Virus record (IMG/VR): IMGVR_UViG_3300028920_000034 | Coordinates: 32,001 to 96,000 of that record | DNA length: 64,000 nt | DNA from: a virus | Direction: 5' to 3' (one strand) | Shown: one piece after another, positions 1 through 64,000 of the stretch | Position numbering within the stretch: the first letter of the stretch is position 1 | Layout: each line of letters begins with the position of its first letter | Program-made: the position numbers and the translations under genes | Notes under the pieces: model-generated | Databases searched by the model: none | What the model was told of the DNA's origin: nothing | Seen by the model: only the letters and a program-made list of their open reading frames with translations

Positions 1-450
1 GCCCATGTCCACTGGCGGAGGTGGCTCGCTTGGCACCTCCTTGGACACCTTTACATCCTTTCGCTTGGGGATGCGACCGTCATCGTCCAGGCTGCACACG
101 GCAATGGCCTCTTCGGTGAACCGGTGTGGCTCATCAGCACGCCCGTACACGTTCCACATGGGAATAATCCAGTACACCTGGCTCGTGCCAACGCGCCTGG
201 TGGTGCTCACCAGGCCCACCCGGCGGAGCTCCTGTAGGTGGGCCGTGATCCGCCGCGGAGACTTGCCGCGGTCCCTGGCGATCCGATCCAGCCCAGGCCA
301 ACACCGCTGCTCCTGGCGAGCAAAGGACACCAGGGTCGCGTAGGTGCGGAGAGCACCATCGGACAGCCGGGAATCCCGTAGCACCGCTACCGGGAGCTGC
401 ACAAAGCCCAGCGCGGAAACCTGGTCAACAAATTGCACCTGTTCTGTCAT
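1..450 (-). CDS. Helix-turn-helix (HTH_36-like) phage replication-initiator-like protein, runs off the left edge of the window
   Basis: Not in the ORF track; translated by hand from ATG at 450 (ATGA overlap with the upstream stop): MTEQVQFVDQVSALGFVQLPVAVLRDSRLSDGALRTYATLVSFARQEQRCWPGLDRIARDRGKSPRRITAHLQELRRVGLV. The 'F..LP...L.D..LS..A...Y..L.....CWP....IA...G.S...I...L.EL...GL' pattern is typical of wHTH replication proteins. Confidence 0.75.
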   Translation of the reverse strand, partial: MTEQVQFVDQVSALGFVQLPVAVLRDSRLSDGALRTYATLVSFARQEQRCWPGLDRIARDRGKSPRRITAHLQELRRVGLVSTTRRVGTSQVYWIIPMWNVYGRADEPHRFTEEAIAVCSLDDDGRIPKRKDVKVSKEVPSEPPPPVDMG

Positions 451-806
451 CGGCCTTCCCCCCGCTTTCCGTACATATCGTGCATGAGCTGTTTCTGGGT
501 CTTCTGGGCCCGCTCGAATTCAGTGTTCTGCCGATCTGCGTTCGCCCGAACCTTGGCGCGCACGGCCACCGCGCACCTGACGCAGTAGCGCACCTGGAAC
601 TTCTTGGAGCCCTTTTTCCCTGGGTTCACGATGAACGTCACCAGCTCGGCCCGACGCAGCGACACCTGGGATTCGCACAGGCCGCACGTGATGGACGCGC
701 CGCGGAGCGCCTGGGCGCACTCTCCGCACCGATGCTTCCAGCTCTCCTTGTCGCCGTGGATCTGGAACTTGTGGCCGCACGTATCGCACTTGCGATACTG
801 CTTCAC
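447..806 (-). CDS. Zn-finger protein with four CxxC motifs
   Basis: C-terminal part of ORF 447..1100 (CDTC, CGEC, CGLC, CVRC). GTG at 806 has a G-rich RBS. The start is uncertain; ATG 1040 is the alternative. Confidence 0.55.
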   Translation of the reverse strand: MKQYRKCDTCGHKFQIHGDKESWKHRCGECAQALRGASITCGLCESQVSLRRAELVTFIVNPGKKGSKKFQVRYCVRCAVAVRAKVRANADRQNTEFERAQKTQKQLMHDMYGKRGEGR

Positions 807-826
807 CTTCCCCCTACCACTGGAGC

Positions 827-1018
827 CTACCCCTCGAGTAGCAGCTCCTTGCCGTTCATCTGATGCGCGTCCGCCTGGCGCTCCAGAACCGGCTCCTCCA
901 CGCACACCTGACACACCCAGTTGACTTTCTGGGCTTCCGTCAGCATCCCCGCCTTGATCGTCTTGGCGCTGTGGCACTTGGAACAGATCACCGTTTCGGT
1001 CTTGGACTCGAGCATCAT
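827..1018 (-). CDS. Small Zn-ribbon protein
   Basis: 63 aa with CSKC...CQVC; GAGAGGAAG lies upstream of the ATG. Confidence 0.55.
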   Translation of the reverse strand: MMLESKTETVICSKCHSAKTIKAGMLTEAQKVNWVCQVCVEEPVLERQADAHQMNGKELLLEG

Positions 1019-1039
1019 TGCTTCCTCTCTTGGGGGCCA

Positions 1040-1522
1040 TCAGTGTGCCCCCGTGGTCTGAATCAGTTGTCCGCACACCGAGCACCGAGCACCAGCCCAT
1101 CTCTCAGGCCAATGCAGTGGCCGGGGCTCACCGTCCGGTCCGCGTACATACGCTATCCCGTCCGCCGCCTCGAAGTCATCACGGTACGCCCTGAGACCAG
1201 CGAGCCAGACGCGGTATTCGTCCCGATTGTACCGCATCTCAGGGCACCCACAATGGTAGTACCCCTGGAGCCGTGGCATAGGGGGCTCGGGCTCCTCTGG
1301 CTGGCGCTCCACGGGTGGACGCGGAGCGTACAGTGCGTCCGCGTCAGCCAGATCACGATCCAGCACCTGGGTTCCCCGGTGGGGGTAATCGATCAGGAAG
1401 CCATCATCCGGCGCCTCCATCCTCACTGTCCGTCCCTCCACCGTCACCGGAACCATCTCCCCCTTGGAGAATCTCAGCACCTTCGATCTCATCTTCGGCC
1501 ACTTCTCCCATGCGTCCGTCAT
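1040..1522 (-). CDS. Hypothetical protein with C-terminal Cys motifs
   Basis: 160 aa ORF with HCGC...CSVC, in a tightly packed minus-strand run. Confidence 0.55.
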   Translation of the reverse strand: MTDAWEKWPKMRSKVLRFSKGEMVPVTVEGRTVRMEAPDDGFLIDYPHRGTQVLDRDLADADALYAPRPPVERQPEEPEPPMPRLQGYYHCGCPEMRYNRDEYRVWLAGLRAYRDDFEAADGIAYVRGPDGEPRPLHWPERWAGARCSVCGQLIQTTGAH

Positions 1523-1865
1523 GCTCGAACTCCATTGTCCCGCCGGCCTCGGTGTACTGGCGTTGCCACTCCTCGAGGGCTTGCCCTATGGTGGTGAGGA
1601 TCAGCCCGCTCAGATGGTCAAATTGCTTCGCTCGCGCCCGCGCGCTTCGCGCCCGCTTGCGATAGGTTTCGATCCCCTGGCCTTCGGTGGCCACCTCGTC
1701 CAGGATCACCTGGGCGAGCTCAGGCCACTGGTAGGAGCACGATCCGCAGTTGTCCCCCACGCCGAAGTACATGCAACGGATCGGCTTCCCCTTAGCTTTC
1801 CACGCTGCCACTATCGGGCAGTCCCGCATCAGGAGCTGCACCACTCTTTCCCTGGTCTCGCTCAC
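1404..1865 (-). CDS. Hypothetical protein
   Basis: GTG at 1865 follows GAGGGAG; Cys cluster (C...C...CGSC). Confidence 0.45.
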   Translation of the reverse strand: MSETRERVVQLLMRDCPIVAAWKAKGKPIRCMYFGVGDNCGSCSYQWPELAQVILDEVATEGQGIETYRKRARSARARAKQFDHLSGLILTTIGQALEEWQRQYTEAGGTMEFEHDGRMGEVAEDEIEGAEILQGGDGSGDGGGTDSEDGGAG

Positions 1866-2151
1866 GTCTCCCTCGCTTGCGCGCCGCAGCCCTGTCCAGC
1901 ACCCCCAGCATTGCCTGGCGCGTCTTTTCAGGCACCCCATCCGTCTGGACGGGGAACAGATCATCCTGGTGGTCAAAGCACGGGGTCATCTGCACGGTCA
2001 CCCCGTCGAATGACACCCCCTCGCATCCGCAGATCCACCGGTACTCCCTCGGTGAACCCTTGGGTGGCCATCTGGTCCCCAAGGTCGCATCCGCGTAGCA
2101 GCCATCCCAGAATCCCAGGATGGCGTTCACATCACTCAGCCGGTGCGCCAC
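1792..2151 (-). CDS. Hypothetical protein
   Basis: 119 aa ORF overlapping its neighbours in an operon-like arrangement. Confidence 0.4.
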   Translation of the reverse strand: MAHRLSDVNAILGFWDGCYADATLGTRWPPKGSPREYRWICGCEGVSFDGVTVQMTPCFDHQDDLFPVQTDGVPEKTRQAMLGVLDRAAARKRGRRERDQGKSGAAPDAGLPDSGSVES

Positions 2152-3106
2152 CGTCCCCTCCGTCTGGCGGAGGCTGCATCATCCCCATGATCGCCATCTT
2201 CGCCGCCATGATCAGGTGCTCTGGCTTATCGGGGCGCTTGGCGAGGATCTCCTCCTCTGGCACCCCCGCGTCCTTGAGCATCCCATCGAAATCGAACATC
2301 GTGGCCGCCAGGCGCTTCCGCACTATGTCCGGGAGCTGGAACGCCTTGATCGCGTACAGCACCTCCTGGTGCTCCTGGCTCATCCGGAGGTACTCGCGCA
2401 CCACGTGATTGCGAAGCCACTTCTGCACCGTGAAGCCGGCCGGCTTGATCGCCTCCGGCATACACTCCTCGCAGGTCTCCAGTGGACACGAAAAGCGCCA
2501 CGTGGCTGGCTGCCCCTCCTTGGCTGGGCTGCCCACCCGCGCCATCGGGAAGAACTGGCACAGAATGGGCGCCACCTCTCCCAGACCACACGTGAACCTG
2601 GGCTTTCCGTTCACCGTCCAGAAGCCTGGCCCGGGGAGCTTGCCGGCGAGGAGGGCTTGCGCCTCGAGCTCGCCCACCTGGTCGTCATCCCACTGGACAA
2701 AGGGGCAATGCTCTGCCGCCCCCTCCTGGCCACGATACGGCTGGGGCATGATCATGCAGAGGGGCATCCGCTTCTGCTCGCCCACCCCCATGGTCACCAG
2801 CCCTTTTTCCCAGAGCTCCCAGGTAAATCGCACGCCCCACTTGCGGAGCGGACTCTTGCGGGCGGAGACCATCCGCCACACATCGAACGGCGTGAGGTTC
2901 ACCCAGCCGTTCCAACAGCACCTCCCGGCCAGGTTGCACTGGTGAGGCACTTCAGTCTTGGGCCCAAGGAACCCCTTGGGCCGCTTGTCCACAGGACCGA
3001 TCTTGCGGCGCTTCAAACGGAACGGCCGCTTCGCTTTCTTCTTACCTGTGGCCGCCTTTGCCGCGGGCCTCACGGGCTTCTTTCTGGGCTTGCGTTGCTT
3101 CGCCAT
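2132..3106 (-). CDS. YkgJ-family (CxxCxxCC-type) Cys-cluster / putative Fe-S or Zn-binding protein
   Basis: CNLAGRCC...LTPFDVWRM...CPFV...CGL...PILCQFFPM...CEEC matches the YkgJ pattern; Lys/Arg-rich N-terminus. Start uncertain (3106 or 3115). Confidence 0.65.
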   Translation of the reverse strand: MAKQRKPRKKPVRPAAKAATGKKKAKRPFRLKRRKIGPVDKRPKGFLGPKTEVPHQCNLAGRCCWNGWVNLTPFDVWRMVSARKSPLRKWGVRFTWELWEKGLVTMGVGEQKRMPLCMIMPQPYRGQEGAAEHCPFVQWDDDQVGELEAQALLAGKLPGPGFWTVNGKPRFTCGLGEVAPILCQFFPMARVGSPAKEGQPATWRFSCPLETCEECMPEAIKPAGFTVQKWLRNHVVREYLRMSQEHQEVLYAIKAFQLPDIVRKRLAATMFDFDGMLKDAGVPEEEILAKRPDKPEHLIMAAKMAIMGMMQPPPDGGDGGAPAE

Positions 3107-3263
3107 CTTGCTCATCCAGGTAGCATTCCATGTGGTAGTACATCGAACCGAGCGGAGTCTCTGACCGGCCACGGTGGGCGATCACGATCACCTCCACGCA
3201 GTCGTCCATGCTAACCGCCTTGTCGCAGATCCCGCACTTCGGCCCCATCGTCTGCACGCTCAT
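3042..3263 (-). CDS. Small putative Zn-binding protein
   Basis: 73 aa with CGIC...HMEC. Confidence 0.45.
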   Translation of the reverse strand: MSVQTMGPKCGICDKAVSMDDCVEVIVIAHRGRSETPLGSMYYHMECYLDEQDGEATQAQKEAREARGKGGHR

Positions 3264-4620
3264 CCAGCCACTCCATCCCGAAGCGTTCCAGCACCACCCT
3301 CATGCAGCGCACCCACAGGTGCTCCGCCACGCTGATGTGCGCGTGGGTGCCGTCTCCGGCTTCGGTCAAATCATGGGCCAGCTCATGGAGGTAGGTCCCC
3401 AGGAACTCTGGCACGTCCGTGAGCACGCGGCGTGAAACACCAACGCGGCGCGTCTTGCGCTCCCACGTACCCAGTATCTGATCGTCCGTGTACTCCACCA
3501 CGTCCAGCCCGGCGAGGAGCTCCTGGTAGCCCCGGCTCCACCCGAGCCCGTCCATGGCGAGCTCCACCAGGCGCACTCCCCTGAGCACCACCTGGCGCTC
3601 GAGCTCGGTGAGCTCGGCTGTGGCCACCACAACCTTGTCCGCCTTGGCCACGTTGTTGAGCATCGCGTAGAACGGCCCGTAGTGGGCCTCGAGTACCTGG
3701 GCCGCGGACTTGGACACCCGCACGGGCTTGCGACCCAGGTGTTCGATCTTCTGCATCTGGTGGTCATCGGCCGCCGGAAGGGCATCTTCGCCATGCTCCG
3801 CCTGGAACACATCTGCCACGGCCTTGGCCACCCGCGGGTTGGGGTGGCGCTGTAGGTGGCTCCCGAGTCCGGCCACGTCCGGCTTCTCGGACTTGAGCAT
3901 CTCCCACGCGGCGCGCCCGTTGCGACCGGGCGACTGGCTGATGGCGGTTTCCCACAGGATGGCCGCTTCCCAGCGCACGTCAAAGCTGTTCACGAGCATC
4001 CGGTCCAGGTCCACCCGCGCGTCTTGGAAATCGTAGCCGTGCTGTAGGTCCTCCACCTTGGACACGAAGATCCCCTTGACGTACACGCACCCGCGCCTGT
4101 CCGCATCGAAGATGATTCGACCGGACTCGCCCGGGGTGGTCTCGTCCGCCGGCTGGAGCTCAAGGAAGCGCCACTGGAGCTCGGCCCATTGATCCTCGGT
4201 GATCCGAAGGTGGACTTCCGTGCCGGCGCGGTCCCGCACCTGGCGCGTGAACACCGCGAGAACCTCGTCTGCGAATGATGCGCTCTGGACCAGCTTCGGG
4301 GTCCACCGCTCCGCGCCCGTGTAGACCACCACGTCCAGCCCGGCCCGGGTGGCCACCAGGAGCCCCATGTCGAGCCCCTCGCCCCACTGGCCGCGTGCGT
4401 CCGCGTCCGTCGCCTTCGTGGTGAACCCGAGGAGGAGCGCCTCGCGCGGGAGAGCCACCTCTTCGTTGCGAAGCACCAGCCAGTCGCCGTCCCGGCGCAT
4501 GGACTTCGTGAACCCCTTGTCGTCCCCGTCCAGCCAGTTTTGAATGAACTCCCGGACTGCCTCCGGAATCCCCCAGTGGGGTCGGTATGTCCGCTTTAAC
4601 GTCAGCTCAATCTTCGCCAT
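3211..4620 (-). CDS. GHKL/HATPase-like ATPase fused to a C-terminal HExxH metallopeptidase-like domain
   Basis: N-box REFIQNWLD, G-box GQWGEGL and C-terminal YLHELAH...H; ATG 4620 has a GAGGAG RBS. Confidence 0.7.
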   Translation of the reverse strand: MAKIELTLKRTYRPHWGIPEAVREFIQNWLDGDDKGFTKSMRRDGDWLVLRNEEVALPREALLLGFTTKATDADARGQWGEGLDMGLLVATRAGLDVVVYTGAERWTPKLVQSASFADEVLAVFTRQVRDRAGTEVHLRITEDQWAELQWRFLELQPADETTPGESGRIIFDADRRGCVYVKGIFVSKVEDLQHGYDFQDARVDLDRMLVNSFDVRWEAAILWETAISQSPGRNGRAAWEMLKSEKPDVAGLGSHLQRHPNPRVAKAVADVFQAEHGEDALPAADDHQMQKIEHLGRKPVRVSKSAAQVLEAHYGPFYAMLNNVAKADKVVVATAELTELERQVVLRGVRLVELAMDGLGWSRGYQELLAGLDVVEYTDDQILGTWERKTRRVGVSRRVLTDVPEFLGTYLHELAHDLTEAGDGTHAHISVAEHLWVRCMRVVLERFGMEWLDERADDGAEVRDLRQGG

Positions 4621-4663
4621 TTGACTCTCCTCGTGAGTTAGAAAGGCTTGCCAGGAGTCCAGA

Positions 4664-4691
4664 AGTATCACAGGGCAAAACGGCCGGTCAA
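4664..4691 (-). promoter_or_regulatory. Possible sigma70-type promoter
   Basis: Minus strand TTGACC-16 nt-GATACT with TG upstream of the -10, just 5' of gene 3211..4620. Confidence 0.35.
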
Positions 4692-4835
4692 CTTCTTTCA
4701 GCCCAAAACTCGGTGGTCAATTTTCGTGCCAGGTGAGCCGCCGTCAGAGAGCTGCCTTCGGAACACCTGGCAGCCGGGGCGCCCGAGCCCCGCTCTGCTT
4801 CTCTGCATCTTTTTCTCTGCATATACTTCTATATA

Positions 4836-4923
4836 GGTCAGGACGTTTTCGTCCTGACCATGTAGACGTTTTCGTCCTGACCATGTAGACGAAAACGTCC
4901 TGACCATGTAGACGAAAACGTCC
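4836..4923. repeat. Iteron-like 23-bp tandem array beside an AT-rich tract; probable replication origin
   Basis: GACG(TTTT/AAAA)CGTCCTGACCATGTA units start at 4842, 4865, 4888 and 4911 (partial). Perfect IR GGTCAGGACG-TTTT-CGTCCTGACC at 4836-4859. AT-rich tract at about 4808-4835. Confidence 0.7.
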
Positions 4924-4975
4924 ACATGGGCAAAAACGGACCACCAGATGTAGTGGTTTCAGTCCACCAGGGACA

Positions 4976-5689
4976 CTACATGGGGATGGCGGAAGCGCCG
5001 CAGATCCGACTTGTGGATTCTTGCACTAATTCTGGATTCAGGTCAGATCCAAGGAACCGGCGCCCGAGCTTCACGGCTGCCTGGCCCGATGCCCCAGAGC
5101 CCAGGAAGGGGTCCACCACCAGCTCGCCGGGCCTGGTGCTTTGTCGGACCAGCACCTCCATGAGCTCCACGGGCTTTTCCGCGGGGATCCCCCGCCAGAC
5201 CCGTTTCACCCGGAGTACATCCGGGACCCCCAGGTCATTCAGCTTGCGCTTGCCCAGCTCGAGGAAGGCGATCAGCTCATGGGTGGCGCGGTAGTGGTAG
5301 CCCATCCCGATGGCCACCTTGTCCCACACCAGCGCCTTCCACCACGTGAACCCGGCCGCCTCTGCCGCGGGGCGCAAGGCGAACATGGTCTCCTGGTCCA
5401 CGAAGATGTAGCAGTGCCGGTTGCGCTTCAAGACGCGCCTGAGCTCCGCCAGGAGCTCTGGGAACCGTGCGTTGGGGAACGTCTTGAACCAGGCGTTGGA
5501 GCTCGCCTTGGACACCTTCAGGCGCGTGGTGGTGCCTTTCTTGCGATGCTTCTCAAGGGACTCGTATGGCGGGTCCGTGATCACCAGGTCCACCGAGGCG
5601 TCCGGGAGCTGGCGGAGGAACGTCACGGCGTCACTGCACACCACGTCCCACGCGCACCAGAGGGGGGAGGATTCCAATCGTTCAATCAT
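4976..5689 (-). CDS. DNA methyltransferase, N4-cytosine/N6-adenine, beta class
   Basis: Catalytic ITDPPY precedes the SAM-binding DPFLGSG; also has EKPVELM. ATG 5689 has a GGAGG RBS. Confidence 0.9.
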   Translation of the reverse strand: MIERLESSPLWCAWDVVCSDAVTFLRQLPDASVDLVITDPPYESLEKHRKKGTTTRLKVSKASSNAWFKTFPNARFPELLAELRRVLKRNRHCYIFVDQETMFALRPAAEAAGFTWWKALVWDKVAIGMGYHYRATHELIAFLELGKRKLNDLGVPDVLRVKRVWRGIPAEKPVELMEVLVRQSTRPGELVVDPFLGSGASGQAAVKLGRRFLGSDLNPELVQESTSRICGASAIPM

Positions 5690-5838
5690 CGTGGCCTCCA
5701 AAAAGTCGAATCCCCGCTGCTATTGCAGACGGGGATTCATGCCTGGCCGGGGAGCTTCTCGCAGAGGAGACTGGAGAGCCTGGCAAGCCTTCCAGCGCCC
5801 CTCCAGGCGCGCACCCGTCAACGTAGCAGACAAAGGGC

Positions 5839-6585
5839 TCACAGGTCAAACAGGCTGGGTTGGTTGCCAGCTTGCTCGGGGAGCTCCTGGATTTTCTTGC
5901 CCCCGAGGAGCTGGTCCTTGTAGCCCATGATCCCGGCTGCATCGCCGTGCTGCTTGAAAAAGAACGGCACGCCAGCCGCACGGGCTTGGCGTAGCAGGTC
6001 CAGGGCCCATGCCTCGTCCATGGGGCGCACCCTGTTCCCTCGCTCCCCGCCCACGATCACCCAGTCGATGCCCGTGAAATCGAAGGGGCCGATTTCGGCC
6101 ACCAGGGGCTCGAAGGAGACGAATCGGAGCCGCGCCTCGGTGTCCAGGAGCTCAGGGATGCGCCGCTTCACGTACCGGGGATGCTCCACGGTCACGCCAG
6201 CCCAGATGTTGCTCGGCCAGCCGATCTTGTTGCCGAGCTCGCGCATCCGCTCCGCTCGCTTCGTGAGCACCTGGTAGGTGTGCCGCGGAGTCCGCCGCAT
6301 GATGGCGAACACGCGCTCCAGGTACTCGAATGGCACCTCCTCGTGGAACAGATCGCTCATGCTGCACACGAAGATCAACCGGCTCGTTTTCCACCCCAGG
6401 GGCTCCTCGAGCACATCCGGGTGGATCGTCGGCTTGAACCCGTACCTGTAGCGCGCCTTGCCGTCCCGCTGGAACTGCTCGGCCATCCGCTTCGCGTAGC
6501 AGTTTCGGCACCCCGTGGAGACCATCGAACACCCGGTCACAGGGGACCAGGTGTAGTCCGTCCACTCAATCGCAGAGCGACCCAT
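5839..6585 (-). CDS. Phage Gp37/Gp68 family (DUF5131) radical-SAM-like protein
   Basis: MGRSAIEWTDYTWSPVTGCSMVSTGCRNCYA, SMSDLFH, YQVLTKR, SFEPL, WVIVGGE, FFFKQ; GGAGG RBS. Confidence 0.9.
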   Translation of the reverse strand: MGRSAIEWTDYTWSPVTGCSMVSTGCRNCYAKRMAEQFQRDGKARYRYGFKPTIHPDVLEEPLGWKTSRLIFVCSMSDLFHEEVPFEYLERVFAIMRRTPRHTYQVLTKRAERMRELGNKIGWPSNIWAGVTVEHPRYVKRRIPELLDTEARLRFVSFEPLVAEIGPFDFTGIDWVIVGGERGNRVRPMDEAWALDLLRQARAAGVPFFFKQHGDAAGIMGYKDQLLGGKKIQELPEQAGNQPSLFDL

Positions 6586-6696
6586 CACGTACCTCCAATC
6601 GTGTCGCTGGACAAAAAAAAGGACTGGCCAGGGGGGGGTGTTGGGGGGCTGCCCGACCAGTCCGAGGGAGCCGTGACGAAACACAGCGTTGCGGAC

Positions 6697-6725
6697 AGGG
6701 TACTTTGGCCAGATCTGACTGTCAA
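6697..6725 (-). promoter_or_regulatory. sigma70-type promoter for the non-structural block
   Basis: Minus strand TTGACA-17 nt-TACCCT upstream of the DUF5131 gene. Confidence 0.55.
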
Positions 6726-7009
6726 CACTATCTCCTCCCGGGCAAAAGGTGGCGGATTCAATGCCTCCGCCGGGGCCGGTTTCTCAAGCTGCCCTCCGGC
6801 CCAGCCTTGCAGCCATCACAGGGGAGCGAGCTACCTCGCGGCTTGGACCCGGGGATGGGGGAGGGCCATGGCAACCGAACTGACCACCGAGGCATCGCAG
6901 GAACCGCCCCCGCGTCCGCTGTCGGGCAGCCGCTACCACCCGAGCTTCTACAGTTACCCTACCAGGGCACCCGACACAAGAGGGATAAGGGAAAGTAAGG
7001 GAAAGGCTG

Positions 7010-7513
7010 CTACTTCTTGAGCTCGTTGACGCCCCACACCGCGAGGCCCCCGAGCCCGAGCGTGAGGATGGTGCCGATCACGATGCCCACGGTGAGCTTG
7101 TGCCGGTTCCACCAGGAGTCTTGGGCCTTGCGAAGCCTGGCGATCTCCTTGTCGGCCGCCGCGAGCTGCTCATCTGCCGCCCGAAGGGCCACACCGGTGA
7201 AGCGCCGGTTGATCGTCGCAATATCGTACAGCTCATCGTAGGAGATTCGGAGCCGGGCCGCTTTCTTCGCCCGGTCCTCGGTGAGGAGGATGCCATCGAA
7301 GGGCACCTGGTCCCCCTTGCGGACAGCCACCACCGTGCCGGTCTTTTTGGCCGGCTTCTCCACCCGGGCCGGGAGCTTGGACAGCTCCTGGGCTTTCTCG
7401 AAGATGGGCGCCCGCTTGGCCGTCTGCACCTGGGGGGCGCACGCCCAGGTGGTCATCGTGAGCATCGTGGTCACCAGGATCAAGGCAATCCCGCGCCGTT
7501 CAGTCCCTGTCAT
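7010..7513 (-). CDS. Putative lipoprotein with C-terminal TM helix (u-spanin-like topology)
   Basis: Signal-like RRGIALILVTTMLTMTTWA-C, coiled coil, and C-terminal LTVGIVIGTILTLGLGGLAVWGV followed by NELKK. Confidence 0.55.
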   Translation of the reverse strand: MTGTERRGIALILVTTMLTMTTWACAPQVQTAKRAPIFEKAQELSKLPARVEKPAKKTGTVVAVRKGDQVPFDGILLTEDRAKKAARLRISYDELYDIATINRRFTGVALRAADEQLAAADKEIARLRKAQDSWWNRHKLTVGIVIGTILTLGLGGLAVWGVNELKK

Positions 7514-7922
7514 CGTGGCCTCCGTTTCCCGGCCGCGTGAGGCGCACTGCCGCCACCGCGCCCCCGCGCCCGCGCTCGAGCTCCTCCTCGGAACTCAGGG
7601 GTCGAAAGGGCCGATCTTGGCCCTGTTCCAGTAGCACCTCGCCCAGGCCGCCCAGGAGCCCCGTGGACGGCGCCCCAGAGGGCTCCACCTCCTGCGTGGC
7701 GACGTTGATCGTCCACTCGCGGGGGTCGAGCCCACGGGCCTGTAGGATGGCCGCTATGGCGTGCTGGCGCGCCTCGGTGGTGGCCTTCACCCGGGCCACC
7801 AGCTCGGCCCTGGTGCCCTGGTAGGCCACCTCGTGGTCCGCGAGGGCCACCTTTGCCTCGAGCTGGGCCTGTTGGGCCGCCAGGGCGAGCTCAAGCTCCG
7901 CTTCGGTGAGGGTCTGGTTCAT
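7500..7922 (-). CDS. Hypothetical coiled-coil protein
   Basis: 140 aa; ATGA overlap with the upstream gene. Confidence 0.6.
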   Translation of the reverse strand: MNQTLTEAELELALAAQQAQLEAKVALADHEVAYQGTRAELVARVKATTEARQHAIAAILQARGLDPREWTINVATQEVEPSGAPSTGLLGGLGEVLLEQGQDRPFRPLSSEEELERGRGGAVAAVRLTRPGNGGHDDRD

Positions 7923-8332
7923 GGGGTCTCCGCGAGGGTGGCCGGTTGCTGGACGTTGAACCGGAACGGGTCCTTGAGCTGGAGCTTCCGCCCGGTGGGG
8001 AGCTGGATCACTGCATCCGACACGTAGCCGCCAGCGTCCAGGTCCACGGTGTCCGCGGGCAGGACGTAGACTTCGATGATCCTGGCCACGCCGTCCACCA
8101 CCTTGGCCTGGGAATCGTCGCCCCCGGTGATGCCAGTGGACTTCTTGGTGATCACCGCTTCGCTGTCGGTATCGGTCACCTCTTTTTTCACAGAGAACCA
8201 GATCAAGGCGCCCGTAATGTCACCCACGTCCTCATTGGTGATGGTGAACCGAATGGTGCGGTCCCGGTTCTTGTAGAGGTTGACCACATCCGAGCACACG
8301 CAATCGGGCTGGAAAAACGGGGAGTCAGCCAT
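7919..8332 (-). CDS. BppU-N-like beta-sandwich virion protein
   Basis: TIRFTIT...DITGALIWFSVKK...IEVYVLPADT..L..G.Y..DAVI pattern. Confidence 0.6.
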   Translation of the reverse strand: MADSPFFQPDCVCSDVVNLYKNRDRTIRFTITNEDVGDITGALIWFSVKKEVTDTDSEAVITKKSTGITGGDDSQAKVVDGVARIIEVYVLPADTVDLDAGGYVSDAVIQLPTGRKLQLKDPFRFNVQQPATLAETP

Positions 8333-8643
8333 CAGTCACACTCCATTTTCACGGTGATGCCAGAGTCCTCTACCACCACGCCGGTCTCGGTGTCGAGCAC
8401 CTCCACCTCCACGGTGATCTCACCAATGTCCTCGAGCTGCACCTGCATGGTCTCCGGCTCCACTTCCACCATTTCCACCAGGAGCTCGCTCACCCCTTCC
8501 ACGTCCGTGTCGAGCTCGGTGAACTGCTCCCTGGTGATGGCCGCCTGGGGCCAGATCTTCCCGAGGGTGGACAGGGAAATCCCGACCACCACGCACACGG
8601 CGAGGAGCTCGAGGAGACCGGTCTGGGCGATGAAGGCGATCAT
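8332..8643 (-). CDS. Hypothetical acidic virion-associated protein
   Basis: ATG 8643 overlaps the upstream stop; Val/Glu-rich beta-like C-terminus. Confidence 0.5.
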   Translation of the reverse strand: MIAFIAQTGLLELLAVCVVVGISLSTLGKIWPQAAITREQFTELDTDVEGVSELLVEMVEVEPETMQVQLEDIGEITVEVEVLDTETGVVVEDSGITVKMECD

Positions 8644-9200
8644 GGCTCGAGCACCTGTTTGAACACCTTGTACCGGTTGGTGCCCTCCCAGGTGATCCCG
8701 ATGGTGTACTCCGCCAGGTGCTCCGGGTCCGTGCCGGCCGGAGGGGGCTGGCCGCCATCGGTGGCAAGCTCCACGTCCGCCTTGGACTCGAAGAGGCGCA
8801 CGCGGGCCGCTACAAGCTGGCCATCTGCATCGTAGCTGGTGGTGTCGATGAAGATGTTTTCGTGGACCAGGCCCAGGGCGCGAGCCACCATCTGGTAGAT
8901 CTCGCTCTGCGAAGCGTCCACCACATCGTACTCCTCGTACCAGACCTGGAGATTGTAGTCGATCAACACCTCCACCAGCCAGAAGCCGGTGGCGTTGGGC
9001 GTCCAAGAGATTCGGTACTCGCCAAGATTATCAATCTCCGCGATTCCGTAGACGTAGCCGGTCTGCTCAACACCATCGTGGAAGATGGTGACAGTGAAGT
9101 CCCCGATGGTGAGCCCGCTGTGCTTCTGGCCGGAGCCGTCCGGTTCCCAGACTGGGAACTGGTCAATGACTCCTACGTTGACAGGTAGCTCTCTGCTCAT
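8640..9200 (-). CDS. Hypothetical structural protein
   Basis: 186 aa, Ig-like N-terminal pattern, in the structural operon. Confidence 0.6.
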   Translation of the reverse strand: MSRELPVNVGVIDQFPVWEPDGSGQKHSGLTIGDFTVTIFHDGVEQTGYVYGIAEIDNLGEYRISWTPNATGFWLVEVLIDYNLQVWYEEYDVVDASQSEIYQMVARALGLVHENIFIDTTSYDADGQLVAARVRLFESKADVELATDGGQPPPAGTDPEHLAEYTIGITWEGTNRYKVFKQVLEP

Positions 9201-9203
9201 GGT

Positions 9204-10211
9204 TCATGCCACCGCGCCATCGGACTTCCGTAGCCCGCGGAACTCGCTCACGTCCTTGAGAATGCTCGGCCACAGGAACCCATTGTACGATGCGAGGAGC
9301 ACGTTTTGGAAGGTAGCCGTTTCATAGCCCACGCCCATGGCCTTGGACATGAGAAGATGAACGGCCACGCCGATGAAAAAGCCCACCACCAGATTCATGA
9401 AATCGAACCGCTCGGTGGCAAGCCCGGCCGCCTGGCACCGGCGGCGCTCGAGGCTGTGGTCCCACACGAATCGGAGCACCACCCCGAGGAACGTGGTGAG
9501 GAAGTAGACGATCTCCGCGTACTTCTGCCAGATGCCCTTGCCCTTTCGATTCGCCACGTCCTTGCCCACGTTCCCAACGCCTGGCGCGAAGCCCTGACGC
9601 ATCACCTGGGGCCGCATGGGGGCAACACGCATCACGTCCTCGCGGAGCTTCACCACGTCCGTGATCGGCTTCTTGTCTGCCTCGAGCACCGCCCGGGCCT
9701 CCTTGGACCCGAGCTCGAGGCACCTCACACCGTCCTTTGTGACGTGTACGATCCTCCCCGGGTCACACCGGTCCATGGGGTTGTCGATGGGATCCACCCC
9801 GTCATCAGTGACCACGATCACCACCTGCATCCGGCGCCCGCGCCGCCGCCTCGATGGCCCCATGGCACTCATGGCTTCGGGCCGCATGGCGTCCATGTCG
9901 GCGCTCACCCCAGAGGTGCGTTTGGGTTTCGTCTTGGTGGCGCCATCTGACTCTCCGGCCATCAGTCTGATGGCAAGCGCCCCCAGGGCCGTGGCCACCA
10001 CCACACCGGTCGCCATCAGGCCCATCATCCAGCCCCTGGAAACGGCGTGTGAGCCCCTGAAGGCGTCCACCATAGCCTCGAGCTCCTGGGTCTCCCGGCC
10101 CGAGCCCGTGGCCACCTGGCGCCGCTTGCGCCGATTGAAGTAGGCGCGGTAGCCGGCAATGATTCCCCACATCGTGCCGATCATCGCCAGGAGGATCACA
10201 GTGGAAGTCAC
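9204..10211 (-). CDS. Multi-pass membrane protein (holin candidate)
   Basis: Four or five hydrophobic segments; GTGA overlap with the upstream gene. Confidence 0.55.
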   Translation of the reverse strand: MTSTVILLAMIGTMWGIIAGYRAYFNRRKRRQVATGSGRETQELEAMVDAFRGSHAVSRGWMMGLMATGVVVATALGALAIRLMAGESDGATKTKPKRTSGVSADMDAMRPEAMSAMGPSRRRRGRRMQVVIVVTDDGVDPIDNPMDRCDPGRIVHVTKDGVRCLELGSKEARAVLEADKKPITDVVKLREDVMRVAPMRPQVMRQGFAPGVGNVGKDVANRKGKGIWQKYAEIVYFLTTFLGVVLRFVWDHSLERRRCQAAGLATERFDFMNLVVGFFIGVAVHLLMSKAMGVGYETATFQNVLLASYNGFLWPSILKDVSEFRGLRKSDGAVA

Positions 10212-10747
10212 AGGGGCACCTCAATCTGCTCGAGCTCCGGGCAGCCGGACAGCCACACGCGAAGCTGGTCTGGTGTGGTGGCCTCGGGGTCAATGCGAAA
10301 CGAGCCGCCCACCCCGGCCGCCTGGAGCATGATGATCGCCGCCTCCTGGCACGCCCACCGGTTGGGGTTGCGCCATGGGCGCCTGAGCCAGCGTCCGAAC
10401 CAGCGCCGAAGGGCGTGCCAGAGCATCAGCCGGTAATCGTAGGGACGCCCGAGCTCGGCCGCCACGTGCTGGAGCCCCTTCAGGAGACTGATGCGCGCTT
10501 CCGCGTACACCCACACCCGCTTGCCCGGGTCCATGCGCTTCCACTTGGCCCAGGGGAGTACCCGGTATCCGGAGGCGCTGGCCTCGAGCACCAGGCGCTG
10601 CCCCAGCTTGCCGGAGTAGTAGCTCACCGAGGCGTGGCTTGCGCCCGCGGGGGCGCGCGTGAACCACCGGATGGCCCTCCCCAGGAAGGTCTCGGTGGTG
10701 CTCAAGATCACCCAGGTCCGCTGGTCTTCCGAAATTGGCACGCTCAT
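10208..10747 (-). CDS. Permuted NlpC/P60 (YiiX/YebB-like) papain-fold enzyme
   Basis: LGRAIRWFT..SHAS...VLEA..G...GRPYDY...WACQE, with His before Cys. Confidence 0.75.
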   Translation of the reverse strand: MSVPISEDQRTWVILSTTETFLGRAIRWFTRAPAGASHASVSYYSGKLGQRLVLEASASGYRVLPWAKWKRMDPGKRVWVYAEARISLLKGLQHVAAELGRPYDYRLMLWHALRRWFGRWLRRPWRNPNRWACQEAAIIMLQAAGVGGSFRIDPEATTPDQLRVWLSGCPELEQIEVPL

Positions 10748-10805
10748 TGCTTCTGCTTAATTAACCTTATCTCCCCTCTTAGAAGAGAAGAGTCTTGAGG
10801 GTGTC
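10735..10805 (+). promoter_or_regulatory. Dispersed ~70-bp repeat, copy 1 (sigma54-type -24/-12 motif + TTAATTAA + hairpin)
   Basis: TTGGCACGCTCATTGCTTCTGCTTAATTAACCTTATCTCCCCTCTTAGAAGAGAAGAGTCTTGAGGGTGTC. Confidence 0.8.
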
Positions 10806-11410
10806 TACTCGCCGTTCCCCTTCTCGACCGGGCTGATGGACAGGCGAGCTCGCCGGATCAGGGCCTCATCGCTGCCACCCAGACGACGCCAGTTGATGGC
10901 CAGCACCGGCTCACCTCCGGCGGGGAACGGGGCGATGGCCGAACCACTGAACGCGCGCCACTGGTTCAGGTCGGTCACGTCCGTGCCGCGCTCCGTACCG
11001 TTGAGGGTCATCTGGGCGAACGCCCCGGTGTTGGGCGTACCGCTCAGGAGCTTGATCTCGCAGTACCACGTGACCAGGTACTCGCCCCCACTCAGCGGAG
11101 CGGACTGAAGCTCCAGCTTCTCCATCCAGGTCTGCCCAGTGGTGCCTTGCTCGTTCTCCGAGTAGGCATACTGCACATCGCTGGTCGTCTGCTCTCCGGT
11201 GTGGTTCGCAACCAGGTTGTCCAGTGCCGTCTTCTCGGCGGGTGAAAGCGGCCCCTCGAAGACGATGCTGCACACATCGCCGTCCACGTTGATCGCCTCC
11301 AGGGGGACGGTGATGGCCGATTCGGCGTTGATCTCTGCGTACAGCACAGAGGGGTTCACCTGGCCGTTCGGAAAGTCGTCTGCGATGCTGTAATCGTAGC
11401 TGGTGCTCAT
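10805..11410 (-). CDS. Virion structural protein (two-domain mosaic)
   Basis: ATG 11410 with GGAGG RBS. N-domain resembles that of 11458..12483; C-domain resembles that of 12483..13562. Confidence 0.65.
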   Translation of the reverse strand: MSTSYDYSIADDFPNGQVNPSVLYAEINAESAITVPLEAINVDGDVCSIVFEGPLSPAEKTALDNLVANHTGEQTTSDVQYAYSENEQGTTGQTWMEKLELQSAPLSGGEYLVTWYCEIKLLSGTPNTGAFAQMTLNGTERGTDVTDLNQWRAFSGSAIAPFPAGGEPVLAINWRRLGGSDEALIRRARLSISPVEKGNGE

Positions 11411-11457
11411 GAGAAACCTCCATAGAGCGTCAAGCAGCCAGTCGGCTGCGCCTGGGA

Positions 11458-12483
11458 TCACTTGTCATATTCCATGCAGTAGAACGTGACCGACACCACC
11501 TCGCCATCGAAGGCGTTGTGCTCCTCCAACCAAATGCGGATCTCGATGCCCTGCCCATCGATCAGCTCCCGCACCGGGCCAAAGTCGAACGGGATGTTCA
11601 CCACGTCGTACTCCAGGCCGCGCTTCGCTCCGCCCAGCGCCGGAGTGATCGGGAACACGCCGTTGGCCTCCTGAACCAAGTCGAACCACTTCTTGTAGAT
11701 GTGGCCCATGCTGACCGTGGGGCCGCCGATCACAGCCGGCTGGTACTGGAAGGTGTCGTTCATCGTAATGTCGGTGGTGAATTGCGCCTCCGACTTCTCA
11801 ATCCAGAGTTTTTTGCCTTCGTTCGGCCGCATGTAGAACGTGGACCCGTTCTCGTAGCTGTAGTCCGCCGTGACCGTCTTGCCCGCCTGCGACTCAGCGA
11901 ACGTCACCGTGCCGCTCTCGTAGTCGATGGTGTAGTCGCCGCCCTCGTCCTTGAACGCCGGCCGCTCGGCTTTCTCCACGCCGTCCACGTAGACCTTGGC
12001 CAGATACGGTGCGCTCACCCGGTCCTCGCGGAACACCCGGCCGTGAGCCAGATCGATCCAGTTGTCGTGCGGGCTATTGAACGTGAGCCCGTCACCGGAA
12101 TCGGTGAGCGATCCGCCTTCCACGCGCTCGCTGTCACCATACCAGGTACATGGGTCGGTCCACAGGTGCGTCACGATCAGTCGCGCCTCTCCATCGTGCT
12201 GTGGCTCCTTCACCGTGACCAGGCGGTTCTGTGAATCCAGTTGCGCCGTGGGATTCGGAAGCGGCTCGCCACTGTGGGCTGCCACCACACCATCCAGCGT
12301 CGTCTGCTCCCCGGCCGAAAGCTCTGCCTTGAACCAAATATCGCAGTCGTCACCGTTGACGTTGATGTAGTCTAGGGCCACCGTGATGGTGCTCGCTTGG
12401 ATCTCCTGGGTGAGCCGGTCGGACGCGACCTTGCCGCTCGGGAAATCCTCGCTGACGCTGTAGCTGTACTTGGTGTCCGCCAT
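11458..12483 (-). CDS. Virion structural protein
   Basis: 341 aa; N-terminus YSYSVSEDFPSGKV shared with the neighbouring gene; YTIDYESGTVTF beta module. Confidence 0.65.
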   Translation of the reverse strand: MADTKYSYSVSEDFPSGKVASDRLTQEIQASTITVALDYINVNGDDCDIWFKAELSAGEQTTLDGVVAAHSGEPLPNPTAQLDSQNRLVTVKEPQHDGEARLIVTHLWTDPCTWYGDSERVEGGSLTDSGDGLTFNSPHDNWIDLAHGRVFREDRVSAPYLAKVYVDGVEKAERPAFKDEGGDYTIDYESGTVTFAESQAGKTVTADYSYENGSTFYMRPNEGKKLWIEKSEAQFTTDITMNDTFQYQPAVIGGPTVSMGHIYKKWFDLVQEANGVFPITPALGGAKRGLEYDVVNIPFDFGPVRELIDGQGIEIRIWLEEHNAFDGEVVSVTFYCMEYDK

Positions 12484-13562
12484 TAGATCACTCTCCAGAT
12501 TTCCAAACGAGCACGCTTGATTGATGCCGTGTTTCCGCCACTGCTCGCGCAGTAGTCAATGTCAATTTCATGCGACCCGGCCCCCAGGGTCACGTGGCCG
12601 AAGCCAGAGGCCGGATGCGACTGGTTGCCTCCTGGGTCCTTGGGCTCCTGGCGCTGCTCTGCCAGGGTAGTGGTGTCGTCCACTTGGACCCGGCCACGGA
12701 AGTCCTGGCTGGCCAGGCTGTACCGCCACTCATAGGACCAGCCAATCCGGTACGTGCCAGCCGGGAGCGACGGCGTGGTCAGCTTCAGCTTTTGCTGCCA
12801 AGCCGTACTGGTGGTACTTGATTCGCTGTCGCTGGCCGACTCCTGAAACTCGGAACCGAACACGACGGACAGTGGCGTTGGAGCCCACGCGGAACCACTC
12901 CAGGCAAGCACCTCGTCTGCCGATGGTTCCGTCGCAGATACGTTCCGGCCCTGTAGCTTGTCTGCGTCCTGTTTGTCGGCCAGAACGCCGTTCAGACCAG
13001 CTACGCTGATCTCGTCTGCTCCGCCGTCCTGGTGAGTCGATGCGTGATTGGAAGGTGTCTGCGGGTCTGCCAGCGTCCCAGATAGGCCGGTCACGCTGAT
13101 TTCGTCGCTGCCTCCATCCTCATGCGTCGAGCCGTGGCCCGATGGTGTCTGCGGGTCGGCCAGGGTGCCAGATAGGCCAGCCACGCTGATCTCGTCGCTG
13201 CCGCCGTTCTGGTGACTTGCTGCGTGCGCGTTGGGATCACGGGGACTGCTCGCATCGTCCAACGTGGCATCGGAGATCTTGGTGTTCAGGTTGGCCAGCG
13301 TGTCGGCCAGGTGCTCGGAGCCACCGATCAGGTGAGCCTCCACCGCAGCCGTGAGCGTATCCCACGCCGTGTTGCCATCGTTGCGGCGATACAGCTTGGA
13401 GTCCGTGGTGCGCCAGAACAGCTCCTTCGGCTCAGGGCTCGCAGGCAGGGTGCTCCCAGACGGAACAATGAGAATACCACCATCGTCCCGGTCGAATTCA
13501 TACACCCCGGCGATGACCTTGCTGGTGGAGTCGTCAATGACGACAATCGTTGCTCCGCTCAT
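12483..13562 (-). CDS. Tail-fibre-like protein with His-containing repeats
   Basis: Three 30-aa repeats HxxxHxxGGxDEISVxGLxGxLAD; LQGRNVSATEPSADEVLAWSGSAWAP fibre motif. Confidence 0.65.
   Translation of the reverse strand: MSGATIVVIDDSTSKVIAGVYEFDRDDGGILIVPSGSTLPASPEPKELFWRTTDSKLYRRNDGNTAWDTLTAAVEAHLIGGSEHLADTLANLNTKISDATLDDASSPRDPNAHAASHQNGGSDEISVAGLSGTLADPQTPSGHGSTHEDGGSDEISVTGLSGTLADPQTPSNHASTHQDGGADEISVAGLNGVLADKQDADKLQGRNVSATEPSADEVLAWSGSAWAPTPLSVVFGSEFQESASDSESSTTSTAWQQKLKLTTPSLPAGTYRIGWSYEWRYSLASQDFRGRVQVDDTTTLAEQRQEPKDPGGNQSHPASGFGHVTLGAGSHEIDIDYCASSGGNTASIKRARLEIWRVI
12960..13226 (-). repeat. Three ~90-bp in-frame tandem repeats
   Basis: Encode HAASHQNGGSDEISVAGLSGTLADPQTPS and two variants. 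Confidence 0.75.
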
Positions 13563-14113
13563 GTAAGCACCGCCGTCTGGCTGGCCAGCTTTCCGCCGCT
13601 CCAGGTGTACGTGATCGTCAGTGTCTCCACAGCGACACCGCTCCCATCGTACTGAATGATCACTTCGGTGGCCACCCGGCTCCCGCTGTAGGTGTACTGG
13701 TACTCGCGCACCTTCAACGTCTTGGTAACGTCGGTCCAGTAGGTCATGTTGGTGAGCCTGGCACCGCTCCAGGTGTTCTCCAGGTAGTAGCTCTCGGCCA
13801 CATCGTGTACGAGCTGGTCCAGCACCCTGTGGGTTGCCGGCGTGAGCCCGCCACCACCTGTAGCTAGATCGGTAAGGGTCAGAGGCGTGGTGTTCTCCAC
13901 GTCCTCGAAGGTCATGCGGTCCGCGCCGTCCTGGGACAGCTTGACCGTCTTGCGGATGGTGGTGTCCGGAGATGGGCGCTGGGGGTAGATTCCACGGGCA
14001 GCGAGCACATCTTCCCAGGGATTCACCTCCCCTGGGGTGTAGTCGGTCTCGGTGCCTCCGCTGCTAGGACTTTCCCACTTTACAGGGAGTACCGCATCGC
14101 CATCGGTGCCCAT
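13559..14113 (-). CDS. Virion structural protein
   Basis: 184 aa with GGAGG RBS; beta-rich YTYSG C-terminus. Confidence 0.6.
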   Translation of the reverse strand: MGTDGDAVLPVKWESPSSGGTETDYTPGEVNPWEDVLAARGIYPQRPSPDTTIRKTVKLSQDGADRMTFEDVENTTPLTLTDLATGGGGLTPATHRVLDQLVHDVAESYYLENTWSGARLTNMTYWTDVTKTLKVREYQYTYSGSRVATEVIIQYDGSGVAVETLTITYTWSGGKLASQTAVLT

Positions 14114-14134
14114 CTGCGGCCTCCAATCTGGAAG

Positions 14135-14160
14135 GCCGGGCAGCCCTATCGCTGCCCGGC
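14135..14160. terminator. Intergenic GC-rich stem-loop
   Basis: GCCGGGCAGC-CCTATC-GCTGCCCGGC; no strong U-tract. Confidence 0.45.
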
Positions 14161-14171
14161 TCCAGGTTGCG

Positions 14172-15572
14172 CTACACGCGCTTGGTGCCCAGGTCCATCA
14201 CCTGCACGTCCAGGTCGGATCCGTTGGCGGCATAGCCCATGCGGACCACGCGGCCCGGGGTGGGGATGCTGCCGAAGGTCACCAGGGCGCCAGCCGTGCC
14301 CAGGAAGTAGGGCGTGTTGACCGTGGCGCCACTCAGGCACCCGGTACAGATCCCATGCTTCACCACGTCGCTGGTACCGGGGTTGGCCCCGCCGCCCGTC
14401 TGGGCCACACCGATGGTCCGGGAGTTGGCCGGGGTGGCGATGGGCGCGTTGTCCGCGTGCTGGATCTCGTTGTTGACCGCGCTCCACCGGACCGCACGGC
14501 CACTGGTGACGGCCGCGTTGTTCAAGTGCGTGTCGAGCACCTTTTTGGCGCTGGACACCGCGGAAATGGTGTGGGTGTGCAGCGAGTCCGCGTTGGACGT
14601 GGGGCCCGCCGTGAGGGTGTTCAGGTTGGCCGCCGTCACGTTGGCGCTCACGGCCACGTCGTTGATCTTGAACAGGCTCGGCACACCGACCACCTTGAGC
14701 CCGTCGCCGTCCACGTCCAGGGTGTCCGGAGTGTCGTCCAGCTCGAGCTCCACGCCGCTGGTGCCAAGCACCAGGCCGTGGGCGCCGTCCACCAGGACGC
14801 GGAGCTGCTTGTCCGGCGAGGTGCCGGTGAGCTCGAGGCCCGGCGTGGTGGCCAGGTCGATGCCCACGCTGTCCGTGGGGAGCTCGGTGATACCGTCACC
14901 GAAGTTGACGGACAGCACGTTGCCGGTCAGGTCCAGGCCGGCGCCCGCGGTGAAGTTGCCGCCGGAGAACTGGATCCAGGTGTTGGTATCGTAGACGAAC
15001 GCCTTGTTCTCGTAGATGGACTGCTCACCGTTGATCAGGATGGCCCAGCCGTCCGTGGTGGTATCGAAGCTCCAGGAGTCCCCGGTGGCATCGTAGGTGC
15101 CGATGTTGTTCTCTTCGCTGGCGAACGATCCGGCGGCGCCGGTGCCGATCACCACCACCCGGGTGCCGTCCGGGGGCTCGCCGCCGGAGTTGGCCACCAC
15201 CACGTTCCACTGGGAGCCGTCCCACTCCACAATGTCCCCGTCCGTCTGGGTGCTCCAGTTGTTTACCAGGTAAGCGTCACCGGCCGCCGGCGCCGCGGGG
15301 TCGGATCCGCCCTGGTCTGCGTCGGACACGATCTTGAGCACAGCCGCCGGATCCTTCCATGCCAGACCCGAGGCCACGCTATCCACGTAGGCTTTCGATG
15401 CCGCCGCCGTGTCGCCGCTGGGTGTACCCGGTAGACCGGTCACCTCGTTCGATCCCATGGCAATGTCGCCATTCATCACGATGCCAGCGAGGGTGAGCTC
15501 GTCCGCCGTGGGGTCGTGCTGATCGTGGAATCCGTTGCTCGGATCCAGCTTGAAAAATCTGACTTGGGCCAT
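14172..15572 (-). CDS. Fibre/whisker-like structural protein
   Basis: AASKAYVDSVASGL, WDGSQW, FTAGAGLDLTGNVLSV, SLHTH and a C-terminal cement-like domain (GLSG..Y.LG..G). Confidence 0.7.
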   Translation of the reverse strand: MAQVRFFKLDPSNGFHDQHDPTADELTLAGIVMNGDIAMGSNEVTGLPGTPSGDTAAASKAYVDSVASGLAWKDPAAVLKIVSDADQGGSDPAAPAAGDAYLVNNWSTQTDGDIVEWDGSQWNVVVANSGGEPPDGTRVVVIGTGAAGSFASEENNIGTYDATGDSWSFDTTTDGWAILINGEQSIYENKAFVYDTNTWIQFSGGNFTAGAGLDLTGNVLSVNFGDGITELPTDSVGIDLATTPGLELTGTSPDKQLRVLVDGAHGLVLGTSGVELELDDTPDTLDVDGDGLKVVGVPSLFKINDVAVSANVTAANLNTLTAGPTSNADSLHTHTISAVSSAKKVLDTHLNNAAVTSGRAVRWSAVNNEIQHADNAPIATPANSRTIGVAQTGGGANPGTSDVVKHGICTGCLSGATVNTPYFLGTAGALVTFGSIPTPGRVVRMGYAANGSDLDVQVMDLGTKRV

Positions 15573-15599
15573 GTCTCGGTGCTCCTGTCCAGAAGATGG

Positions 15600-16160
15600 T
15601 TAGACCACCCGACTGTTCAGGAATTCGGCTTCCGCCTCGTCCTCAGATCCAGATTCGGGTGATTCGGTTTTCTTGGGCTGGCTGGCCTGTTGAGACGGCT
15701 TCTGATTGCCGATCTCGTTCAGGTCACCCATGTAGATGATCTTGCCGTCCGACTGCCAGGTGTAGTTCTGAAGGTTGATCCCGAGCTTGTTCTCGAGCTC
15801 CCCCAAAAACACCTTCATCTCGTTGTCCGCCTGGCGAACCTCCGCCTCCGCGGAGTTGATCTCGGCCCGCTTGGCTGCCTTTTGTGCGATGTGATCCCGC
15901 ATGAGGATCTCGAGCCCTTGCCTGGCGTTCAGGAGCTTCGCCTGGGTGCCGTTCACCCGCTCCACCATGAACTTGCTCATGAGCCAGTCGCGCTCCTCGA
16001 GGGTAATCTCAGCGAGCGGATGGAGCTCGTCCTTGTCCGCAGGCTCTGGCACAGACTTGGCCTTGGCCGGCTTCTTCTTGGAAGCCGCCTTGCGCTTCGT
16101 GGTGCGCTTCTTGGCCGGAGCCTTTTTTGAACGGGTGGATTTCGATGCCTTCGTTGTCAT
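15600..16160 (-). CDS. Hypothetical protein with Lys-rich N-terminus and coiled coil
   Basis: ATG 16160 with GGAGG RBS; histone-like KKAPAKK tail; preceded by its own sigma70-like promoter. Confidence 0.65.
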   Translation of the reverse strand: MTTKASKSTRSKKAPAKKRTTKRKAASKKKPAKAKSVPEPADKDELHPLAEITLEERDWLMSKFMVERVNGTQAKLLNARQGLEILMRDHIAQKAAKRAEINSAEAEVRQADNEMKVFLGELENKLGINLQNYTWQSDGKIIYMGDLNEIGNQKPSQQASQPKKTESPESGSEDEAEAEFLNSRVV

Positions 16161-16222
16161 CTTCGCCTCCAATCGGGTTTCCCTTTGGTGGGATTCGAAT
16201 CTTGATTTGGATCTCGGGCATC

Positions 16223-16251
16223 ATTGTACCCGTAACCCATGGCCGAGACAA
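16223..16251 (-). promoter_or_regulatory. sigma70-type internal promoter
   Basis: Minus strand TTGTCT-17 nt-TACAAT; palindrome GATTCGAATC at 16192-16201 just downstream. Confidence 0.5.
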
Positions 16252-16256
16252 CAGTA

Positions 16257-16673
16257 TCAGGAACGTCTGATGGTGATGAGAGTGTCGGGTCTCACGTGGA
16301 ACCGGTCATCGCCTAGGGACCGGCCCATGAATTGGATCCAAGAGTAGCCGTTGGGGCCCACCACGGGCGGAGCTGCCTCGAGGCCCCCGGTGCCCCCCAC
16401 CATGTAGCCGTGGCCGCGCTGGAGTCCGGACAGGATCCCATGCGGTAGGATCCCATCTGTTTGTACTAGGCATGAAGTAGGAGATAGCTTGCGGATCACA
16501 ATGCCAAACGCTGGCATCTTGTCCTCGTCCCACGCCTCCGCCTTTTCGACTGGGTACACGTAGCCGGAGGGGTCACCTGTGAGGTAGACCGGATCCCCGA
16601 CCGATTCCGCCGCGGTGCAGGAGCCGCGGACGATGGAGCCGGCCGTTGACGCTACGGTGTTTCGTTGGCGCAT
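16257..16673 (-). CDS. Cement/DUF2190-like small structural protein
   Basis: VGDPVYL...KA.A......PAFGIV....C.V...G....L..G..Y.VG..G pattern. Confidence 0.6.
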   Translation of the reverse strand: MRQRNTVASTAGSIVRGSCTAAESVGDPVYLTGDPSGYVYPVEKAEAWDEDKMPAFGIVIRKLSPTSCLVQTDGILPHGILSGLQRGHGYMVGGTGGLEAAPPVVGPNGYSWIQFMGRSLGDDRFHVRPDTLITIRRS

Positions 16674-16825
16674 CGGGCCGCATCATACCGTGAGTGCGTG
16701 GAGTTTCGCCAGGAGCGTGTCCATGCGCTCCACGAACGCCTGGCGCCGCTTGGTGGTCTCGCGGTCCTGACGGATCTGCTTTGCCACCACCGGTGAGACC
16801 GATTCAGCCAGATCGATCACACCGG

Positions 16826-17293
16826 TTATCTCCTGCTCATCCCATTCCGCTGGAGGAGGAAGTTCAGGGTCTGAATCACATTCTCCACCTTCGCATCCAG
16901 CCGGGCATCCGTGATCGCCTTCGCGTCCTCCACCTTGTCCCGGAGGGCTTCCAGGCGGTCGTGTTCCACCTGAGTCATGTAGACGCTCCGGCACGATCTC
17001 TGATGCTCCGAGATGGTAGTAGCCTGGGCCGAGATCTGCGCCACCAGCCTGTTGGCCTTGCTCCAGAGCTGCTCCTCCACCGTTCTCCTCTCGTTCCGTT
17101 CTCGCTCGAAGGATTTTTCTAAGTTCTCCAGTATCACGACTATTTTGAGGAGCTCCTCCATGTCCGTCTGGAGATCCTCTATCTCCTTGTCCTTCCGGCG
17201 GATCTCCCTCAGAGCCACCCAGCCTATGATTGCGAAGATAGCTGAGAGCAGTGCTCCGGCGGTTGTCACTATCGGTCCGATCCACTGGTTCAT
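16826..17293 (-). CDS. Membrane-anchored coiled-coil protein
   Basis: N-terminal TM (WIGPIVTTAGALLSAIFAIIGWVAL) followed by a long heptad region. Confidence 0.6.
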   Translation of the reverse strand: MNQWIGPIVTTAGALLSAIFAIIGWVALREIRRKDKEIEDLQTDMEELLKIVVILENLEKSFERERNERRTVEEQLWSKANRLVAQISAQATTISEHQRSCRSVYMTQVEHDRLEALRDKVEDAKAITDARLDAKVENVIQTLNFLLQRNGMSRR

Positions 17294-17324
17294 GGTGCTT
17301 ACCGTTTGCCATCGCGTCCCCTCG

Positions 17325-17627
17325 CTACAGCACCTCGTCCAGGTAATCGGCCAGCCGTTTGCGGCGGGCAAAATCGTCCTCGACTTTGCCGATCTCCTCG
17401 AGCTTGGCTCGCTCCACGGAGCTCTTGGCCTCTACCTTGGCGCGTTCGATGGTGGCGTCGGTTTCGGCCTTGAGGATCTCCTTGCGGGCCTTCACGGTGA
17501 AGGTCTCGGCCGGAGCCGGTTTGGGGCTTTTTCGTAAGAGTAGATACAAAACAAGTCCGCCCACTGTCACCAGCACCAACACCAGGACCCACCACCACTT
17601 TCGGATCCACGCTTTGAAGCGGGCCAT
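17325..17627 (-). CDS. Single-TM protein with coiled coil (lysis-accessory candidate)
   Basis: KWWWVLVLVLVTVGGLVLYLLL followed by a charged helix. Confidence 0.65.
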   Translation of the reverse strand: MARFKAWIRKWWWVLVLVLVTVGGLVLYLLLRKSPKPAPAETFTVKARKEILKAETDATIERAKVEAKSSVERAKLEEIGKVEDDFARRKRLADYLDEVL

Positions 17628-17631
17628 GGTG

Positions 17632-18360
17632 TTACCCGTTCCGGGTCACGGCTTTGGCGTCCACCTTGTCCGCCGCGCCGTTGTCCGTTTTGAGCTTCGC
17701 CGCCTTGTCGGCTGCCTCCCGCTTCACCAGGACCATTTCCTCCGCAGAGAGCTCCTGGGTGCCCTCGCCCTTGAGCCAGTCGTTCACCCGCTTGAGGAGC
17801 TCCACCAGCTTGTCATCGCCCTTCCAGGAGGTGCCCTTGGCCAGCGACTCCACCACGGGGAACGCCTGGTCCACGTAGCCCAAGATCTTCTGCCAGCGTT
17901 CCGTCTTGAGCTTGGCGCGCCAATCCTGGCCCTTCACCACGCCCAAGATGGCCCCGATGATGCTCAGGAGCCCGATCAGAATCTTGACGATCAGCCCGAT
18001 CCACTTGTCCGCCTTGTCCCACCCGCTCGCCTTGGGCGCGGATGGGGCCGCCATGGCCGCTGGCTGGCCGCTGGCTGGCACTGTGGCCATGGCAGGAGTC
18101 TCGGTGGCCGGAGCTGCCGTCATGGCCGCCACAGGGGCGCTGACGGGCGCCGTGGCCATCGCGGGGGCCTCGGTGGCCGGAGCTGCCACCACGGGCGCCA
18201 TGGCAGCCATCGCAGGCGCGGGCGCGGGCGCGGCCATGGGCGCGGCGGTCATGGCCGTGGCCGGGGTCATGGCCGGCTGGGTGGCCGGCTGGGAGCTCGA
18301 GGGGGTGACGCCCACCAGGAGGAGGGCCAGGAAGGCCAGGGTCATCATGGATCGTCGCAT
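17632..18360 (-). CDS. Signal-peptide, Ala/Pro-rich, TM-containing envelope protein
   Basis: Signal peptide, AAPATE(A/T)PAMAT repeats and TM WIGLIVKILIGLLSIIGAILGVV. Confidence 0.65.
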   Translation of the reverse strand: MRRSMMTLAFLALLLVGVTPSSSQPATQPAMTPATAMTAAPMAAPAPAPAMAAMAPVVAAPATEAPAMATAPVSAPVAAMTAAPATETPAMATVPASGQPAAMAAPSAPKASGWDKADKWIGLIVKILIGLLSIIGAILGVVKGQDWRAKLKTERWQKILGYVDQAFPVVESLAKGTSWKGDDKLVELLKRVNDWLKGEGTQELSAEEMVLVKREAADKAAKLKTDNGAADKVDAKAVTRNG

Positions 18361-18364
18361 CGTT

Positions 18365-18580
18365 TCACGTCCTTTCCCATGGCCGGCGCCCTTCGGCTAC
18401 GGCCTGTACTGCGCTCTCGAGGGTGTGTCCCACGAAGTCCTGGACACTCATCCCGAGGCGAATCGCTGCGTCGGAGAGCTGCCTATATCTTACAGGAGTT
18501 GTCACCAGAACGAAATTGTCCTCGCCCTGGACGGTCTCCACGGGGACCGCGCTCGCATCATCATCCGGTTGGCTTCTCAT
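18365..18580 (-). CDS. Small protein, possibly ribbon-helix-helix-like
   Basis: 71 aa; YRQLSDAAIRLGMSVQDFV. Confidence 0.45.
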   Translation of the reverse strand: MRSQPDDDASAVPVETVQGEDNFVLVTTPVRYRQLSDAAIRLGMSVQDFVGHTLESAVQAVAEGRRPWERT

Positions 18581-18581
18581 C

Positions 18582-18653
18582 TTGGCACGCCTGTTGCTTC
18601 TGTTTCTCTATACCCTATCTCCCCTCTTAGAAGAGAAGAGTCTTGAGGGTGTC
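18582..18653 (+). promoter_or_regulatory. Dispersed repeat, copy 2 (divergent AT core)
   Basis: TTGGCACGCCTGTTGCTTCTGTTTCTCTATACCCTATCTCCCCTCTTAGAAGAGAAGAGTCTTGAGGGTGTC. Confidence 0.75.
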
Positions 18654-18669
18654 CGCCTGGCACCCGTGA

Positions 18670-19353
18670 CTAATAGCCCGTGTTGTTTCCTCGCCACCTG
18701 TAATTCTTGGCCACCGTTTGCCATGCAGACCGGCCGCTCCACTTGATCGACTTCGGCTTCTGCACCGTTTCATTGAACTGGAGCGACACCTCCGCCAGGC
18801 GCGTGGTGCCGTCCGGGAACCACCGCTTCCGGGTCACGTCGCACTGGGCCATGATGCAGAGCATCTGGTCCGGCACACTGGTCCTGCTCGCGCTTGGCGA
18901 GATGGCGTTCTTGGGGATCACCAAATAGATCAGCGGCGGAGGCAGAACAAACTGCTTTTTGGTGTCATAGGTCGGGGTGCTCAGGCTTCGCAGGTAGGCG
19001 ATGGCCGCTTCAATGTCCACGTCGTGCTTGCTCTCGGTGAGCTGGCCAGGAGCTGGCCCGAACTCCCCCGCCAGGTCTCGGGCGAACGTAGCCGTGAAGC
19101 TAATGGTGTGCTCCCCCATGGCGATGAACTGGTACAGGGGCACCGAGCCGCCCGGGATGGTCTTGTTGGACCAGTTGGGGCTGTAGTTGTCAGAGATCTC
19201 CGGGGGCCAGAACTGAAAAGCCCTCGTCTGATCCTTATCGACGTTGCCCTCTGGGTCGCATGGGATCAAAAAAACATTCGATGGGCTGTCCTGCATGAAG
19301 CCAGACTTCTGGCCACCTACCCAGCTCCCCACAAGTGAAAGCAGACCAGCCAT
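18670..19353 (-). CDS. CIS-tube / tube-initiator-like baseplate protein
   Basis: FQFWPPEISD.Y...W....IPG...PLYQF..G...ISF...PPP...V....F..DG....AEV.L.F.E pattern. Confidence 0.65.
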   Translation of the reverse strand: MAGLLSLVGSWVGGQKSGFMQDSPSNVFLIPCDPEGNVDKDQTRAFQFWPPEISDNYSPNWSNKTIPGGSVPLYQFIAMGEHTISFTATFARDLAGEFGPAPGQLTESKHDVDIEAAIAYLRSLSTPTYDTKKQFVLPPPLIYLVIPKNAISPSASRTSVPDQMLCIMAQCDVTRKRWFPDGTTRLAEVSLQFNETVQKPKSIKWSGRSAWQTVAKNYRWRGNNTGY

Positions 19354-19356
19354 GCC

Positions 19357-22300
19357 CTACACCTCCTCCAGGTCCCAGGTGTTGAAATTGAAGGTGGTGC
19401 TCCTGGTGAGATTGTTCCCACTCAGGCCCACGATCCGATTCGTGCCCCCTCCGCCCGGATACCGAGCTCGCCCCTGGCCGGAGTTACTCATGACACAGGC
19501 GTCCGGGAAGCCCACCACCATCGTGTTGACCCAGAACGCCCGGCCGAAGTTGGGCGACGTTCCAATCATGGCCACCGAATTCCCGGTTACGCTCACCCCA
19601 TAGGGGCCGCCGCTGGGGTAGTCGCTCAGGTAATCGATCCCCAGCCACACCCGCTGGTCTGCCCCCGAGGCCCCCATCTGGTCCTCGTAGACGCAGTTGG
19701 CCACCACCAGGCTCAGAATGTCGTCCACGCGGATCCGCGCGTTCAGTTGGCCGGCCTTGTGCCGGTCAGACCCTGTACTGACATGGTGCATCCCATCGAT
19801 CACCAAGCGGCAAAACGCATCGCAGTGAACGTCATTCGTCTGCCAGTTTTTGATAGAGCCGCCGATGATGTTCACCGAGCCGTAGGTGGCACTGTTGGTG
19901 ATATAGACCCCCTTATAGGACTCGGTGGCCACTTGCGGGTCTGGGCCGGAGAGGTTCGCCGCCACAATGTCCACCTGGCCACGCTGTTCCACGTTTCGCA
20001 GCCGGATAGCCGTGAGCCCGAACACGGTGCCCCCCACCGTGGAACTGTAGTTGACAATGGCCGGCCGGATGATCTTGACGCTGGCCTCCGCGCTCACGTC
20101 GCTCACGATCAGCAAATTGTTGTCATCGTGATCAAAGGTGCGACCGTAGCCAACATTCTTGAACACAATGTCCTCCAGGACGTGCTCCTGGGGACCAGCC
20201 GTACAGTCCAAGGCAAACACCCCTCGCAGAGAATTGCTCCCAGCGATGAAGTTGGGCTCGCCCTCGCCCATGTCGATCTCGAGGCCGTGAATGTCCACCA
20301 GCATTTTCTGGCCGGCTTGATAGATGGCAAACAGGGACACCCCGATGTTGGTGTTGACGGGATGATCGTACTTGAGCTTGCAGTCTCGCACCGTGAGCCG
20401 GCCGTAACCGCCACCGCTTCCACGCTGGCCGATGAACACGCCGTAGTTGGTTCCACGGTGGACAAAGGAAACCCGGTTCAGAGTAAGGAAGATCCCCTCC
20501 GCCAAATTCGTGTCCACGTACAGACACGACGGGTAGGCCGCCCCGTCTTTTTGGCCAATCCGGCAATCCTCGAAGAGAATGTCTCCGGTCTCTGCGTCCT
20601 CATCGATCCACACCCCGCCGCCTTCGTTTCCACTGTTGACGGTTGGGTCAATGTCACAGTCCCGGAACACCACGTAGGCGTAATTGACGATGCTACCCGT
20701 GATCACCAGGCAATACTCGTCCGTGAGCCCAGTCACGCTGTAGGGAATGAAGCTGCACGTCTGGAACACCAGGCGCATTGACCATTCGTTGCTATCCGTG
20801 AGCGTGCGCCCCACGTCGTCGCAGATCACTTGGCCGTCAAACTTCACGTTTTCCACGATGCCCCAAGCGTACTGGAACGTGGTGGCCCCAGAGCTGGCAA
20901 AGTGACACTGCCGCATGTCTAGGTCACCACTGGTCACCGTGGAGTCCTCATTGAACACGCAGTTGCGAACCGCGACCATGATGCCCCGCAAGGTCACCGC
21001 ACCGTCAAAATTGCACCGCCTTAGAACCGTGCGGTCCTGGACACCGAGGCGCCCGAAGGTACACGGTCCGGCAATGTCACAGCCGTCCAGAATGACGGTG
21101 CCCCCGTTGGTTCCGCTGTCGATGGCAACGTCCCCGGAGGTGCTCGAGATATAGAGCCCGTCGCACTCCAGAACCGCACTGGAGCTTGCAAGCTGGATCA
21201 TCGGAACGGCATCGGCCCCGAGTCGCTTCACAACAATGTTGGGCCGCTCGCAAACGATCTTGATCTTCGTGGAAATGGACAGCGTGCCGAGCCAATACTG
21301 ACCAGTGGTAGCGATCCCTGGAGCGCCCTTCAGATAGATCGTGCCGCTCAAATTGTTGCTGGTGAGATACTGGATAGCGTTTGCCAAAGCACTGGCACCA
21401 GCGAAGTCCACACTGGCATCTGAGTCATCAGACGACACCACAGTGGCCGCGCAGTGATCCCGGATGGTCTGGCTGGTGACGGCGCTCATGCCCTCCCGCA
21501 CGCCCAGGACGCCCTTCGTGTACTCCTGAACGTCCAGGGAGCCGAAGGTGGACTTGGCTCCGGCCTTCACCGCTACCTCAGCCCACACCTGGAAGGGATC
21601 CGTCAGCCGGATGAACGGGTTTTCGTAGAACCCATCAGCATCCGCGTCCGAGCTCGGGGTAAGCTGCGATGTGTTGGTGCTGTCATAGATCCCATCGATC
21701 TGAATCGCCTTCCAGGTGTAATAGTCCCGGAGCCCTTCCTCGAGCGCCTCCCCGCCGCTGGCGCAGAACAGCTCAAACCACTTCTTGGCCGTCCCGACCG
21801 CGCCCTTCCCGATGTACCAGGTGCCCAGGAGCTGGAAACTGGCCACCGGAGGAGTCACGCTCACCACCTGGGTGGTCTTCTTGGCGAACACCCGGGCCTC
21901 GGTGGCGCTGATCGTGGCGAACGGATTGCTCGAGCTCGGGGAACTCGCCCCGTCCATCGCATCTTTCTGGTCCTGGTTCGGGAGTCGATCCCAAGCATCC
22001 TGGTTCATGAACCCGTAGGGATTCTTGTAGGTGGTGCTCGGCACCGGCTCGAGTGTGTTGGCCAAACTGTCGAGCTGCTTCACGTAGGACGTGAGGATCG
22101 TGGTGGCCCCCAGGGGGATCTCAACCTTGGCGAACGGGATGGAGTTGGCTCCCAGGTCCCCGATCTCGCCCACGCGCACGTAGCCCGTGACCGTGGAGCT
22201 CACTTGGTAGGTGGCGTCCAGCCACAGGTACAGGTCCAGCGAGGCCGCGCTGGCATCGAACTCGAACTCGAAGTCAAAGGCCGCATCGAAGCGGATCGCC

Positions 22301-22530
22301 AGCTTGTAGCCGCTGGCCAGATCTTCGTGCAGCGCATAGCTATCACGCCCGCTCGCGGGAGAGATCTTCACCCCGGCCCCAGGGGTATCCATTTCCTCCA
22401 CGGTGAACCCGCGGTAGATCCCTCGAGGAAGCCCGGAGCCCATGCGGTTGATCGCCGCGCTCACGTAGGGCTCCTCGAATCGGGCCTTGAGGTTGTCTGC
22501 TACGATGCTCAGGGACTGCGGAAACGCCAT
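19357..22530 (-). CDS. Tailspike/tail fibre with right-handed beta-helix-like region
   Basis: 1057 aa; ALANAIQYL...GTIYLK hinge followed by repeated V/I-x-x-C-x-F/I strands. Confidence 0.7.
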   Translation of the reverse strand: MAFPQSLSIVADNLKARFEEPYVSAAINRMGSGLPRGIYRGFTVEEMDTPGAGVKISPASGRDSYALHEDLASGYKLAIRFDAAFDFEFEFDASAASLDLYLWLDATYQVSSTVTGYVRVGEIGDLGANSIPFAKVEIPLGATTILTSYVKQLDSLANTLEPVPSTTYKNPYGFMNQDAWDRLPNQDQKDAMDGASSPSSSNPFATISATEARVFAKKTTQVVSVTPPVASFQLLGTWYIGKGAVGTAKKWFELFCASGGEALEEGLRDYYTWKAIQIDGIYDSTNTSQLTPSSDADADGFYENPFIRLTDPFQVWAEVAVKAGAKSTFGSLDVQEYTKGVLGVREGMSAVTSQTIRDHCAATVVSSDDSDASVDFAGASALANAIQYLTSNNLSGTIYLKGAPGIATTGQYWLGTLSISTKIKIVCERPNIVVKRLGADAVPMIQLASSSAVLECDGLYISSTSGDVAIDSGTNGGTVILDGCDIAGPCTFGRLGVQDRTVLRRCNFDGAVTLRGIMVAVRNCVFNEDSTVTSGDLDMRQCHFASSGATTFQYAWGIVENVKFDGQVICDDVGRTLTDSNEWSMRLVFQTCSFIPYSVTGLTDEYCLVITGSIVNYAYVVFRDCDIDPTVNSGNEGGGVWIDEDAETGDILFEDCRIGQKDGAAYPSCLYVDTNLAEGIFLTLNRVSFVHRGTNYGVFIGQRGSGGGYGRLTVRDCKLKYDHPVNTNIGVSLFAIYQAGQKMLVDIHGLEIDMGEGEPNFIAGSNSLRGVFALDCTAGPQEHVLEDIVFKNVGYGRTFDHDDNNLLIVSDVSAEASVKIIRPAIVNYSSTVGGTVFGLTAIRLRNVEQRGQVDIVAANLSGPDPQVATESYKGVYITNSATYGSVNIIGGSIKNWQTNDVHCDAFCRLVIDGMHHVSTGSDRHKAGQLNARIRVDDILSLVVANCVYEDQMGASGADQRVWLGIDYLSDYPSGGPYGVSVTGNSVAMIGTSPNFGRAFWVNTMVVGFPDACVMSNSGQGRARYPGGGGTNRIVGLSGNNLTRSTTFNFNTWDLEEV

Positions 22531-22532
22531 GG

Positions 22533-23567
22533 TCACACCACCAAGTCAATCACGCGGGTCAAGGACGCCGCGCTGGTCTTTTTGATCCCGGGCCAGGTGA
22601 AGTACATCACCAGCACGTCGTCGGACGTGTAGATCCCACCCTCATAGTACACCGGAGCGGCTCCAGATCCGTCATCGTTCCCTTCGGCCGCCTCGAGCTC
22701 ACAGGTGACGCGCACGGTGCGCGTCCCGGCCCCCTGATACACCGTGTCCGCGAGCTCCAGGTCCTTGCGGATCGTGAACAGCCCCTTATCCACCGCGTCC
22801 AGGTCCGTCTGGCCTGCGTTTGGCTGCCACGGGCGCCGCCAGTAGCGATGGGTGACGCGGATCGGACACAGGTTCTCCACGATGGATCCAAACGTCACCG
22901 AGAAATCGCCGGTCTCGTAGTCGATGGTGCCAGAACCACCACCTCCAGACGGGTCCACCAGGACACCAGAGCCGTTGTCCACCAGGTACTGGGAGAAGCA
23001 ATCCCAGAACACCGCGGAGCCGGGCACCACGGGCACACCGATCAGCGTCCCGGTGTAGGGGCCCGCTGCCCCTGTACCGGTGGCCCCGTCTTGCATCAGG
23101 TAGTCCGATTCGGTGCCCCCGGTCCGGTAGGTGGCCATCACCGGCTGGGCCCCCGCCGGAGGCGTCGTGAATGTGATGTTGAAGGCACCGCTCAGGTAGT
23201 TGATCGTGCCGCTGGCACCGGTCCCCACCAGGTTCCCAGCTCCATCATCGGTCACAGTCTGGCCGTCCACCGTCACGGACACCGTGCCGGGGGCCACCAC
23301 GTACTTCGTGGTCTGGCCGAGCACCGTGGCACCCCCAGAGCTGGTACCAGCTTGCTCGGTGAGCTCTGCGCCTGGAGCCCAGCCACCGCACCCGAACTTG
23401 AAGTAGCCCACCTGGGAGCCACCGAGGCCCCCGCGGAGCTTGATCAGCTCGTCCCGGCCCACATCGCAGACCACCACGTTGATCACAGTCGGGTCCGGAA
23501 TCGGGTCCGGAGGGATGAACGGATCGTAGAACCCAGGGGCGAACGGCGTAGCAGTGTAATCAGCCAT
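22533..23567 (-). CDS. Baseplate/fibre-attachment protein (paralogue of 25436..26398)
   Basis: YFKFG.GG N-terminal motif, two DDG.GNL...GTI(N/D)Y..G modules, EGGIY...D.....YFT.P.I.KT C-terminus. Confidence 0.65.
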   Translation of the reverse strand: MADYTATPFAPGFYDPFIPPDPIPDPTVINVVVCDVGRDELIKLRGGLGGSQVGYFKFGCGGWAPGAELTEQAGTSSGGATVLGQTTKYVVAPGTVSVTVDGQTVTDDGAGNLVGTGASGTINYLSGAFNITFTTPPAGAQPVMATYRTGGTESDYLMQDGATGTGAAGPYTGTLIGVPVVPGSAVFWDCFSQYLVDNGSGVLVDPSGGGGSGTIDYETGDFSVTFGSIVENLCPIRVTHRYWRRPWQPNAGQTDLDAVDKGLFTIRKDLELADTVYQGAGTRTVRVTCELEAAEGNDDGSGAAPVYYEGGIYTSDDVLVMYFTWPGIKKTSAASLTRVIDLVV

Positions 23568-23570
23568 GTC

Positions 23571-24485
23571 CTACGTCCCCCACAGGGTGTCCGTGGACTC
23601 CCACGGAAAGCAGTAGTCCGAGCACACCACAAACGCATCATCATGCAGGTGCGCCCCGTCTGCCTTGAGCTCGCTCACACGATACACGTCTGGGATCTTC
23701 CCGCGCACGTGCTGGTTGTCATAGCAGCACACCCACACATTGTGCATCACCGGGTCCCCAGTGACCGGATCGTCTGGCATCGAATCCATCATGTTTGAAT
23801 TCGGGCACTGGTACTTCGCCGCACTGTACTGGTACACGTTCCCGCCAGGGTGGCGCCCCCTGTTGTTTGCTCGCGTGTCCTCCATCCGCACCGCAAGCCA
23901 CGCCTTGTAGCTGGTGCCGTAGCTGTTGTACCCCCACACGCGGAACCAATACGGATACGGGTCCGTCTGGTCTCGCACGTCCAGCTTCACGAAGCACATG
24001 GACGGCACACCACGATAGGCGCTCCCTGTGCGCCCAAAAGTCAGGAACGAAGTCTCGTTCACCAACAGGGTGGCGTAGCAATCCACGTAGGGCGAAAGAT
24101 CGTTGTTTCCATCGGCCCCTGGGTTGCACAGGTCTGCCGGTGGACTCGAATTTCCGGGCGGGCTCGAGGCGCTCACGCCAGTGGTGTTGAACCCGTCAAA
24201 GCTGGCCCACAGCCACCAGTTGTAAGTGTCCTGAAACCAGAGCACGCACTCCACGTCCTCGACGTTCTTGATCCAGAGCCAGCACCCCTGGGACATTGCG
24301 CCGGCCGAAGTCCAAAGATCTGCTCCGGCCACATCGAAGCTCGAGCTGCCGTTCCCGGTGCCGAGAATGGTCCACCCGTTCTCCACCAGGCGCTCCTTGA
24401 TCTGATACCAGGCATTCCGCCCACGGGGATCGTAGCTACCGCCGGTGTACGGAATGTCATTCCGGTAGATGTTCCACACGGTCAT
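23571..24485 (-). CDS. Putative receptor-binding/fibre accessory protein (paralogue of 24482..25426)
   Basis: Trp/Tyr-rich; shares W..YRN, NGWT..G.G.G, D.YPY, DPVTG.P, HV.G..PD and PW motifs with its neighbour. Confidence 0.6.
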   Translation of the reverse strand: MTVWNIYRNDIPYTGGSYDPRGRNAWYQIKERLVENGWTILGTGNGSSSFDVAGADLWTSAGAMSQGCWLWIKNVEDVECVLWFQDTYNWWLWASFDGFNTTGVSASSPPGNSSPPADLCNPGADGNNDLSPYVDCYATLLVNETSFLTFGRTGSAYRGVPSMCFVKLDVRDQTDPYPYWFRVWGYNSYGTSYKAWLAVRMEDTRANNRGRHPGGNVYQYSAAKYQCPNSNMMDSMPDDPVTGDPVMHNVWVCCYDNQHVRGKIPDVYRVSELKADGAHLHDDAFVVCSDYCFPWESTDTLWGT

Positions 24486-25426
24486 GGGACCACAACCTCC
24501 GAATCAGATCCCCAGGGCAGCATCAGGTGGCCGCACTGGATATACTCGCCGCTGTTCACCCGGTCGTTGTTAGGCATCCCAGAGTAGAACATATCCGGAA
24601 GTCGCCCCTTCACGTGCCCGTTGGTGTTCCAGCTCATGACGTGCATTCCGTACATCGTCGGCTCGCCGGTTACCGGGTCCAGTCCGGGCCGAATGTCACC
24701 TCCACCGCATTGCAGCTTGGCGATCCCGTATCCGTCCGCACTGGCCCCGTTGTTGCCCCAAATGTCCCCCGCTGTCGGGTGGTACGCCATGATGCTCGCG
24801 TTGCCATTCTGGTAGCTGAACTGCCACATATCGATCATCTGGTAGTTGTAGGAGCTCCGGTGGAAGCAAGCGTAGGGGTACAGGTCCAGCTCCTCCACGT
24901 CCATGCAACGCACGAAGCAAGACATGGCAGATGCGTTGTTCCTGGTGGAGCTGTAGGCGATGTAGGATCCATCGCTGGCAAAACAGAACGTCCACCGGCT
25001 CGCCGCGGTTCCAGAGTTGGACTCCAGATCGGTGGACGTGCGTCCCATCTCACCACCGAGTCCAGCCGTGGGGCGAACATTCGAGTCGATCCCGGCGTCA
25101 GTGTAACCACCCTCGTGCCGCACCCACATCATCAGACTGTTGGTGGACCACGGCTCCTGCCACACGATCTCAGGGCGCGTCTTGCCGTCACCGTTGTCCG
25201 GCGCCTGGAGACATGCCCAGCAATTCGTCTGGCTGGTGGAGAAAGGTGTGGTGACCCCGTTACGATCCCAGTAGTAGGCGCCCCCACCACTGAACCCGCC
25301 CTCGCCCCAGCCGATCAGCGTCCAGCCATTGGACTCCAAGATCGGGATCAGGAACGCCATCCAATCGTAGAACCAGAAGCTGGGAGTAAAAAGCTGATTC
25401 CGGTACACGGTCCAAGTCTTATCCAT
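24482..25426 (-). CDS. Putative receptor-binding/fibre accessory protein
   Basis: Paralogue of 23571..24485; ATGA overlap. Confidence 0.6.
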   Translation of the reverse strand: MDKTWTVYRNQLFTPSFWFYDWMAFLIPILESNGWTLIGWGEGGFSGGGAYYWDRNGVTTPFSTSQTNCWACLQAPDNGDGKTRPEIVWQEPWSTNSLMMWVRHEGGYTDAGIDSNVRPTAGLGGEMGRTSTDLESNSGTAASRWTFCFASDGSYIAYSSTRNNASAMSCFVRCMDVEELDLYPYACFHRSSYNYQMIDMWQFSYQNGNASIMAYHPTAGDIWGNNGASADGYGIAKLQCGGGDIRPGLDPVTGEPTMYGMHVMSWNTNGHVKGRLPDMFYSGMPNNDRVNSGEYIQCGHLMLPWGSDSEVVVP

Positions 25427-25435
25427 GGCGAACTC

Positions 25436-26398
25436 CTACAGCACCGTGTCCACATCGAAGTCGATGCGCGTGGAGCCGGTCTTCCTGATCTTCGCGTAGG
25501 TGAAGTAGACAGCCATCTCATCGTTGGAGCTGAATAGTCCTCCTTCAAACAGGTACGGCGTGTAGCCGTTCCCATCATCGATCCCTTCCCACAGGTCCAG
25601 GTAGATGGTGCAGCGAATCCGCCCACGTGTGGTCTCCACGAACGTGATTTCGCCTTCCTCGAAATCGCGCTGGAACGTGTAGAGGTTCGGGTCTCCCTCG
25701 GATTCCAGATCCGTGAGGGTCGGGTCTGGTGCCTTCGGGGCTCCATCGTACTTGTAGGTGGCCGTGATTCGGCTGTGGAGCGCCACCACCCCAGAGAACA
25801 AGGCGAACACTTCACCGGTCTCGTAATTGACCGTGCCGCTGCCGTCGCCCACCAGGTTGCCGTTGCCGTCATCAGTGAGGCTCAGGCCCCCCTCCTCGTT
25901 CACCGTGAGCGTGCCCTCCGCCACGGGGAGGCTCTCCAGGTCATGGTAGTAGGGACCAGTGGTGCCGTCACCCAGCCCGAAGTCACTGGACTGCTCGGAG
26001 CTCAAGGCGCCGTGGTACTGGTAGTCCGCCTGGATAGGGTCCCCGGCGCTCACCGCGACGTTGAACATCACCTCCCACTCGCCCGTTTTATAATTGATCG
26101 TCCCGCTTCCGCCAGCGCCGGACAGGTTCCCCGCACCATCGTCTGTGACCACCTGTGCAGAACCAAGCGGATCCGCAGTGATGGTGACGGCATTGCGACC
26201 CACGGGGAGCCGCTCGAGGGTGCCGCTGTAGGCGGTAGCCCCAGAGCCGTACCCGGCGATCTCGGTGCGGACCGCGGACAGATCGAAGCCACCCTCGCCC
26301 AGCTTGAAGTAGGCAATGTCCGCATCCGAAAGCAACCGGAAGATGTACTGGACGAATTCGTCGTCTCCGCCGTTGCAGCTCACCGCAGTCAGATCCAT
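25436..26398 (-). CDS. Baseplate/fibre-attachment protein
   Basis: YFKLGEGG, two DDG.GNL modules and EGGLFS..DEMAVYFTYAKIRKT. Confidence 0.65.
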   Translation of the reverse strand: MDLTAVSCNGGDDEFVQYIFRLLSDADIAYFKLGEGGFDLSAVRTEIAGYGSGATAYSGTLERLPVGRNAVTITADPLGSAQVVTDDGAGNLSGAGGSGTINYKTGEWEVMFNVAVSAGDPIQADYQYHGALSSEQSSDFGLGDGTTGPYYHDLESLPVAEGTLTVNEEGGLSLTDDGNGNLVGDGSGTVNYETGEVFALFSGVVALHSRITATYKYDGAPKAPDPTLTDLESEGDPNLYTFQRDFEEGEITFVETTRGRIRCTIYLDLWEGIDDGNGYTPYLFEGGLFSSNDEMAVYFTYAKIRKTGSTRIDFDVDTVL

Positions 26399-27390
26399 CA
26401 GGACACCACCTCTGCCCGGAAGCCGGAGTCAGCGGACACATCGCTGTCCGCCAGAATGTCATAGCGATGCCCGATGCTGGCCACGGCCGTGTCCTCCGCC
26501 ATGATGTACTCGAGCTCCACGTGGATCGGCACCACGCCATCGCCAGTGTCCAGCCCGATCTTGCGCCACATGCGCTTGAAAGCATCCGCGATGGTGAGCT
26601 CGCTCTGGCCACCGATGGCGCCAGTGGTAATCTCCAACCGAATGCGATGCGTCTTGCACTTCCGACACGTCTCCACGCACCCGCCCACCACGCTCTGGTA
26701 GGTGGCCTTCGGTGCCCCGGCCACCACCCCGGTCAGCGTCAAGTCTGCATAGCCCCACCCGTAGTCGATGGTGCCCACCTCGGTGAGCCCCACCAGGAGC
26801 TTGCCGTCACCGTCATCGGTGATCGTGTTACCGGCGATGGTGATCACCACCGAGCTCGGTTCCGCGGGCGCGCACTTGAGCCAGATCTTGTACCGGGTAT
26901 CCGTGGACACCGTGCGCTGGTAGGTCGGGCTTTCCCCGCCCACCACCGGAGGCGTCGTGAGGTACTTGATCCCATCCCACCAGAGCGGATGAACGTCCAC
27001 CTCGAAGCCGTGAACCCTGCACAGCACCACGTAGGACTCGAGGATGCCTTTGATGATGTTCCACCTGGCCGCCAGGCCCGCGCGCATCCGCTGGTAGCCG
27101 AGCGGCTCCGCCAGGTCCACTTCGATCCCGAAATTCTCCCCCAGGTACAGGAGGAGATCCTCGCGGATCTCCCTCGGATTGGTGATGTACTTGAACCGGT
27201 CCAGGTGCCGCTTGAGCCAGGTGAAGCTGGGGCACATCGCCTCCACGAACTTCAGGTACGGGCCCCCGGCGTCCACGTCCTGCTGACGCACATCACCCGG
27301 GAGCTCATCGTACAGGACGATCTTGCACCAGTCGCTCTCCCCGAATGGGGTCGTCCCGAAAGCACGATTTCCGAATCCATACCGAGCCAT
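26398..27390 (-). CDS. Baseplate wedge protein (P2 gpI-like)
   Basis: NPREIREDLLLYLGENFG...R...KG and VPIHV motifs; lies downstream of the gpJ-like gene. Confidence 0.65.
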   Translation of the reverse strand: MARYGFGNRAFGTTPFGESDWCKIVLYDELPGDVRQQDVDAGGPYLKFVEAMCPSFTWLKRHLDRFKYITNPREIREDLLLYLGENFGIEVDLAEPLGYQRMRAGLAARWNIIKGILESYVVLCRVHGFEVDVHPLWWDGIKYLTTPPVVGGESPTYQRTVSTDTRYKIWLKCAPAEPSSVVITIAGNTITDDGDGKLLVGLTEVGTIDYGWGYADLTLTGVVAGAPKATYQSVVGGCVETCRKCKTHRIRLEITTGAIGGQSELTIADAFKRMWRKIGLDTGDGVVPIHVELEYIMAEDTAVASIGHRYDILADSDVSADSGFRAEVVS

Positions 27391-27394
27391 GATG

Positions 27395-27463
27395 TTGGCA
27401 CGTCCTTTGCTTCTGCTTAATTAACCTTATCTCCCCCTTATGGAGATAAGAGTCTTGAGGGTC
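27395..27463 (+). promoter_or_regulatory. Dispersed repeat, copy 3
   Basis: TTGGCACGTCCTTTGCTTCTGCTTAATTAACCTTATCTCCCCCTTATGGAGATAAGAGTCTTGAGGGTC; perfect stem CTTATCTCC/GGAGATAAG. Confidence 0.8.
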
Positions 27464-27464
27464 C

Positions 27465-27959
27465 TCAGTCGCCTGATGCCTCCTCCGCGGCCGGAGCCGG
27501 TTCCTCCTGGGGCTCCTCGGGTGCCTCGGTGTCCTTGTCGCCCTCGGGTTCGCTCTCCTTGCTCGCCGCGTCCTGGGCCGCCTCGAGCTGCTTCTTGAGC
27601 TGCGTGTTCTCGGTGACCAGGCCGCCGCTCTCCTCGTCCGACAGATCGATACTGAACCACTCCTCGAAGCCGTGGGCTTTGAACACCCGGTCCACCTCTG
27701 CCTGGAAGCGGGCGCTGGCCGTCTGGGCCTTAACCTGGAGCTCGGCCAGCTTCTCCTGGGCCGCCTGGAGCTTCGTGCCGATGGCCTCGCCTTGGTACTT
27801 GAGCTTCTGGAGCTTGAGGAGCTCCACCTCGCTCACGCGGTACTTGCGCTCCCGCACCTGTGCGAGCACCGCCTCTCGCTTCAGGTCGTCCTTGGACTTC
27901 GCTTTCCCGGCGCGCTTCGCCGTCCGCTTCGCTCTGGTCTTCTTGCTGTCCCGGGCCAT
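27465..27959 (-). CDS. Hypothetical coiled-coil protein (fibre chaperone candidate)
   Basis: GGAGGA RBS; basic N-terminus and acidic C-terminus; follows a fibre gene. Confidence 0.6.
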   Translation of the reverse strand: MARDSKKTRAKRTAKRAGKAKSKDDLKREAVLAQVRERKYRVSEVELLKLQKLKYQGEAIGTKLQAAQEKLAELQVKAQTASARFQAEVDRVFKAHGFEEWFSIDLSDEESGGLVTENTQLKKQLEAAQDAASKESEPEGDKDTEAPEEPQEEPAPAAEEASGD

Positions 27960-27988
27960 TCCAATCCTCCTTGTTCAATCGTGTTGGC

Positions 27989-30900
27989 CTACTGCCACAC
28001 GGCCAGCCATCCGGCCGTTCCGCCCAAGTCAATCTTGAGCATCCGCCACAGCGTCCAGGTCCCGCTGGCCGGCGCGTTGCCGTCCGGGGTTCCTACGCCA
28101 CTCGAGATGTTGTTTGTCTTGTCCGCAGCCGTGGAGCCGATGAAGTCCATGAAGGATACATCGTTGTCCGCCTGGTCCACAGTGAGGGCCACCACGGCGC
28201 CAGTGGCGCTATTCTGCTTCACATAGCCGGGGCTCAGGGTGTAAAGGCCGTACTCCCAGCTCGAGTCCGCGTAGAACCCGCGCTTGGTGGTGGCTGCACT
28301 TCCACCGGTGAGCTCCACGAACACACCGTAGATCTGAGAAGTCGCATCGTCCGTAGCCCCGGCCAGCGACACCTTGTGTCCGACCAGGCCCTGCCCGCTG
28401 CCCAAGTTGCCGGACTGGCCTTCGGTCCGGAGCACCTCGGTGGCAGTGGTGATCCCGGTAACCTGTTGCGTGATGCGCCCGTTGTTCTTGACGGCGAACT
28501 TGGACGTGCCGCTCAGGCGAGCATCGAAAATGTCACCAGCCCCATCCTGGTCAACGGTCAGGCCGGGGTTAGCGGAATTCGCGCTCATGTCCACCGCGCC
28601 ATTTTCTGCAATAGCCCAGCGTTCGGTGGTGCCGTCCAGTAGGCGGAGAATGTCCCCGGTGCTGTCCTGGCGCACTGTGAGCACCCCGATGCTCCCGCTG
28701 GTGGACGCAGTAATGTCGGTCCGCACGTTCACGTCCAGGAGCGTACCGGTGATCTTCGTGGAAGCCGCCACATCCGCGCCCACCTCGATCGCCTGACCGT
28801 TGCCTTGAATCTTGACCGAATGACCGGCCGCGCTGTTGTAGTCGATCTGGGCGCAGCGGAGTCGGCTGTACCCAGTCAGGTCCAGGTAGCGCCCGCTTGC
28901 TTGCTGGATCTCCACCTTGCCATGCGTGCTCACCTGGAGGTAGCCGTTGCCGTACTGGCCCTTGCACTGGAAAAGCGGGATCTCATTGAACCCGTCATCC
29001 GCTTCAACCTTCACCACGTACTCGGTGTGAGTACCGTTGTTGAGTTGCTTAAACCAAGCAATCGGAGCCGTCTCGTCTCCGCTCGCCTTGCTTCTGTGGA
29101 CGTAGAATGCGTTGCCGCTGTTGGAAGTCTGGTTGATCTCGAATGGGTCGCCCGCACCGGACACCGTGAGCACATTGCTGTTCGGGTCCGCGGCGTACAT
29201 CCCATCCCAACTCGAGACACCTCCACCTGGCAACGTGGTGGAACTGTAGGCTGGGATCCACCTGGTGCTTCCGCCCACCACCATGCGAAGCATGTCGGCC
29301 GTGGCACCGCTATCGGTGCTGATGTTACCAGCGGACCCAGCTTGCGGATTCCCTGCGTACTCGGCAAAAGGTGTAGTCCCGGTCAGGGACCAATAGGACG
29401 GTGCGTAGGCCCACAGAGACCAATCCCACGAATTCTGCACGTACATCGCCTTCGTGAGAGCTGTGACCGAACCGGCTTCGGTGTACCCGAAATTGACACC
29501 GATGAAATCGTAGTCATCGTTGGCGCCCCCATTGGCTTGGCCCTGGGCAGACACGGTGAGGATCTCGAAGGTCTTACCGGTATGGGTTGCCACGGTGTTC
29601 TGTCCGGAAACGGAAAGAACTGGCTGCGTTGCCGTTGCCAAGCCACTAGACGAAAACACGCCGGCCTTCACGTCACCGGTGTGACTCGCCTGGAATGCGG
29701 GATTGCTCGCAGACGATTCGATGTTCAGTGCGGACTTGAGGTACATGCCCAGGGTCCACGTGTCGTCCGCGTAGTAGCCCACGCCAACACCAGACCCGAG
29801 CGAGGTAGCCGTGGCCCTGTACCCGAACACGGCAGAGTCCGCCTCGGTGAGATTCGAGCCATCCGCTTCCACTGCCATGCCATAGGCCCAGGTGGCCGCT
29901 GCGAGAGCCCCCGACTGGTATGACAGCAAATAGCCGTCAAACGTGGCCGTTCCAGAATCCGAAACACTGTGATCAATTTTGCCACCGTGCCAAATATCGA
30001 ACCTCGGTGTCTGGGAAAGGAAGTTGCCATCAGCCACAGAGAAACTGGCTCCAGCTCCACTTCCGTTATTCAGAACACCGAGGGCAGATCGGCCAGTCGG
30101 AACATCGTCCACCACTACAATGGCGATGGCCTCTGAAATCATCCCGAAGTCCAAGGAGCTCGCTGCGTAGTACCCAACGTAGTCAGGACCAGGGAAAGAT
30201 GGGGCCGGCTTGGTGCCCGATGCGCTTGCCTCGAATGCACGGAAGGAATTGAAGCCAGCCGTGGAGTCGCCAGGGTTGGCCACCACCTGGGAGTGAATGT
30301 TTCGCTGGACCCTGGCCGCTTGGGTGATCGCCGCAGAACGGGTGGGCGAAATAAACACCAGGTCAACATCGCCAGCCACATCGGTGAGCGTTCCGGTCAG
30401 GTTCAGTGCCGTAGAATCGCTGGCCCCCACAAAGCTGGCCAGGCCCGTGGACAGGAGCGCCGTGGAACCGGCCACGCTCAGGGCCGCCTGCGTGTCTGCC
30501 GCGTTGACAGTCTCCACGGACATGAGCGGAGCATCGCTGGTGGACTGGTCTCGGAACACCCGGAAGCCGGAGCCAGTGGCAATGTCCTGCTCCCACTGGA
30601 GCACCGCCCCGTCGATGGTCATCGTCTTGCTGGCAGAGTACAACGCATTCCAGCTCGAGACGCCCCCGCCGCCAGCGCCGGGCTGCCACCTCGAATTGCC
30701 CGTAGACCAGACCAGCGCCTCGCCGTCCGCGGGCGCCGTGTTGGCCACATCGCGCCCCTGGAGCCCAACCACCGTGGCCGCGCCGATCTTGCCGCTCAGG
30801 TCCCCACCAGGGCTCACATAGCCCCACTCGGAGCCACCGTCATCCCATTCCATGAGATTGCCGTCTGCACGGGCACCCGTGGTCACTCCGCCGCCCCTGA

Positions 30901-31159
30901 TGGCCACCACCGTCGCAGACGCAATGGTGCCGCTCAGGTCTCCTCCAACCGCCGGGTCGAGCTGCCCTGGCTGGTACTCGCTGGCGGAACTGTTCCACTG
31001 GAGCACATCGCCGTCCGAGCTCGGCGCACCGGTGCCGATGGCATAGCCGCGGAGCTTCGCCACCACGGCCGCCGTGTTGTCCCCGGACAGATCGCCCGCC
31101 AGGTTGGCGATGGGTTCCGTCTGGCTGAATTGTGCCGCTCTGGGGAGTCCGTCGCTCAT
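27989..31159 (-). CDS. Long tail fibre protein
   Basis: N-terminal GGDLSG...ATVV.L.G repeats with DG..L.W motifs; Gly/Ser/Thr-rich beta shaft. Confidence 0.75.
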   Translation of the reverse strand: MSDGLPRAAQFSQTEPIANLAGDLSGDNTAAVVAKLRGYAIGTGAPSSDGDVLQWNSSASEYQPGQLDPAVGGDLSGTIASATVVAIRGGGVTTGARADGNLMEWDDGGSEWGYVSPGGDLSGKIGAATVVGLQGRDVANTAPADGEALVWSTGNSRWQPGAGGGGVSSWNALYSASKTMTIDGAVLQWEQDIATGSGFRVFRDQSTSDAPLMSVETVNAADTQAALSVAGSTALLSTGLASFVGASDSTALNLTGTLTDVAGDVDLVFISPTRSAAITQAARVQRNIHSQVVANPGDSTAGFNSFRAFEASASGTKPAPSFPGPDYVGYYAASSLDFGMISEAIAIVVVDDVPTGRSALGVLNNGSGAGASFSVADGNFLSQTPRFDIWHGGKIDHSVSDSGTATFDGYLLSYQSGALAAATWAYGMAVEADGSNLTEADSAVFGYRATATSLGSGVGVGYYADDTWTLGMYLKSALNIESSASNPAFQASHTGDVKAGVFSSSGLATATQPVLSVSGQNTVATHTGKTFEILTVSAQGQANGGANDDYDFIGVNFGYTEAGSVTALTKAMYVQNSWDWSLWAYAPSYWSLTGTTPFAEYAGNPQAGSAGNISTDSGATADMLRMVVGGSTRWIPAYSSTTLPGGGVSSWDGMYAADPNSNVLTVSGAGDPFEINQTSNSGNAFYVHRSKASGDETAPIAWFKQLNNGTHTEYVVKVEADDGFNEIPLFQCKGQYGNGYLQVSTHGKVEIQQASGRYLDLTGYSRLRCAQIDYNSAAGHSVKIQGNGQAIEVGADVAASTKITGTLLDVNVRTDITASTSGSIGVLTVRQDSTGDILRLLDGTTERWAIAENGAVDMSANSANPGLTVDQDGAGDIFDARLSGTSKFAVKNNGRITQQVTGITTATEVLRTEGQSGNLGSGQGLVGHKVSLAGATDDATSQIYGVFVELTGGSAATTKRGFYADSSWEYGLYTLSPGYVKQNSATGAVVALTVDQADNDVSFMDFIGSTAADKTNNISSGVGTPDGNAPASGTWTLWRMLKIDLGGTAGWLAVWQ

Positions 31160-31168
31160 GGTCTGCTC

Positions 31169-31957
31169 CTAGTAGGGGAACTTGATTTCCACTACGTCTC
31201 CGGCCGTAAGGCCGGCGCCGAATTGGATCACTGGGGCCGGCGAACCGGTGGTCACCCAGGTCCATTCGTTGATCCCAGACGGGGCCGCAGCCCACCGCAC
31301 CAGGATGTTGTTCAGGTGAACGTCCACGCCATCGGGTGGATATAGCGGCGCCGTGGCGCCAGGGCCCTGGATTGGCCCGGCCAGGCTTCCCTGGGCATTG
31401 GCCGTATCGGTGCCCCCTCCTCCGCCAACCCACGCATCGCCAGTTGTCGCCACTGCCACGGTCTGCCGGTCGAATCCGGAGATCCCACCGCCGCCACCAC
31501 CACCACCAGCCGGGTACAGTGGCCCCGAGTAGGTGTCCTCCATGCGGAGCCCGTTGCGCCACCACAGCGAGGTGCCGTAGCGGTAGCACAGGAGGAGCCC
31601 GTCATCAGTGTTGGGCACCGTGGCGGCGCGCCTGGCTGTGAGAGCGATGTTGCTCCCCGGATTGCGCGACACGTCCACGTAGAGCACCTGGCTCTCCGCG
31701 ATTTCAATGTTCCCCGCCGCCACGCTTTCCTGGAAACCCTTTTGGGGGCTGTTGAGCACGATGGGCGCGTTCCAGCTCAGGGTGTTGGAGGTGGCATCCC
31801 AGGAGAGCGTTCCGCCCCCCACGATGAGGATGTTGCGGTCCTCACGGTGGGCGTACAGCATGGCGTCGAGCTGGTTGAGCATCGCTTCAAACAGATCGAA
31901 CCACGGCTCCTGGCCGCGCGCCGGGTACTTCAGGCTGGTGCGGCTGGTGGTGGGCAT
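31169..31957 (-). CDS. Baseplate/fibre-associated structural protein
   Basis: L.YP..GQ.PW N-terminus and poly-Gly linker; sits between wedge and fibre genes. Confidence 0.6.
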   Translation of the reverse strand: MPTTSRTSLKYPARGQEPWFDLFEAMLNQLDAMLYAHREDRNILIVGGGTLSWDATSNTLSWNAPIVLNSPQKGFQESVAAGNIEIAESQVLYVDVSRNPGSNIALTARRAATVPNTDDGLLLCYRYGTSLWWRNGLRMEDTYSGPLYPAGGGGGGGGISGFDRQTVAVATTGDAWVGGGGGTDTANAQGSLAGPIQGPGATAPLYPPDGVDVHLNNILVRWAAAPSGINEWTWVTTGSPAPVIQFGAGLTAGDVVEIKFPY

Positions 31958-34876
31958 TTAGACGATCTCCTCATACGTGATTGTTCCCCTGGTGATGATC
32001 AGCGTGTCTGGGATCACCAGGTTGCCGTTTGCGTCCACGCTCGGGGGCGTTCCGGTGTTGGCCGGGTCCGGGTAGCTGGTGGCCGTGATCGTGATGTTGG
32101 CGTAGTCCACGCCTTTCACCCCACCGATGCCAGTCGTTTTGTCTGGCACCACCCGGTTGTAGTAGTCGCTCCGGTTCAGGTGCTCACCGTAGTCGCGCCC
32201 CTTGAGCTCCGCGTCGATGGCTGCCTGGATTGAGGGGAGCTGTTTGGAGTAGAGGTACGGCTTCAGGATGCTCACCTGGACCAGCATGTCCACGGCCACC
32301 AGGTTGTAGTAACCGGACACCGCCACCACCGTGGTGGGGAGCACGTTGCGGTCATCCAGGTACTCCTGGACAGCCGTGAGGAGGGTCTGGCTGGGCGCGG
32401 CGTAGAAACCGTTTTCGTCCACCACCAGCACCTGGACCATCACGATGTTGGCCTTGCAGTCCGCGCTCAGGTTGGCGTCCAGGTACGCCTCGAGCTCCTC
32501 CACGTCATCTTCGATGCTGGCCGGGATGGCGAGCACCGTATCCATGGCCGTGTCGATGGTCGTTTCCTGGGTAGCGATGGCCGCGAGCTGCGTAGTGGCC
32601 TCGGTTACCGCGTCGGAAATGTCCCCCGTCTCGTCCGAGATGGAGTCCGCCGTAGTGTCGATGGCGTCGAGCTCGGTGATCGCGTTGTCGATGGGCTGGG
32701 TGGCCACGGTCTGGGTGGCCCCGAACTGGATCAAGAGGTTCGATCCGTACTGGCCGGTCCCGGGGGGCTCCACCGCGAGCTCGAGGCTGTCCACCAGGCC
32801 AGTGGAGTAGGTGATGGCGCCGGACACGACGCCAGGCCCGGACAGGTTGCCAGCGCCATCGTCTCGCGCGTACACGCTCTGCTCGTACAGGATCACCTCG
32901 AGGTTGGTCCCGGAGATCAGCGAGCCCGAGTAGGTCACCTCGGTGGTGTTGGTGTACTTCGTGATGGTCCGGAACTGGTCACCGATCTTGATCTGACGCC
33001 CCACATCCGTGGCCTCGAAGATGGAAGATCCCACGCGCACGCGCCCGGGTTGCACGTCACAATTTCCATCGCTGGCGCTTGACTCTTCGTTCAGATCGTC
33101 CACCCACAGGAACACCGTCCCGGGGTAAATGTCCCCTTTCTGGAGCTGGACGTTGTTCCAGATCTTCGTGGCGCCATCCGCCTGGGTGAACACCTGTTGA
33201 TAGGGGATATTCTCGAGCCCCTCCTTGGCCGTCTCGAGGTGCTCTGTGGCGAGCGTGACACCACCCTTGATCGCCGTCACGTGGGTGTCGATGTTGCCCT
33301 GGGCCGTAGTGATGGCCGCGAGCTGCGTGGCCGCCAGGCCGCGCGCCGTGGCGATGGCGTCCACCGAGGTGGAGATGGCTGTCATGGCCGTCTCCAGGTC
33401 CGTGGCGTGCCCGTCAATGGACGCCAGGAGGGCCTGGAGCTGTAGGTCGTCCGAGATCCCGCGCACGATATGGGCCTTGCCCTTGGCCACGGTGCCGTAG
33501 GTGCCGGAGCTGTAGCTGTCGGCCAGGGTGGTCATGTCCTGCGTGGTAGTGCCGCGGTTCGCCGTTTTGAAGTAGGCCGGAGCCGTCTTGACGATCTCCT
33601 CGAGGGTCTCAAGGTCCACGCCTCCGCGCGCTCCAGAGGGGTTGTTCGCCGTGATGGCGATGCTCTGCGAATTGGCCACCAGTGGAATCACCGGCTGTTC
33701 GATGGTGCCCGCCGTGGCCGCAAGGCCCGCCTTGCCGTAGGTCACCCGGTAAATCGCCAGGCACGTGAGGCCCGCGTCCGGGATGTTGCCGCTCACGCCG
33801 TCACCGAAGAGAACGAAGGGAGGATCCGCCCCGTAGAGCACCTCCACCTTGTTCTCCTTGGCGAACGGAAGGAAGTCCACCTCCTCCCAGGGCTGCCCGT
33901 CCACGTACACCTCCATCGAATCCTGTGCCACCTGGGTGTCCTCGAGGATGCTGGTGAGCGGAAGCTGGAAGTTAGGGGCCGCATCCGAGATCACGCTGTC
34001 CCGAAGGGTCTGGCCCTGGGTGGCCGGCACGCCCGTCTTGGTGGTCTCGCCAGCGGCGAACGTCACGTCCTGGGTGATCTCGAAGATCAGGCTGTTCGGG
34101 CCCTGGAACTGGAATCTCTCGGGCACCGTAATGTCGAAAGCGTAGGGCCCGTCATCCAGGGTCAGCGTCAGATCCACCGTGCAAGCCGTGGCGCTCCTGG
34201 GCTTGTAGGCGCTCATCCGGGCGAGCTCCTCCGCCCGGGACCGGAGGCGCATCAGCGAGTAGTACCACTCGGACACCTCCTTATCCATGTACCAGCTCAG
34301 GGTGTCCAGGGCGGAGCTCACGTACTTCACGAACATGATTCCGAAATCGGAATCCACGAAGTCCGTGAACTGGTCCCCGTACTTCTCGGCCAGCCAGCTC
34401 AGGCCCTCGTCCAGGAACGTCTGGTAGTCGCGGCCGGCGTACTTGGAGCGGACCAGGGTGTCGGTCACGCGCACGTCCGCGCGGAGCTCGCGGCCGGTGG
34501 TCACTTCCTCCCACCGAGGGTAGGCCGGGGTGATGGTTCCGGAGCCGCTGGTGGCGTCCGCGCCGCTCTGGTCATAGGTAATGCTGGTGGTGCTGGGCAC
34601 GCTGGCCACCACGAACTCGCCATCGAAGGTCGGATCTGTGACACCAGCCACGGTGATGGTGTCGCCCACCGCCAAGCCGTGGGCCGTGGTGGTGGTGAGG
34701 GTGACCAGGCCGGAAGTGCGGTCCGCTCCGGTGGCCGTCACGATGGTGGACGGATCTTGGGATCCCACCTGAAGGATCTGCTCGTACACCCGGTCCAGGG
34801 CCGTGTGGTAGAAGCGATACCACTGCTCCGGATCCAGTGGATAGTCATCGAATTCTGGGATCGCCAGGACGGCCAT
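31958..34876 (-). CDS. Baseplate wedge subunit (gpJ / T4 gp6-like)
   Basis: YAGRDYQTF...DFG, VLFGDGVSGNIP, YRVT.G..G, NPSGARGG.DLET.EEI...AP...R..T..D. Confidence 0.85.
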   Translation of the reverse strand: MAVLAIPEFDDYPLDPEQWYRFYHTALDRVYEQILQVGSQDPSTIVTATGADRTSGLVTLTTTTAHGLAVGDTITVAGVTDPTFDGEFVVASVPSTTSITYDQSGADATSGSGTITPAYPRWEEVTTGRELRADVRVTDTLVRSKYAGRDYQTFLDEGLSWLAEKYGDQFTDFVDSDFGIMFVKYVSSALDTLSWYMDKEVSEWYYSLMRLRSRAEELARMSAYKPRSATACTVDLTLTLDDGPYAFDITVPERFQFQGPNSLIFEITQDVTFAAGETTKTGVPATQGQTLRDSVISDAAPNFQLPLTSILEDTQVAQDSMEVYVDGQPWEEVDFLPFAKENKVEVLYGADPPFVLFGDGVSGNIPDAGLTCLAIYRVTYGKAGLAATAGTIEQPVIPLVANSQSIAITANNPSGARGGVDLETLEEIVKTAPAYFKTANRGTTTQDMTTLADSYSSGTYGTVAKGKAHIVRGISDDLQLQALLASIDGHATDLETAMTAISTSVDAIATARGLAATQLAAITTAQGNIDTHVTAIKGGVTLATEHLETAKEGLENIPYQQVFTQADGATKIWNNVQLQKGDIYPGTVFLWVDDLNEESSASDGNCDVQPGRVRVGSSIFEATDVGRQIKIGDQFRTITKYTNTTEVTYSGSLISGTNLEVILYEQSVYARDDGAGNLSGPGVVSGAITYSTGLVDSLELAVEPPGTGQYGSNLLIQFGATQTVATQPIDNAITELDAIDTTADSISDETGDISDAVTEATTQLAAIATQETTIDTAMDTVLAIPASIEDDVEELEAYLDANLSADCKANIVMVQVLVVDENGFYAAPSQTLLTAVQEYLDDRNVLPTTVVAVSGYYNLVAVDMLVQVSILKPYLYSKQLPSIQAAIDAELKGRDYGEHLNRSDYYNRVVPDKTTGIGGVKGVDYANITITATSYPDPANTGTPPSVDANGNLVIPDTLIITRGTITYEEIV

Positions 34877-34877
34877 G

Positions 34878-35279
34878 CTATGCGCCTCCGCCGGCCGGCG
34901 GGGTCACCGGCTGGCTCCAGGTGTTGGGTTGCCCAAGGTAGATGTAGTCTACCTCAATGATAACGCCCCCTTCAACGTCCTCATCGTCAAGGATCCGAAC
35001 GGAGTCCACTTCCACGTCCGGAACCCAGGTGGCCAATGCGTTGCGGATCTCGATACTTGCCGCCGTTCGCATGATCGGCCCGATGCTCTCGAAAACCAGG
35101 GAAAGCACTGTGGATCCGAACGTCGGCTCCATCTTGTGGACGCCCACGAAGGTGAAGATCACCAAGCTGATCTTGGACTCCACCAGGTCGATGCCCATGG
35201 CCGCCTGGGGGCCCGTGGAGCTCCACGGCCACGCGATACCCGTCGCGCCAACGCCGTTGATGTATGCAGGTTCAGTCAT
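34878..35279 (-). CDS. Baseplate wedge protein gp25/GPW-like
   Basis: G..WP, I..I.T.VG...MEPTFGS....LVFE, I..AL..W.P.V.V. Confidence 0.85.
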   Translation of the reverse strand: MTEPAYINGVGATGIAWPWSSTGPQAAMGIDLVESKISLVIFTFVGVHKMEPTFGSTVLSLVFESIGPIMRTAASIEIRNALATWVPDVEVDSVRILDDEDVEGGVIIEVDYIYLGQPNTWSQPVTPPAGGGA

Positions 35280-35285
35280 GGACCA

Positions 35286-35702
35286 CTACTCCTCGTCCAG
35301 TGGGCACCCGGGCAGCTCGGGCACCTCGGGCACCTCGGGCGGAGTCGGCACCGGAGGGATCGCCGGTGGCGTCGGGATGGCAGGCACCGGGATCGGGGGC
35401 ACCGGAGGCAGCGCGGCAACCGGAATGCTGTCCGGAGGCGTAGGGAGCTCCGGGAGCTCCGGCACTGACGGCGGAGTCGGCACCGGGGGCAACGCCGGGG
35501 GCGTCGGGATAGCCGGCACCGGCACCGGTGGCACCGCCACCACGGGCACACTCGCGGGCGCGCCTGGGAGCTCCGGGAGCTCCGGCACGACTGGCGGAGT
35601 CGGCACCGGGGGCACCGCTGGGGGCGTCGGGACTGCCGGCACGGGCAGGGGGCACGTCCCTCACTTGGAGGCCGCTTGAGTCGCTGTTCCGAGATCAACC
35701 AT
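35286..35702 (-). CDS. Proline-rich repeat protein; reading frame from ATG 35702 interrupted by in-frame TGA (alternative start GTG 35642)
   Basis: MVDLGTATQAASK*GTCPLPVPAVPTPP...PGCPLDEE, with about three 41-44 aa Pro-rich repeats. Confidence 0.55.
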
Positions 35703-35705
35703 GAG

Positions 35706-35774
35706 TTGGCACGCTCATTGCTTCTGCTTAATTAACCTTATCTCCCCTCTTAGAAGAGAAGAGTCTTGAGTGTC
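35706..35774 (+). promoter_or_regulatory. Dispersed repeat, copy 4
   Basis: TTGGCACGCTCATTGCTTCTGCTTAATTAACCTTATCTCCCCTCTTAGAAGAGAAGAGTCTTGAGTGTC. Confidence 0.8.
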
Positions 35775-35780
35775 TCCGGT

Positions 35781-36722
35781 TCACTTCCCCTTGTTGGTGG
35801 TGCTGTTCACGTCTGGCGTGTACGCCGGCCATGCCCCGGCGGGGGGACCCGTGGGAGCTCCTGGCGATGAGGTTGGGTGCGTGTGGGTGGCGAAGATGGT
35901 CACTGCCTTGCCCCACAGCTCCAGGAGCTTGTTGCCGAGCACAAATGGCTCGGTGCCCCCGTCCCCGAGGGTGCTCCCCCCGGTAACCCCGAACGCCTCC
36001 GCTGCCACGGTCACGGACTTGCCGGCGAGCTGGATCAAGTCTTTCTTCGCCTCCACGTACACCCCGTCCTTTTGGACCAGCTTGATCCCGTCCTTGTCGG
36101 TACTCACGATGTTGCCGTTGGAGTCCCGGATGGTCACCCCCTCCTTGCCGTCTGCCGCGTTCAACAAGATGCTGGTGCCCGTGTGGTCCTGCACCTGCAC
36201 CGAGCCGTCCTTGTCCACGCTGATGAAGCTGTAGCGGTCCTCACCGTCTGGGCTGTTGTCCTTGGACTGGTGCCACTTGATCGTGACGGACTCCTTGCCT
36301 GGGTCATCCGAGAATTCAATGGCGTGCCCGTTGGGAGTAGTCCAGGCGCGCGTCGTGGGCGGGTTCTTCTGACAGGAGCTCGGGGTGTCCAGCACGCCGT
36401 CCGGCTTGCCCCACCAGCCACCCACGTACATCGGAAACCTGGAGTCGCCGTTCTCGAAGGCGATCATCACGGGGTCGCCTTCGGCTGGCACATGGAAGAT
36501 ACCCGCCTGGGCCCCGGCCCCGAGGGCCACCGGCCACGCCCAGTCCGCCAGGAGCTCGTCCCCGGCCACCGCCGGGCAGCTCACGATGATGCGGCCCTTC
36601 ATGTCCGGGTCCTCATTGTCCTCGCACACGCCACGGTACAGGCCGTACCAGCGGTCATAGTGCTCGAGGCCGTACATGCGAAGGTTCTGAATGAACCCCA
36701 GGAATGCGTCGATGGCGTCCAT
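35781..36722 (-). CDS. Baseplate spike (gp5/VgrG OB-fold, gpV-like)
   Basis: YGLYRGV.EDNEDP...GRI.V.CP, P.EGD.V.IAFENGD..FP.Y.GGWW, TP.GH.IEF.D and C-terminal HTH metal motif. Confidence 0.85.
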   Translation of the reverse strand: MDAIDAFLGFIQNLRMYGLEHYDRWYGLYRGVCEDNEDPDMKGRIIVSCPAVAGDELLADWAWPVALGAGAQAGIFHVPAEGDPVMIAFENGDSRFPMYVGGWWGKPDGVLDTPSSCQKNPPTTRAWTTPNGHAIEFSDDPGKESVTIKWHQSKDNSPDGEDRYSFISVDKDGSVQVQDHTGTSILLNAADGKEGVTIRDSNGNIVSTDKDGIKLVQKDGVYVEAKKDLIQLAGKSVTVAAEAFGVTGGSTLGDGGTEPFVLGNKLLELWGKAVTIFATHTHPTSSPGAPTGPPAGAWPAYTPDVNSTTNKGK

Positions 36723-38191
36723 CAGTCCCTAAGCCACCCACCGGGGCCGTACAGCTCCCGGGTCCAGTTGAAATTCGCGTCAGTGCTTACCGCCGCTCGC
36801 TTCTGTAGAGCTTTCTTCGCCGCCTTTTCCACGTAGGGAGAGCTCGCGCGCTGGCTCATCCAGTTGGCGATGCTGGCGCTTGGGAAGCCCCTGGGCATCA
36901 GGTCCACGTCCTGCTTCGCCACGCTCTCACCGAGGGACCAGTTGATCTCGGACACCCGGTACATCCCGGTGAAGTAGTCTCCCACCCCTTCGGCGCGCAC
37001 CAGGTCGTCTGGTAGCAGAGACGGCACCCCGATGCTCGAAACCTTGGCCTTGGCCCCGTGCGCCTCCGCGTTGTAGTCAAACAGGTTCTTGAGTTTGCTC
37101 CCGATGAACTGCTCACGCCCGGGGATGGGCACGTTCTGGCTTCCCTTGGCATCATGCGGAAGGTTCTGGCCGCTCTGGCTGCGCTGGGCCGGCTGGTCCG
37201 ATGGCGCTGCCGGAGCTTTCTTTCCGCTGTAGGATTTGGCCTGGCTGGTGGCCATATCCGTCTTCTCAGTTGGGTGCAGCTTCACCCGCTTGTCATCTGG
37301 GCCAAGGAACCTGGTCACGGCCGCGCGCACGGGCAGGAACATCGCAGTGGACTCTGAATCGAACGAGTCCATCGGAATCACGTTGTTGGCCAGGTCGAGC
37401 TGGCCGCGGAACCGGAACGTCCAGTCCGCTTGCTTCGGCTCGCGCACGTCGCTGATCCGGAGCACGTTGCCGCCCACGATCACGGCCCGACAACAGCACC
37501 TCGCCGCCAGGTGCTTCAGGAACTGCCAATCGTTCAGGCCACCCTGGCAGATCTGCTCCTTGTCGGAATCCAGGATGGTACGCGCATCCTGGGAGAACCG
37601 CTTGGAGTCATACTTCGTGTCTCCGTTCCAGTCGATGGTGAACCCGTACCGCTTGGCAACGAGCTCAATCACCTGGCGATAGGTGGCCCTGTTCTTCCGC
37701 TTCTTGCCGCCCTGGCTGTCCGCGAACGTGTGATTCCAGATGAGGGCATCCTGGTTCTGGAGCTGCGTCGTGAGCCACCCGAAACTGGTGCCGCGGAGCG
37801 AGACGGTGAACTCGTCCCCGAAGCTCACGTCCGGCTTGAGCATCATGTAGTATTTGAGCGGTCCAAGATGGCTGGAATGGCGCGTGTAGCCCCAGCGCAC
37901 GGCCATCGTGTTGCCGATAGTGAGCCAGTGAGATCCGAGGAGCTCCAGGGCCTCCTGGTAGGTAGGCGGAGTGAGGTTGATCGTTACCTCCCCGAAGCCG
38001 CTCATCGTCTCCTTTTGCTGCATCGAAGAGAACCACGGAAGGTGGACAGCCGGCTTCACCTGGCCGGGCATCACCGAGAAGCTGGCCCACTTGCCAATGT
38101 CCGCAGCGTAGACGTTGCACTGCATCATCAGCCCCAGGAAGTCATAGGGCTCTGTGGGAGTCACAGCCACGCTACTGGTCCTCCTTGGCAC
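36722..38191 (-). CDS. Baseplate hub (gpD/gp27-like)
   Basis: V.WGY, Q....DWQFLKHLA, G.P.L.P...V...GVG.YFTG.YRV..I. Confidence 0.75.
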   Translation of the reverse strand: MPRRTSSVAVTPTEPYDFLGLMMQCNVYAADIGKWASFSVMPGQVKPAVHLPWFSSMQQKETMSGFGEVTINLTPPTYQEALELLGSHWLTIGNTMAVRWGYTRHSSHLGPLKYYMMLKPDVSFGDEFTVSLRGTSFGWLTTQLQNQDALIWNHTFADSQGGKKRKNRATYRQVIELVAKRYGFTIDWNGDTKYDSKRFSQDARTILDSDKEQICQGGLNDWQFLKHLAARCCCRAVIVGGNVLRISDVREPKQADWTFRFRGQLDLANNVIPMDSFDSESTAMFLPVRAAVTRFLGPDDKRVKLHPTEKTDMATSQAKSYSGKKAPAAPSDQPAQRSQSGQNLPHDAKGSQNVPIPGREQFIGSKLKNLFDYNAEAHGAKAKVSSIGVPSLLPDDLVRAEGVGDYFTGMYRVSEINWSLGESVAKQDVDLMPRGFPSASIANWMSQRASSPYVEKAAKKALQKRAAVSTDANFNWTRELYGPGGWLRD

Positions 38192-38498
38192 GGATGCTGA
38201 CCATCGTTCGGATCTGGCTCGGAATGCGAATCATGTCCCCGAAACGCAAGTCCATAGGCAGTAGACGGAACCCATTGATCTCCGCGATCACGTCCCACAG
38301 GATGGAGCTGTTCAGGTAATCGTTCGCCAGCCGGTCAATGCGAACATGGTTCTCCACCCGCAGCGTCGTGTCTGAATCCGCCGGGCTGATCTTTCGGATG
38401 ACAGGCAGGTCCCACCACTCCACCTCGCGTGTACCATCGCTACCCGTCATGAGCTGCGCGAAGTTGAGCCGGCTGTAGGGGTCAATTTCAATCGTCAT
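38172..38498 (-). CDS. LysM-like / gp53 / tail-X baseplate protein
   Basis: RIDRLANDYL....LWDVIAEING......L..GD.IRIP. Confidence 0.75.
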   Translation of the reverse strand: MTIEIDPYSRLNFAQLMTGSDGTREVEWWDLPVIRKISPADSDTTLRVENHVRIDRLANDYLNSSILWDVIAEINGFRLLPMDLRFGDMIRIPSQIRTMVSIRAKEDQ

Positions 38499-38505
38499 GG
38501 GTTAC

Positions 38506-41500
38506 CTATTGCGAGCCGGCGCTCCGGACCTTGCTCGCGTTCGCACGTTGCCTGATCAGCCGAGCTCGCTTGGACTGCGCGCTCAGGTAGTCGCCAATGT
38601 CACCTTGGATGTAGACATTCACCTGGAACGTCCGGATGGCCTGGGTGAGCTGCGCGATGGCCACGCTCACGTCCGCCATGGCCGCTTTCGTGTCCTTGGA
38701 GATAGCGGCGCTCACCTGGCGCTCTGGCGTCCTTGCTCGGAACCCAGCTCGAGCCCCAGCACCAACTCCACCAGTGCCAGTGGCCGGAGCTTTCCCGAGA
38801 CCCTTCGTGCCGATCTTCTTGTAGCTAATCCCGGAGACCGTGGACCCCTCGCCCACCTTCAGGCGCGGATCGAACTTCTTGAGGGCCGCGATGATCTTGG
38901 GGCTCAACTCGACGTTTTTGCCCGTGAGGGCGCCCAGGTCCAGGCCCTTGAAAATCCGCTGCGCTCGAGCTCCCTGGAGACGACGGAAGATCCCACGGAA
39001 TGCTTCGCGTTGCTCCCTGGGTAGATCGTACAGATTTTCGCCCGTCTTGAGCTGCGCGTAGAGCTGCGTGAGCTGGTCCGCCCGGTCGCGCACCATCTTC
39101 CGCTGGAACTTCATCATGCCCTTGCTGAGTGCCTGTTGCATGGACATGCCCTTGTCCATGTACTCCTTGACCAGGGGCATGACGTTTTGCCCGAATATGT
39201 CCATCCGGATAGCCTTGGCGCGAGACCCCATCCGGGTGGCCCACCAATCGTAGAACTTGACCCTGGCTTGGCGCTCAATCTTCGTCTGCTTCTTGATTCT
39301 GTCCTTGAGATCCTTGGTTGAAACGCTCACGCCTTTCAGGCCCATCTTGTCCGCTTGTTGGCGAAGCGCATTGATCTTGCCCAGCACTGCCTGGAGCTCA
39401 CTTGTCTGCTTTGTGAACTTCTTTTGCTTTTCGAGTTGAGCCATCTGGAGCTTGATCTGAATCGCCGCTGCATCGCTCGCTGCCCTGGTGAGCTTCTGAT
39501 ACATCTTGGCGCCAGTCTGGCCCACGGACACCATTTCGCCGCCCACCTTGCCTCGCATCTTCGCGTAGGCCGCAGCGGACTGGTTCGCTCCGCTCGCGCT
39601 CGCGCGTGCCACGTTGGTGTTCCCCTGGGCAGCCGCGGAGCTCACATTCGTCCAGGTGGTGGCCGCGTTGGAGCTGGTGACGTTCATGTGGCCGGCCATC
39701 TGCGTGGTCACCTGGGCCGAGCTCATGCCCAGGAAGTTGAGGGCCGCTCCGCCCACCTGTTTCATGCCGTTCCAGAGCCAGTCAGCCGTCTCCTTGATCT
39801 GCTTCTGATTGGTGACCTGTTTATCCCTGGACACCGTGGTCGCCCTGGTGATGTTCTTGGACGCTTCGATCTGGTCCGCCTGCATCTTGGCGACCATCTT
39901 GTCCACGCTGGACGTGATGCTCGAGATGTTGACGCCAATCGTCTCGGTAGCTCCACCGAAGAACGACTTGAGCCCGTTGCCTACGGCGCTGAATCCGCCG
40001 CGCACCTTGTCGCCCACCGCACTCGCCGCGGATTTGATCCCTCCCCATGCCTTGCTTGCCATAGACTTCAGGCCGCCCCACGCTTTGGAGAAGAACCCGG
40101 TGATGGCCCCAGCCACCTTTTTCGCCGCGTTCTTGACCGCGCCGAACACCGCCAGTGCCACCTCCTTGATCTTGCGGAACGCCCAAGTGATGCCATCGTA
40201 GATCGCCGTGCCGATCTTCTTGTAGAACCCGATCACGGTACTCCACACGGCCTTGATCGCAGACCAGGCCGCAGTGGCCACCACCTTGAGCTTCTCCCAC
40301 ACCCAGCCAACCGCGCTGTAGATAGCATTGCCGATGGCAGAGAACACCTGGCTCGCTACGCCCCAGACGGCTTTGATTCCGTTCCAGGCCGCCGTGGCGA
40401 GCTGCCACAGCTTGCGGAACGGCCAGGAGATCATCGCCCAGATACCCTCCGCCAGCGTCGTCAGGCTGTCGCCCATGTAGCGCCACACCGCGAGCACCGC
40501 GCTCACCACCCCGGACACCACCTTGTAGAGCATCCGCCAAGGGAAGCTGATCACCTGCCAAATGGCGTTGGCCACCCACTTCAATCCTACCCACAGCCCC
40601 TGGAACGCCGTCTGCACCGCGCCAACCGTCCAGCTCGCTGCCTTCCACAGCATCCGGAACGGCCACGTGATGGCGTCCATGATGCCACGGCCGGTAGAAC
40701 CGAGCGAGGCGTACAGGGACTTCCAGCCCTCCACGATCAACGTGTAGAACAGCTTGATGCCATTCCACGTCATCTTGAAGGGGAACAGGAGCGCCTCGAG
40801 GAGGAAGCGCCCCATGCTCTTGAAGAAGCCCACGAAGTCCCCGCCGGCCAGCTTTTTGACCGCATCGATCAACGGCTTGATCACGCCCCACATCACCTTG
40901 AACGGTCCGGCGATGGCGTCCAGGATTCCCTTGCCTCTGACGCTGAGTGAGTCCCGCAGCTTGCCCCACAGGTGGCTCACCAGGTTGACCACGTTTTCCA
41001 CCACGCCACCGAGGTAGCGGAATGGGAACGTGATCGCCTTGAGCATGGCAATGCCGGCGTACTTGAAGAACCCCAGCACATCGCCCTTCCAGAGCGCCTT
41101 GATCGCTTTGATCACGGGCTGAATCAGGTCCCACAGCATCAGGAACGGGTGCAGGATGATCTTGGCAATGAGCTTCGCCGTCTTGCCCATCTGGCCCGTG
41201 AGAGCGTAGAACGCCACCCCCAGAGCTGCGATCACAGCGATGGCAGCCACCACTGGCCAGAATGCGATGCCCCACTGGGCAGCCATTCCGGCCGCCCAGG
41301 CGTACATCTTGGTGAGCATTCCGGCGAGCGTGGAATACATCGTGGAGGCGATCCACATCAGGCCCCGCAGCATGAGCCGCCTGGTGGACCCGAAGAACAT
41401 CATCGTGATGAAGATCCCACCGATCAGCTTGCCCTTTTGGGCCACCCCTTTCTCGAAGCCCATGGACCAATCGGTGAAGAACTTGTAGACCTGACTCCCG

Positions 41501-43515
41501 ACCGTGACCACCACCGTCTTGAGGGCCTTGCCGATGGCCCCGGCGAGCTTCTTGCCGGCCGCAGCGAACTTGCTCGCTGCCGTGTCCGTGGACTTGTCCA
41601 CGCCGGCCGTGACTCCCTTCGTGGCCTCCTTGCCGCCGAAGATGGCCTCGAAAACCCCGCGGAAAAACTTGCCCATGTAGGACAGGAGCTTCATGGTGAG
41701 GCCGCCCCAGTCTACCCCGGCGATGGCGTCCGCCAGGCGAAGCATCATCGGGCTCACCACGTCCATGAGCCAATTCATGGCCGCGATGGCCTTGTTCCAG
41801 GCCAGGTAGAGCCCCTCCTTGATCTGGGGCCACATTGCCGGGAGCTTCTCCTTGGCGTACTCCCAGAGCTTCTGGAGTCCGCTCAGGACCTTTTCGCGGA
41901 TGCCTTTGTGGAACAGCATCAGCCCGGCGAGGATGATTCCGCCTGGCATCAGGAGCTTGCCCAGGAAGGCGAACGAGACACCCATGGCCGCCAGGGCCGT
42001 GAGCATCGGGCCCATCTTCGTGACCACCATTTCGATCATCGGCCCCAGGTTGCCGAGTCCGACAAACAGGCCGGAGAGGCCCACGCGCTGCATGAGGAGG
42101 AGGCGCCTGGTGAGAGCTCCAATCGGACCCGACTTGTTGGCCAAACCGTTCTTTCCGCCGAGCCGCTTCATCAGGGAGTCGAATCCCTTGCGCTGCATCT
42201 TGATCCACTTGTTCAACTCGGGCTCGGAGAGCTTCTTGAGCCGGATATTGAACCGGTCCAGCATTCGCTTGTAGGCGTCCCCCTTCGTGAGCCCAGTACC
42301 GTAATTTTTCTTGGCCGCCTTGCCCATCGCCCCCAGGTACTTGGACTGGTTGGCGATCATCTCGTTCATCTTCGCCATGGCCTTGCTGGCCTTGCCCCAG
42401 GAGTCTTTCCCGGTAGCGAGGAACGAGACGTTGGCCCCCAGGGCCTTCGTGATGCTCGTCTTGAGCCGGAGGAAGCTGGCGCCCATGCTGCCGCCGCGCT
42501 TCTCCGCATCGGCGCTCATCTTGCGGAGGGCCTCCATGAACTTGGCGGGGTCCGCCATGATCATCTTGAAGGCTTTTTGGACCCCACCCTTTTCGGACAG
42601 CGCCTTGGCAATGTCCGAGAATCCGTCCCCCATCCCGATGAACATCCGCTCGAGACCCTTGCGTTCCTTTGCGAGCGTGGTGAACAAATTTTTGGAGAGC
42701 TCCAGAGCGTCCTCCGCGCTGGCGCCGAGCCCCTCCTTGAAGCCGGCCGCCAGCTTCATGATGGAGAACGTGAACTTCTCAATGTCCTTGGGGCCGGCCC
42801 CCTTGAACATCCCGGCGAGCTCCTTGTTGAGCACGTCCAGAATGCCTGGCATCCCTTGGACCGCCTCCTTGCCGAAGTTGAACTGCTTGCCAAGGGAGAA
42901 CACCATGTCCATCAGCCCGCGCACGCGCTTCGTGGTGAACCCGAACCCCTTAGTGAGCCCCGAGTAGATCAGGGCGAGCTGCTTCCCTTCGATGCCCAGC
43001 ACCGAGGTGACCCGGATGAGCTGGCGCGCCGTGGCCGTCATCCCCTTCGTGCCCAGCACCTCCTCGAGCTTGAGCCCCTGGCGACGGAAGGCCGCCCAGT
43101 TTTTCGCCGCCTCTCCCCAGTCAGTGTTGAGCGAGTAGGCCGCGGAGCTCAGGGCGGACTTCCACCGGCTGGCCACCTTGCTGTTCATGTTCATGCCCAC
43201 GGTGATCTCGCCCCACGTCTTGCGGAACTGGGCCGCTGTGGAGCTCAGGGCATTGTCGATGTTGGGGTTCATGGCCCGGTTGGCCATGTTGTCCAGGGCG
43301 CCGGTGACGGCCCCCATCAGCCCCTTGCCGCGGGAGGCGAGCCCCTTGAAGCTGGACGTGATTCGACCTGTCATCCTGGCCGCGTTTCCGGCCAGGTTCT
43401 TGAGCCCGTTCCAAACTGTCGTGAAGCCCTCGGAGACCTTGTTGAGGGTCGCACCGAGTGTCACGTCCTTGCCGAAGAACGTGAATCCGAGGCCGCCGAA
43501 GTTGTAGCCCGCCAT
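38506..43515 (-). CDS. Tape measure protein
   Basis: 1669 aa, helical, with periodic W/F-containing repeats (I..PF..LW); lies between chaperone and baseplate genes. Confidence 0.9.
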   Translation of the reverse strand: MAGYNFGGLGFTFFGKDVTLGATLNKVSEGFTTVWNGLKNLAGNAARMTGRITSSFKGLASRGKGLMGAVTGALDNMANRAMNPNIDNALSSTAAQFRKTWGEITVGMNMNSKVASRWKSALSSAAYSLNTDWGEAAKNWAAFRRQGLKLEEVLGTKGMTATARQLIRVTSVLGIEGKQLALIYSGLTKGFGFTTKRVRGLMDMVFSLGKQFNFGKEAVQGMPGILDVLNKELAGMFKGAGPKDIEKFTFSIMKLAAGFKEGLGASAEDALELSKNLFTTLAKERKGLERMFIGMGDGFSDIAKALSEKGGVQKAFKMIMADPAKFMEALRKMSADAEKRGGSMGASFLRLKTSITKALGANVSFLATGKDSWGKASKAMAKMNEMIANQSKYLGAMGKAAKKNYGTGLTKGDAYKRMLDRFNIRLKKLSEPELNKWIKMQRKGFDSLMKRLGGKNGLANKSGPIGALTRRLLLMQRVGLSGLFVGLGNLGPMIEMVVTKMGPMLTALAAMGVSFAFLGKLLMPGGIILAGLMLFHKGIREKVLSGLQKLWEYAKEKLPAMWPQIKEGLYLAWNKAIAAMNWLMDVVSPMMLRLADAIAGVDWGGLTMKLLSYMGKFFRGVFEAIFGGKEATKGVTAGVDKSTDTAASKFAAAGKKLAGAIGKALKTVVVTVGSQVYKFFTDWSMGFEKGVAQKGKLIGGIFITMMFFGSTRRLMLRGLMWIASTMYSTLAGMLTKMYAWAAGMAAQWGIAFWPVVAAIAVIAALGVAFYALTGQMGKTAKLIAKIILHPFLMLWDLIQPVIKAIKALWKGDVLGFFKYAGIAMLKAITFPFRYLGGVVENVVNLVSHLWGKLRDSLSVRGKGILDAIAGPFKVMWGVIKPLIDAVKKLAGGDFVGFFKSMGRFLLEALLFPFKMTWNGIKLFYTLIVEGWKSLYASLGSTGRGIMDAITWPFRMLWKAASWTVGAVQTAFQGLWVGLKWVANAIWQVISFPWRMLYKVVSGVVSAVLAVWRYMGDSLTTLAEGIWAMISWPFRKLWQLATAAWNGIKAVWGVASQVFSAIGNAIYSAVGWVWEKLKVVATAAWSAIKAVWSTVIGFYKKIGTAIYDGITWAFRKIKEVALAVFGAVKNAAKKVAGAITGFFSKAWGGLKSMASKAWGGIKSAASAVGDKVRGGFSAVGNGLKSFFGGATETIGVNISSITSSVDKMVAKMQADQIEASKNITRATTVSRDKQVTNQKQIKETADWLWNGMKQVGGAALNFLGMSSAQVTTQMAGHMNVTSSNAATTWTNVSSAAAQGNTNVARASASGANQSAAAYAKMRGKVGGEMVSVGQTGAKMYQKLTRAASDAAAIQIKLQMAQLEKQKKFTKQTSELQAVLGKINALRQQADKMGLKGVSVSTKDLKDRIKKQTKIERQARVKFYDWWATRMGSRAKAIRMDIFGQNVMPLVKEYMDKGMSMQQALSKGMMKFQRKMVRDRADQLTQLYAQLKTGENLYDLPREQREAFRGIFRRLQGARAQRIFKGLDLGALTGKNVELSPKIIAALKKFDPRLKVGEGSTVSGISYKKIGTKGLGKAPATGTGGVGAGARAGFRARTPERQVSAAISKDTKAAMADVSVAIAQLTQAIRTFQVNVYIQGDIGDYLSAQSKRARLIRQRANASKVRSAGSQ

Positions 43516-43569
43516 GGGTTGCTCGCCTACCTGGCGGGTCCAGTGGATCTAATCAGTACAATCGTGGCG

Positions 43570-43767
43570 CTAAACCCGCTTGATCTTGTTTAGCTCTGCC
43601 TTTGTTGCCGCTTCCCGCGCATCTTCCAGATCTGCCTTGCGTTGACACATTCTGAACCGCCTCGAGCTCGGCATTGTCATCGCATCATTATATGGGATCT
43701 GGAGCTCCTCCATAAGGTAGAAAACCTCGTGCTCCAGCTCCTTTATGTCCCCGAGGGGAAGAAAAAA
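43570..43767 (-). CDS. Tail assembly chaperone extension (GT-like frameshift product)
   Basis: No good start codon; lies in the -1 frame relative to the upstream chaperone; EVFYLMEELQIPYNDAMTMPSSRR. Confidence 0.65.
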   Translation of the reverse strand, partial: FFLPLGDIKELEHEVFYLMEELQIPYNDAMTMPSSRRFRMCQRKADLEDAREAATKAELNKIKRV

Positions 43768-44744
43768 TCCTTTTGAGTAATGTCCAGATCGGCTTCGAAT
43801 CCGGCGCCACAGGATCCACACGTGTTGTCCACGCTGGTGTCGATCCCGCCCTCGCGCTTCTCGAATTCACCGCGGAGGAAGTTGCGGTCCTTGAGGGAGA
43901 GCTTTTTCAGGTCCTGGATCCGCACCGGGCGCCCGTTGATCTCCACCACGCGCGCCAGGAGAGCTGCGGACAGAAGATCCCGGCGCGCCTCCTGGGCCTT
44001 GGCCACGATGCTCTCATGCTTCCCGAGCATGATCCGGCACCGCGCCACGTGGCCCGAGCTCGGAAGGGTCACATCGTAGGCGCGCTCCATCGGATCCAGC
44101 ATCGGCTGGCGCTCGAGCTCGGTGAGGTTGACCCGGAGCCGGTTCTCCGCGCCGCACTGGGGACAGCGTGCGACGAACTTGAACCACTCCCCGTCGTCCA
44201 CACTGATGATCCGAAGGTGTAGCAGGAGAAGCGTGCGATCCGCGATGGTGAACTCCTCGAAGAGGCCGGGCATCTTGCGCGAATCCGTGATCCAGTCACC
44301 CTCATCGCCACCCACGCGCTCCATGCAGCCGGAGATCACCCGGGAGAACCGGGTGGCCGCTTCGATCCGACCGTTGGTGAGAATGTCCTCCTCCACACCG
44401 GTCATCTCACGTAGCAGTACCCGGTACAGGCGCCTGGGCTCCGCACCGTTCTCTTCGATGGCGCCCCCCAGGAGCTTCACCTCACCGCCGCTGTGGGTCG
44501 CGTTGTCCATGTCATAGGGAGCCGGCGCCTGGGGCTTGGGGGCGTCCAGGACGCCTCCCTGGTGAGCTCCCTTGAAGTCCGTGCCCAGTGAGGCACCCGG
44601 GGCGGGGCCGCCGGGGATGCCAGGGGGCGGACCGTCCGACTTGGGTGGCCCCTGGTGACGCTCACCAGCCGGCTTGGGCGGGGCGAAGTTGACGCCTTCG
44701 GGCATCGGCCGGGGATCGGTGGGCTTGCTCTCATCAGTGCTCAT
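43743..44744 (-). CDS. Tail assembly chaperone / T4 gp26-like hub assembly protein with Zn ribbons
   Basis: LREMTG.EEDIL, DR..LL..LR.IS, CPQC, LP.SG, DR..LR......GID...C.SC...FFFP. Confidence 0.75.
   Translation of the reverse strand: MSTDESKPTDPRPMPEGVNFAPPKPAGERHQGPPKSDGPPPGIPGGPAPGASLGTDFKGAHQGGVLDAPKPQAPAPYDMDNATHSGGEVKLLGGAIEENGAEPRRLYRVLLREMTGVEEDILTNGRIEAATRFSRVISGCMERVGGDEGDWITDSRKMPGLFEEFTIADRTLLLLHLRIISVDDGEWFKFVARCPQCGAENRLRVNLTELERQPMLDPMERAYDVTLPSSGHVARCRIMLGKHESIVAKAQEARRDLLSAALLARVVEINGRPVRIQDLKKLSLKDRNFLRGEFEKREGGIDTSVDNTCGSCGAGFEADLDITQKDFFFPSGT
43761..43767 (-). other. Candidate -1 ribosomal frameshift slippery heptamer T TTT TTC
   Basis: Minus strand AAG GAT TTT TTC; a -1 slip gives GGA TTT TTT CTT, the frame of the downstream ORF ending at 43570. 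Confidence 0.65.
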
Positions 44745-44959
44745 CTGGCTTTCCTCCTGGTGGGCCGGCGGCGCCTGGCCTTGTCCGCCTCTGACTTGTC
44801 ACGTAGGTGCTCTGCTATCAGCTCCCGCACAATGTCCGCCACGCTCCGGCTTTCGAATCCGGCGAGCTCCTGTAGCTCCACGTAGTGGGACTTTTTCATC
44901 CAGAAGTTGAACGTGTGCTTGTCCTCTGGATCTGGGAATTTGTAGCCGCGTCCTGCCAT
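44741..44959 (-). CDS. Ribbon-helix-helix (CopG/Arc-like) DNA-binding protein
   Basis: HTFNFWM....Y.EL.ELA..E.RSVADIVRELIAEHL. Confidence 0.7.
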   Translation of the reverse strand: MAGRGYKFPDPEDKHTFNFWMKKSHYVELQELAGFESRSVADIVRELIAEHLRDKSEADKARRRRPTRRKAR

Positions 44960-45032
44960 GGATCTACTCAAGAGTTATACAGGTGTTGTAGATCCCATGT
45001 CAATGGGACTGGCGTGATCTGATTCGAATCAG
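44960..45032 (-). promoter_or_regulatory. sigma70-type promoter overlapped by inverted repeats (operator region)
   Basis: TTGACA (45003-44998)-18 nt-TATAAC (44979-44974). IRs GGATCTAC/GTAGATCC (44960/44988), TCCCAT/ATGGGA (44993-45008) and CTGATTCGAATCAG (45019-45032). Confidence 0.65.
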
Positions 45033-45038
45033 GATGTG

Positions 45039-45287
45039 CTACTTGGCGGCCGTAGAATGGGGAAACAGGATCTCTTCCCGCACGCGCGTGCGGGCCTTGC
45101 GCTTGCGCTTGGGTTCCCCAGTGACCGGGGCTGGCCATGCCCGGCGCACGATGGTCGGTGGGCTCACCTCTGGCCCCAGGATGGCCGCTGGGAACACCAT
45201 GCTGGCCGTGGTGGCCTCCTGGGTCATCTGGCCCTGGAGATACGCCCACAGGGCCTCACGCTGTGCTCTGGATAGGTTCATGGTCAC
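45039..45287 (-). CDS. Hypothetical protein
   Basis: 82 aa; overlaps the stop of the tube gene. Confidence 0.45.
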   Translation of the reverse strand: MTMNLSRAQREALWAYLQGQMTQEATTASMVFPAAILGPEVSPPTIVRRAWPAPVTGEPKRKRKARTRVREEILFPHSTAAK

Positions 45288-45880
45288 CCCGTGATGGAGA
45301 ACTCCTCGATCCGGTCCGGGTGCAGCTCGAGCTCCATCAGGGAGATCTCGCTGGAACTGGCATCGAAATCACTCCCAGATTTATACCTAATTGGTAGGCA
45401 ATCCATCAGGAGCCACGCCCGGGCCGGCACCCGAAGGATGCCCCCCACGTCCGGGAGGAACCCCCGAGCCACCTGGGCGACTGCCTGGAGCTCGGCACCA
45501 GCTTCACCGATGGCCGTGGCGCTGTACCCGGTAAACTGGATCAACAGGAGATTGCGCCGCTTGCCGCTCATGGATCCAAACGGCCCCCCGGGGCTCCCCT
45601 TGACCGTGGCCACAATCCACCGCCAGAACTCCGAATCGTAGAAGCTGGCCCCGCGGGTCAGCGTGATGGAGCTCACGGATCCACCTGAAATCAGGTGCCG
45701 CTTGAACGGGTGCGTGCCCTCCGCGAGCTCCTCCACCTCGAGCTGCACCTCGGGAGCGGTAATGGACTTGAAGGAAAGGAGCGGGTCCAGGGCCCAGGGT
45801 GGGAACGCCAAGCTGTAGGACACGTCCATCAGGTGAAACTGGTACACCTGGAGCCGGTCCAGTAAACGGATCCGGGGCAT
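45284..45880 (-). CDS. Tail tube protein 2 (T4 gp19-like)
   Basis: F.SI..PE...E...EG, ITL.RG....EFW.W, P.RYK...DFDA.SSEIS..ELEL. Confidence 0.8.
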   Translation of the reverse strand: MPRIRLLDRLQVYQFHLMDVSYSLAFPPWALDPLLSFKSITAPEVQLEVEELAEGTHPFKRHLISGGSVSSITLTRGASFYDSEFWRWIVATVKGSPGGPFGSMSGKRRNLLLIQFTGYSATAIGEAGAELQAVAQVARGFLPDVGGILRVPARAWLLMDCLPIRYKSGSDFDASSSEISLMELELHPDRIEEFSITG

Positions 45881-45919
45881 GTGACGATCCTACCGAAGAG
45901 GTATCAGGGTGTCCACCGC

Positions 45920-46393
45920 CTACGCGATGGCAATGTCCATCTCCTCGCAGGTGAGCTCCAGCTCCGCCAGCGAGATCTCCGAGCTGGTGGCGTCCAGGTC
46001 ACCCGTGGGCTTCACGCGGCTCGGGAACGCCTGGCCGAGCTCCACGCGGAAGCTGGCGGCGCCCTGAATGTCGTCCTCACGATGGTAGTGGTGGATGATC
46101 AGATCCACACGGTACTCCGCACCGCGGATGGATCCGATGATCCAGTCCCAGAACCCGGTGAACGCCTTGGTGACGCCACGCTGGAGCGTGACTTCGGAGA
46201 CCGTGGGGGGACCCGGTTGCTTCTTGGTCCAGGTGTCTTTCCCCTCGCGGTACTCGGCCGCCTCCTGGCTGGTCTCCGGGATCGTGATGTTGTTGAACCC
46301 CGTCCCTTCCTGGACGTAGGCCGTGCCGTTCCAGGTGAACGAAGCACCGAACCGGAACGCCTGGTAGTAGTCGAGAGCAATGGAACGCGCCAT
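45920..46393 (-). CDS. Tail tube protein 1 (T4 gp19-like)
   Basis: EYREG...K.PG......VTLQRGV....FWDW, AFP......GDLDATSSEISLAELEL. Confidence 0.9.
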   Translation of the reverse strand: MARSIALDYYQAFRFGASFTWNGTAYVQEGTGFNNITIPETSQEAAEYREGKDTWTKKQPGPPTVSEVTLQRGVTKAFTGFWDWIIGSIRGAEYRVDLIIHHYHREDDIQGAASFRVELGQAFPSRVKPTGDLDATSSEISLAELELTCEEMDIAIA

Positions 46394-46423
46394 GTTCTAT
46401 CTCCTTTCCGGATCCAGTGCCGA

Positions 46424-48589
46424 TTAGGCGCTCTGGTTGACCTTCTGCTGGAACCGGAAGCGCACAAATTCGCCGGGCTTGTTGGGCGCGGCGTACACGT
46501 CGCACGTCACCAATCCCAGGTCGATGTTCGCCTGCGGGTTGTTGGTGCTGTCACACACCACCTTGAAGGATTCGTCCGGATCCTGACCGGCGAAATACCC
46601 CTCGTTGTGGAGGTTGAGCATGAACGAGTTGAGGCTCGCGGAGATCCGCGCCCACAGCCCCGCGTTGTTGGACTCGAAGACCGCCCAGTGGGTGGCCAGG
46701 AACGTGGACTTCTCCAGGAACATGAACAGCCGGCGGACCTGGATGTACTTCCACTCCGCGTCGATGCTCATGGTCCGGGCGCCCCACACGGCTCGGCCGG
46801 TCTGGGGGCTGTCCACCAGGGGGTTGATGTTCGCCGGGTAGATCAGATCCCGCTCACCCTTGCTCGTGTCGTACTCGAGCCCGATGGCCAGGAGGAGCTT
46901 CCCGTCGTTGATGCCCGCGGGGGCCTTCCCGACGTTCCGCTGCTGATCCGTCCGGGCGAACACGCCGGCCACGAAGCCCGAGGGGGGCATGTTCATGGGC
47001 CGGTTGTTCGCCAGGCTGTTGGCGATGGTCACCCAGGGGTAGTACAGCGCCGCGTAGGAGCTGGCGAACGCCCCGGTGAACTGCCGGTACTCGAGCACCT
47101 CCTGGGGCGTCAGATCCGACGCCGGATCCAAGAGGATGAACCGGTCCTTGCCGTCCTCCGCCCATGCGATCAGATCGTTGGCCACGATCACCGAGCCCGC
47201 GAAGTCCGGGAGGAACACCTGGAGGATCTCTTCGATCTGGTCCAGGGCATAGATCCCGCGCCGGCTGGACTGGAGCGCCGGGTCCGTCACCAGGGTGCGG
47301 GTCAGGCCGCCCGTACCGTCCGAGCCACCGGACAGGGTGCAGCACGCCTCGGTGTCATGGCTCACCTGTTTGTAGGTGGCCGTCACCACCGCCGTGCCCG
47401 TGGCATTGAAGTTGAGGGTCACGTACCCGGTGGTGTAGTTGACCGTCCCGTCGCCGCCCTGGTCACCCGTGAGGGTGCCGTTGCCGTCATCGGTGAACGT
47501 CTCGGTGCCATCGGTGATGCTCACCGAGCCCCGAAGCACCTCCGGGTGCGCCAGGTAGGTGGTGTAGGCCAGGCTGGCCCCGTCCTCGAGGAGCAACGGC
47601 TCGGCCGTCCAGGTGGCCGGCTGGAGCTCCCAGGGCACGCCCGGGGTGGTGCCGGCCGCCACACGCACCAGGTCGGACCGGTTGTTCACCTCGTCCACGA
47701 AGTAGTCCGGGTCACCCGGCGTGGTGAGGTTAAACGGCCCGAGCTGCTCCTGCACCACGTAGTCGCCAGCCCCGAGGGAGCTCTCCTCGTACACCAGCAT
47801 GTCGAACTTGGTGTAACCGCCGTTGGCGGTGTCCCGGTAGGAATCGTTGCCGATCAGGCACGCCTTCACCAGATTGCCCCAGGCGCCCTCGTTCTCGGCT
47901 TCGATGGCCCACCGGTTCACCAGGTCCGACCCGGCGGCGCTCGGGGTGCCACCGAATACGAGCTGGGTGCCGTCACCCAGGGTGGTCGGGGCTGCCACCG
48001 CCACCGAGGAGCTCGCGCCCGTGCCGCCGGTCTCGTCCGACGTGATCTTGATCCGCTGGTAGCCGTCCGTGTCGGTGACCACCGAGGCCGTGGACGTGGC
48101 GGAAATGTCCGCGTTGATCGCCGCCGCGATCTGGGTGGCCGTGTAGATCCCGGTGCCACCGCCCGCGGTCAGGTCAATGTCATCGTAGGCCGTCGCCTCG
48201 TCCGTGACCTTGATCCCGTCGTCGGTGGTGGCCGTGATGGTGATGCCAGCCGCCGGGATGCGCCAGCCCAGCACGTAGGCCGCCTGGTCCGCATCTTCGA
48301 TGGCGCAGTCCGCTTTCACCGCGTTGGCCGGCACCTCGCGCACGATGTACGCGCGGGAGCCGCCGTTGGAGAAGAACGCCGCCATGGCGTAGGGCACGTA
48401 GCTGTTGCTCCAGTAGGAGCCGAACTTGTCCACGAAGTCATCGAACCCCGTGACCAGGGTGGCCTTCCCCACCGGTCCGCGCTGGAGCCAGCCCACGGTG
48501 GCGCACGTGGACGTGCTCACGCCGCTGACCACCGCGGGGCCCGCCGCTCGCTCCTCGATGTAGACGCCTGGGCTCAGGTATTCCGCCAT
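46424..48589 (-). CDS. Contractile tail sheath protein
   Basis: MAEYLSPGVYIEE, AFF.NGG, YAALYYPW, PPSG.VAG..ARTD..R.V.KAPA, VWGART, YI.VRRL, P.KP.EFV. Confidence 0.95.
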   Translation of the reverse strand: MAEYLSPGVYIEERAAGPAVVSGVSTSTCATVGWLQRGPVGKATLVTGFDDFVDKFGSYWSNSYVPYAMAAFFSNGGSRAYIVREVPANAVKADCAIEDADQAAYVLGWRIPAAGITITATTDDGIKVTDEATAYDDIDLTAGGGTGIYTATQIAAAINADISATSTASVVTDTDGYQRIKITSDETGGTGASSSVAVAAPTTLGDGTQLVFGGTPSAAGSDLVNRWAIEAENEGAWGNLVKACLIGNDSYRDTANGGYTKFDMLVYEESSLGAGDYVVQEQLGPFNLTTPGDPDYFVDEVNNRSDLVRVAAGTTPGVPWELQPATWTAEPLLLEDGASLAYTTYLAHPEVLRGSVSITDGTETFTDDGNGTLTGDQGGDGTVNYTTGYVTLNFNATGTAVVTATYKQVSHDTEACCTLSGGSDGTGGLTRTLVTDPALQSSRRGIYALDQIEEILQVFLPDFAGSVIVANDLIAWAEDGKDRFILLDPASDLTPQEVLEYRQFTGAFASSYAALYYPWVTIANSLANNRPMNMPPSGFVAGVFARTDQQRNVGKAPAGINDGKLLLAIGLEYDTSKGERDLIYPANINPLVDSPQTGRAVWGARTMSIDAEWKYIQVRRLFMFLEKSTFLATHWAVFESNNAGLWARISASLNSFMLNLHNEGYFAGQDPDESFKVVCDSTNNPQANIDLGLVTCDVYAAPNKPGEFVRFRFQQKVNQSA

Positions 48590-48687
48590 GATGGTTCTCC
48601 TCCGATGTGCCACTCCATCGGAGCGGCGATCCGTTCATGAATCTTTTGAACAGCTACCGCCTGGGCAGCCGCATGTTACCGATCCTG

Positions 48688-49194
48688 CTACCCCTTGCGC
48701 TTGCGTCTGCGCTTGGAGGTACGCTTCGGAGTCGAAGTCTCCCCGGGCGGGGGCTCATCCTTGCCGCTCTCCTCGCCGTCATCGGCGGGGGGCTCGGACT
48801 CGTGAGCATCAGAAGACTCGGCTCCGGGCTCAGTAACAGGCTGCCCGGGGTCATCGGAGGGAACTGGCGGAGGCTCTGGAGCCGGTTCCGCCTCGAGCTC
48901 CACCTCGAGCTCGGGCTCGGGCTGGGGCTCAGGCTTGGGCTCCGGGGCCACCACTGGCTCCGGGGTATGCTTCGGGGGAGGTGGCAAGGGAGCGGGAGGA
49001 GCCGGCGCCTTCACAGGCTTTGGATCCACCCCCACCTCAACCACGTGACCCTTTCTTTTCAGCGCACGGAACGGACCGCTGTTCACGGTCTGCCGATCCA
49101 CAGGGAACTCGGCCAGGGGGGCAACGGACATGGAATCGCCGTTGGCGAAGTCCACGGGTAGGGGACGATTTTGAGTGTTGCGGAATCTGGCCAT
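48688..49194 (-). CDS. Hypothetical protein with Pro/Glu-rich tail
   Basis: 168 aa; small N-terminal domain followed by low complexity. Confidence 0.6.
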   Translation of the reverse strand: MARFRNTQNRPLPVDFANGDSMSVAPLAEFPVDRQTVNSGPFRALKRKGHVVEVGVDPKPVKAPAPPAPLPPPPKHTPEPVVAPEPKPEPQPEPELEVELEAEPAPEPPPVPSDDPGQPVTEPGAESSDAHESEPPADDGEESGKDEPPPGETSTPKRTSKRRRKRKG

Positions 49195-49216
49195 CTATTC
49201 AGCTCCGGGATCCGCC

Positions 49217-49960
49217 CTATGGTACACCTACATGATCTTCGATTGCAAGCGATCTCGCACCCTTCACCAGGAGCGGGTCGTTCAGGTCTATCTCACCCTG
49301 CACCGTCACGTTCAAGGCGAATCCGCCTTGGCGATCCACAATGTCCAGAGCATCCTTCAGATCTGTCGGACCCTCTGCCGTGCAATCGTAGGTGCGCTCA
49401 TCCCCCAGACTGTCCAGGACAGGGATCCGGGTGAACCCCTGGGGAGGATAACGCTTCATCACGTGCTTCAGCATCCTCTGGGCATTGGATTCTGCTTTCA
49501 CACCGGCCGTGAGCACAGAGAACATATACATGAGATTATACGGAAAACTGCCGTACTGCTCCTCGTACTCCTCGTAGCCGCCGGTGAATTCGGTCCTACC
49601 CCACGTAGCCGTGGTCATGGCCCCCACCCCCGCCCGGTACTTCAGGTGGACGCTGGGCCACCGCTCCGGGGCCGGATCCACACTGTCGCGGCGCACCACG
49701 ATACAGGGGAGCACGAAGCTCTGGAACCGGTCGTCTGGCGCGTTCCAGATCACAGGGATCCCAGGCATCGCCTGGCCACGGAGCTCCTCCACTCGGTAGG
49801 ACCCAGGGTACGGGGGCGGATCTACGCCGTCGATGTTCACCCACCAGTCGTCATCGATCTGCTGCGCGCCCAGGTGACGCACCACGCCCAGATCGAAATC
49901 CGAGATCCACACGTCCCCAGTGGGCGCGGCTTGGACAAACGGTGTGACGGTCGGACTCAT
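49217..49960 (-). CDS. Tail terminator / tail completion protein
   Basis: LP.I.V.R....A.ER, P.NL.Y...V pattern; immediately upstream of the sheath. Confidence 0.6.
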   Translation of the reverse strand: MSPTVTPFVQAAPTGDVWISDFDLGVVRHLGAQQIDDDWWVNIDGVDPPPYPGSYRVEELRGQAMPGIPVIWNAPDDRFQSFVLPCIVVRRDSVDPAPERWPSVHLKYRAGVGAMTTATWGRTEFTGGYEEYEEQYGSFPYNLMYMFSVLTAGVKAESNAQRMLKHVMKRYPPQGFTRIPVLDSLGDERTYDCTAEGPTDLKDALDIVDRQGGFALNVTVQGEIDLNDPLLVKGARSLAIEDHVGVP

Positions 49961-50763
49961 TGTGCAATCTTAGCCTGAAACGCTTTGATCATCACCTTCA
50001 CCTGTTGCCCTGGGATCTTTTTCAGGTTGGGCAACGGGCTCACCCACTTGGTGAAGTTGGGATCTCCGAGGTACTTCTCCCACTGCGGATCTCTCACCAT
50101 CCCCTTCATGGTCTGCTCCTTGAGCCGGTAGGCGAAACCCCAGTGCGCCAGGCGCTTCATCTTGATCCCGAACTCGAGGCGCAGTGCAGTGAAAAGCAGA
50201 TCTGGAATCGAAGCCGGCTTCTCCACGTCGTCCTGGTGGTCCTTATCGTAGGTCGCGCCGGCCACCTTGAAGTTGTCCCGGTACTCGTCCAGGATTTCAT
50301 CGTTGCGCTTGCGAAGGCGCACCACCTCATCCTCGGTAACCTTCCGGTGGACGTACTTCACCCCCTCCACACCCTTGGCCTCGCGCGGGAGCCGGTCAAT
50401 AGTCCACGGCCCGTGCTGTACCAGGAGGGTCCCCAGCACCGTGATGGTCTCGCGCTCCTGGACCACGTAGACGGCCGTGGTCTCGTTCGGCTCGTCCTCG
50501 AGCTTCACGGCCTTCGGAACGGCGATCAGGGCATAGGCGTGCTGCCCGGGACGCAGCGAGGTGGCGATCTCTCGCTCCTGGATCGCGTCCCGGTAAGCGC
50601 GGCCCCACTTGTCCTCGGGGAGCTGCGAAACCACCAGCTCGCGGAACCTGTCCATGAACGTGCGGAGGAACACCTCCTGGACGCGCTTGTTGCGCTCCTC
50701 CCAGGTGCCCGTCAGCTTGCGGAGCCGCTTCCACCGGCCCGCTGGCTTTACCGCGAGCTTCAC
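49957..50763 (-). CDS. Putative neck/tail completion protein
   Basis: GTG 50763; LEFG...HW motif reminiscent of HK97-gp10-like proteins; gene position. Confidence 0.5.
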   Translation of the reverse strand: MKLAVKPAGRWKRLRKLTGTWEERNKRVQEVFLRTFMDRFRELVVSQLPEDKWGRAYRDAIQEREIATSLRPGQHAYALIAVPKAVKLEDEPNETTAVYVVQERETITVLGTLLVQHGPWTIDRLPREAKGVEGVKYVHRKVTEDEVVRLRKRNDEILDEYRDNFKVAGATYDKDHQDDVEKPASIPDLLFTALRLEFGIKMKRLAHWGFAYRLKEQTMKGMVRDPQWEKYLGDPNFTKWVSPLPNLKKIPGQQVKVMIKAFQAKIAQ

Positions 50764-50764
50764 G

Positions 50765-51163
50765 CTAGTCCCCCACCACGGCGTAGTAGACGTTGGTGGC
50801 CGTGGCGCCGGTGGTGACGTAGACACTGGTCACCTCCGCGTCCAGGTAGAGCACCGCCTTGATCGTGGTGCTCGGCACCTTCAGGCTGATGGCGCGGTCC
50901 GCCTCGGTGCCCCCGAGCTTGATCACCAGGTCCTGGTCCGTCTCGAGGTACAGGAGGCGCCCGGTGCTGATGCTGGCTGGCATGGCGAGCTGGTAGTCGG
51001 TCTCCGAAGCTGGCACCAGCACGCTGTTGCCGCTGGCCTCCGCGAGCTCGTCCACGCTGTTGATCAGCTCCAGGCCAGAGCCGCCGCGCTCCACCAGAGG
51101 GTTGACCATGTTCTGCACCGCCGAAACGATGAGCCGAAACTGCCGCTGTAGATAGAGGGCCAT
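50765..51163 (-). CDS. Hypothetical structural protein
   Basis: 132 aa, beta-rich. Confidence 0.6.
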   Translation of the reverse strand: MALYLQRQFRLIVSAVQNMVNPLVERGGSGLELINSVDELAEASGNSVLVPASETDYQLAMPASISTGRLLYLETDQDLVIKLGGTEADRAISLKVPSTTIKAVLYLDAEVTSVYVTTGATATNVYYAVVGD

Positions 51164-51753
51164 CAGTCAATCGTCCACATTCCAAGGGCCTCGTCCGCCT
51201 GGCGGATGGCGCCCTCGAGCTTGTCTGCCAGGGCCGCGCCGGCCTTGACGGCCAGGGCCTTGGCTGCGTCAACGAACATGGCGAGGCCCAGGAGAACCGA
51301 TCCGAGTCCCACGCCGCTCAGGGGAATGTCCATGCCGGAGGGCTTGTGCTTCATCGTGAAGCGCCCCTTTTCGTCTCGACCCTTCCCCTCGTTTTCCTGC
51401 ACCTCAAAGCCGTGCTTTTTGCCGCCCATCACCTTGTCCAGGTTGCGCTGCCCGGCCTTGCGCTGGCTGGTCAGGTCGCGCGGGCCGATGATGGGCTCAC
51501 CGGTGTCCTTGTTGATCAGCACGTGGACACCGTTGATTGTGACCCACTGGCCCTTGTCGCCCAGGTGCTTTTCGATGGTGGACGGCTTCACCTTCCCGCG
51601 CCTGGCCGCGCTTCGGAGCTTCACCTCGGGGCGCTTGCCGCCCTTGACCTTCAGATCGGTGCCTTTGAACGTGACGTTCTTGAACTTCACCGCCTCGTTC
51701 AACTCGGCCACGGCTTCCTCGAGCTGGGCGAGGTTCTCCTTGAGCTGATTCAT
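51163..51753 (-). CDS. Putative internal head protein
   Basis: N-terminal ...ELNE/A, WVTINGVHVLI and GRDEKGRFT motifs. Confidence 0.55.
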   Translation of the reverse strand: MNQLKENLAQLEEAVAELNEAVKFKNVTFKGTDLKVKGGKRPEVKLRSAARRGKVKPSTIEKHLGDKGQWVTINGVHVLINKDTGEPIIGPRDLTSQRKAGQRNLDKVMGGKKHGFEVQENEGKGRDEKGRFTMKHKPSGMDIPLSGVGLGSVLLGLAMFVDAAKALAVKAGAALADKLEGAIRQADEALGMWTID

Positions 51754-52193
51754 GCCTGGTCTCCCCTTGGGCCGTTGATCAGCTCCGCGATGGGGTTGCG
51801 TGGAGCTGGCTGCCGTGGCGTCCCGGCCGGGCGCCGCTCGTACAGGTCCGGCTTGAGGAGCTCGAGGTGCTTCTCGCAGCTCCCCACCATGCGCTGGTCC
51901 TTGATTGACTCCACGGCCGCGTCTGCATCACGGCCGCACCGCCAGCAATACTGGGGGAGGTTTACGGCACCCAGGGGCCCGCGGTACTCCGGGTAGCCGC
52001 GCCCACCCATGGGTCCGCCGCAGTCCTCACCGAGGCACTCCACCAGGCGCCAATCCGTGGTGCCACGGGCCTCCTTGCCGGCGTGGAGCTTCACGCACAT
52101 GGCGCACACGAAGCTGAATCCGGCCTTCATTGCCGCCGCTACATCTTCGGGGCCGATGGTGAACGCACCGTCTGGTCTACTTGAGCTTTTCAC
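51750..52193 (-). CDS. Cys-rich hypothetical protein
   Basis: CAMC, C....C, CWRC, C..H. Confidence 0.6.
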   Translation of the reverse strand: MKSSSRPDGAFTIGPEDVAAAMKAGFSFVCAMCVKLHAGKEARGTTDWRLVECLGEDCGGPMGGRGYPEYRGPLGAVNLPQYCWRCGRDADAAVESIKDQRMVGSCEKHLELLKPDLYERRPAGTPRQPAPRNPIAELINGPRGDQA

Positions 52194-52611
52194 GCATCAG
52201 CCCCCTTCGAAGCTCGAGTTGAATCCGGTTGATTGCCATCTTCATCCCATGGCGCCGAAGGAACCAGTCGGTGGTCACCCAGAGGTGTTTGTTTCCCGGC
52301 ACGGCGAACTGGCGCGCCAGCACCATCGCCAGGTCCTTGGCGCTTTCCTCGGTGGCATCCGGAAGCGCGTGCCGAATCCCCACCATGAACAGCATCACCA
52401 GCCAGTCCATGAGGTTGGGGAAGAACTTGAGATCTGGCTTGAGCTCCTTCATGTGGGTGCGGTCCACCGCCTCCGCCACCTGGCGGAGCTCGGCAACCGC
52501 CTCCGGCGATGGCTCTCCGAACAGCTCGAGGATGCCCCTCGAGATCTTCCGGCCGTCAGCTTCTACTGGCTCGGCCATGGGCTCGTTTTCATCATGGACG
52601 GTTCGCATCAT
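52177..52611 (-). CDS. Hypothetical protein
   Basis: 144 aa helical ORF, tightly packed. Confidence 0.55.
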   Translation of the reverse strand: MMRTVHDENEPMAEPVEADGRKISRGILELFGEPSPEAVAELRQVAEAVDRTHMKELKPDLKFFPNLMDWLVMLFMVGIRHALPDATEESAKDLAMVLARQFAVPGNKHLWVTTDWFLRRHGMKMAINRIQLELRRGLMREKLK

Positions 52612-53121
52612 CTAGTCCGTATCGGGTCCGCCATGAGACGCCACGATTCCGCGCCGCCACGCCTCGAATTTAGTGTTCCGCCGGAGGGTCAGGGTCCACC
52701 CGGTATGATCCAGCCGGGAATCGTCAATGATCCCATCCCGGCTCACTTTCGTCACATCGTAGTATTGATCCCAGGCGAACACCACGTCGCCCTCGCGCGG
52801 GCGCTCGGTGCCCTGGGTCTGCTCCTCCCAGTCGCGCACCGCGATGTTGATCTCACCATCCCACTGCTTCCGACGCCCTTCCTCGCCAGTGGTCAGGGAG
52901 CTCTGTGGGTTCACGCCAAAACATGGCATCCTGAGCCCACTGGGTAAATCCTTCCAGACCAGCGCGGCCGGCTCATCGTACAGCGCCGACGTGCCGCTCC
53001 TGGTGTCGCTATTGGCCTTGTCCAGACGGAAGTAGTAGGCGATCATACCGGCCAGGTCATTCACCTCCTGGGCGATACACTGCATGAACAGCTTGTCCTT
53101 GGTGTGAATCAGCCGGCCCAT
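52612..53121 (-). CDS. Head closure / neck protein (T4 gp14-like)
   Basis: G....YY......LYDE, P.EGDV......Y.V..V pattern. Confidence 0.6.
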   Translation of the reverse strand: MGRLIHTKDKLFMQCIAQEVNDLAGMIAYYFRLDKANSDTRSGTSALYDEPAALVWKDLPSGLRMPCFGVNPQSSLTTGEEGRRKQWDGEINIAVRDWEEQTQGTERPREGDVVFAWDQYYDVTKVSRDGIIDDSRLDHTGWTLTLRRNTKFEAWRRGIVASHGGPDTD

Positions 53122-53124
53122 GAA

Positions 53125-53715
53125 CTACCGCCCCCGCTTCCCGAGCCCCAGGGCGCCCTTCACCGAGTCGATGAGACCCTGGCCGAATCCAAACGGGTCA
53201 CGCTGCTCCTCCTCGGTGACCAGGTAGCCGTCCACGAAGAGGGCCTCGTTCGCCTTGGCCGAAGGAGCCCCGATCCCACCACGCTCGTCTGGCTGTGGCG
53301 CCCCGGGTCCCTTCGGTTCTCCACCCTGGTCCTGGCCAGGCTGCGCCACCTGGGCCTGTGGCTTCGGCTTCGGCTTCTCAGGCGCCTTGGCCTTGGGGAG
53401 GCGCTCGAGGATCTTGGCTCCATCGGCCAGAATCTTCTCGAGACTCACCGCCGCCTGGTCCGCCTTGCCGTTGTCCACCATCTCCAGCACACCACCCATC
53501 CGCTTGGCCAGGGTCTCGAGCTCACCCTTGATCGTCTCACGCTGGGCCGCCAGCTTGGCCTTGGAGCCCTCCTGGAGCTGTGGTGCCGCACCGGTGATAC
53601 TGGCGAGCTCGGCCCCAAACCAGTCCACCTCTTCCCCGATCACCTCGCGTGTAAGGCCGCTCAGGTGCGCCAGCTCGTTCATCAGGTGCTCGGTGTCGCT
53701 CCGCTTTGCCATCAC
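53125..53715 (-). CDS. Hypothetical protein, putative internal head protein
   Basis: 196 aa; LQE/G and VTE/E candidate cleavage sites. Confidence 0.55.
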   Translation of the reverse strand: MMAKRSDTEHLMNELAHLSGLTREVIGEEVDWFGAELASITGAAPQLQEGSKAKLAAQRETIKGELETLAKRMGGVLEMVDNGKADQAAVSLEKILADGAKILERLPKAKAPEKPKPKPQAQVAQPGQDQGGEPKGPGAPQPDERGGIGAPSAKANEALFVDGYLVTEEEQRDPFGFGQGLIDSVKGALGLGKRGR

Positions 53716-53721
53716 AGTCTC

Positions 53722-54624
53722 CTAGTACGGGTCTCGGCCCGTGATCGCGTAGTAGTCACGATCCTTGGCCACCCGCACCGCATAGGGCTCGCCCTGGGTG
53801 TGCCGCTGCCAATCACGGGCGCGTCCCTTCCCCGTGAGCTCAATCATCCGCCGGTCGGGGACGCCCCCCTTGGACTTCCGCCGCTTGGCGTACTGCCACT
53901 GGACCATCTTGCGCCTGGCGATCATCTGGGAACTCTTAGCCGGGCTGTGGTGGAACTTGTACCCGGTTCGCTTCCCACGCACGTAGATCGCCCGAACCAT
54001 GTGCTTATACATATTGGCGTGCGAAACGGCCGCCTTGTACTTTCCTGGCTTTCCCTTGGGACCCTTGCGCCGGAGAATCGCCTCCGGTGGCTGGCCCTTT
54101 CGTGGCTTCACTGGCAGGTTGCCCGCGCTCCTCGAGGTAGTATCCAGGTTCGCCGGCCACGGCTCCGGGTACTCCGGCCCGGGTGGCCCCGGAATCGGGA
54201 TGCCCTTGGAGTCGAATCGCGGGCCTTCCTTGCCTGGCTTCGGAGGAGCTCCACCTGCATGGCGCTGCGTCGGGATCTCCACCCGGCCACCCGGCTCATC
54301 CTTGGGCTGCTTCTTGGGGATGCCCACCTTGGTGCTCGGTGGCTGTGGCCGAGCTGCCGCCGGTTTCGTGGTAGGCTTCTTGACTTCCTTGCGCTTCTTG
54401 AACAGGTCCTTGAGCCGCTGGGCCGCCCGGGACTTGAGCTCCTTGGCACGCTGGATAGCCGACTTGGCCACCTTCCTGGCCCCGCGCAACACGTCACCGA
54501 GCCGCTCGTCTAGCACCTCCTGGCCGTAGGTGGCCACGGGCACCGGGACAGAGCTCTCCGCCATGGCGCGCATCGCCCGCGCACGCGAGGCGATGGGGTT
54601 GGGCTTGGAAAGGGAGACCAGCAT
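53722..54624 (-). CDS. Highly basic hypothetical protein, putative internal head protein
   Basis: 300 aa, Lys/Arg/Pro-rich after VLDE/R. Confidence 0.55.
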   Translation of the reverse strand: MLVSLSKPNPIASRARAMRAMAESSVPVPVATYGQEVLDERLGDVLRGARKVAKSAIQRAKELKSRAAQRLKDLFKKRKEVKKPTTKPAAARPQPPSTKVGIPKKQPKDEPGGRVEIPTQRHAGGAPPKPGKEGPRFDSKGIPIPGPPGPEYPEPWPANLDTTSRSAGNLPVKPRKGQPPEAILRRKGPKGKPGKYKAAVSHANMYKHMVRAIYVRGKRTGYKFHHSPAKSSQMIARRKMVQWQYAKRRKSKGGVPDRRMIELTGKGRARDWQRHTQGEPYAVRVAKDRDYYAITGRDPY

Positions 54625-54625
54625 C

Positions 54626-55213
54626 CTACTCCTCGAGCACCCCGGAATCGTCTACCACCTGGCGCACGGCCTCGAGCATCACCTCCGCCGTCTCGGGTGA
54701 CAGGTCCACCTGGCCGCCGGCCTCGAGGAGCCCCATGGTGGCGAGCTCCGCGTTCACCGCGCCCACGGCCGCGCCCACCAGGCGCTTCCAGTGGTCGGCG
54801 TTGAGGGCCACGTTGCCATCGTCCTCGAGCTCGAGGCCCAGGCTGTCCGCCTCCGGCACGTTCTTCAGCTTGGAGCTGCCGTTGCTCCCCGGCTTGTCCT
54901 TGGAGCACTTCTTTCCGGCCGCGCCGGCTTCGCTCACCAGGGACAGGACGTTGCTCAGACGATCCTTCAAATCACCCTTCATCACGGACTTCTGGGCATC
55001 GGACATGATTCTTTCCTCCGCCGCGGACTCACCGCGGATTCTCTGCACCGCTGTTCCCAGGGCGCGCTTTCTGTGCCCGAGCTTGGTAGCAGCGGACACC
55101 TTTTTCGACGGCTTGACCCCCTTCACGGCTCCCCAGGTGAGATACCTGTGACTCATCTTGGGGAGCTTGGCCGTCTTGGCCGTAGCGTGGTGGGGGCCTT
55201 TTTTGCCGCTCAT
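54626..55213 (-). CDS. Hypothetical protein
   Basis: 195 aa; internal KDRLSNVLSLVSE/A motif. Confidence 0.55.
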   Translation of the reverse strand: MSGKKGPHHATAKTAKLPKMSHRYLTWGAVKGVKPSKKVSAATKLGHRKRALGTAVQRIRGESAAEERIMSDAQKSVMKGDLKDRLSNVLSLVSEAGAAGKKCSKDKPGSNGSSKLKNVPEADSLGLELEDDGNVALNADHWKRLVGAAVGAVNAELATMGLLEAGGQVDLSPETAEVMLEAVRQVVDDSGVLEE

Positions 55214-55216
55214 AGG

Positions 55217-55633
55217 CTACACACCTTTCACGATTTTCTCGTACTCCGCATCCTTGTTGGCCGCGTCACCCTGGCGAGCGAAGTAGGTAGCGCGGCCGGT
55301 TCCCTTCCTTGTCAGCTTGCGGGAGCCCTTGCGTACCTGTCCAGCCTTTTGCATGGCCGCCGTGCAGATGGCGAACGCTTTGGACAGGCCCTCCTTTCCC
55401 TTTTCGCCTTTCTGGTACACGTCCACCACGCACCGGCGGATCCCACGTGGGTTCTGGCTCACCAGCTCTCCCTCGCTGTCGCGCTTCTCGCGAATGGGCA
55501 CCAGGCGCTTGCCGCCATCGAACACCCAGGACGGCTCCCCGGTGATCTCAGGCTCCGGGTGCGTCCAGAGCTCCCACTCCCCCTCGTCCTCAAGCTGGTG
55601 GGCCAGGCCCTCGTATAGCTCACGGATGCTCAT
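55217..55633 (-). CDS. Hypothetical protein
   Basis: 138 aa; P.....CV..V......S.AFAICT..MQK.G domain of a kind seen in phage head-region proteins. Confidence 0.6.
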   Translation of the reverse strand: MSIRELYEGLAHQLEDEGEWELWTHPEPEITGEPSWVFDGGKRLVPIREKRDSEGELVSQNPRGIRRCVVDVYQKGEKGKEGLSKAFAICTAAMQKAGQVRKGSRKLTRKGTGRATYFARQGDAANKDAEYEKIVKGV

Positions 55634-56334
55634 CGATCACCTCGTTCCCAGGAGCCAGTGGACACCTGGTGTACCCAGTTGTTCAGTGCGGCGTGGGCCT
55701 GGCGGAGAGAGCCATGGAACTGATCCACCGTGGCTTGCTGTGCCGGGTTGAGGTGCCTCCGCCTCTCCCTGGGAAAATCGTCGCTCATGGCGATCTTGGA
55801 CAGAAAGTCATTCCACACCTTTAGGGCACGGCGTGGGTCTCCTTTCCTGCGTGCCTCGGTGAGCCCCTCGCTCTCCTGGGCAAACATAGCCGCGATGCTG
55901 TTGGGGTCATCCTGGGCGCCAGGCACGCCCTGGGGCTTTCCACCGCCAAGGCGCTGGCCATCCGCCAGGAGACCACGCATCGCTCCCAGGCGCTCGCGCA
56001 CGTCCGCGCGATCCCCGAGGGTAGCAATGGACTCGGTGCGCCCGCGCCGCTTCCCCTTGCGCTTCCCTTTGCCTTGGAACCGCTCCCAGACCTTGGGCCA
56101 CCGCTTCTTGACGGCCTTGAATACCTGGTCCTTGTGCTTCTTGTTGTCGGGCCACGTGGCGTAGGTCAGCGCGGTCATCGCCTGCTTCGCGCTCTGGATC
56201 GGAAACAGCCGCTCGCCGGGGATGGCGAAGTCCTTGTCCGATAGCGCCTCCCGCGTTGACTGGGCCATCTCCCCGAAGTGCTCCGCATCGTTCACCTGGT
56301 CCACTGCGCCCTGCAATCGGTCCTTGATTTCCAT
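55630..56334 (-). CDS. Hypothetical head-region protein (DUF6582-like domain)
   Basis: REALSDKDFAIPGERLFPI....A..AL motif; GGAG RBS. Confidence 0.6.
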   Translation of the reverse strand: MEIKDRLQGAVDQVNDAEHFGEMAQSTREALSDKDFAIPGERLFPIQSAKQAMTALTYATWPDNKKHKDQVFKAVKKRWPKVWERFQGKGKRKGKRRGRTESIATLGDRADVRERLGAMRGLLADGQRLGGGKPQGVPGAQDDPNSIAAMFAQESEGLTEARRKGDPRRALKVWNDFLSKIAMSDDFPRERRRHLNPAQQATVDQFHGSLRQAHAALNNWVHQVSTGSWERGDR

Positions 56335-56345
56335 TCTGTCCTCCG

Positions 56346-56416
56346 GAGACCCTCTTGACTCTTACTCTCCAAAGGGAGAGATAAGGTTAATTAAGCAGAA
56401 GCAACACCCGTGCCAA
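56346..56416 (-). promoter_or_regulatory. Dispersed repeat, copy 5 (inverted)
   Basis: Minus strand TTGGCACGGGTGTTGCTTCTGCTTAATTAACCTTATCTCTCCCTTTGGAGAGTAAGAGTCAAGAGGGTCTC. Confidence 0.8.
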
Positions 56417-56418
56417 GT

Positions 56419-56850
56419 CTAGTAGTCGCTGGTGTAGTCCACGTCCACGTAGAAGCCTCCACCCTTGATCCAGTGATACCAGACGATGGGGTGACTTCCC
56501 GGCTCACTCAGGCCCACCTGGTCCCCGAGGGGATGATTCTCGGTGAGCCCAGCTTCTTTCATAAACTTCAGGAGCTGGCGCTCCATGTTGCGTGTGTACT
56601 GGGCCAGGTCCTGGGTGAACATGCCCTTTTTGCCCACACCAGCCGGGGTGGGCTTGTAGAACGTGTCACCCTGTGGGTTGGTGTAGGAACCGCCACCAGC
56701 CTTTGTGCCCTTGAGCACCTTGGAAAAGCCGTTGCCGGTAAGGAGCCCGACAATGCGCCTGGTCTGCGGGGTCATCTTGGACTCGAAGAGGCGCTCGGCC
56801 TCCTCCGTGATCTCCCCCACCTTGCGGATTCTGTCGCTGATTTCGCTCAT
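56419..56850 (-). CDS. Putative internal head protein
   Basis: MSEISDRIRKVGEITEEAERLFE/S N-terminus. Confidence 0.55.
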   Translation of the reverse strand: MSEISDRIRKVGEITEEAERLFESKMTPQTRRIVGLLTGNGFSKVLKGTKAGGGSYTNPQGDTFYKPTPAGVGKKGMFTQDLAQYTRNMERQLLKFMKEAGLTENHPLGDQVGLSEPGSHPIVWYHWIKGGGFYVDVDYTSDY

Positions 56851-56856
56851 GGCTTC

Positions 56857-57777
56857 CTATCCCAGGGACGGCCACATCAGGATGGTCACGTTGTAATCCT
56901 TGCGCCGCCGTTGTTTGTTCTTGGGGTTGTACTCGTCCGCGCGCACCACGATGCCAGCCGAGCGGTCTGGCATCTCCCACCGCTTGAACACGGCCTTGAC
57001 GAACTCGCGCTCCCCGGCTTGCTCCTCGGTGGTGCCGTGGAGCTGTGGGTCGCGTTTGGCGAACCGCGTCACCACTCCCAGGAGCTTCTGGAGCTGCGCC
57101 GCGTCCATGTCAGCATTGAACCGATGGGCCTTGTCCCGGATGCCCGAAATGGACACGCGCTTCTGGTGACGCATCCGGAGCTTCTTGAACCAGTCGCGGA
57201 GCTTGCTGGCATCCGTCTCCCAGTCCATGACCGTCTTGTCTTGGCGGTCACTGATGCCACTCAGGAGACGAGACCCCTCGGGGCTATCGTACATGAGGAG
57301 AGTCATCCGCGCGTAGTAGCCGGGCTCTCCCCCGTCACGCAGGTACATCCGGTAGGCGCGATCATCGTCACGCCACACGGTCTCGTCCGAATGCTCCCTG
57401 GTGAGCCGAATCGCCGGGTCCTTAGAGCTCCGCACCCACACGACACCGTTCGGTGAGCTCTCTCGCCGGTACTTCGCCGCCCGGGCCCAGGAGTCAATCA
57501 TGCGCTCGGCCTTGCCGTAGGTCTCCCACGCCTTTCCGTCATCCTGGATCGGCCCATCGTAGCCGTACTCCAGGTCTCCCCAGGAGCCCCACCTGGTGAG
57601 GTGCCTATCGGCCCGCTTGAGAAGCGAGTCAATGTCCTCTGGGGGAGGGCCGTAGCGGTAGTCTGCCGGATCGTACTGATCTTTCCGAAGCGTGGCCCGG
57701 TACTTCCCGCCGATGAACCGCGCCTTGGCTTCGGTCACCAGGGCGCCGGCCGCGTGTAGGCGCTCGCGGAGCTGCAT
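56857..57777 (-). CDS. Putative internal head protein
   Basis: ATG 57777 (TGATG overlap); MQLRERLHAAGALVTE/AK. Confidence 0.6.
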   Translation of the reverse strand: MQLRERLHAAGALVTEAKARFIGGKYRATLRKDQYDPADYRYGPPPEDIDSLLKRADRHLTRWGSWGDLEYGYDGPIQDDGKAWETYGKAERMIDSWARAAKYRRESSPNGVVWVRSSKDPAIRLTREHSDETVWRDDDRAYRMYLRDGGEPGYYARMTLLMYDSPEGSRLLSGISDRQDKTVMDWETDASKLRDWFKKLRMRHQKRVSISGIRDKAHRFNADMDAAQLQKLLGVVTRFAKRDPQLHGTTEEQAGEREFVKAVFKRWEMPDRSAGIVVRADEYNPKNKQRRRKDYNVTILMWPSLG

Positions 57778-58184
57778 CAGGTCTCCCCGAGGGCCGCCGG
57801 GGCGAACATCACGGTGGCCCGCAGCTCGGTGGTGGTGGGCGTGCCCGTGGTCACCAGCTTGAGCTTCTGGCCAGGCAGGAGAGTGACCCGATTCGCAGCG
57901 AGGAGAACGTACACCACACTCGAGGTGCCAGTGAGCCACGCCATATCCCCGGCCACCGGGTCCACGATGTTGAGGGTCCAGGTGGACTGCCCGGCACCCT
58001 TGAACTGGAACCCCATCACCTCCACGGCCCGTTTCTCGGAGCCGGTGAACTCGAATAGGCCACCATGACTGTTCACGGTGTCCTTTGGGTACACCTTCAC
58101 GCCGTCTGTGGTGACCGGATCAGTGGTCGGGAGCACGCCATCGAAGTTGTCGCCAACGTCCATGACTTGTGTGATTGCGAACAT
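57777..58184 (-). CDS. Hypothetical beta-rich structural protein
   Basis: 135 aa with GGAGG RBS. Confidence 0.6.
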   Translation of the reverse strand: MFAITQVMDVGDNFDGVLPTTDPVTTDGVKVYPKDTVNSHGGLFEFTGSEKRAVEVMGFQFKGAGQSTWTLNIVDPVAGDMAWLTGTSSVVYVLLAANRVTLLPGQKLKLVTTGTPTTTELRATVMFAPAALGET

Positions 58185-58185
58185 G

Positions 58186-58470
58186 CTACGCCTCCACCAT
58201 CCCGCGATCCCACAGGGACGCGATGTAAGGCTTCACGCCCTTGCCCTTGGCCACCAGCTCGCCCCACCGGCACCCCGTCTCGAAGTCGAAAGCGGAGTAC
58301 ACCGGGGCGCGATACAGGGCGCCGTTCCGGAGGTAGTATTCGTGCCCGTCCAGGAACCCAAGATGGCCCCAGCTCCACTTCATGCCCTGGTAGGTCGGGT
58401 GCTCGTAAGGCTGCACCCCATGGACCATTTCCTGGAGCTCCTGGAAGTCCTCGGTGATGTTCTTCGCCAT
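58186..58470 (-). CDS. Small hypothetical protein, putative internal head protein
   Basis: MAKNITEDFQELQE/M; GAGGAG RBS. Confidence 0.55.
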   Translation of the reverse strand: MAKNITEDFQELQEMVHGVQPYEHPTYQGMKWSWGHLGFLDGHEYYLRNGALYRAPVYSAFDFETGCRWGELVAKGKGVKPYIASLWDRGMVEA

Positions 58471-58484
58471 GTGGGTCGTCTCCT

Positions 58485-59240
58485 CTACCCAGTGATGATG
58501 GCCGGCGGAGGCATCAGGGCCATGAGCTCCCTGTCCAGCCGCTCAAAGTCCGCCTGGGCCTCCTGGAGCAAATTGTCACCATCCAAGCTCACATTGCCCT
58601 GGGCCGCCGGCAAGCCCCCGGTGTACTTGCCGCGAATCCTGCCCAGGATGTACTTGGACTCCGCCAGGGCACGCTCCCTGATCAGGAACGCATCCTGGGG
58701 AGGAACCATGGACAGGTACTTCGAATCGAACGGGGTCTCGTACTTGTAGACGATCTTCTGCGCCACCATGTTGTCGCTCGGACGCGGCGTGATGGTGAGC
58801 ACCTTCGTTTGCGAGTTGAAAATCCAGTCCGCGTCCACGGACAGCACCCGCGCGCCCGTCTCCCTCATCTGTTGCCACTGGACGATCCCACTGTAGAAAC
58901 CACCCTGCCCCTCGTTCTGGAGATACCAGTCATAGGGATAGCCTTGCACGTCCAGGAACCCATCCCAAAGGTACTCCAGGTCCCACCCGTAGTCCGCCAC
59001 GAAGTAAATGTCGATGATGCCCACCACGGGCGGATCTACCGCGCTCAGATCGTACTCGGACTGATCGGTGACCAGTTGGAGCTCGGCCTCCTTGTACCAG
59101 CCCCTGTAGGCGCTCCACCAGATGAACGCATCGGTGATCGCCTGGTCCACCTGCTCCTCGTCCAGCTCCACGCAGACCACCGGGTGACCCAGCTTCCGCA
59201 TGATGAACGAGCGGATGTTTTCGATACCCAATGTGGCCAT
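58485..59240 (-). CDS. Neck / head-tail adaptor protein (T4 gp13-like)
   Basis: I...LG.PVV.VEL...Q...AI..A, ALA..K..LG.IRGKY...P...G.V.LDG..L..EA. Confidence 0.8.
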   Translation of the reverse strand: MATLGIENIRSFIMRKLGHPVVCVELDEEQVDQAITDAFIWWSAYRGWYKEAELQLVTDQSEYDLSAVDPPVVGIIDIYFVADYGWDLEYLWDGFLDVQGYPYDWYLQNEGQGGFYSGIVQWQQMRETGARVLSVDADWIFNSQTKVLTITPRPSDNMVAQKIVYKYETPFDSKYLSMVPPQDAFLIRERALAESKYILGRIRGKYTGGLPAAQGNVSLDGDNLLQEAQADFERLDRELMALMPPPAIITG

Positions 59241-60038
59241 CTAGTACCCCGTATCCAGGTCCCCCTCTAGCTCCACAGCGTCGAGATCTTCCTGTACCAC
59301 CCATGCCGGCCATCCCTCGAGCTCGGTGTGCTCCACCAGGCGCACACTGTCGGTGAATACATCGATCTCACCGAGGGCCGGGAAGTTGACGGTGACAAAA
59401 TGCGGGCGAACGTCCACCACGTCCCCGCGCATCCCGTGGAACGGCTTGTCCTGGCCCCTGGCGGCCACAACCTCCACCGTGGTGCCGCGTCTCACCTTGC
59501 CGCGGACCTTCGGCGCCTTGCGCTTCTCGCCCAGCACGGTGCGGGCGTACTCACCCTCCCAGGTGTTGCCAGTGATCACGTCCTGGACAACACCGAACAG
59601 CGGATCTCTCCACTCGTTCGCCGCCGCCGCCGCTTCCTTTTCGGCCTTGGCCATGAGCTCCGCGCGCTTGCGGGCGCGCCCGGCCCGGATGTTGCGCCGC
59701 TTGCGCTTCCGGAAGCCCATGAGCTTCTCGTACTCCGCCTGACCCTTGGACTCCCACCACCGCCAGCTCGCCGTGGCCAGCCGAGTGAAAAACTCTTCGC
59801 TGTGCAGATCCATGGTCGGATCGTTCCGGTACTTGTACCGGAGCCCCTTGAGGAGCCGCTGGAAACCCTTGATCGCCACCCGCTTGGTGTTGTTGTCCTG
59901 GCCGTAGGTCTTGAAGGCGTGGGCCTGGATGATGTTGTTGAGCTCCCGCCCAGGAGGGAACCGCTTGCTCGGGTCGCTGTGAACAGCCACCTCGTCCAAG
60001 TAGGTGCCCCAAAGCCGGGGCCGGGCTGGCCAGATCAT
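59241..60038 (-). CDS. Hypothetical protein with C-terminal KOW/SH3-like domain
   Basis: ATG 60038 with GGAGG RBS; G..VEV.......G..G.VV.V....V.V.F. Confidence 0.6.
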   Translation of the reverse strand: MIWPARPRLWGTYLDEVAVHSDPSKRFPPGRELNNIIQAHAFKTYGQDNNTKRVAIKGFQRLLKGLRYKYRNDPTMDLHSEEFFTRLATASWRWWESKGQAEYEKLMGFRKRKRRNIRAGRARKRAELMAKAEKEAAAAANEWRDPLFGVVQDVITGNTWEGEYARTVLGEKRKAPKVRGKVRRGTTVEVVAARGQDKPFHGMRGDVVDVRPHFVTVNFPALGEIDVFTDSVRLVEHTELEGWPAWVVQEDLDAVELEGDLDTGY

Positions 60039-60051
60039 GAGCGCCTCCAAG

Positions 60052-60120
60052 TTGGCACAAGATGTGCTTCTGCTTAATTAACCTTATCTCCCCTCTTAGA
60101 AGAGAAGAGTCTTGAGTGTC
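60052..60120 (+). promoter_or_regulatory. Dispersed repeat, copy 6
   Basis: TTGGCACAAGATGTGCTTCTGCTTAATTAACCTTATCTCCCCTCTTAGAAGAGAAGAGTCTTGAGTGTC. Confidence 0.8.
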
Positions 60121-60128
60121 CCTGACGC

Positions 60129-60398
60129 CTACTTGCGTAAACGCATCGCCGCCGGAAGCCCATCGTTCAGAAGATCGTAGAGCTGGTTACGGTACACCCA
60201 CGCCTTTTGGAGCACCTTGGTGGCATGGTTCTGCGCCGCCTTGGGCAGCTCATCCCATTCGGCCCCCTGATAGGCTTTCAGGATCTTCATGATGGGCCTC
60301 ATGGACGATTCGAGCTGCGTCAGCTCCACGATGATGCCACCGGAGCCCTGCTTCGCCTCGTCCAGGAGTTCCACCACGTTGTCGATACGGTCCTGCAT
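60129..60398 (-). CDS. Small putative internal head protein
   Basis: MQDRIDNVVELLDE/AK; GGAG RBS. Confidence 0.55.
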   Translation of the reverse strand: MQDRIDNVVELLDEAKQGSGGIIVELTQLESSMRPIMKILKAYQGAEWDELPKAAQNHATKVLQKAWVYRNQLYDLLNDGLPAAMRLRK

Positions 60399-60402
60399 CG
60401 GC

Positions 60403-61038
60403 TCACTCCTTGGGGGCGTTCTTCGCCTGGCGCACGATGGTGCGGGCCGTGGCGAGGTTCATGCGGGCCCCGGTATCACGCACGCGCTGGAGAAGAACGG
60501 CCGGGTCTGCGTTGGCCACGGACTGCACCGTGGGGAAACCTGCCTCCGCCAAGGACTCGGCCCGGCTGCCGCCCACGCCGTTGATCACCGTCAGGTCCTC
60601 CGGCTCCACATCGTCCTCGAGCTCCTCCTCGGGCTCCTCTTCGGGCTCGGGCTCGGGCTCGGGGGCCGGGGGCACGATGGCCTTCGGCTTGGGCGCGGGG
60701 GGCTCGGGCTTGGAGCCGGTCTCCACCAGCTTCTTCTTGCCGTCGCCGGCCGCTGGCTCCTCGCTGCGCTTGAAGGCTGCCGTAGTGGTGCCCTTGGGGG
60801 GCTCCACGTCGCGCTTGGGCCGCTCGGCCCGGGCCGTGCCCCCGGTGGTCACCTGGTCACCCGTGGGCGCGTAGACGAGCTGCGGGGGGATGTTGGGGAA
60901 AAGCTGGGTGGTGTACTTCTCCCAGTGGTCCCCTTCCACCACGGTCTCATCGGTGAACAGCACCCCGTTGAGCTTGAACCGCTCCGCGGGGTACTCGGGG
61001 TTGCGTTTGTACTTCCGTGCGTTGGCTCGGGTGGCCAT
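60403..61038 (-). CDS. Helix-hairpin-helix domain protein
   Basis: C-terminal DLTVINGVGGSRAESLAEAGFPTVQSVANAD after a Pro/Glu linker. Confidence 0.75.
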   Translation of the reverse strand: MATRANARKYKRNPEYPAERFKLNGVLFTDETVVEGDHWEKYTTQLFPNIPPQLVYAPTGDQVTTGGTARAERPKRDVEPPKGTTTAAFKRSEEPAAGDGKKKLVETGSKPEPPAPKPKAIVPPAPEPEPEPEEEPEEELEDDVEPEDLTVINGVGGSRAESLAEAGFPTVQSVANADPAVLLQRVRDTGARMNLATARTIVRQAKNAPKE

Positions 61039-61112
61039 GGCATACTCCTCCCTACGGTCTCATCGAATGTCCAATCTGGGGTAGGCCGAGCACCGGCGTG
61101 TTCCGCCAGGTG

Positions 61113-61673
61113 CTAGGAAACGCTGAACGTCGCGGCGTGCTGGTCCGACGTGTCCACCATGCGGCGACCGCCGACAACCCACGCCTTCAGGTACACCACC
61201 TGATCGGCCGCCGCCGGGATGCTCACCGTCACGGAGAGCTCACCTGCGTCGGGGGTCACCGTCAGGCGATTCGTCCCGGCGCCCGCGTCGATGGTCCCGG
61301 TGGCCGCCGTGTCCAGCGTGGCATCCTCGGACGGAATGAGGCAGTCCTCATCATCGAACACGCCGAAGTACATGGCCATGTCGGTGCTGTAGGCGTTGCC
61401 GTACAGGTCCTTGATGTCGAACCCCACGGCCGCCAGATCTGTGGCGTCCGCCGCCGGGTCCGCCGGGGTCTTGGCCACGGCCACGATGGGCGGATAGTCG
61501 TCGTCCTCGAGCTCGCAGACGATCTGGACGGTGGAGCTGGCGTACAGCTCCTGCATCTGGGCCGCCTCGTCCACCGTGCGACCGGTGAGGGCCTTCGTGG
61601 TGCCCGCTGCACAGCTCACCGCTCCGGGCATCGGAACGGGGTTTGCGCTGCGATTCACACAGGTGATTTTCAT
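61113..61673 (-). CDS. Putative capsid decoration protein
   Basis: Directly after the MCP; acidic and beta-rich; GGAGGA RBS. Confidence 0.5.
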   Translation of the reverse strand: MKITCVNRSANPVPMPGAVSCAAGTTKALTGRTVDEAAQMQELYASSTVQIVCELEDDDYPPIVAVAKTPADPAADATDLAAVGFDIKDLYGNAYSTDMAMYFGVFDDEDCLIPSEDATLDTAATGTIDAGAGTNRLTVTPDAGELSVTVSIPAAADQVVYLKAWVVGGRRMVDTSDQHAATFSVS

Positions 61674-61712
61674 GTTGGAATCCTCCTCCGCAGTAGCTTG
61701 AAACCTGAAGTC

Positions 61713-61763
61713 GGATCCAGCGGGGGTGACTGCCGCGGGAGGTGGTCACCCCCGCTGGGATCC
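61713..61763. terminator. Strong stem-loop downstream of the major capsid gene
   Basis: 14-bp perfect stem CCAGCGGGGGTGAC/GTCACCCCCGCTGG with GGATC-flanked extension. Confidence 0.65.
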
Positions 61764-61782
61764 TGAACGACACGATCTCACG

Positions 61783-63282
61783 CTACGGGGTGTTGTCCAC
61801 CTCGAGGGCGCCGTAGAAGTTGCTGTTCATCAGCTTCGTGGCGTACCGGGTCCGGAGCCCCTTGCGCGCCTGGAAGTTGCCCGGATCCAGCCAGGTGCTG
61901 GTGATCTGGAGCCCCACGTAGGGGGCGTAGGCGTAACCGCTGTCGAGGAAGGTGCTCCCCTTGAGCCCGACCACAGCCTTGCCAGACTCGAAGTACGGAT
62001 CCACGATCACGCGCCAGCGGTTCTGGAGCGTGCCGGCCTCGAAGATCCCGTAGCCCTGGGGGGCGTTCGGGAGCGGGAAGCCGGGGCGCCCGCCTGTGCC
62101 GATCCCCTGGATGGGGTCGGTCTGGGAGAACACGCCCTTGAAGTCGCCGTGGCGGCTCAGGGCCGAGATCACCGTGGACACGTCGGGCGCGCACACGATG
62201 AAGTTGCCCGGACCGCGCTTGGTGCGGGTGTGGATCTCCGTGGCGATCTTGTCCAGCTTGGTGAGGATCCCGGAGTAGTGCTCCACCGGGCTCCGGCCGG
62301 GGGGCACCGTCGCGTCGAAGGTCTCCTTGTTGGTGCCGGCGTCCGCCGCCACGTACAGGTCCTGGATGATCTCGCGGTCGATCTCCAGCCCGATCTCGCT
62401 GGCCAGGCCGCCCACCAGCTCGGACTCAATGTCCAAGCCCAGCATGGCCCGCATGTCGTCGGCCGCCTCGGAGCTCCACAGCGCCTTGAGCTTCCGGCTC
62501 CACGCCTGGACGGGCTCGAGGGAGATCTCGACGTTCACCTCGGGCACGTTGGCCGACGCCGCCTCCATGGAGAACCAGTAGTTGGCGTAGATGGGGGTGA
62601 GGTTCTTCACGTTCGCGGAGAACGTGATGTTGAAGTCGCCGCTGGCGTAGGTGACCGTGGACGCGGCGCCCGTGTCACCGGCCAGGGTGCCGGATCCGTC
62701 CGCATCGTAGATCCGGAGCACGTTGTCGGACACGTCCACCGTGGTGAACTCGAGGCCCGCGCGGCCGAAGTTGTCCTTCGGCACCACCGGGAACCAGTCC
62801 AGGGTCCCGGTGTAGTTGGCCGTGGATCCGTCTCCGGTGTCCACCAGCTCGTGGTACACGCGCTCCGAGCTGTAGAACCGGTCGAAGTTTTGGATCATGT
62901 TCTGACCCGCGGTGACCGATCCCTTGCTGGTGCCGTACTTGTACTCGAAGAAGAAGATCCCGCCGATGGGCGCGCTCATCGGCTGGACGCTCACCAGGCC
63001 GTTGGCGAACAGGCTCGCCCACACGCGGCGGACCAGCGGGAAGATGAACTTCACGTAGTCCGGCACGGCCGCCTTGGTGGTGGCCTCGCTGATGATCCCG
63101 GACTTCCGCACCTCGTCGCGGAGGTGGTTCATCTGGTTCTCGAAGAGGCGCGCCAGGTTGCGCCGATCCCAGTCCTCATCGATCCCGTCGAGGAGCCACG
63201 CCCACTTCTGCTTGAGGATCTCGTCCACCCGGTCCTGGCCTCCGAAGCCGCCCGGGGCCTTCACCATGTCTCTTGCCTGCAT
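61783..63282 (-). CDS. Major capsid protein (T4 gp23-like)
   Basis: KW..LLDGI, LFENQ, FPLVRRV...L.A..LVSVQPM..P.G.IF, SRKLKA.WS.EA..D, EI.LEIDREII, G..YAPYV, RKGL.TRYA. Confidence 0.95.
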   Translation of the reverse strand: MQARDMVKAPGGFGGQDRVDEILKQKWAWLLDGIDEDWDRRNLARLFENQMNHLRDEVRKSGIISEATTKAAVPDYVKFIFPLVRRVWASLFANGLVSVQPMSAPIGGIFFFEYKYGTSKGSVTAGQNMIQNFDRFYSSERVYHELVDTGDGSTANYTGTLDWFPVVPKDNFGRAGLEFTTVDVSDNVLRIYDADGSGTLAGDTGAASTVTYASGDFNITFSANVKNLTPIYANYWFSMEAASANVPEVNVEISLEPVQAWSRKLKALWSSEAADDMRAMLGLDIESELVGGLASEIGLEIDREIIQDLYVAADAGTNKETFDATVPPGRSPVEHYSGILTKLDKIATEIHTRTKRGPGNFIVCAPDVSTVISALSRHGDFKGVFSQTDPIQGIGTGGRPGFPLPNAPQGYGIFEAGTLQNRWRVIVDPYFESGKAVVGLKGSTFLDSGYAYAPYVGLQITSTWLDPGNFQARKGLRTRYATKLMNSNFYGALEVDNTP

Positions 63283-63343
63283 TTCTGCCTCCTAAATCCG
63301 GTTCACGCGCTCATTGCGCGTTGGTTTTCCTGGAAGAGATCCC

Positions 63344-64000
63344 CTAGTAGGGCCCCTTGTCGTCGTCGCGTCCTTCGGACAGGCCGCAGAGCTTCCGGAG
63401 CTCTTTCTGGCCCACGCCGAACAGATCGTAGCCGTCCTCGGTGAGGGGCACCTGGCCGCCGCCACCCTCCGGCATGTGCATGGCGCCCGTGAACCCCTCG
63501 GTGAAGTCCTGCGGGTCCTCGTCCCCCTCGGTGAGGTGGGACAGGCCGCCGCCGAACTCGGACGAGATCTGATCGAACTCGTCCGACAAGGGATTGGCCG
63601 CCTCGAAGGATTCGATCAGCCGGTCCACGGCACGCTTGCCCTCCAGGCGCACGTTCTCCGCTTGCTCGCGGATGGCGCTGGCCTGGGGATGGGCGTTCAG
63701 GCGCTGCTCGAGGTACGCCTTGGTGCCCAGGGCCTTGCCGAGCTCCACGGACTTGCCCAGGGCCCGGCGGAGCTTCTCGTTCTCGGCCTTCATGGCCGCG
63801 AGCTCCGCGTTCTCCTCCTCCTGGCGCGTGGTCTCGGTGAGCACCGACTCCACCGTGCTGGCGAGGGCCTCCTTGAACTCTTCGATGGACCCGAAACGGG
63901 ACAGGTCCCCGAGCATCCCGAGGATGTGCTCCTTCGTGTCCACTTCCTCGAGCGTGCCCAGTGCGCGCTCGGCGTAGTAGCGACAGGAGAGCTCCTCGGT
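63344..64000 (-). CDS. Prohead scaffold/core protein, 5' part outside the window
   Basis: Acidic coiled coil upstream of the MCP with several LTE motifs; the frame stays open to the window edge. Confidence 0.65.
   Translation of the reverse strand, partial: TEELSCRYYAERALGTLEEVDTKEHILGMLGDLSRFGSIEEFKEALASTVESVLTETTRQEEENAELAAMKAENEKLRRALGKSVELGKALGTKAYLEQRLNAHPQASAIREQAENVRLEGKRAVDRLIESFEAANPLSDEFDQISSEFGGGLSHLTEGDEDPQDFTEGFTGAMHMPEGGGGQVPLTEDGYDLFGVGQKELRKLCGLSEGRDDDKGPY

Follow-up and report, generated by a model that had tools for sequence, protein, structure and literature searches.

The 64,000-nucleotide stretch analysed here (the window) belongs to the genome of an uncultured T4-related myovirus, an IMG/VR record of 153,114 bp and 64% GC. 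All of its real genes lie on the minus strand, the plus-strand open reading frames being shadow frames (GC1<GC2, high GC3). Between these genes lies the sole dispersed repeat family of the phage genome, a cassette of ~72 bp that opens with a sigma-54-type -24/-12 box. The earlier note had described six copies, and a search of the window with the pattern TTGGCAC-N5-KTGCT (at most one mismatch) recovered all of them, at 10735, 18582, 27395, 35706 and 60052 on the plus strand and 56400-56416 on the minus strand, with the same spacers. There are exactly six matches, compared to a mean of 0.44 in 100 shuffles, none of which reached six. Extending the scan to the whole genome, as that note had proposed, brought the total to twelve: four copies run with the genes (sense) and eight against them (reversed).

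Genome coordinates
15783, 24022, 42735, 50582, 59395, 67706, 92052, 112573, plus strand: reversed copies (n = 8)
140118, 103637, 88416, 1751, minus strand: sense copies (n = 4)
Window coordinates
10735..10804, plus strand: copy 1, reversed; -24/-12 box 10736-10750, predicted start ~10762
10766-10790, plus strand: inverted repeat of copy 1; its GAGGG at 10797-10801
10805-10807: stop codon of the minus-strand gene upstream of copy 1; ATG of the downstream gene at 10745-10747, inside the box spacer
18582..18655, plus strand: copy 2, reversed; AT-rich block diverged, 1-nt insertion; minus-strand ORF of 71 aa downstream, beginning at 18580, 1 nt off the box
27395..27464, plus strand: copy 3, reversed; best-paired inverted repeat of the window (9 bp); ATG of the downstream gene at 27390
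35706..35775, plus strand: copy 4, reversed; GAGTG instead of GAGGG; gene-strand ATG 4 nt past the box, its frame ending after 13 codons
60052..60121, plus strand: copy 5, reversed; -12 box GTGC, GAGTG instead of GAGGG; flanked by an 89-aa gene specific to this genome relative to its sister; downstream gene with its own GGAGG and ATG
56347..56416, minus strand: copy 6, sense (genome 88416); -24/-12 box 56401-56415, predicted start ~56389
56361-56385, minus strand: hairpin of copy 6; its GAGGG at 56350-56354
56419-56421: TAG of the gene upstream of copy 6, 2 nt ahead of the box
55630..56334, minus strand: first gene behind copy 6, 234 aa, no family, first of the tail-sheath block
56339-56344, minus strand: GGAGGA of the 234-aa gene, followed by its ATG at 56332-56334

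With all real genes on the minus strand, the window has five antisense copies and one sense copy, in line with the first description, and the placement of the window copies relative to stop and start codons likewise agrees with that description. The twelve copies are spaced fairly evenly along the one-directional genome. In gene order the first six alternate between sense and antisense, bracketing modules, a pattern noticed post hoc whose exact order has a chance of ~1%.

Behind each of the four sense copies a gene in the same orientation follows directly with a Shine-Dalgarno sequence and ATG, whereas the other 8 of the 12 have no ORF behind them. The upstream stop codon ends 2-12 nt ahead of the box in the sense copies, and in three of the four GAGGG is followed by an ATG 7-8 nt on; the fourth has its own GGAG before the ATG. 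Counting 19 nt from the motif centre, as in PMC4591121, puts the predicted start in TTAATTAA, with the hairpin beginning 4 nt further on. The earlier note had a single sense copy to go by; the layout of promoter, leader, Shine-Dalgarno and ATG is now seen in several. The copy at genome 103637 precedes the portal, protease and capsid block, and that at 88416 the sheath, tube and tape-measure block. The four sense copies look like working promoters.

The reversed copies occupy tight gaps separating one gene's stop codon from the start of the following gene. For four to five of them the next start codon lies a few nucleotides from the cassette end, lacks a Shine-Dalgarno of its own and stands 23-27 nt after TTAATTAA.

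Anatomy and conservation of the cassette

The six window copies align over ~70 nt with 44 invariant columns. The cassette consists, in order, of the box, the AT-rich block TTAATTAA at the predicted start, an imperfect inverted repeat and GAGGG; its flanks are unrelated coding sequence. The box is the full published sigma-54 consensus, Y-TGGCACG-N4-TTGCT (general form TTGCW). A sister genome, ~93% identical, carries the same twelve copies, and the invariance of GG-N10-GC first reported for the window extends to both genomes: all 24 of the copies retain both GG and GC, while 8-9 of the 24 differ in the 4-nt spacer core. Single deviations from the box are TGGCAT (once) and GTGC (once). A base-composition estimate puts the chance of finding TGGCAC-N5-TTGC on either strand of an unrelated 70-bp repeat at ~1e-4. 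Outside the cassette, degenerate sigma-54-like motifs (two mismatches) number 28, against 30 expected.

The block from -11 to ~+20 matches the boxes themselves in invariance, so that sigma-54 binding alone is an insufficient explanation; gene conversion could hold the cassette sequence identical without selection. The alteration of the AT-rich block in copy 2 and the GAGTC(TT/AA)GAG segment were both found as previously noted. Of the hairpin claimed there, the inverted repeat occurs in every copy, but its folding is no better than that of dinucleotide shuffles (z -0.1 to -1.2). The repeat exists in 14 variants among the 24 copies, with mostly one-sided G/A changes and few true double changes, and the asymmetry of G-U versus C-A pairs does not favour the sigma-54-transcribed strand. 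We do not claim a selected RNA structure.

Several other identities were considered for the element. No Rfam 15 family matches in the window at gathering score. Scans covering five of the six window copies report no intrinsic terminator, a reading that we reject because at most two U follow the stem on either strand, with no U-run. A sigma-70 promoter on the opposite strand is also rejected: the AA variant makes TTGACT, but a spacing of 16-19 nt offers no usable -10, and TTGACT is missing from the TT variant. In the aligned copies and their flanks we found no terminal inverted repeats, target duplications or transposase of the kind that would mark a MITE- or REP-like repeat.

Transcription machinery and proposed explanation

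No RNA polymerase (multisubunit, or T7-type in a search that had no positive control) and no sigma-70 region 2 was found in the phage genome. Lacking a polymerase and a sigma-70-type factor of its own, the phage must use the host polymerase. Ordinary sigma-70-like promoters are present elsewhere on the gene strand. Sigma-54 requires an ATP-driven activator. The earlier note had raised the prospect of a phage-encoded sigma-54 or bEBP; neither was found in the genome, and no real frame encodes a protein with GAFTGA. The only PF00158 match is a ComM/Mg-chelatase-like AAA+ protein that lacks GAFTGA and has a Walker A with GSGR. In the 260 nt upstream of the copies, no 6-8-mer exceeds random controls as a shared enhancer. 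The activator is possibly host-encoded, or its site may lie inside the cassette.

The endolysin-like protein resembles families that are commonest in Pseudomonadota and Acidobacteriota, phyla that possess RpoN; this resemblance is a weak lead toward such hosts. The 23-27-nt distance from TTAATTAA to several start codons had prompted a reading of TTAATTAA as an archaeal TATA box with leaderless starts, which was set aside in view of the peptidoglycan-binding lysin and the good sigma-70-like promoters.

We consider the element to be, probably, a portable sigma-54 (RpoN) promoter-leader cassette, assuming a host with RpoN. From its sequence we infer that host RNA polymerase carrying sigma-54 would bind the -24/-12 box of all copies. 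At the sense copies, activator-dependent initiation inside TTAATTAA would produce a leader of ~45-55 nt whose hairpin begins 4 nt in from the 5' end and which has GAGGG as Shine-Dalgarno, the ATG following 7-8 nt later in three of the four; these copies would serve as internal promoters of gene blocks, the head and tail blocks among them. The reversed copies would be the same cassette set backwards in tight gene junctions, placing sigma-54 polymerase head-on to transcription arriving through the virion operons. Activation would yield antisense RNA that is not translated and that covers the upstream gene's 3' end; read on the mRNA strand, the copies would supply a hairpin, an AU-rich stretch and sometimes the start codon of the next gene. 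They may act through antisense RNA or as a roadblock, or they may be a by-product.

An extended form of this proposal, which we regard as unlikely, is a virus-wide, activator-gated sigma-54 switch. The sense copies would open head, tail and accessory blocks, and the reversed copies would fire or sit head-on against read-through, using antisense RNA or collision to insulate or time the modules. A phage protein not yet recognised would dock on the -11 to +20 block and activate or lock sigma-54 polymerase, with no classical enhancer or GAFTGA ATPase. As to layout, the reversed copies that such a switch would employ lie at the distal end of each of the first three blocks and within the baseplate/tail region.

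Exchange among sites and other explanations

Comparison is limited in power by its base, two close genomes that carry the cassette. A scan of viral contigs with the box-free part of the cassette retrieved the sister genome and chance matches only, and among the metagenomes scanned only the contig behind the sister genome carries it. A single genome contig, from a Spirochaetes MAG, matched: there TGGCACGGCGC supplies the 3' arm of a terminator hairpin located downstream of tRNA genes, with a T-rich tail. We take this match as coincidence and not as a host clue, given a GC content of 53-55% versus 64% in the phage and no second copy. More distant relatives, whose capsid proteins are 51-72% identical, show no excess of sigma-54 boxes over control and lack dispersed repeats, and synteny with them stops at the copy-5 site; similarity to the sister genome also breaks inside or beside copy 5.

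One hairpin variant is common to four sites in this genome, and two of the sister orthologues of those sites differ from it; cassettes have therefore been exchanged among sites. Such sharing between non-orthologous sites of one genome, with differences between orthologous ones, is among the observations behind a first alternative, which we find somewhat unlikely: the sigma-54 cassette is real and its reversed copies are functionless, having been spread or homogenised by recombination or gene conversion in the manner of PeSL cassettes, landing in either orientation, harmless, and partly co-opted by the mRNA strand. The 8:4 orientation split fits random insertion; the absence of the element from the distant relatives and the end of their synteny at copy 5 also speak for this alternative, as do the broken GAGGG in two reversed copies of this genome and the weakened -12 box in one. 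The cassettes at genome 15783 and 92052 sit exactly on insertion or replacement boundaries relative to the sister; however, these 2 of 12 compare with ~0.8 expected by a rough estimate, and the association with breakpoints is not significant. Also against this alternative, GG and GC are kept in 16 of 16 reversed copies across the two genomes, the first six copies alternate in orientation, albeit as a post hoc observation, and no terminal inverted repeats or target duplications were seen.

A second alternative, decidedly unlikely in our judgement, is that sigma-54 is not involved and the element is orientation-independent, its box matching by coincidence or serving another protein. It might be a site for a phage regulator on the invariant block that surrounds the palindrome TTAATTAA, a bidirectional promoter for host polymerase acting through an unrecognised phage factor, or a REP-like intercistronic hairpin that stabilises or processes the polycistronic mRNA. 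Both orientations do occur in the same type of junction, TTAATTAA is palindromic, the hairpin could function on either strand, and in most copies folding is slightly more favourable on the opposite strand. The invariance from -11 to +20 beyond what sigma-54 needs, the start codons without Shine-Dalgarno 23-27 nt after TTAATTAA in several reversed copies, and the even spread over a one-directional genome also accord with it. Yet the full extended consensus, placed right at the margin of the repeat and with invariant boxes around a variable spacer, would be a very improbable product of chance, and TTAATTAA does not recur elsewhere as an AT-rich island. On the opposite strand no -35/-10 pair of sigma-70 type stands at workable spacing, the gene strand already has sigma-70-like promoters elsewhere, and there is neither a terminator U-tract nor a matching Rfam family.

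Very unlikely, finally, is action without transcription, with closed complexes as roadblocks or insulators in late operons or twelve sites titrating host sigma-54; it would suit the failure to find activator or enhancer and the stable, non-firing binding of sigma-54 holoenzyme, for which repression of other promoters in E. coli is proposed in PMC8743547, but a pure binding site would not need the leader, Shine-Dalgarno and ATG of the sense copies, and the boxes here have no overlapping sigma-70-like promoter.

Significance and comparison with known systems

In the promoter-leader reading that we favour, a near-perfect sigma-54 promoter-leader has been multiplied to twelve junctions, two of them heading capsid and tail blocks, in a phage with no polymerase, sigma factor or recognised activator of its own. 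If the copies are active, late expression would depend on a signalling ATPase of the host or on a novel type of phage activator, and the reversed copies would represent a natural instance of antisense or roadblock control programmed through sigma-54. The cassette would also be a compact natural expression unit, with predicted promoter, 5' hairpin and ribosome site in ~72 bp.

REP palindromes of enterobacteria are spread by a dedicated transposase. Like the cassette, they are short hairpin repeats between operon genes in both orientations; unlike it, they have no promoter box, and no transposase is seen for the cassette.

There is, to our knowledge, hardly any record of lytic phages exploiting sigma-54. 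We found one mapped phage promoter of this kind, the sigma-54-like promoter of Pseudomonas phage YuA (Ceyssens et al. 2008; re-mapped in PMC10914365). YuA and the present phage have host sigma-54 promoter signals in common, with a single, experimentally mapped promoter there and twelve dispersed copies in both orientations, read from sequence, here. The cassette suggests that viral use of sigma-54 is under-described.

In E. coli, both intergenic and intragenic antisense sigma-54 sites are known (PMC4591121). Intragenic and antisense sites in E. coli and Salmonella (PMC4591121, PMC3844500) and 'repressive' RpoN promoters (PMC8743547) resemble the reversed copies in being consensus sites directed against neighbouring genes, for which antisense RNA, interference or repression by holoenzyme has been proposed. 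Those sites are single, unrelated to one another and of lower score, whereas the cassette is one repeated unit with near-perfect boxes in a virus.

The PeSL (promoter-early stem-loop) cassettes of T4-type myoviruses (PMC2839356, PMC4122927) are likewise repeated composites of promoter and stem-loop at intergenic junctions of a T4-related myovirus, with recombinational exchange of copies. Some PeSLs lie where close relatives differ by an indel; two of the twelve cassettes abut such a breakpoint, no significant excess over the ~0.8 expected by a rough estimate. PeSLs have sigma-70 early promoters and occupy hyperplastic early regions; the present cassette is of sigma-54 type, lies mostly in virion blocks and is reversed in two thirds of its copies.

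Bacterial RpoN promoters such as glnAp2 and pspA, which work with bEBP activators, share with the cassette Y-TGGCACG-N4-TTGCW with GG and GC 10 nt apart, an AT-rich predicted start and, for the sense copies, a leader, Shine-Dalgarno and gene behind. The cassette differs from glnAp2 and pspA in having no upstream enhancer that we could find and no recognisable activator gene, and in the invariant 45 nt past its box and its twelve near-identical copies, eight of which face every gene of the phage.

Copies and anatomy of the cassette

The ~72-bp cassette, which opens with a sigma-54-like -24/-12 box, is real, repeated and far beyond chance. All six window copies lie at the places and carry the spacers first described for them; aligned, they share 44 invariant columns over ~70 nt, and shuffles gave a mean of 0.44 matches and reached six in 0 of 100 cases. 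Scanning the whole IMG/VR virus record (153,114 bp, GC 64%), of which the window is bases 32001–96000, for further copies, as the earlier note had proposed, brought the total to twelve. The cassette is the sole dispersed repeat family in this genome, and box motifs with two mismatches occur elsewhere in it at chance level.

Cassette copies (genome coordinates) and cassette parts (5' to 3' on the box strand)
15783, 24022, 42735, 50582, 59395, 67706, 92052 and 112573, + strand: cassettes (n = 8)
140118, 103637, 88416 and 1751, - strand: cassettes (n = 4)
Part 1: Y-TGGCACG-N4-TTGCT
Part 2: TCT(G/T)CTTA(A/C)TTAACC, invariant
Part 3: CTTATCT, opening an imperfect inverted repeat
Part 4: AAGAGTC(AA/TT)GAGGGT

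Across the 24 copies of two genomes, this one and its sister, TGGCA and TGC are constant, while at the four central spacer positions 8–9 of the 24 deviate from the majority. The match to the published extended sigma-54 consensus extends to all of its defined positions. By the rule that transcription starts 19 nt from the motif centre (PMC4591121), the predicted start would fall within TTAATTAA, and the inverted repeat would begin 4 nt from the RNA 5' end. The hairpin assigned to the element in the earlier note survives in part: the inverted repeat is present, in 14 variants with stems of about 5–10 pairs, but its stability is no greater than that of dinucleotide shuffles (z -0.1 to -1.2). G-U versus C-A asymmetry singles out neither strand, and the opposite strand folds slightly better in most copies; we therefore speak of an inverted repeat and not of a proven RNA structure.

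A degenerate, reversed thirteenth relic lies outside the window, at about genome 103930–103990. It is identical at about 22 of 30 positions over the TTGC...CTTATC part, lacks the -24 box, and overlaps a TTGACA promoter of sigma-70-like type that closely precedes the sense copy at 103637.

Sense and reversed copies in their gene context

Roughly 170 genes are all on the minus strand (essentially all, by a GC3-based gene call), and the few plus-strand ORFs combine high GC3 with GC1 < GC2, a shadow-frame signature. Among the window's genes are those for a T4-like capsid protein, the tail sheath, the tape measure and a baseplate wedge, with a T4-type portal and prohead protease just beyond its edge; no tRNA genes were found in the genome. 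Capsid identity to cultured phages is at most 33%, leaving only distant relatives among them, and a DNA search of the phage collection gave no match. Among ten large proteins scanned outside the identified virion genes, three had a Pfam match and none was a DNA polymerase.

In the four sense copies, whose box points with the genes, the box begins 2–12 nt after the stop codon of the upstream gene. Three continue with GAGGG and, after 7–8 nt, an ATG; in the fourth, a separate GGAG and ATG follow about 45 nt downstream. Each sense copy is thus a predicted complete unit of promoter, leader, ribosome site and gene. In gene order, the copy at 103637 stands ahead of the portal, protease and capsid block, and the one at 88416 (window 56416) ahead of the block with sheath and tape measure.

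The mostly antisense orientation noticed in the window holds genome-wide, with 8 of 12 copies reversed, that is, with the box pointing against the genes. Their junctions are no less tight than those of the sense copies: the upstream gene's stop codon lies 2–9 nt past GAGGGT (or GAGTGT) in five of these and 11–20 nt away in the remaining three. Proximity to start codons, also claimed earlier, is likewise borne out: in five of eight, no more than about 10 nt separate the TTGGCAC end from the start codon of the next gene. One such ATG (window 10745–10747) falls within the box spacer, so that the -24 box encodes residues 3–4. None of the eight reversed copies has an ORF behind it. Eight spacers occur among reversed copies versus only two among sense copies, and in five of the reversed copies the spacer version gives rise to an ATG on the mRNA strand; this suggests that reversed copies have been shaped to suit the mRNA strand. 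Listed in gene order (S, sense; A, reversed), the orientations are S A S A S A A A A A A S; a module thus lies between each of the first three sense copies and a reversed copy facing it, a post-hoc pattern to which we give little weight.

Near copy 4 (reversed, window 35706), an ATG 4 nt past the cassette opens a frame (window 35660–35702) that ends at TGA after 13 codons; in the sister genome its first 12 residues are the same bar one substitution. The gene downstream of this copy is repeat-rich.

Transcription machinery and other control elements

The phage-encoded sigma-54 and GAFTGA-bearing activator that the earlier note had suggested looking for did not emerge: no sigma-54 DNA-binding domain is encoded in the genome, and the only match to the sigma-54 activator family lacks GAFTGA. 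That match, a 325-aa AAA+ protein (genome 108457–109434; 13457–14434 of L056, a stretch of the same genome outside the window), has a short AAA+ core, GSGR in place of GSGK in Walker A and an N-terminal half without known family, and is better described as ComM/Mg-chelatase-like. Sigma-70 region 2, a T7-type polymerase and a multisubunit polymerase were also absent from the phage genome; with no polymerase or sigma factor of its own found, the phage therefore needs the host polymerase. Comparing the 260-nt stretches that precede all twelve copies revealed no common motif beyond what random controls gave. Activation, if it happens, would need a host bEBP, an enhancer-independent activator or a site inside the invariant cassette. 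A lysin-like protein is similar to PG_binding_1/GH46 proteins, a group found most often in Pseudomonadota and Acidobacteriota; this agrees only weakly with a Gram-negative, RpoN-bearing host.

Other intergenic regions have ordinary sigma-70-like promoters on the gene strand, many of them with the palindrome GATTCGAATC next to them; forward transcription therefore does not require the reversed cassettes as promoters.

Other candidate control elements
Window 16192–16201 and 45021–45030; genome 98861, 99176, 120840, 122883 and 122930: the seven perfect occurrences of the 10-bp palindrome GATTCGAATC
Window 4672–4975: 304-bp intergenic region in which a ~26-bp unit (GTCTACATGGTCAGGACG...) occurs three times as a direct repeat

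The palindrome's 8-nt core, ATTCGAAT, occurs 8 times where 0.5 are expected. Of the seven palindromes, at least five are intergenic, several of these beside sigma-70-like promoters (e.g. TTGACA-N18-TATAAC at about window 44990), and the element resembles an operator to which a phage regulator would bind. The 304-bp region additionally holds one inverted unit copy and an AT-rich stretch, and is a candidate origin or iteron-type control region; a gene-strand sigma-54-like box within it (window 4716–4731) has a broken -12 element (TTGA).

Relatives, readings and precedents

Queried with its box-free part, the cassette matched only one other record, IMGVR_UViG_3300029258_001212, to which the metagenome contig Ga0180432_10000065 is identical over the cassettes. 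This sister genome (153.5 kb, with terminal repeats) is about 84–98% identical in collinear blocks and has all twelve cassette sites and orientations in common. Spacer and hairpin variant are often not the same in orthologous cassettes, and non-orthologous ones within a genome can be identical (one variant occupies four sites in the present genome); one reversed copy of the sister has acquired the CCGATGGCAG found after a sense copy. Together these observations indicate recombination or gene conversion among copies. The cassettes at 15783 and 92052 lie precisely on the edges of insertions or replacements that distinguish the two genomes; by a rough estimate, two such cases are not above chance. 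About 430 bp extra in the sister abut the cassette at genome 15853, and an 89-aa gene (window 60129–60398) absent from the sister adjoins copy 5, at 92052.

In relatives with 51–72% capsid identity, one of them a 159-kb genome, sigma-54 boxes were no more frequent than in controls and dispersed repeats were lacking; gene junctions there are of the usual kind and carry terminator-like hairpins and GGAGG sites. Homology to one of these relatives stops at the copy-5 site. Since the relatives are without it, the cassette is a recent acquisition of one lineage, and conservation can accordingly prove only so much. The sole bacterial-genome match to the box plus AT-rich block, in the Spirochaetes MAG contig JAKLIV010000008.1 (L059 5690–5750), is a striking look-alike but was judged coincidental; it belongs to a tRNA-distal terminator, in which TGGCACGGCGC forms the 3' arm of the stem and a T-rich tail comes next.

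We consider a sigma-54 promoter-leader unit the best explanation of the cassette and a reasonably probable one, because chance is very unlikely to produce the full consensus around a variable spacer and because sense copies would be whole expression units in plausible positions. The reversed copies, for their part, may be active as antisense promoters or act as head-on roadblocks. They may also be part of an orientation-independent element, the invariant core having another ligand. Or they could be tolerated by-products of a recombining cassette, by analogy with the PeSL cassettes of T4-type phages (PMC2839356, PMC4122927). In E. coli, sigma-54 sites of antisense and intergenic-antisense type have been documented (PMC4591121), and bound RpoN holoenzyme has been put forward as a repressor (PMC8743547). 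The only phage precedent that we found in the library searched is the sigma-54-like promoter of phage YuA (PMC10914365). Judged from its sequence, the cassette is best filed with two known kinds of element, the sigma-54 promoter and the repeated promoter/stem-loop cassette of T4-related phages.
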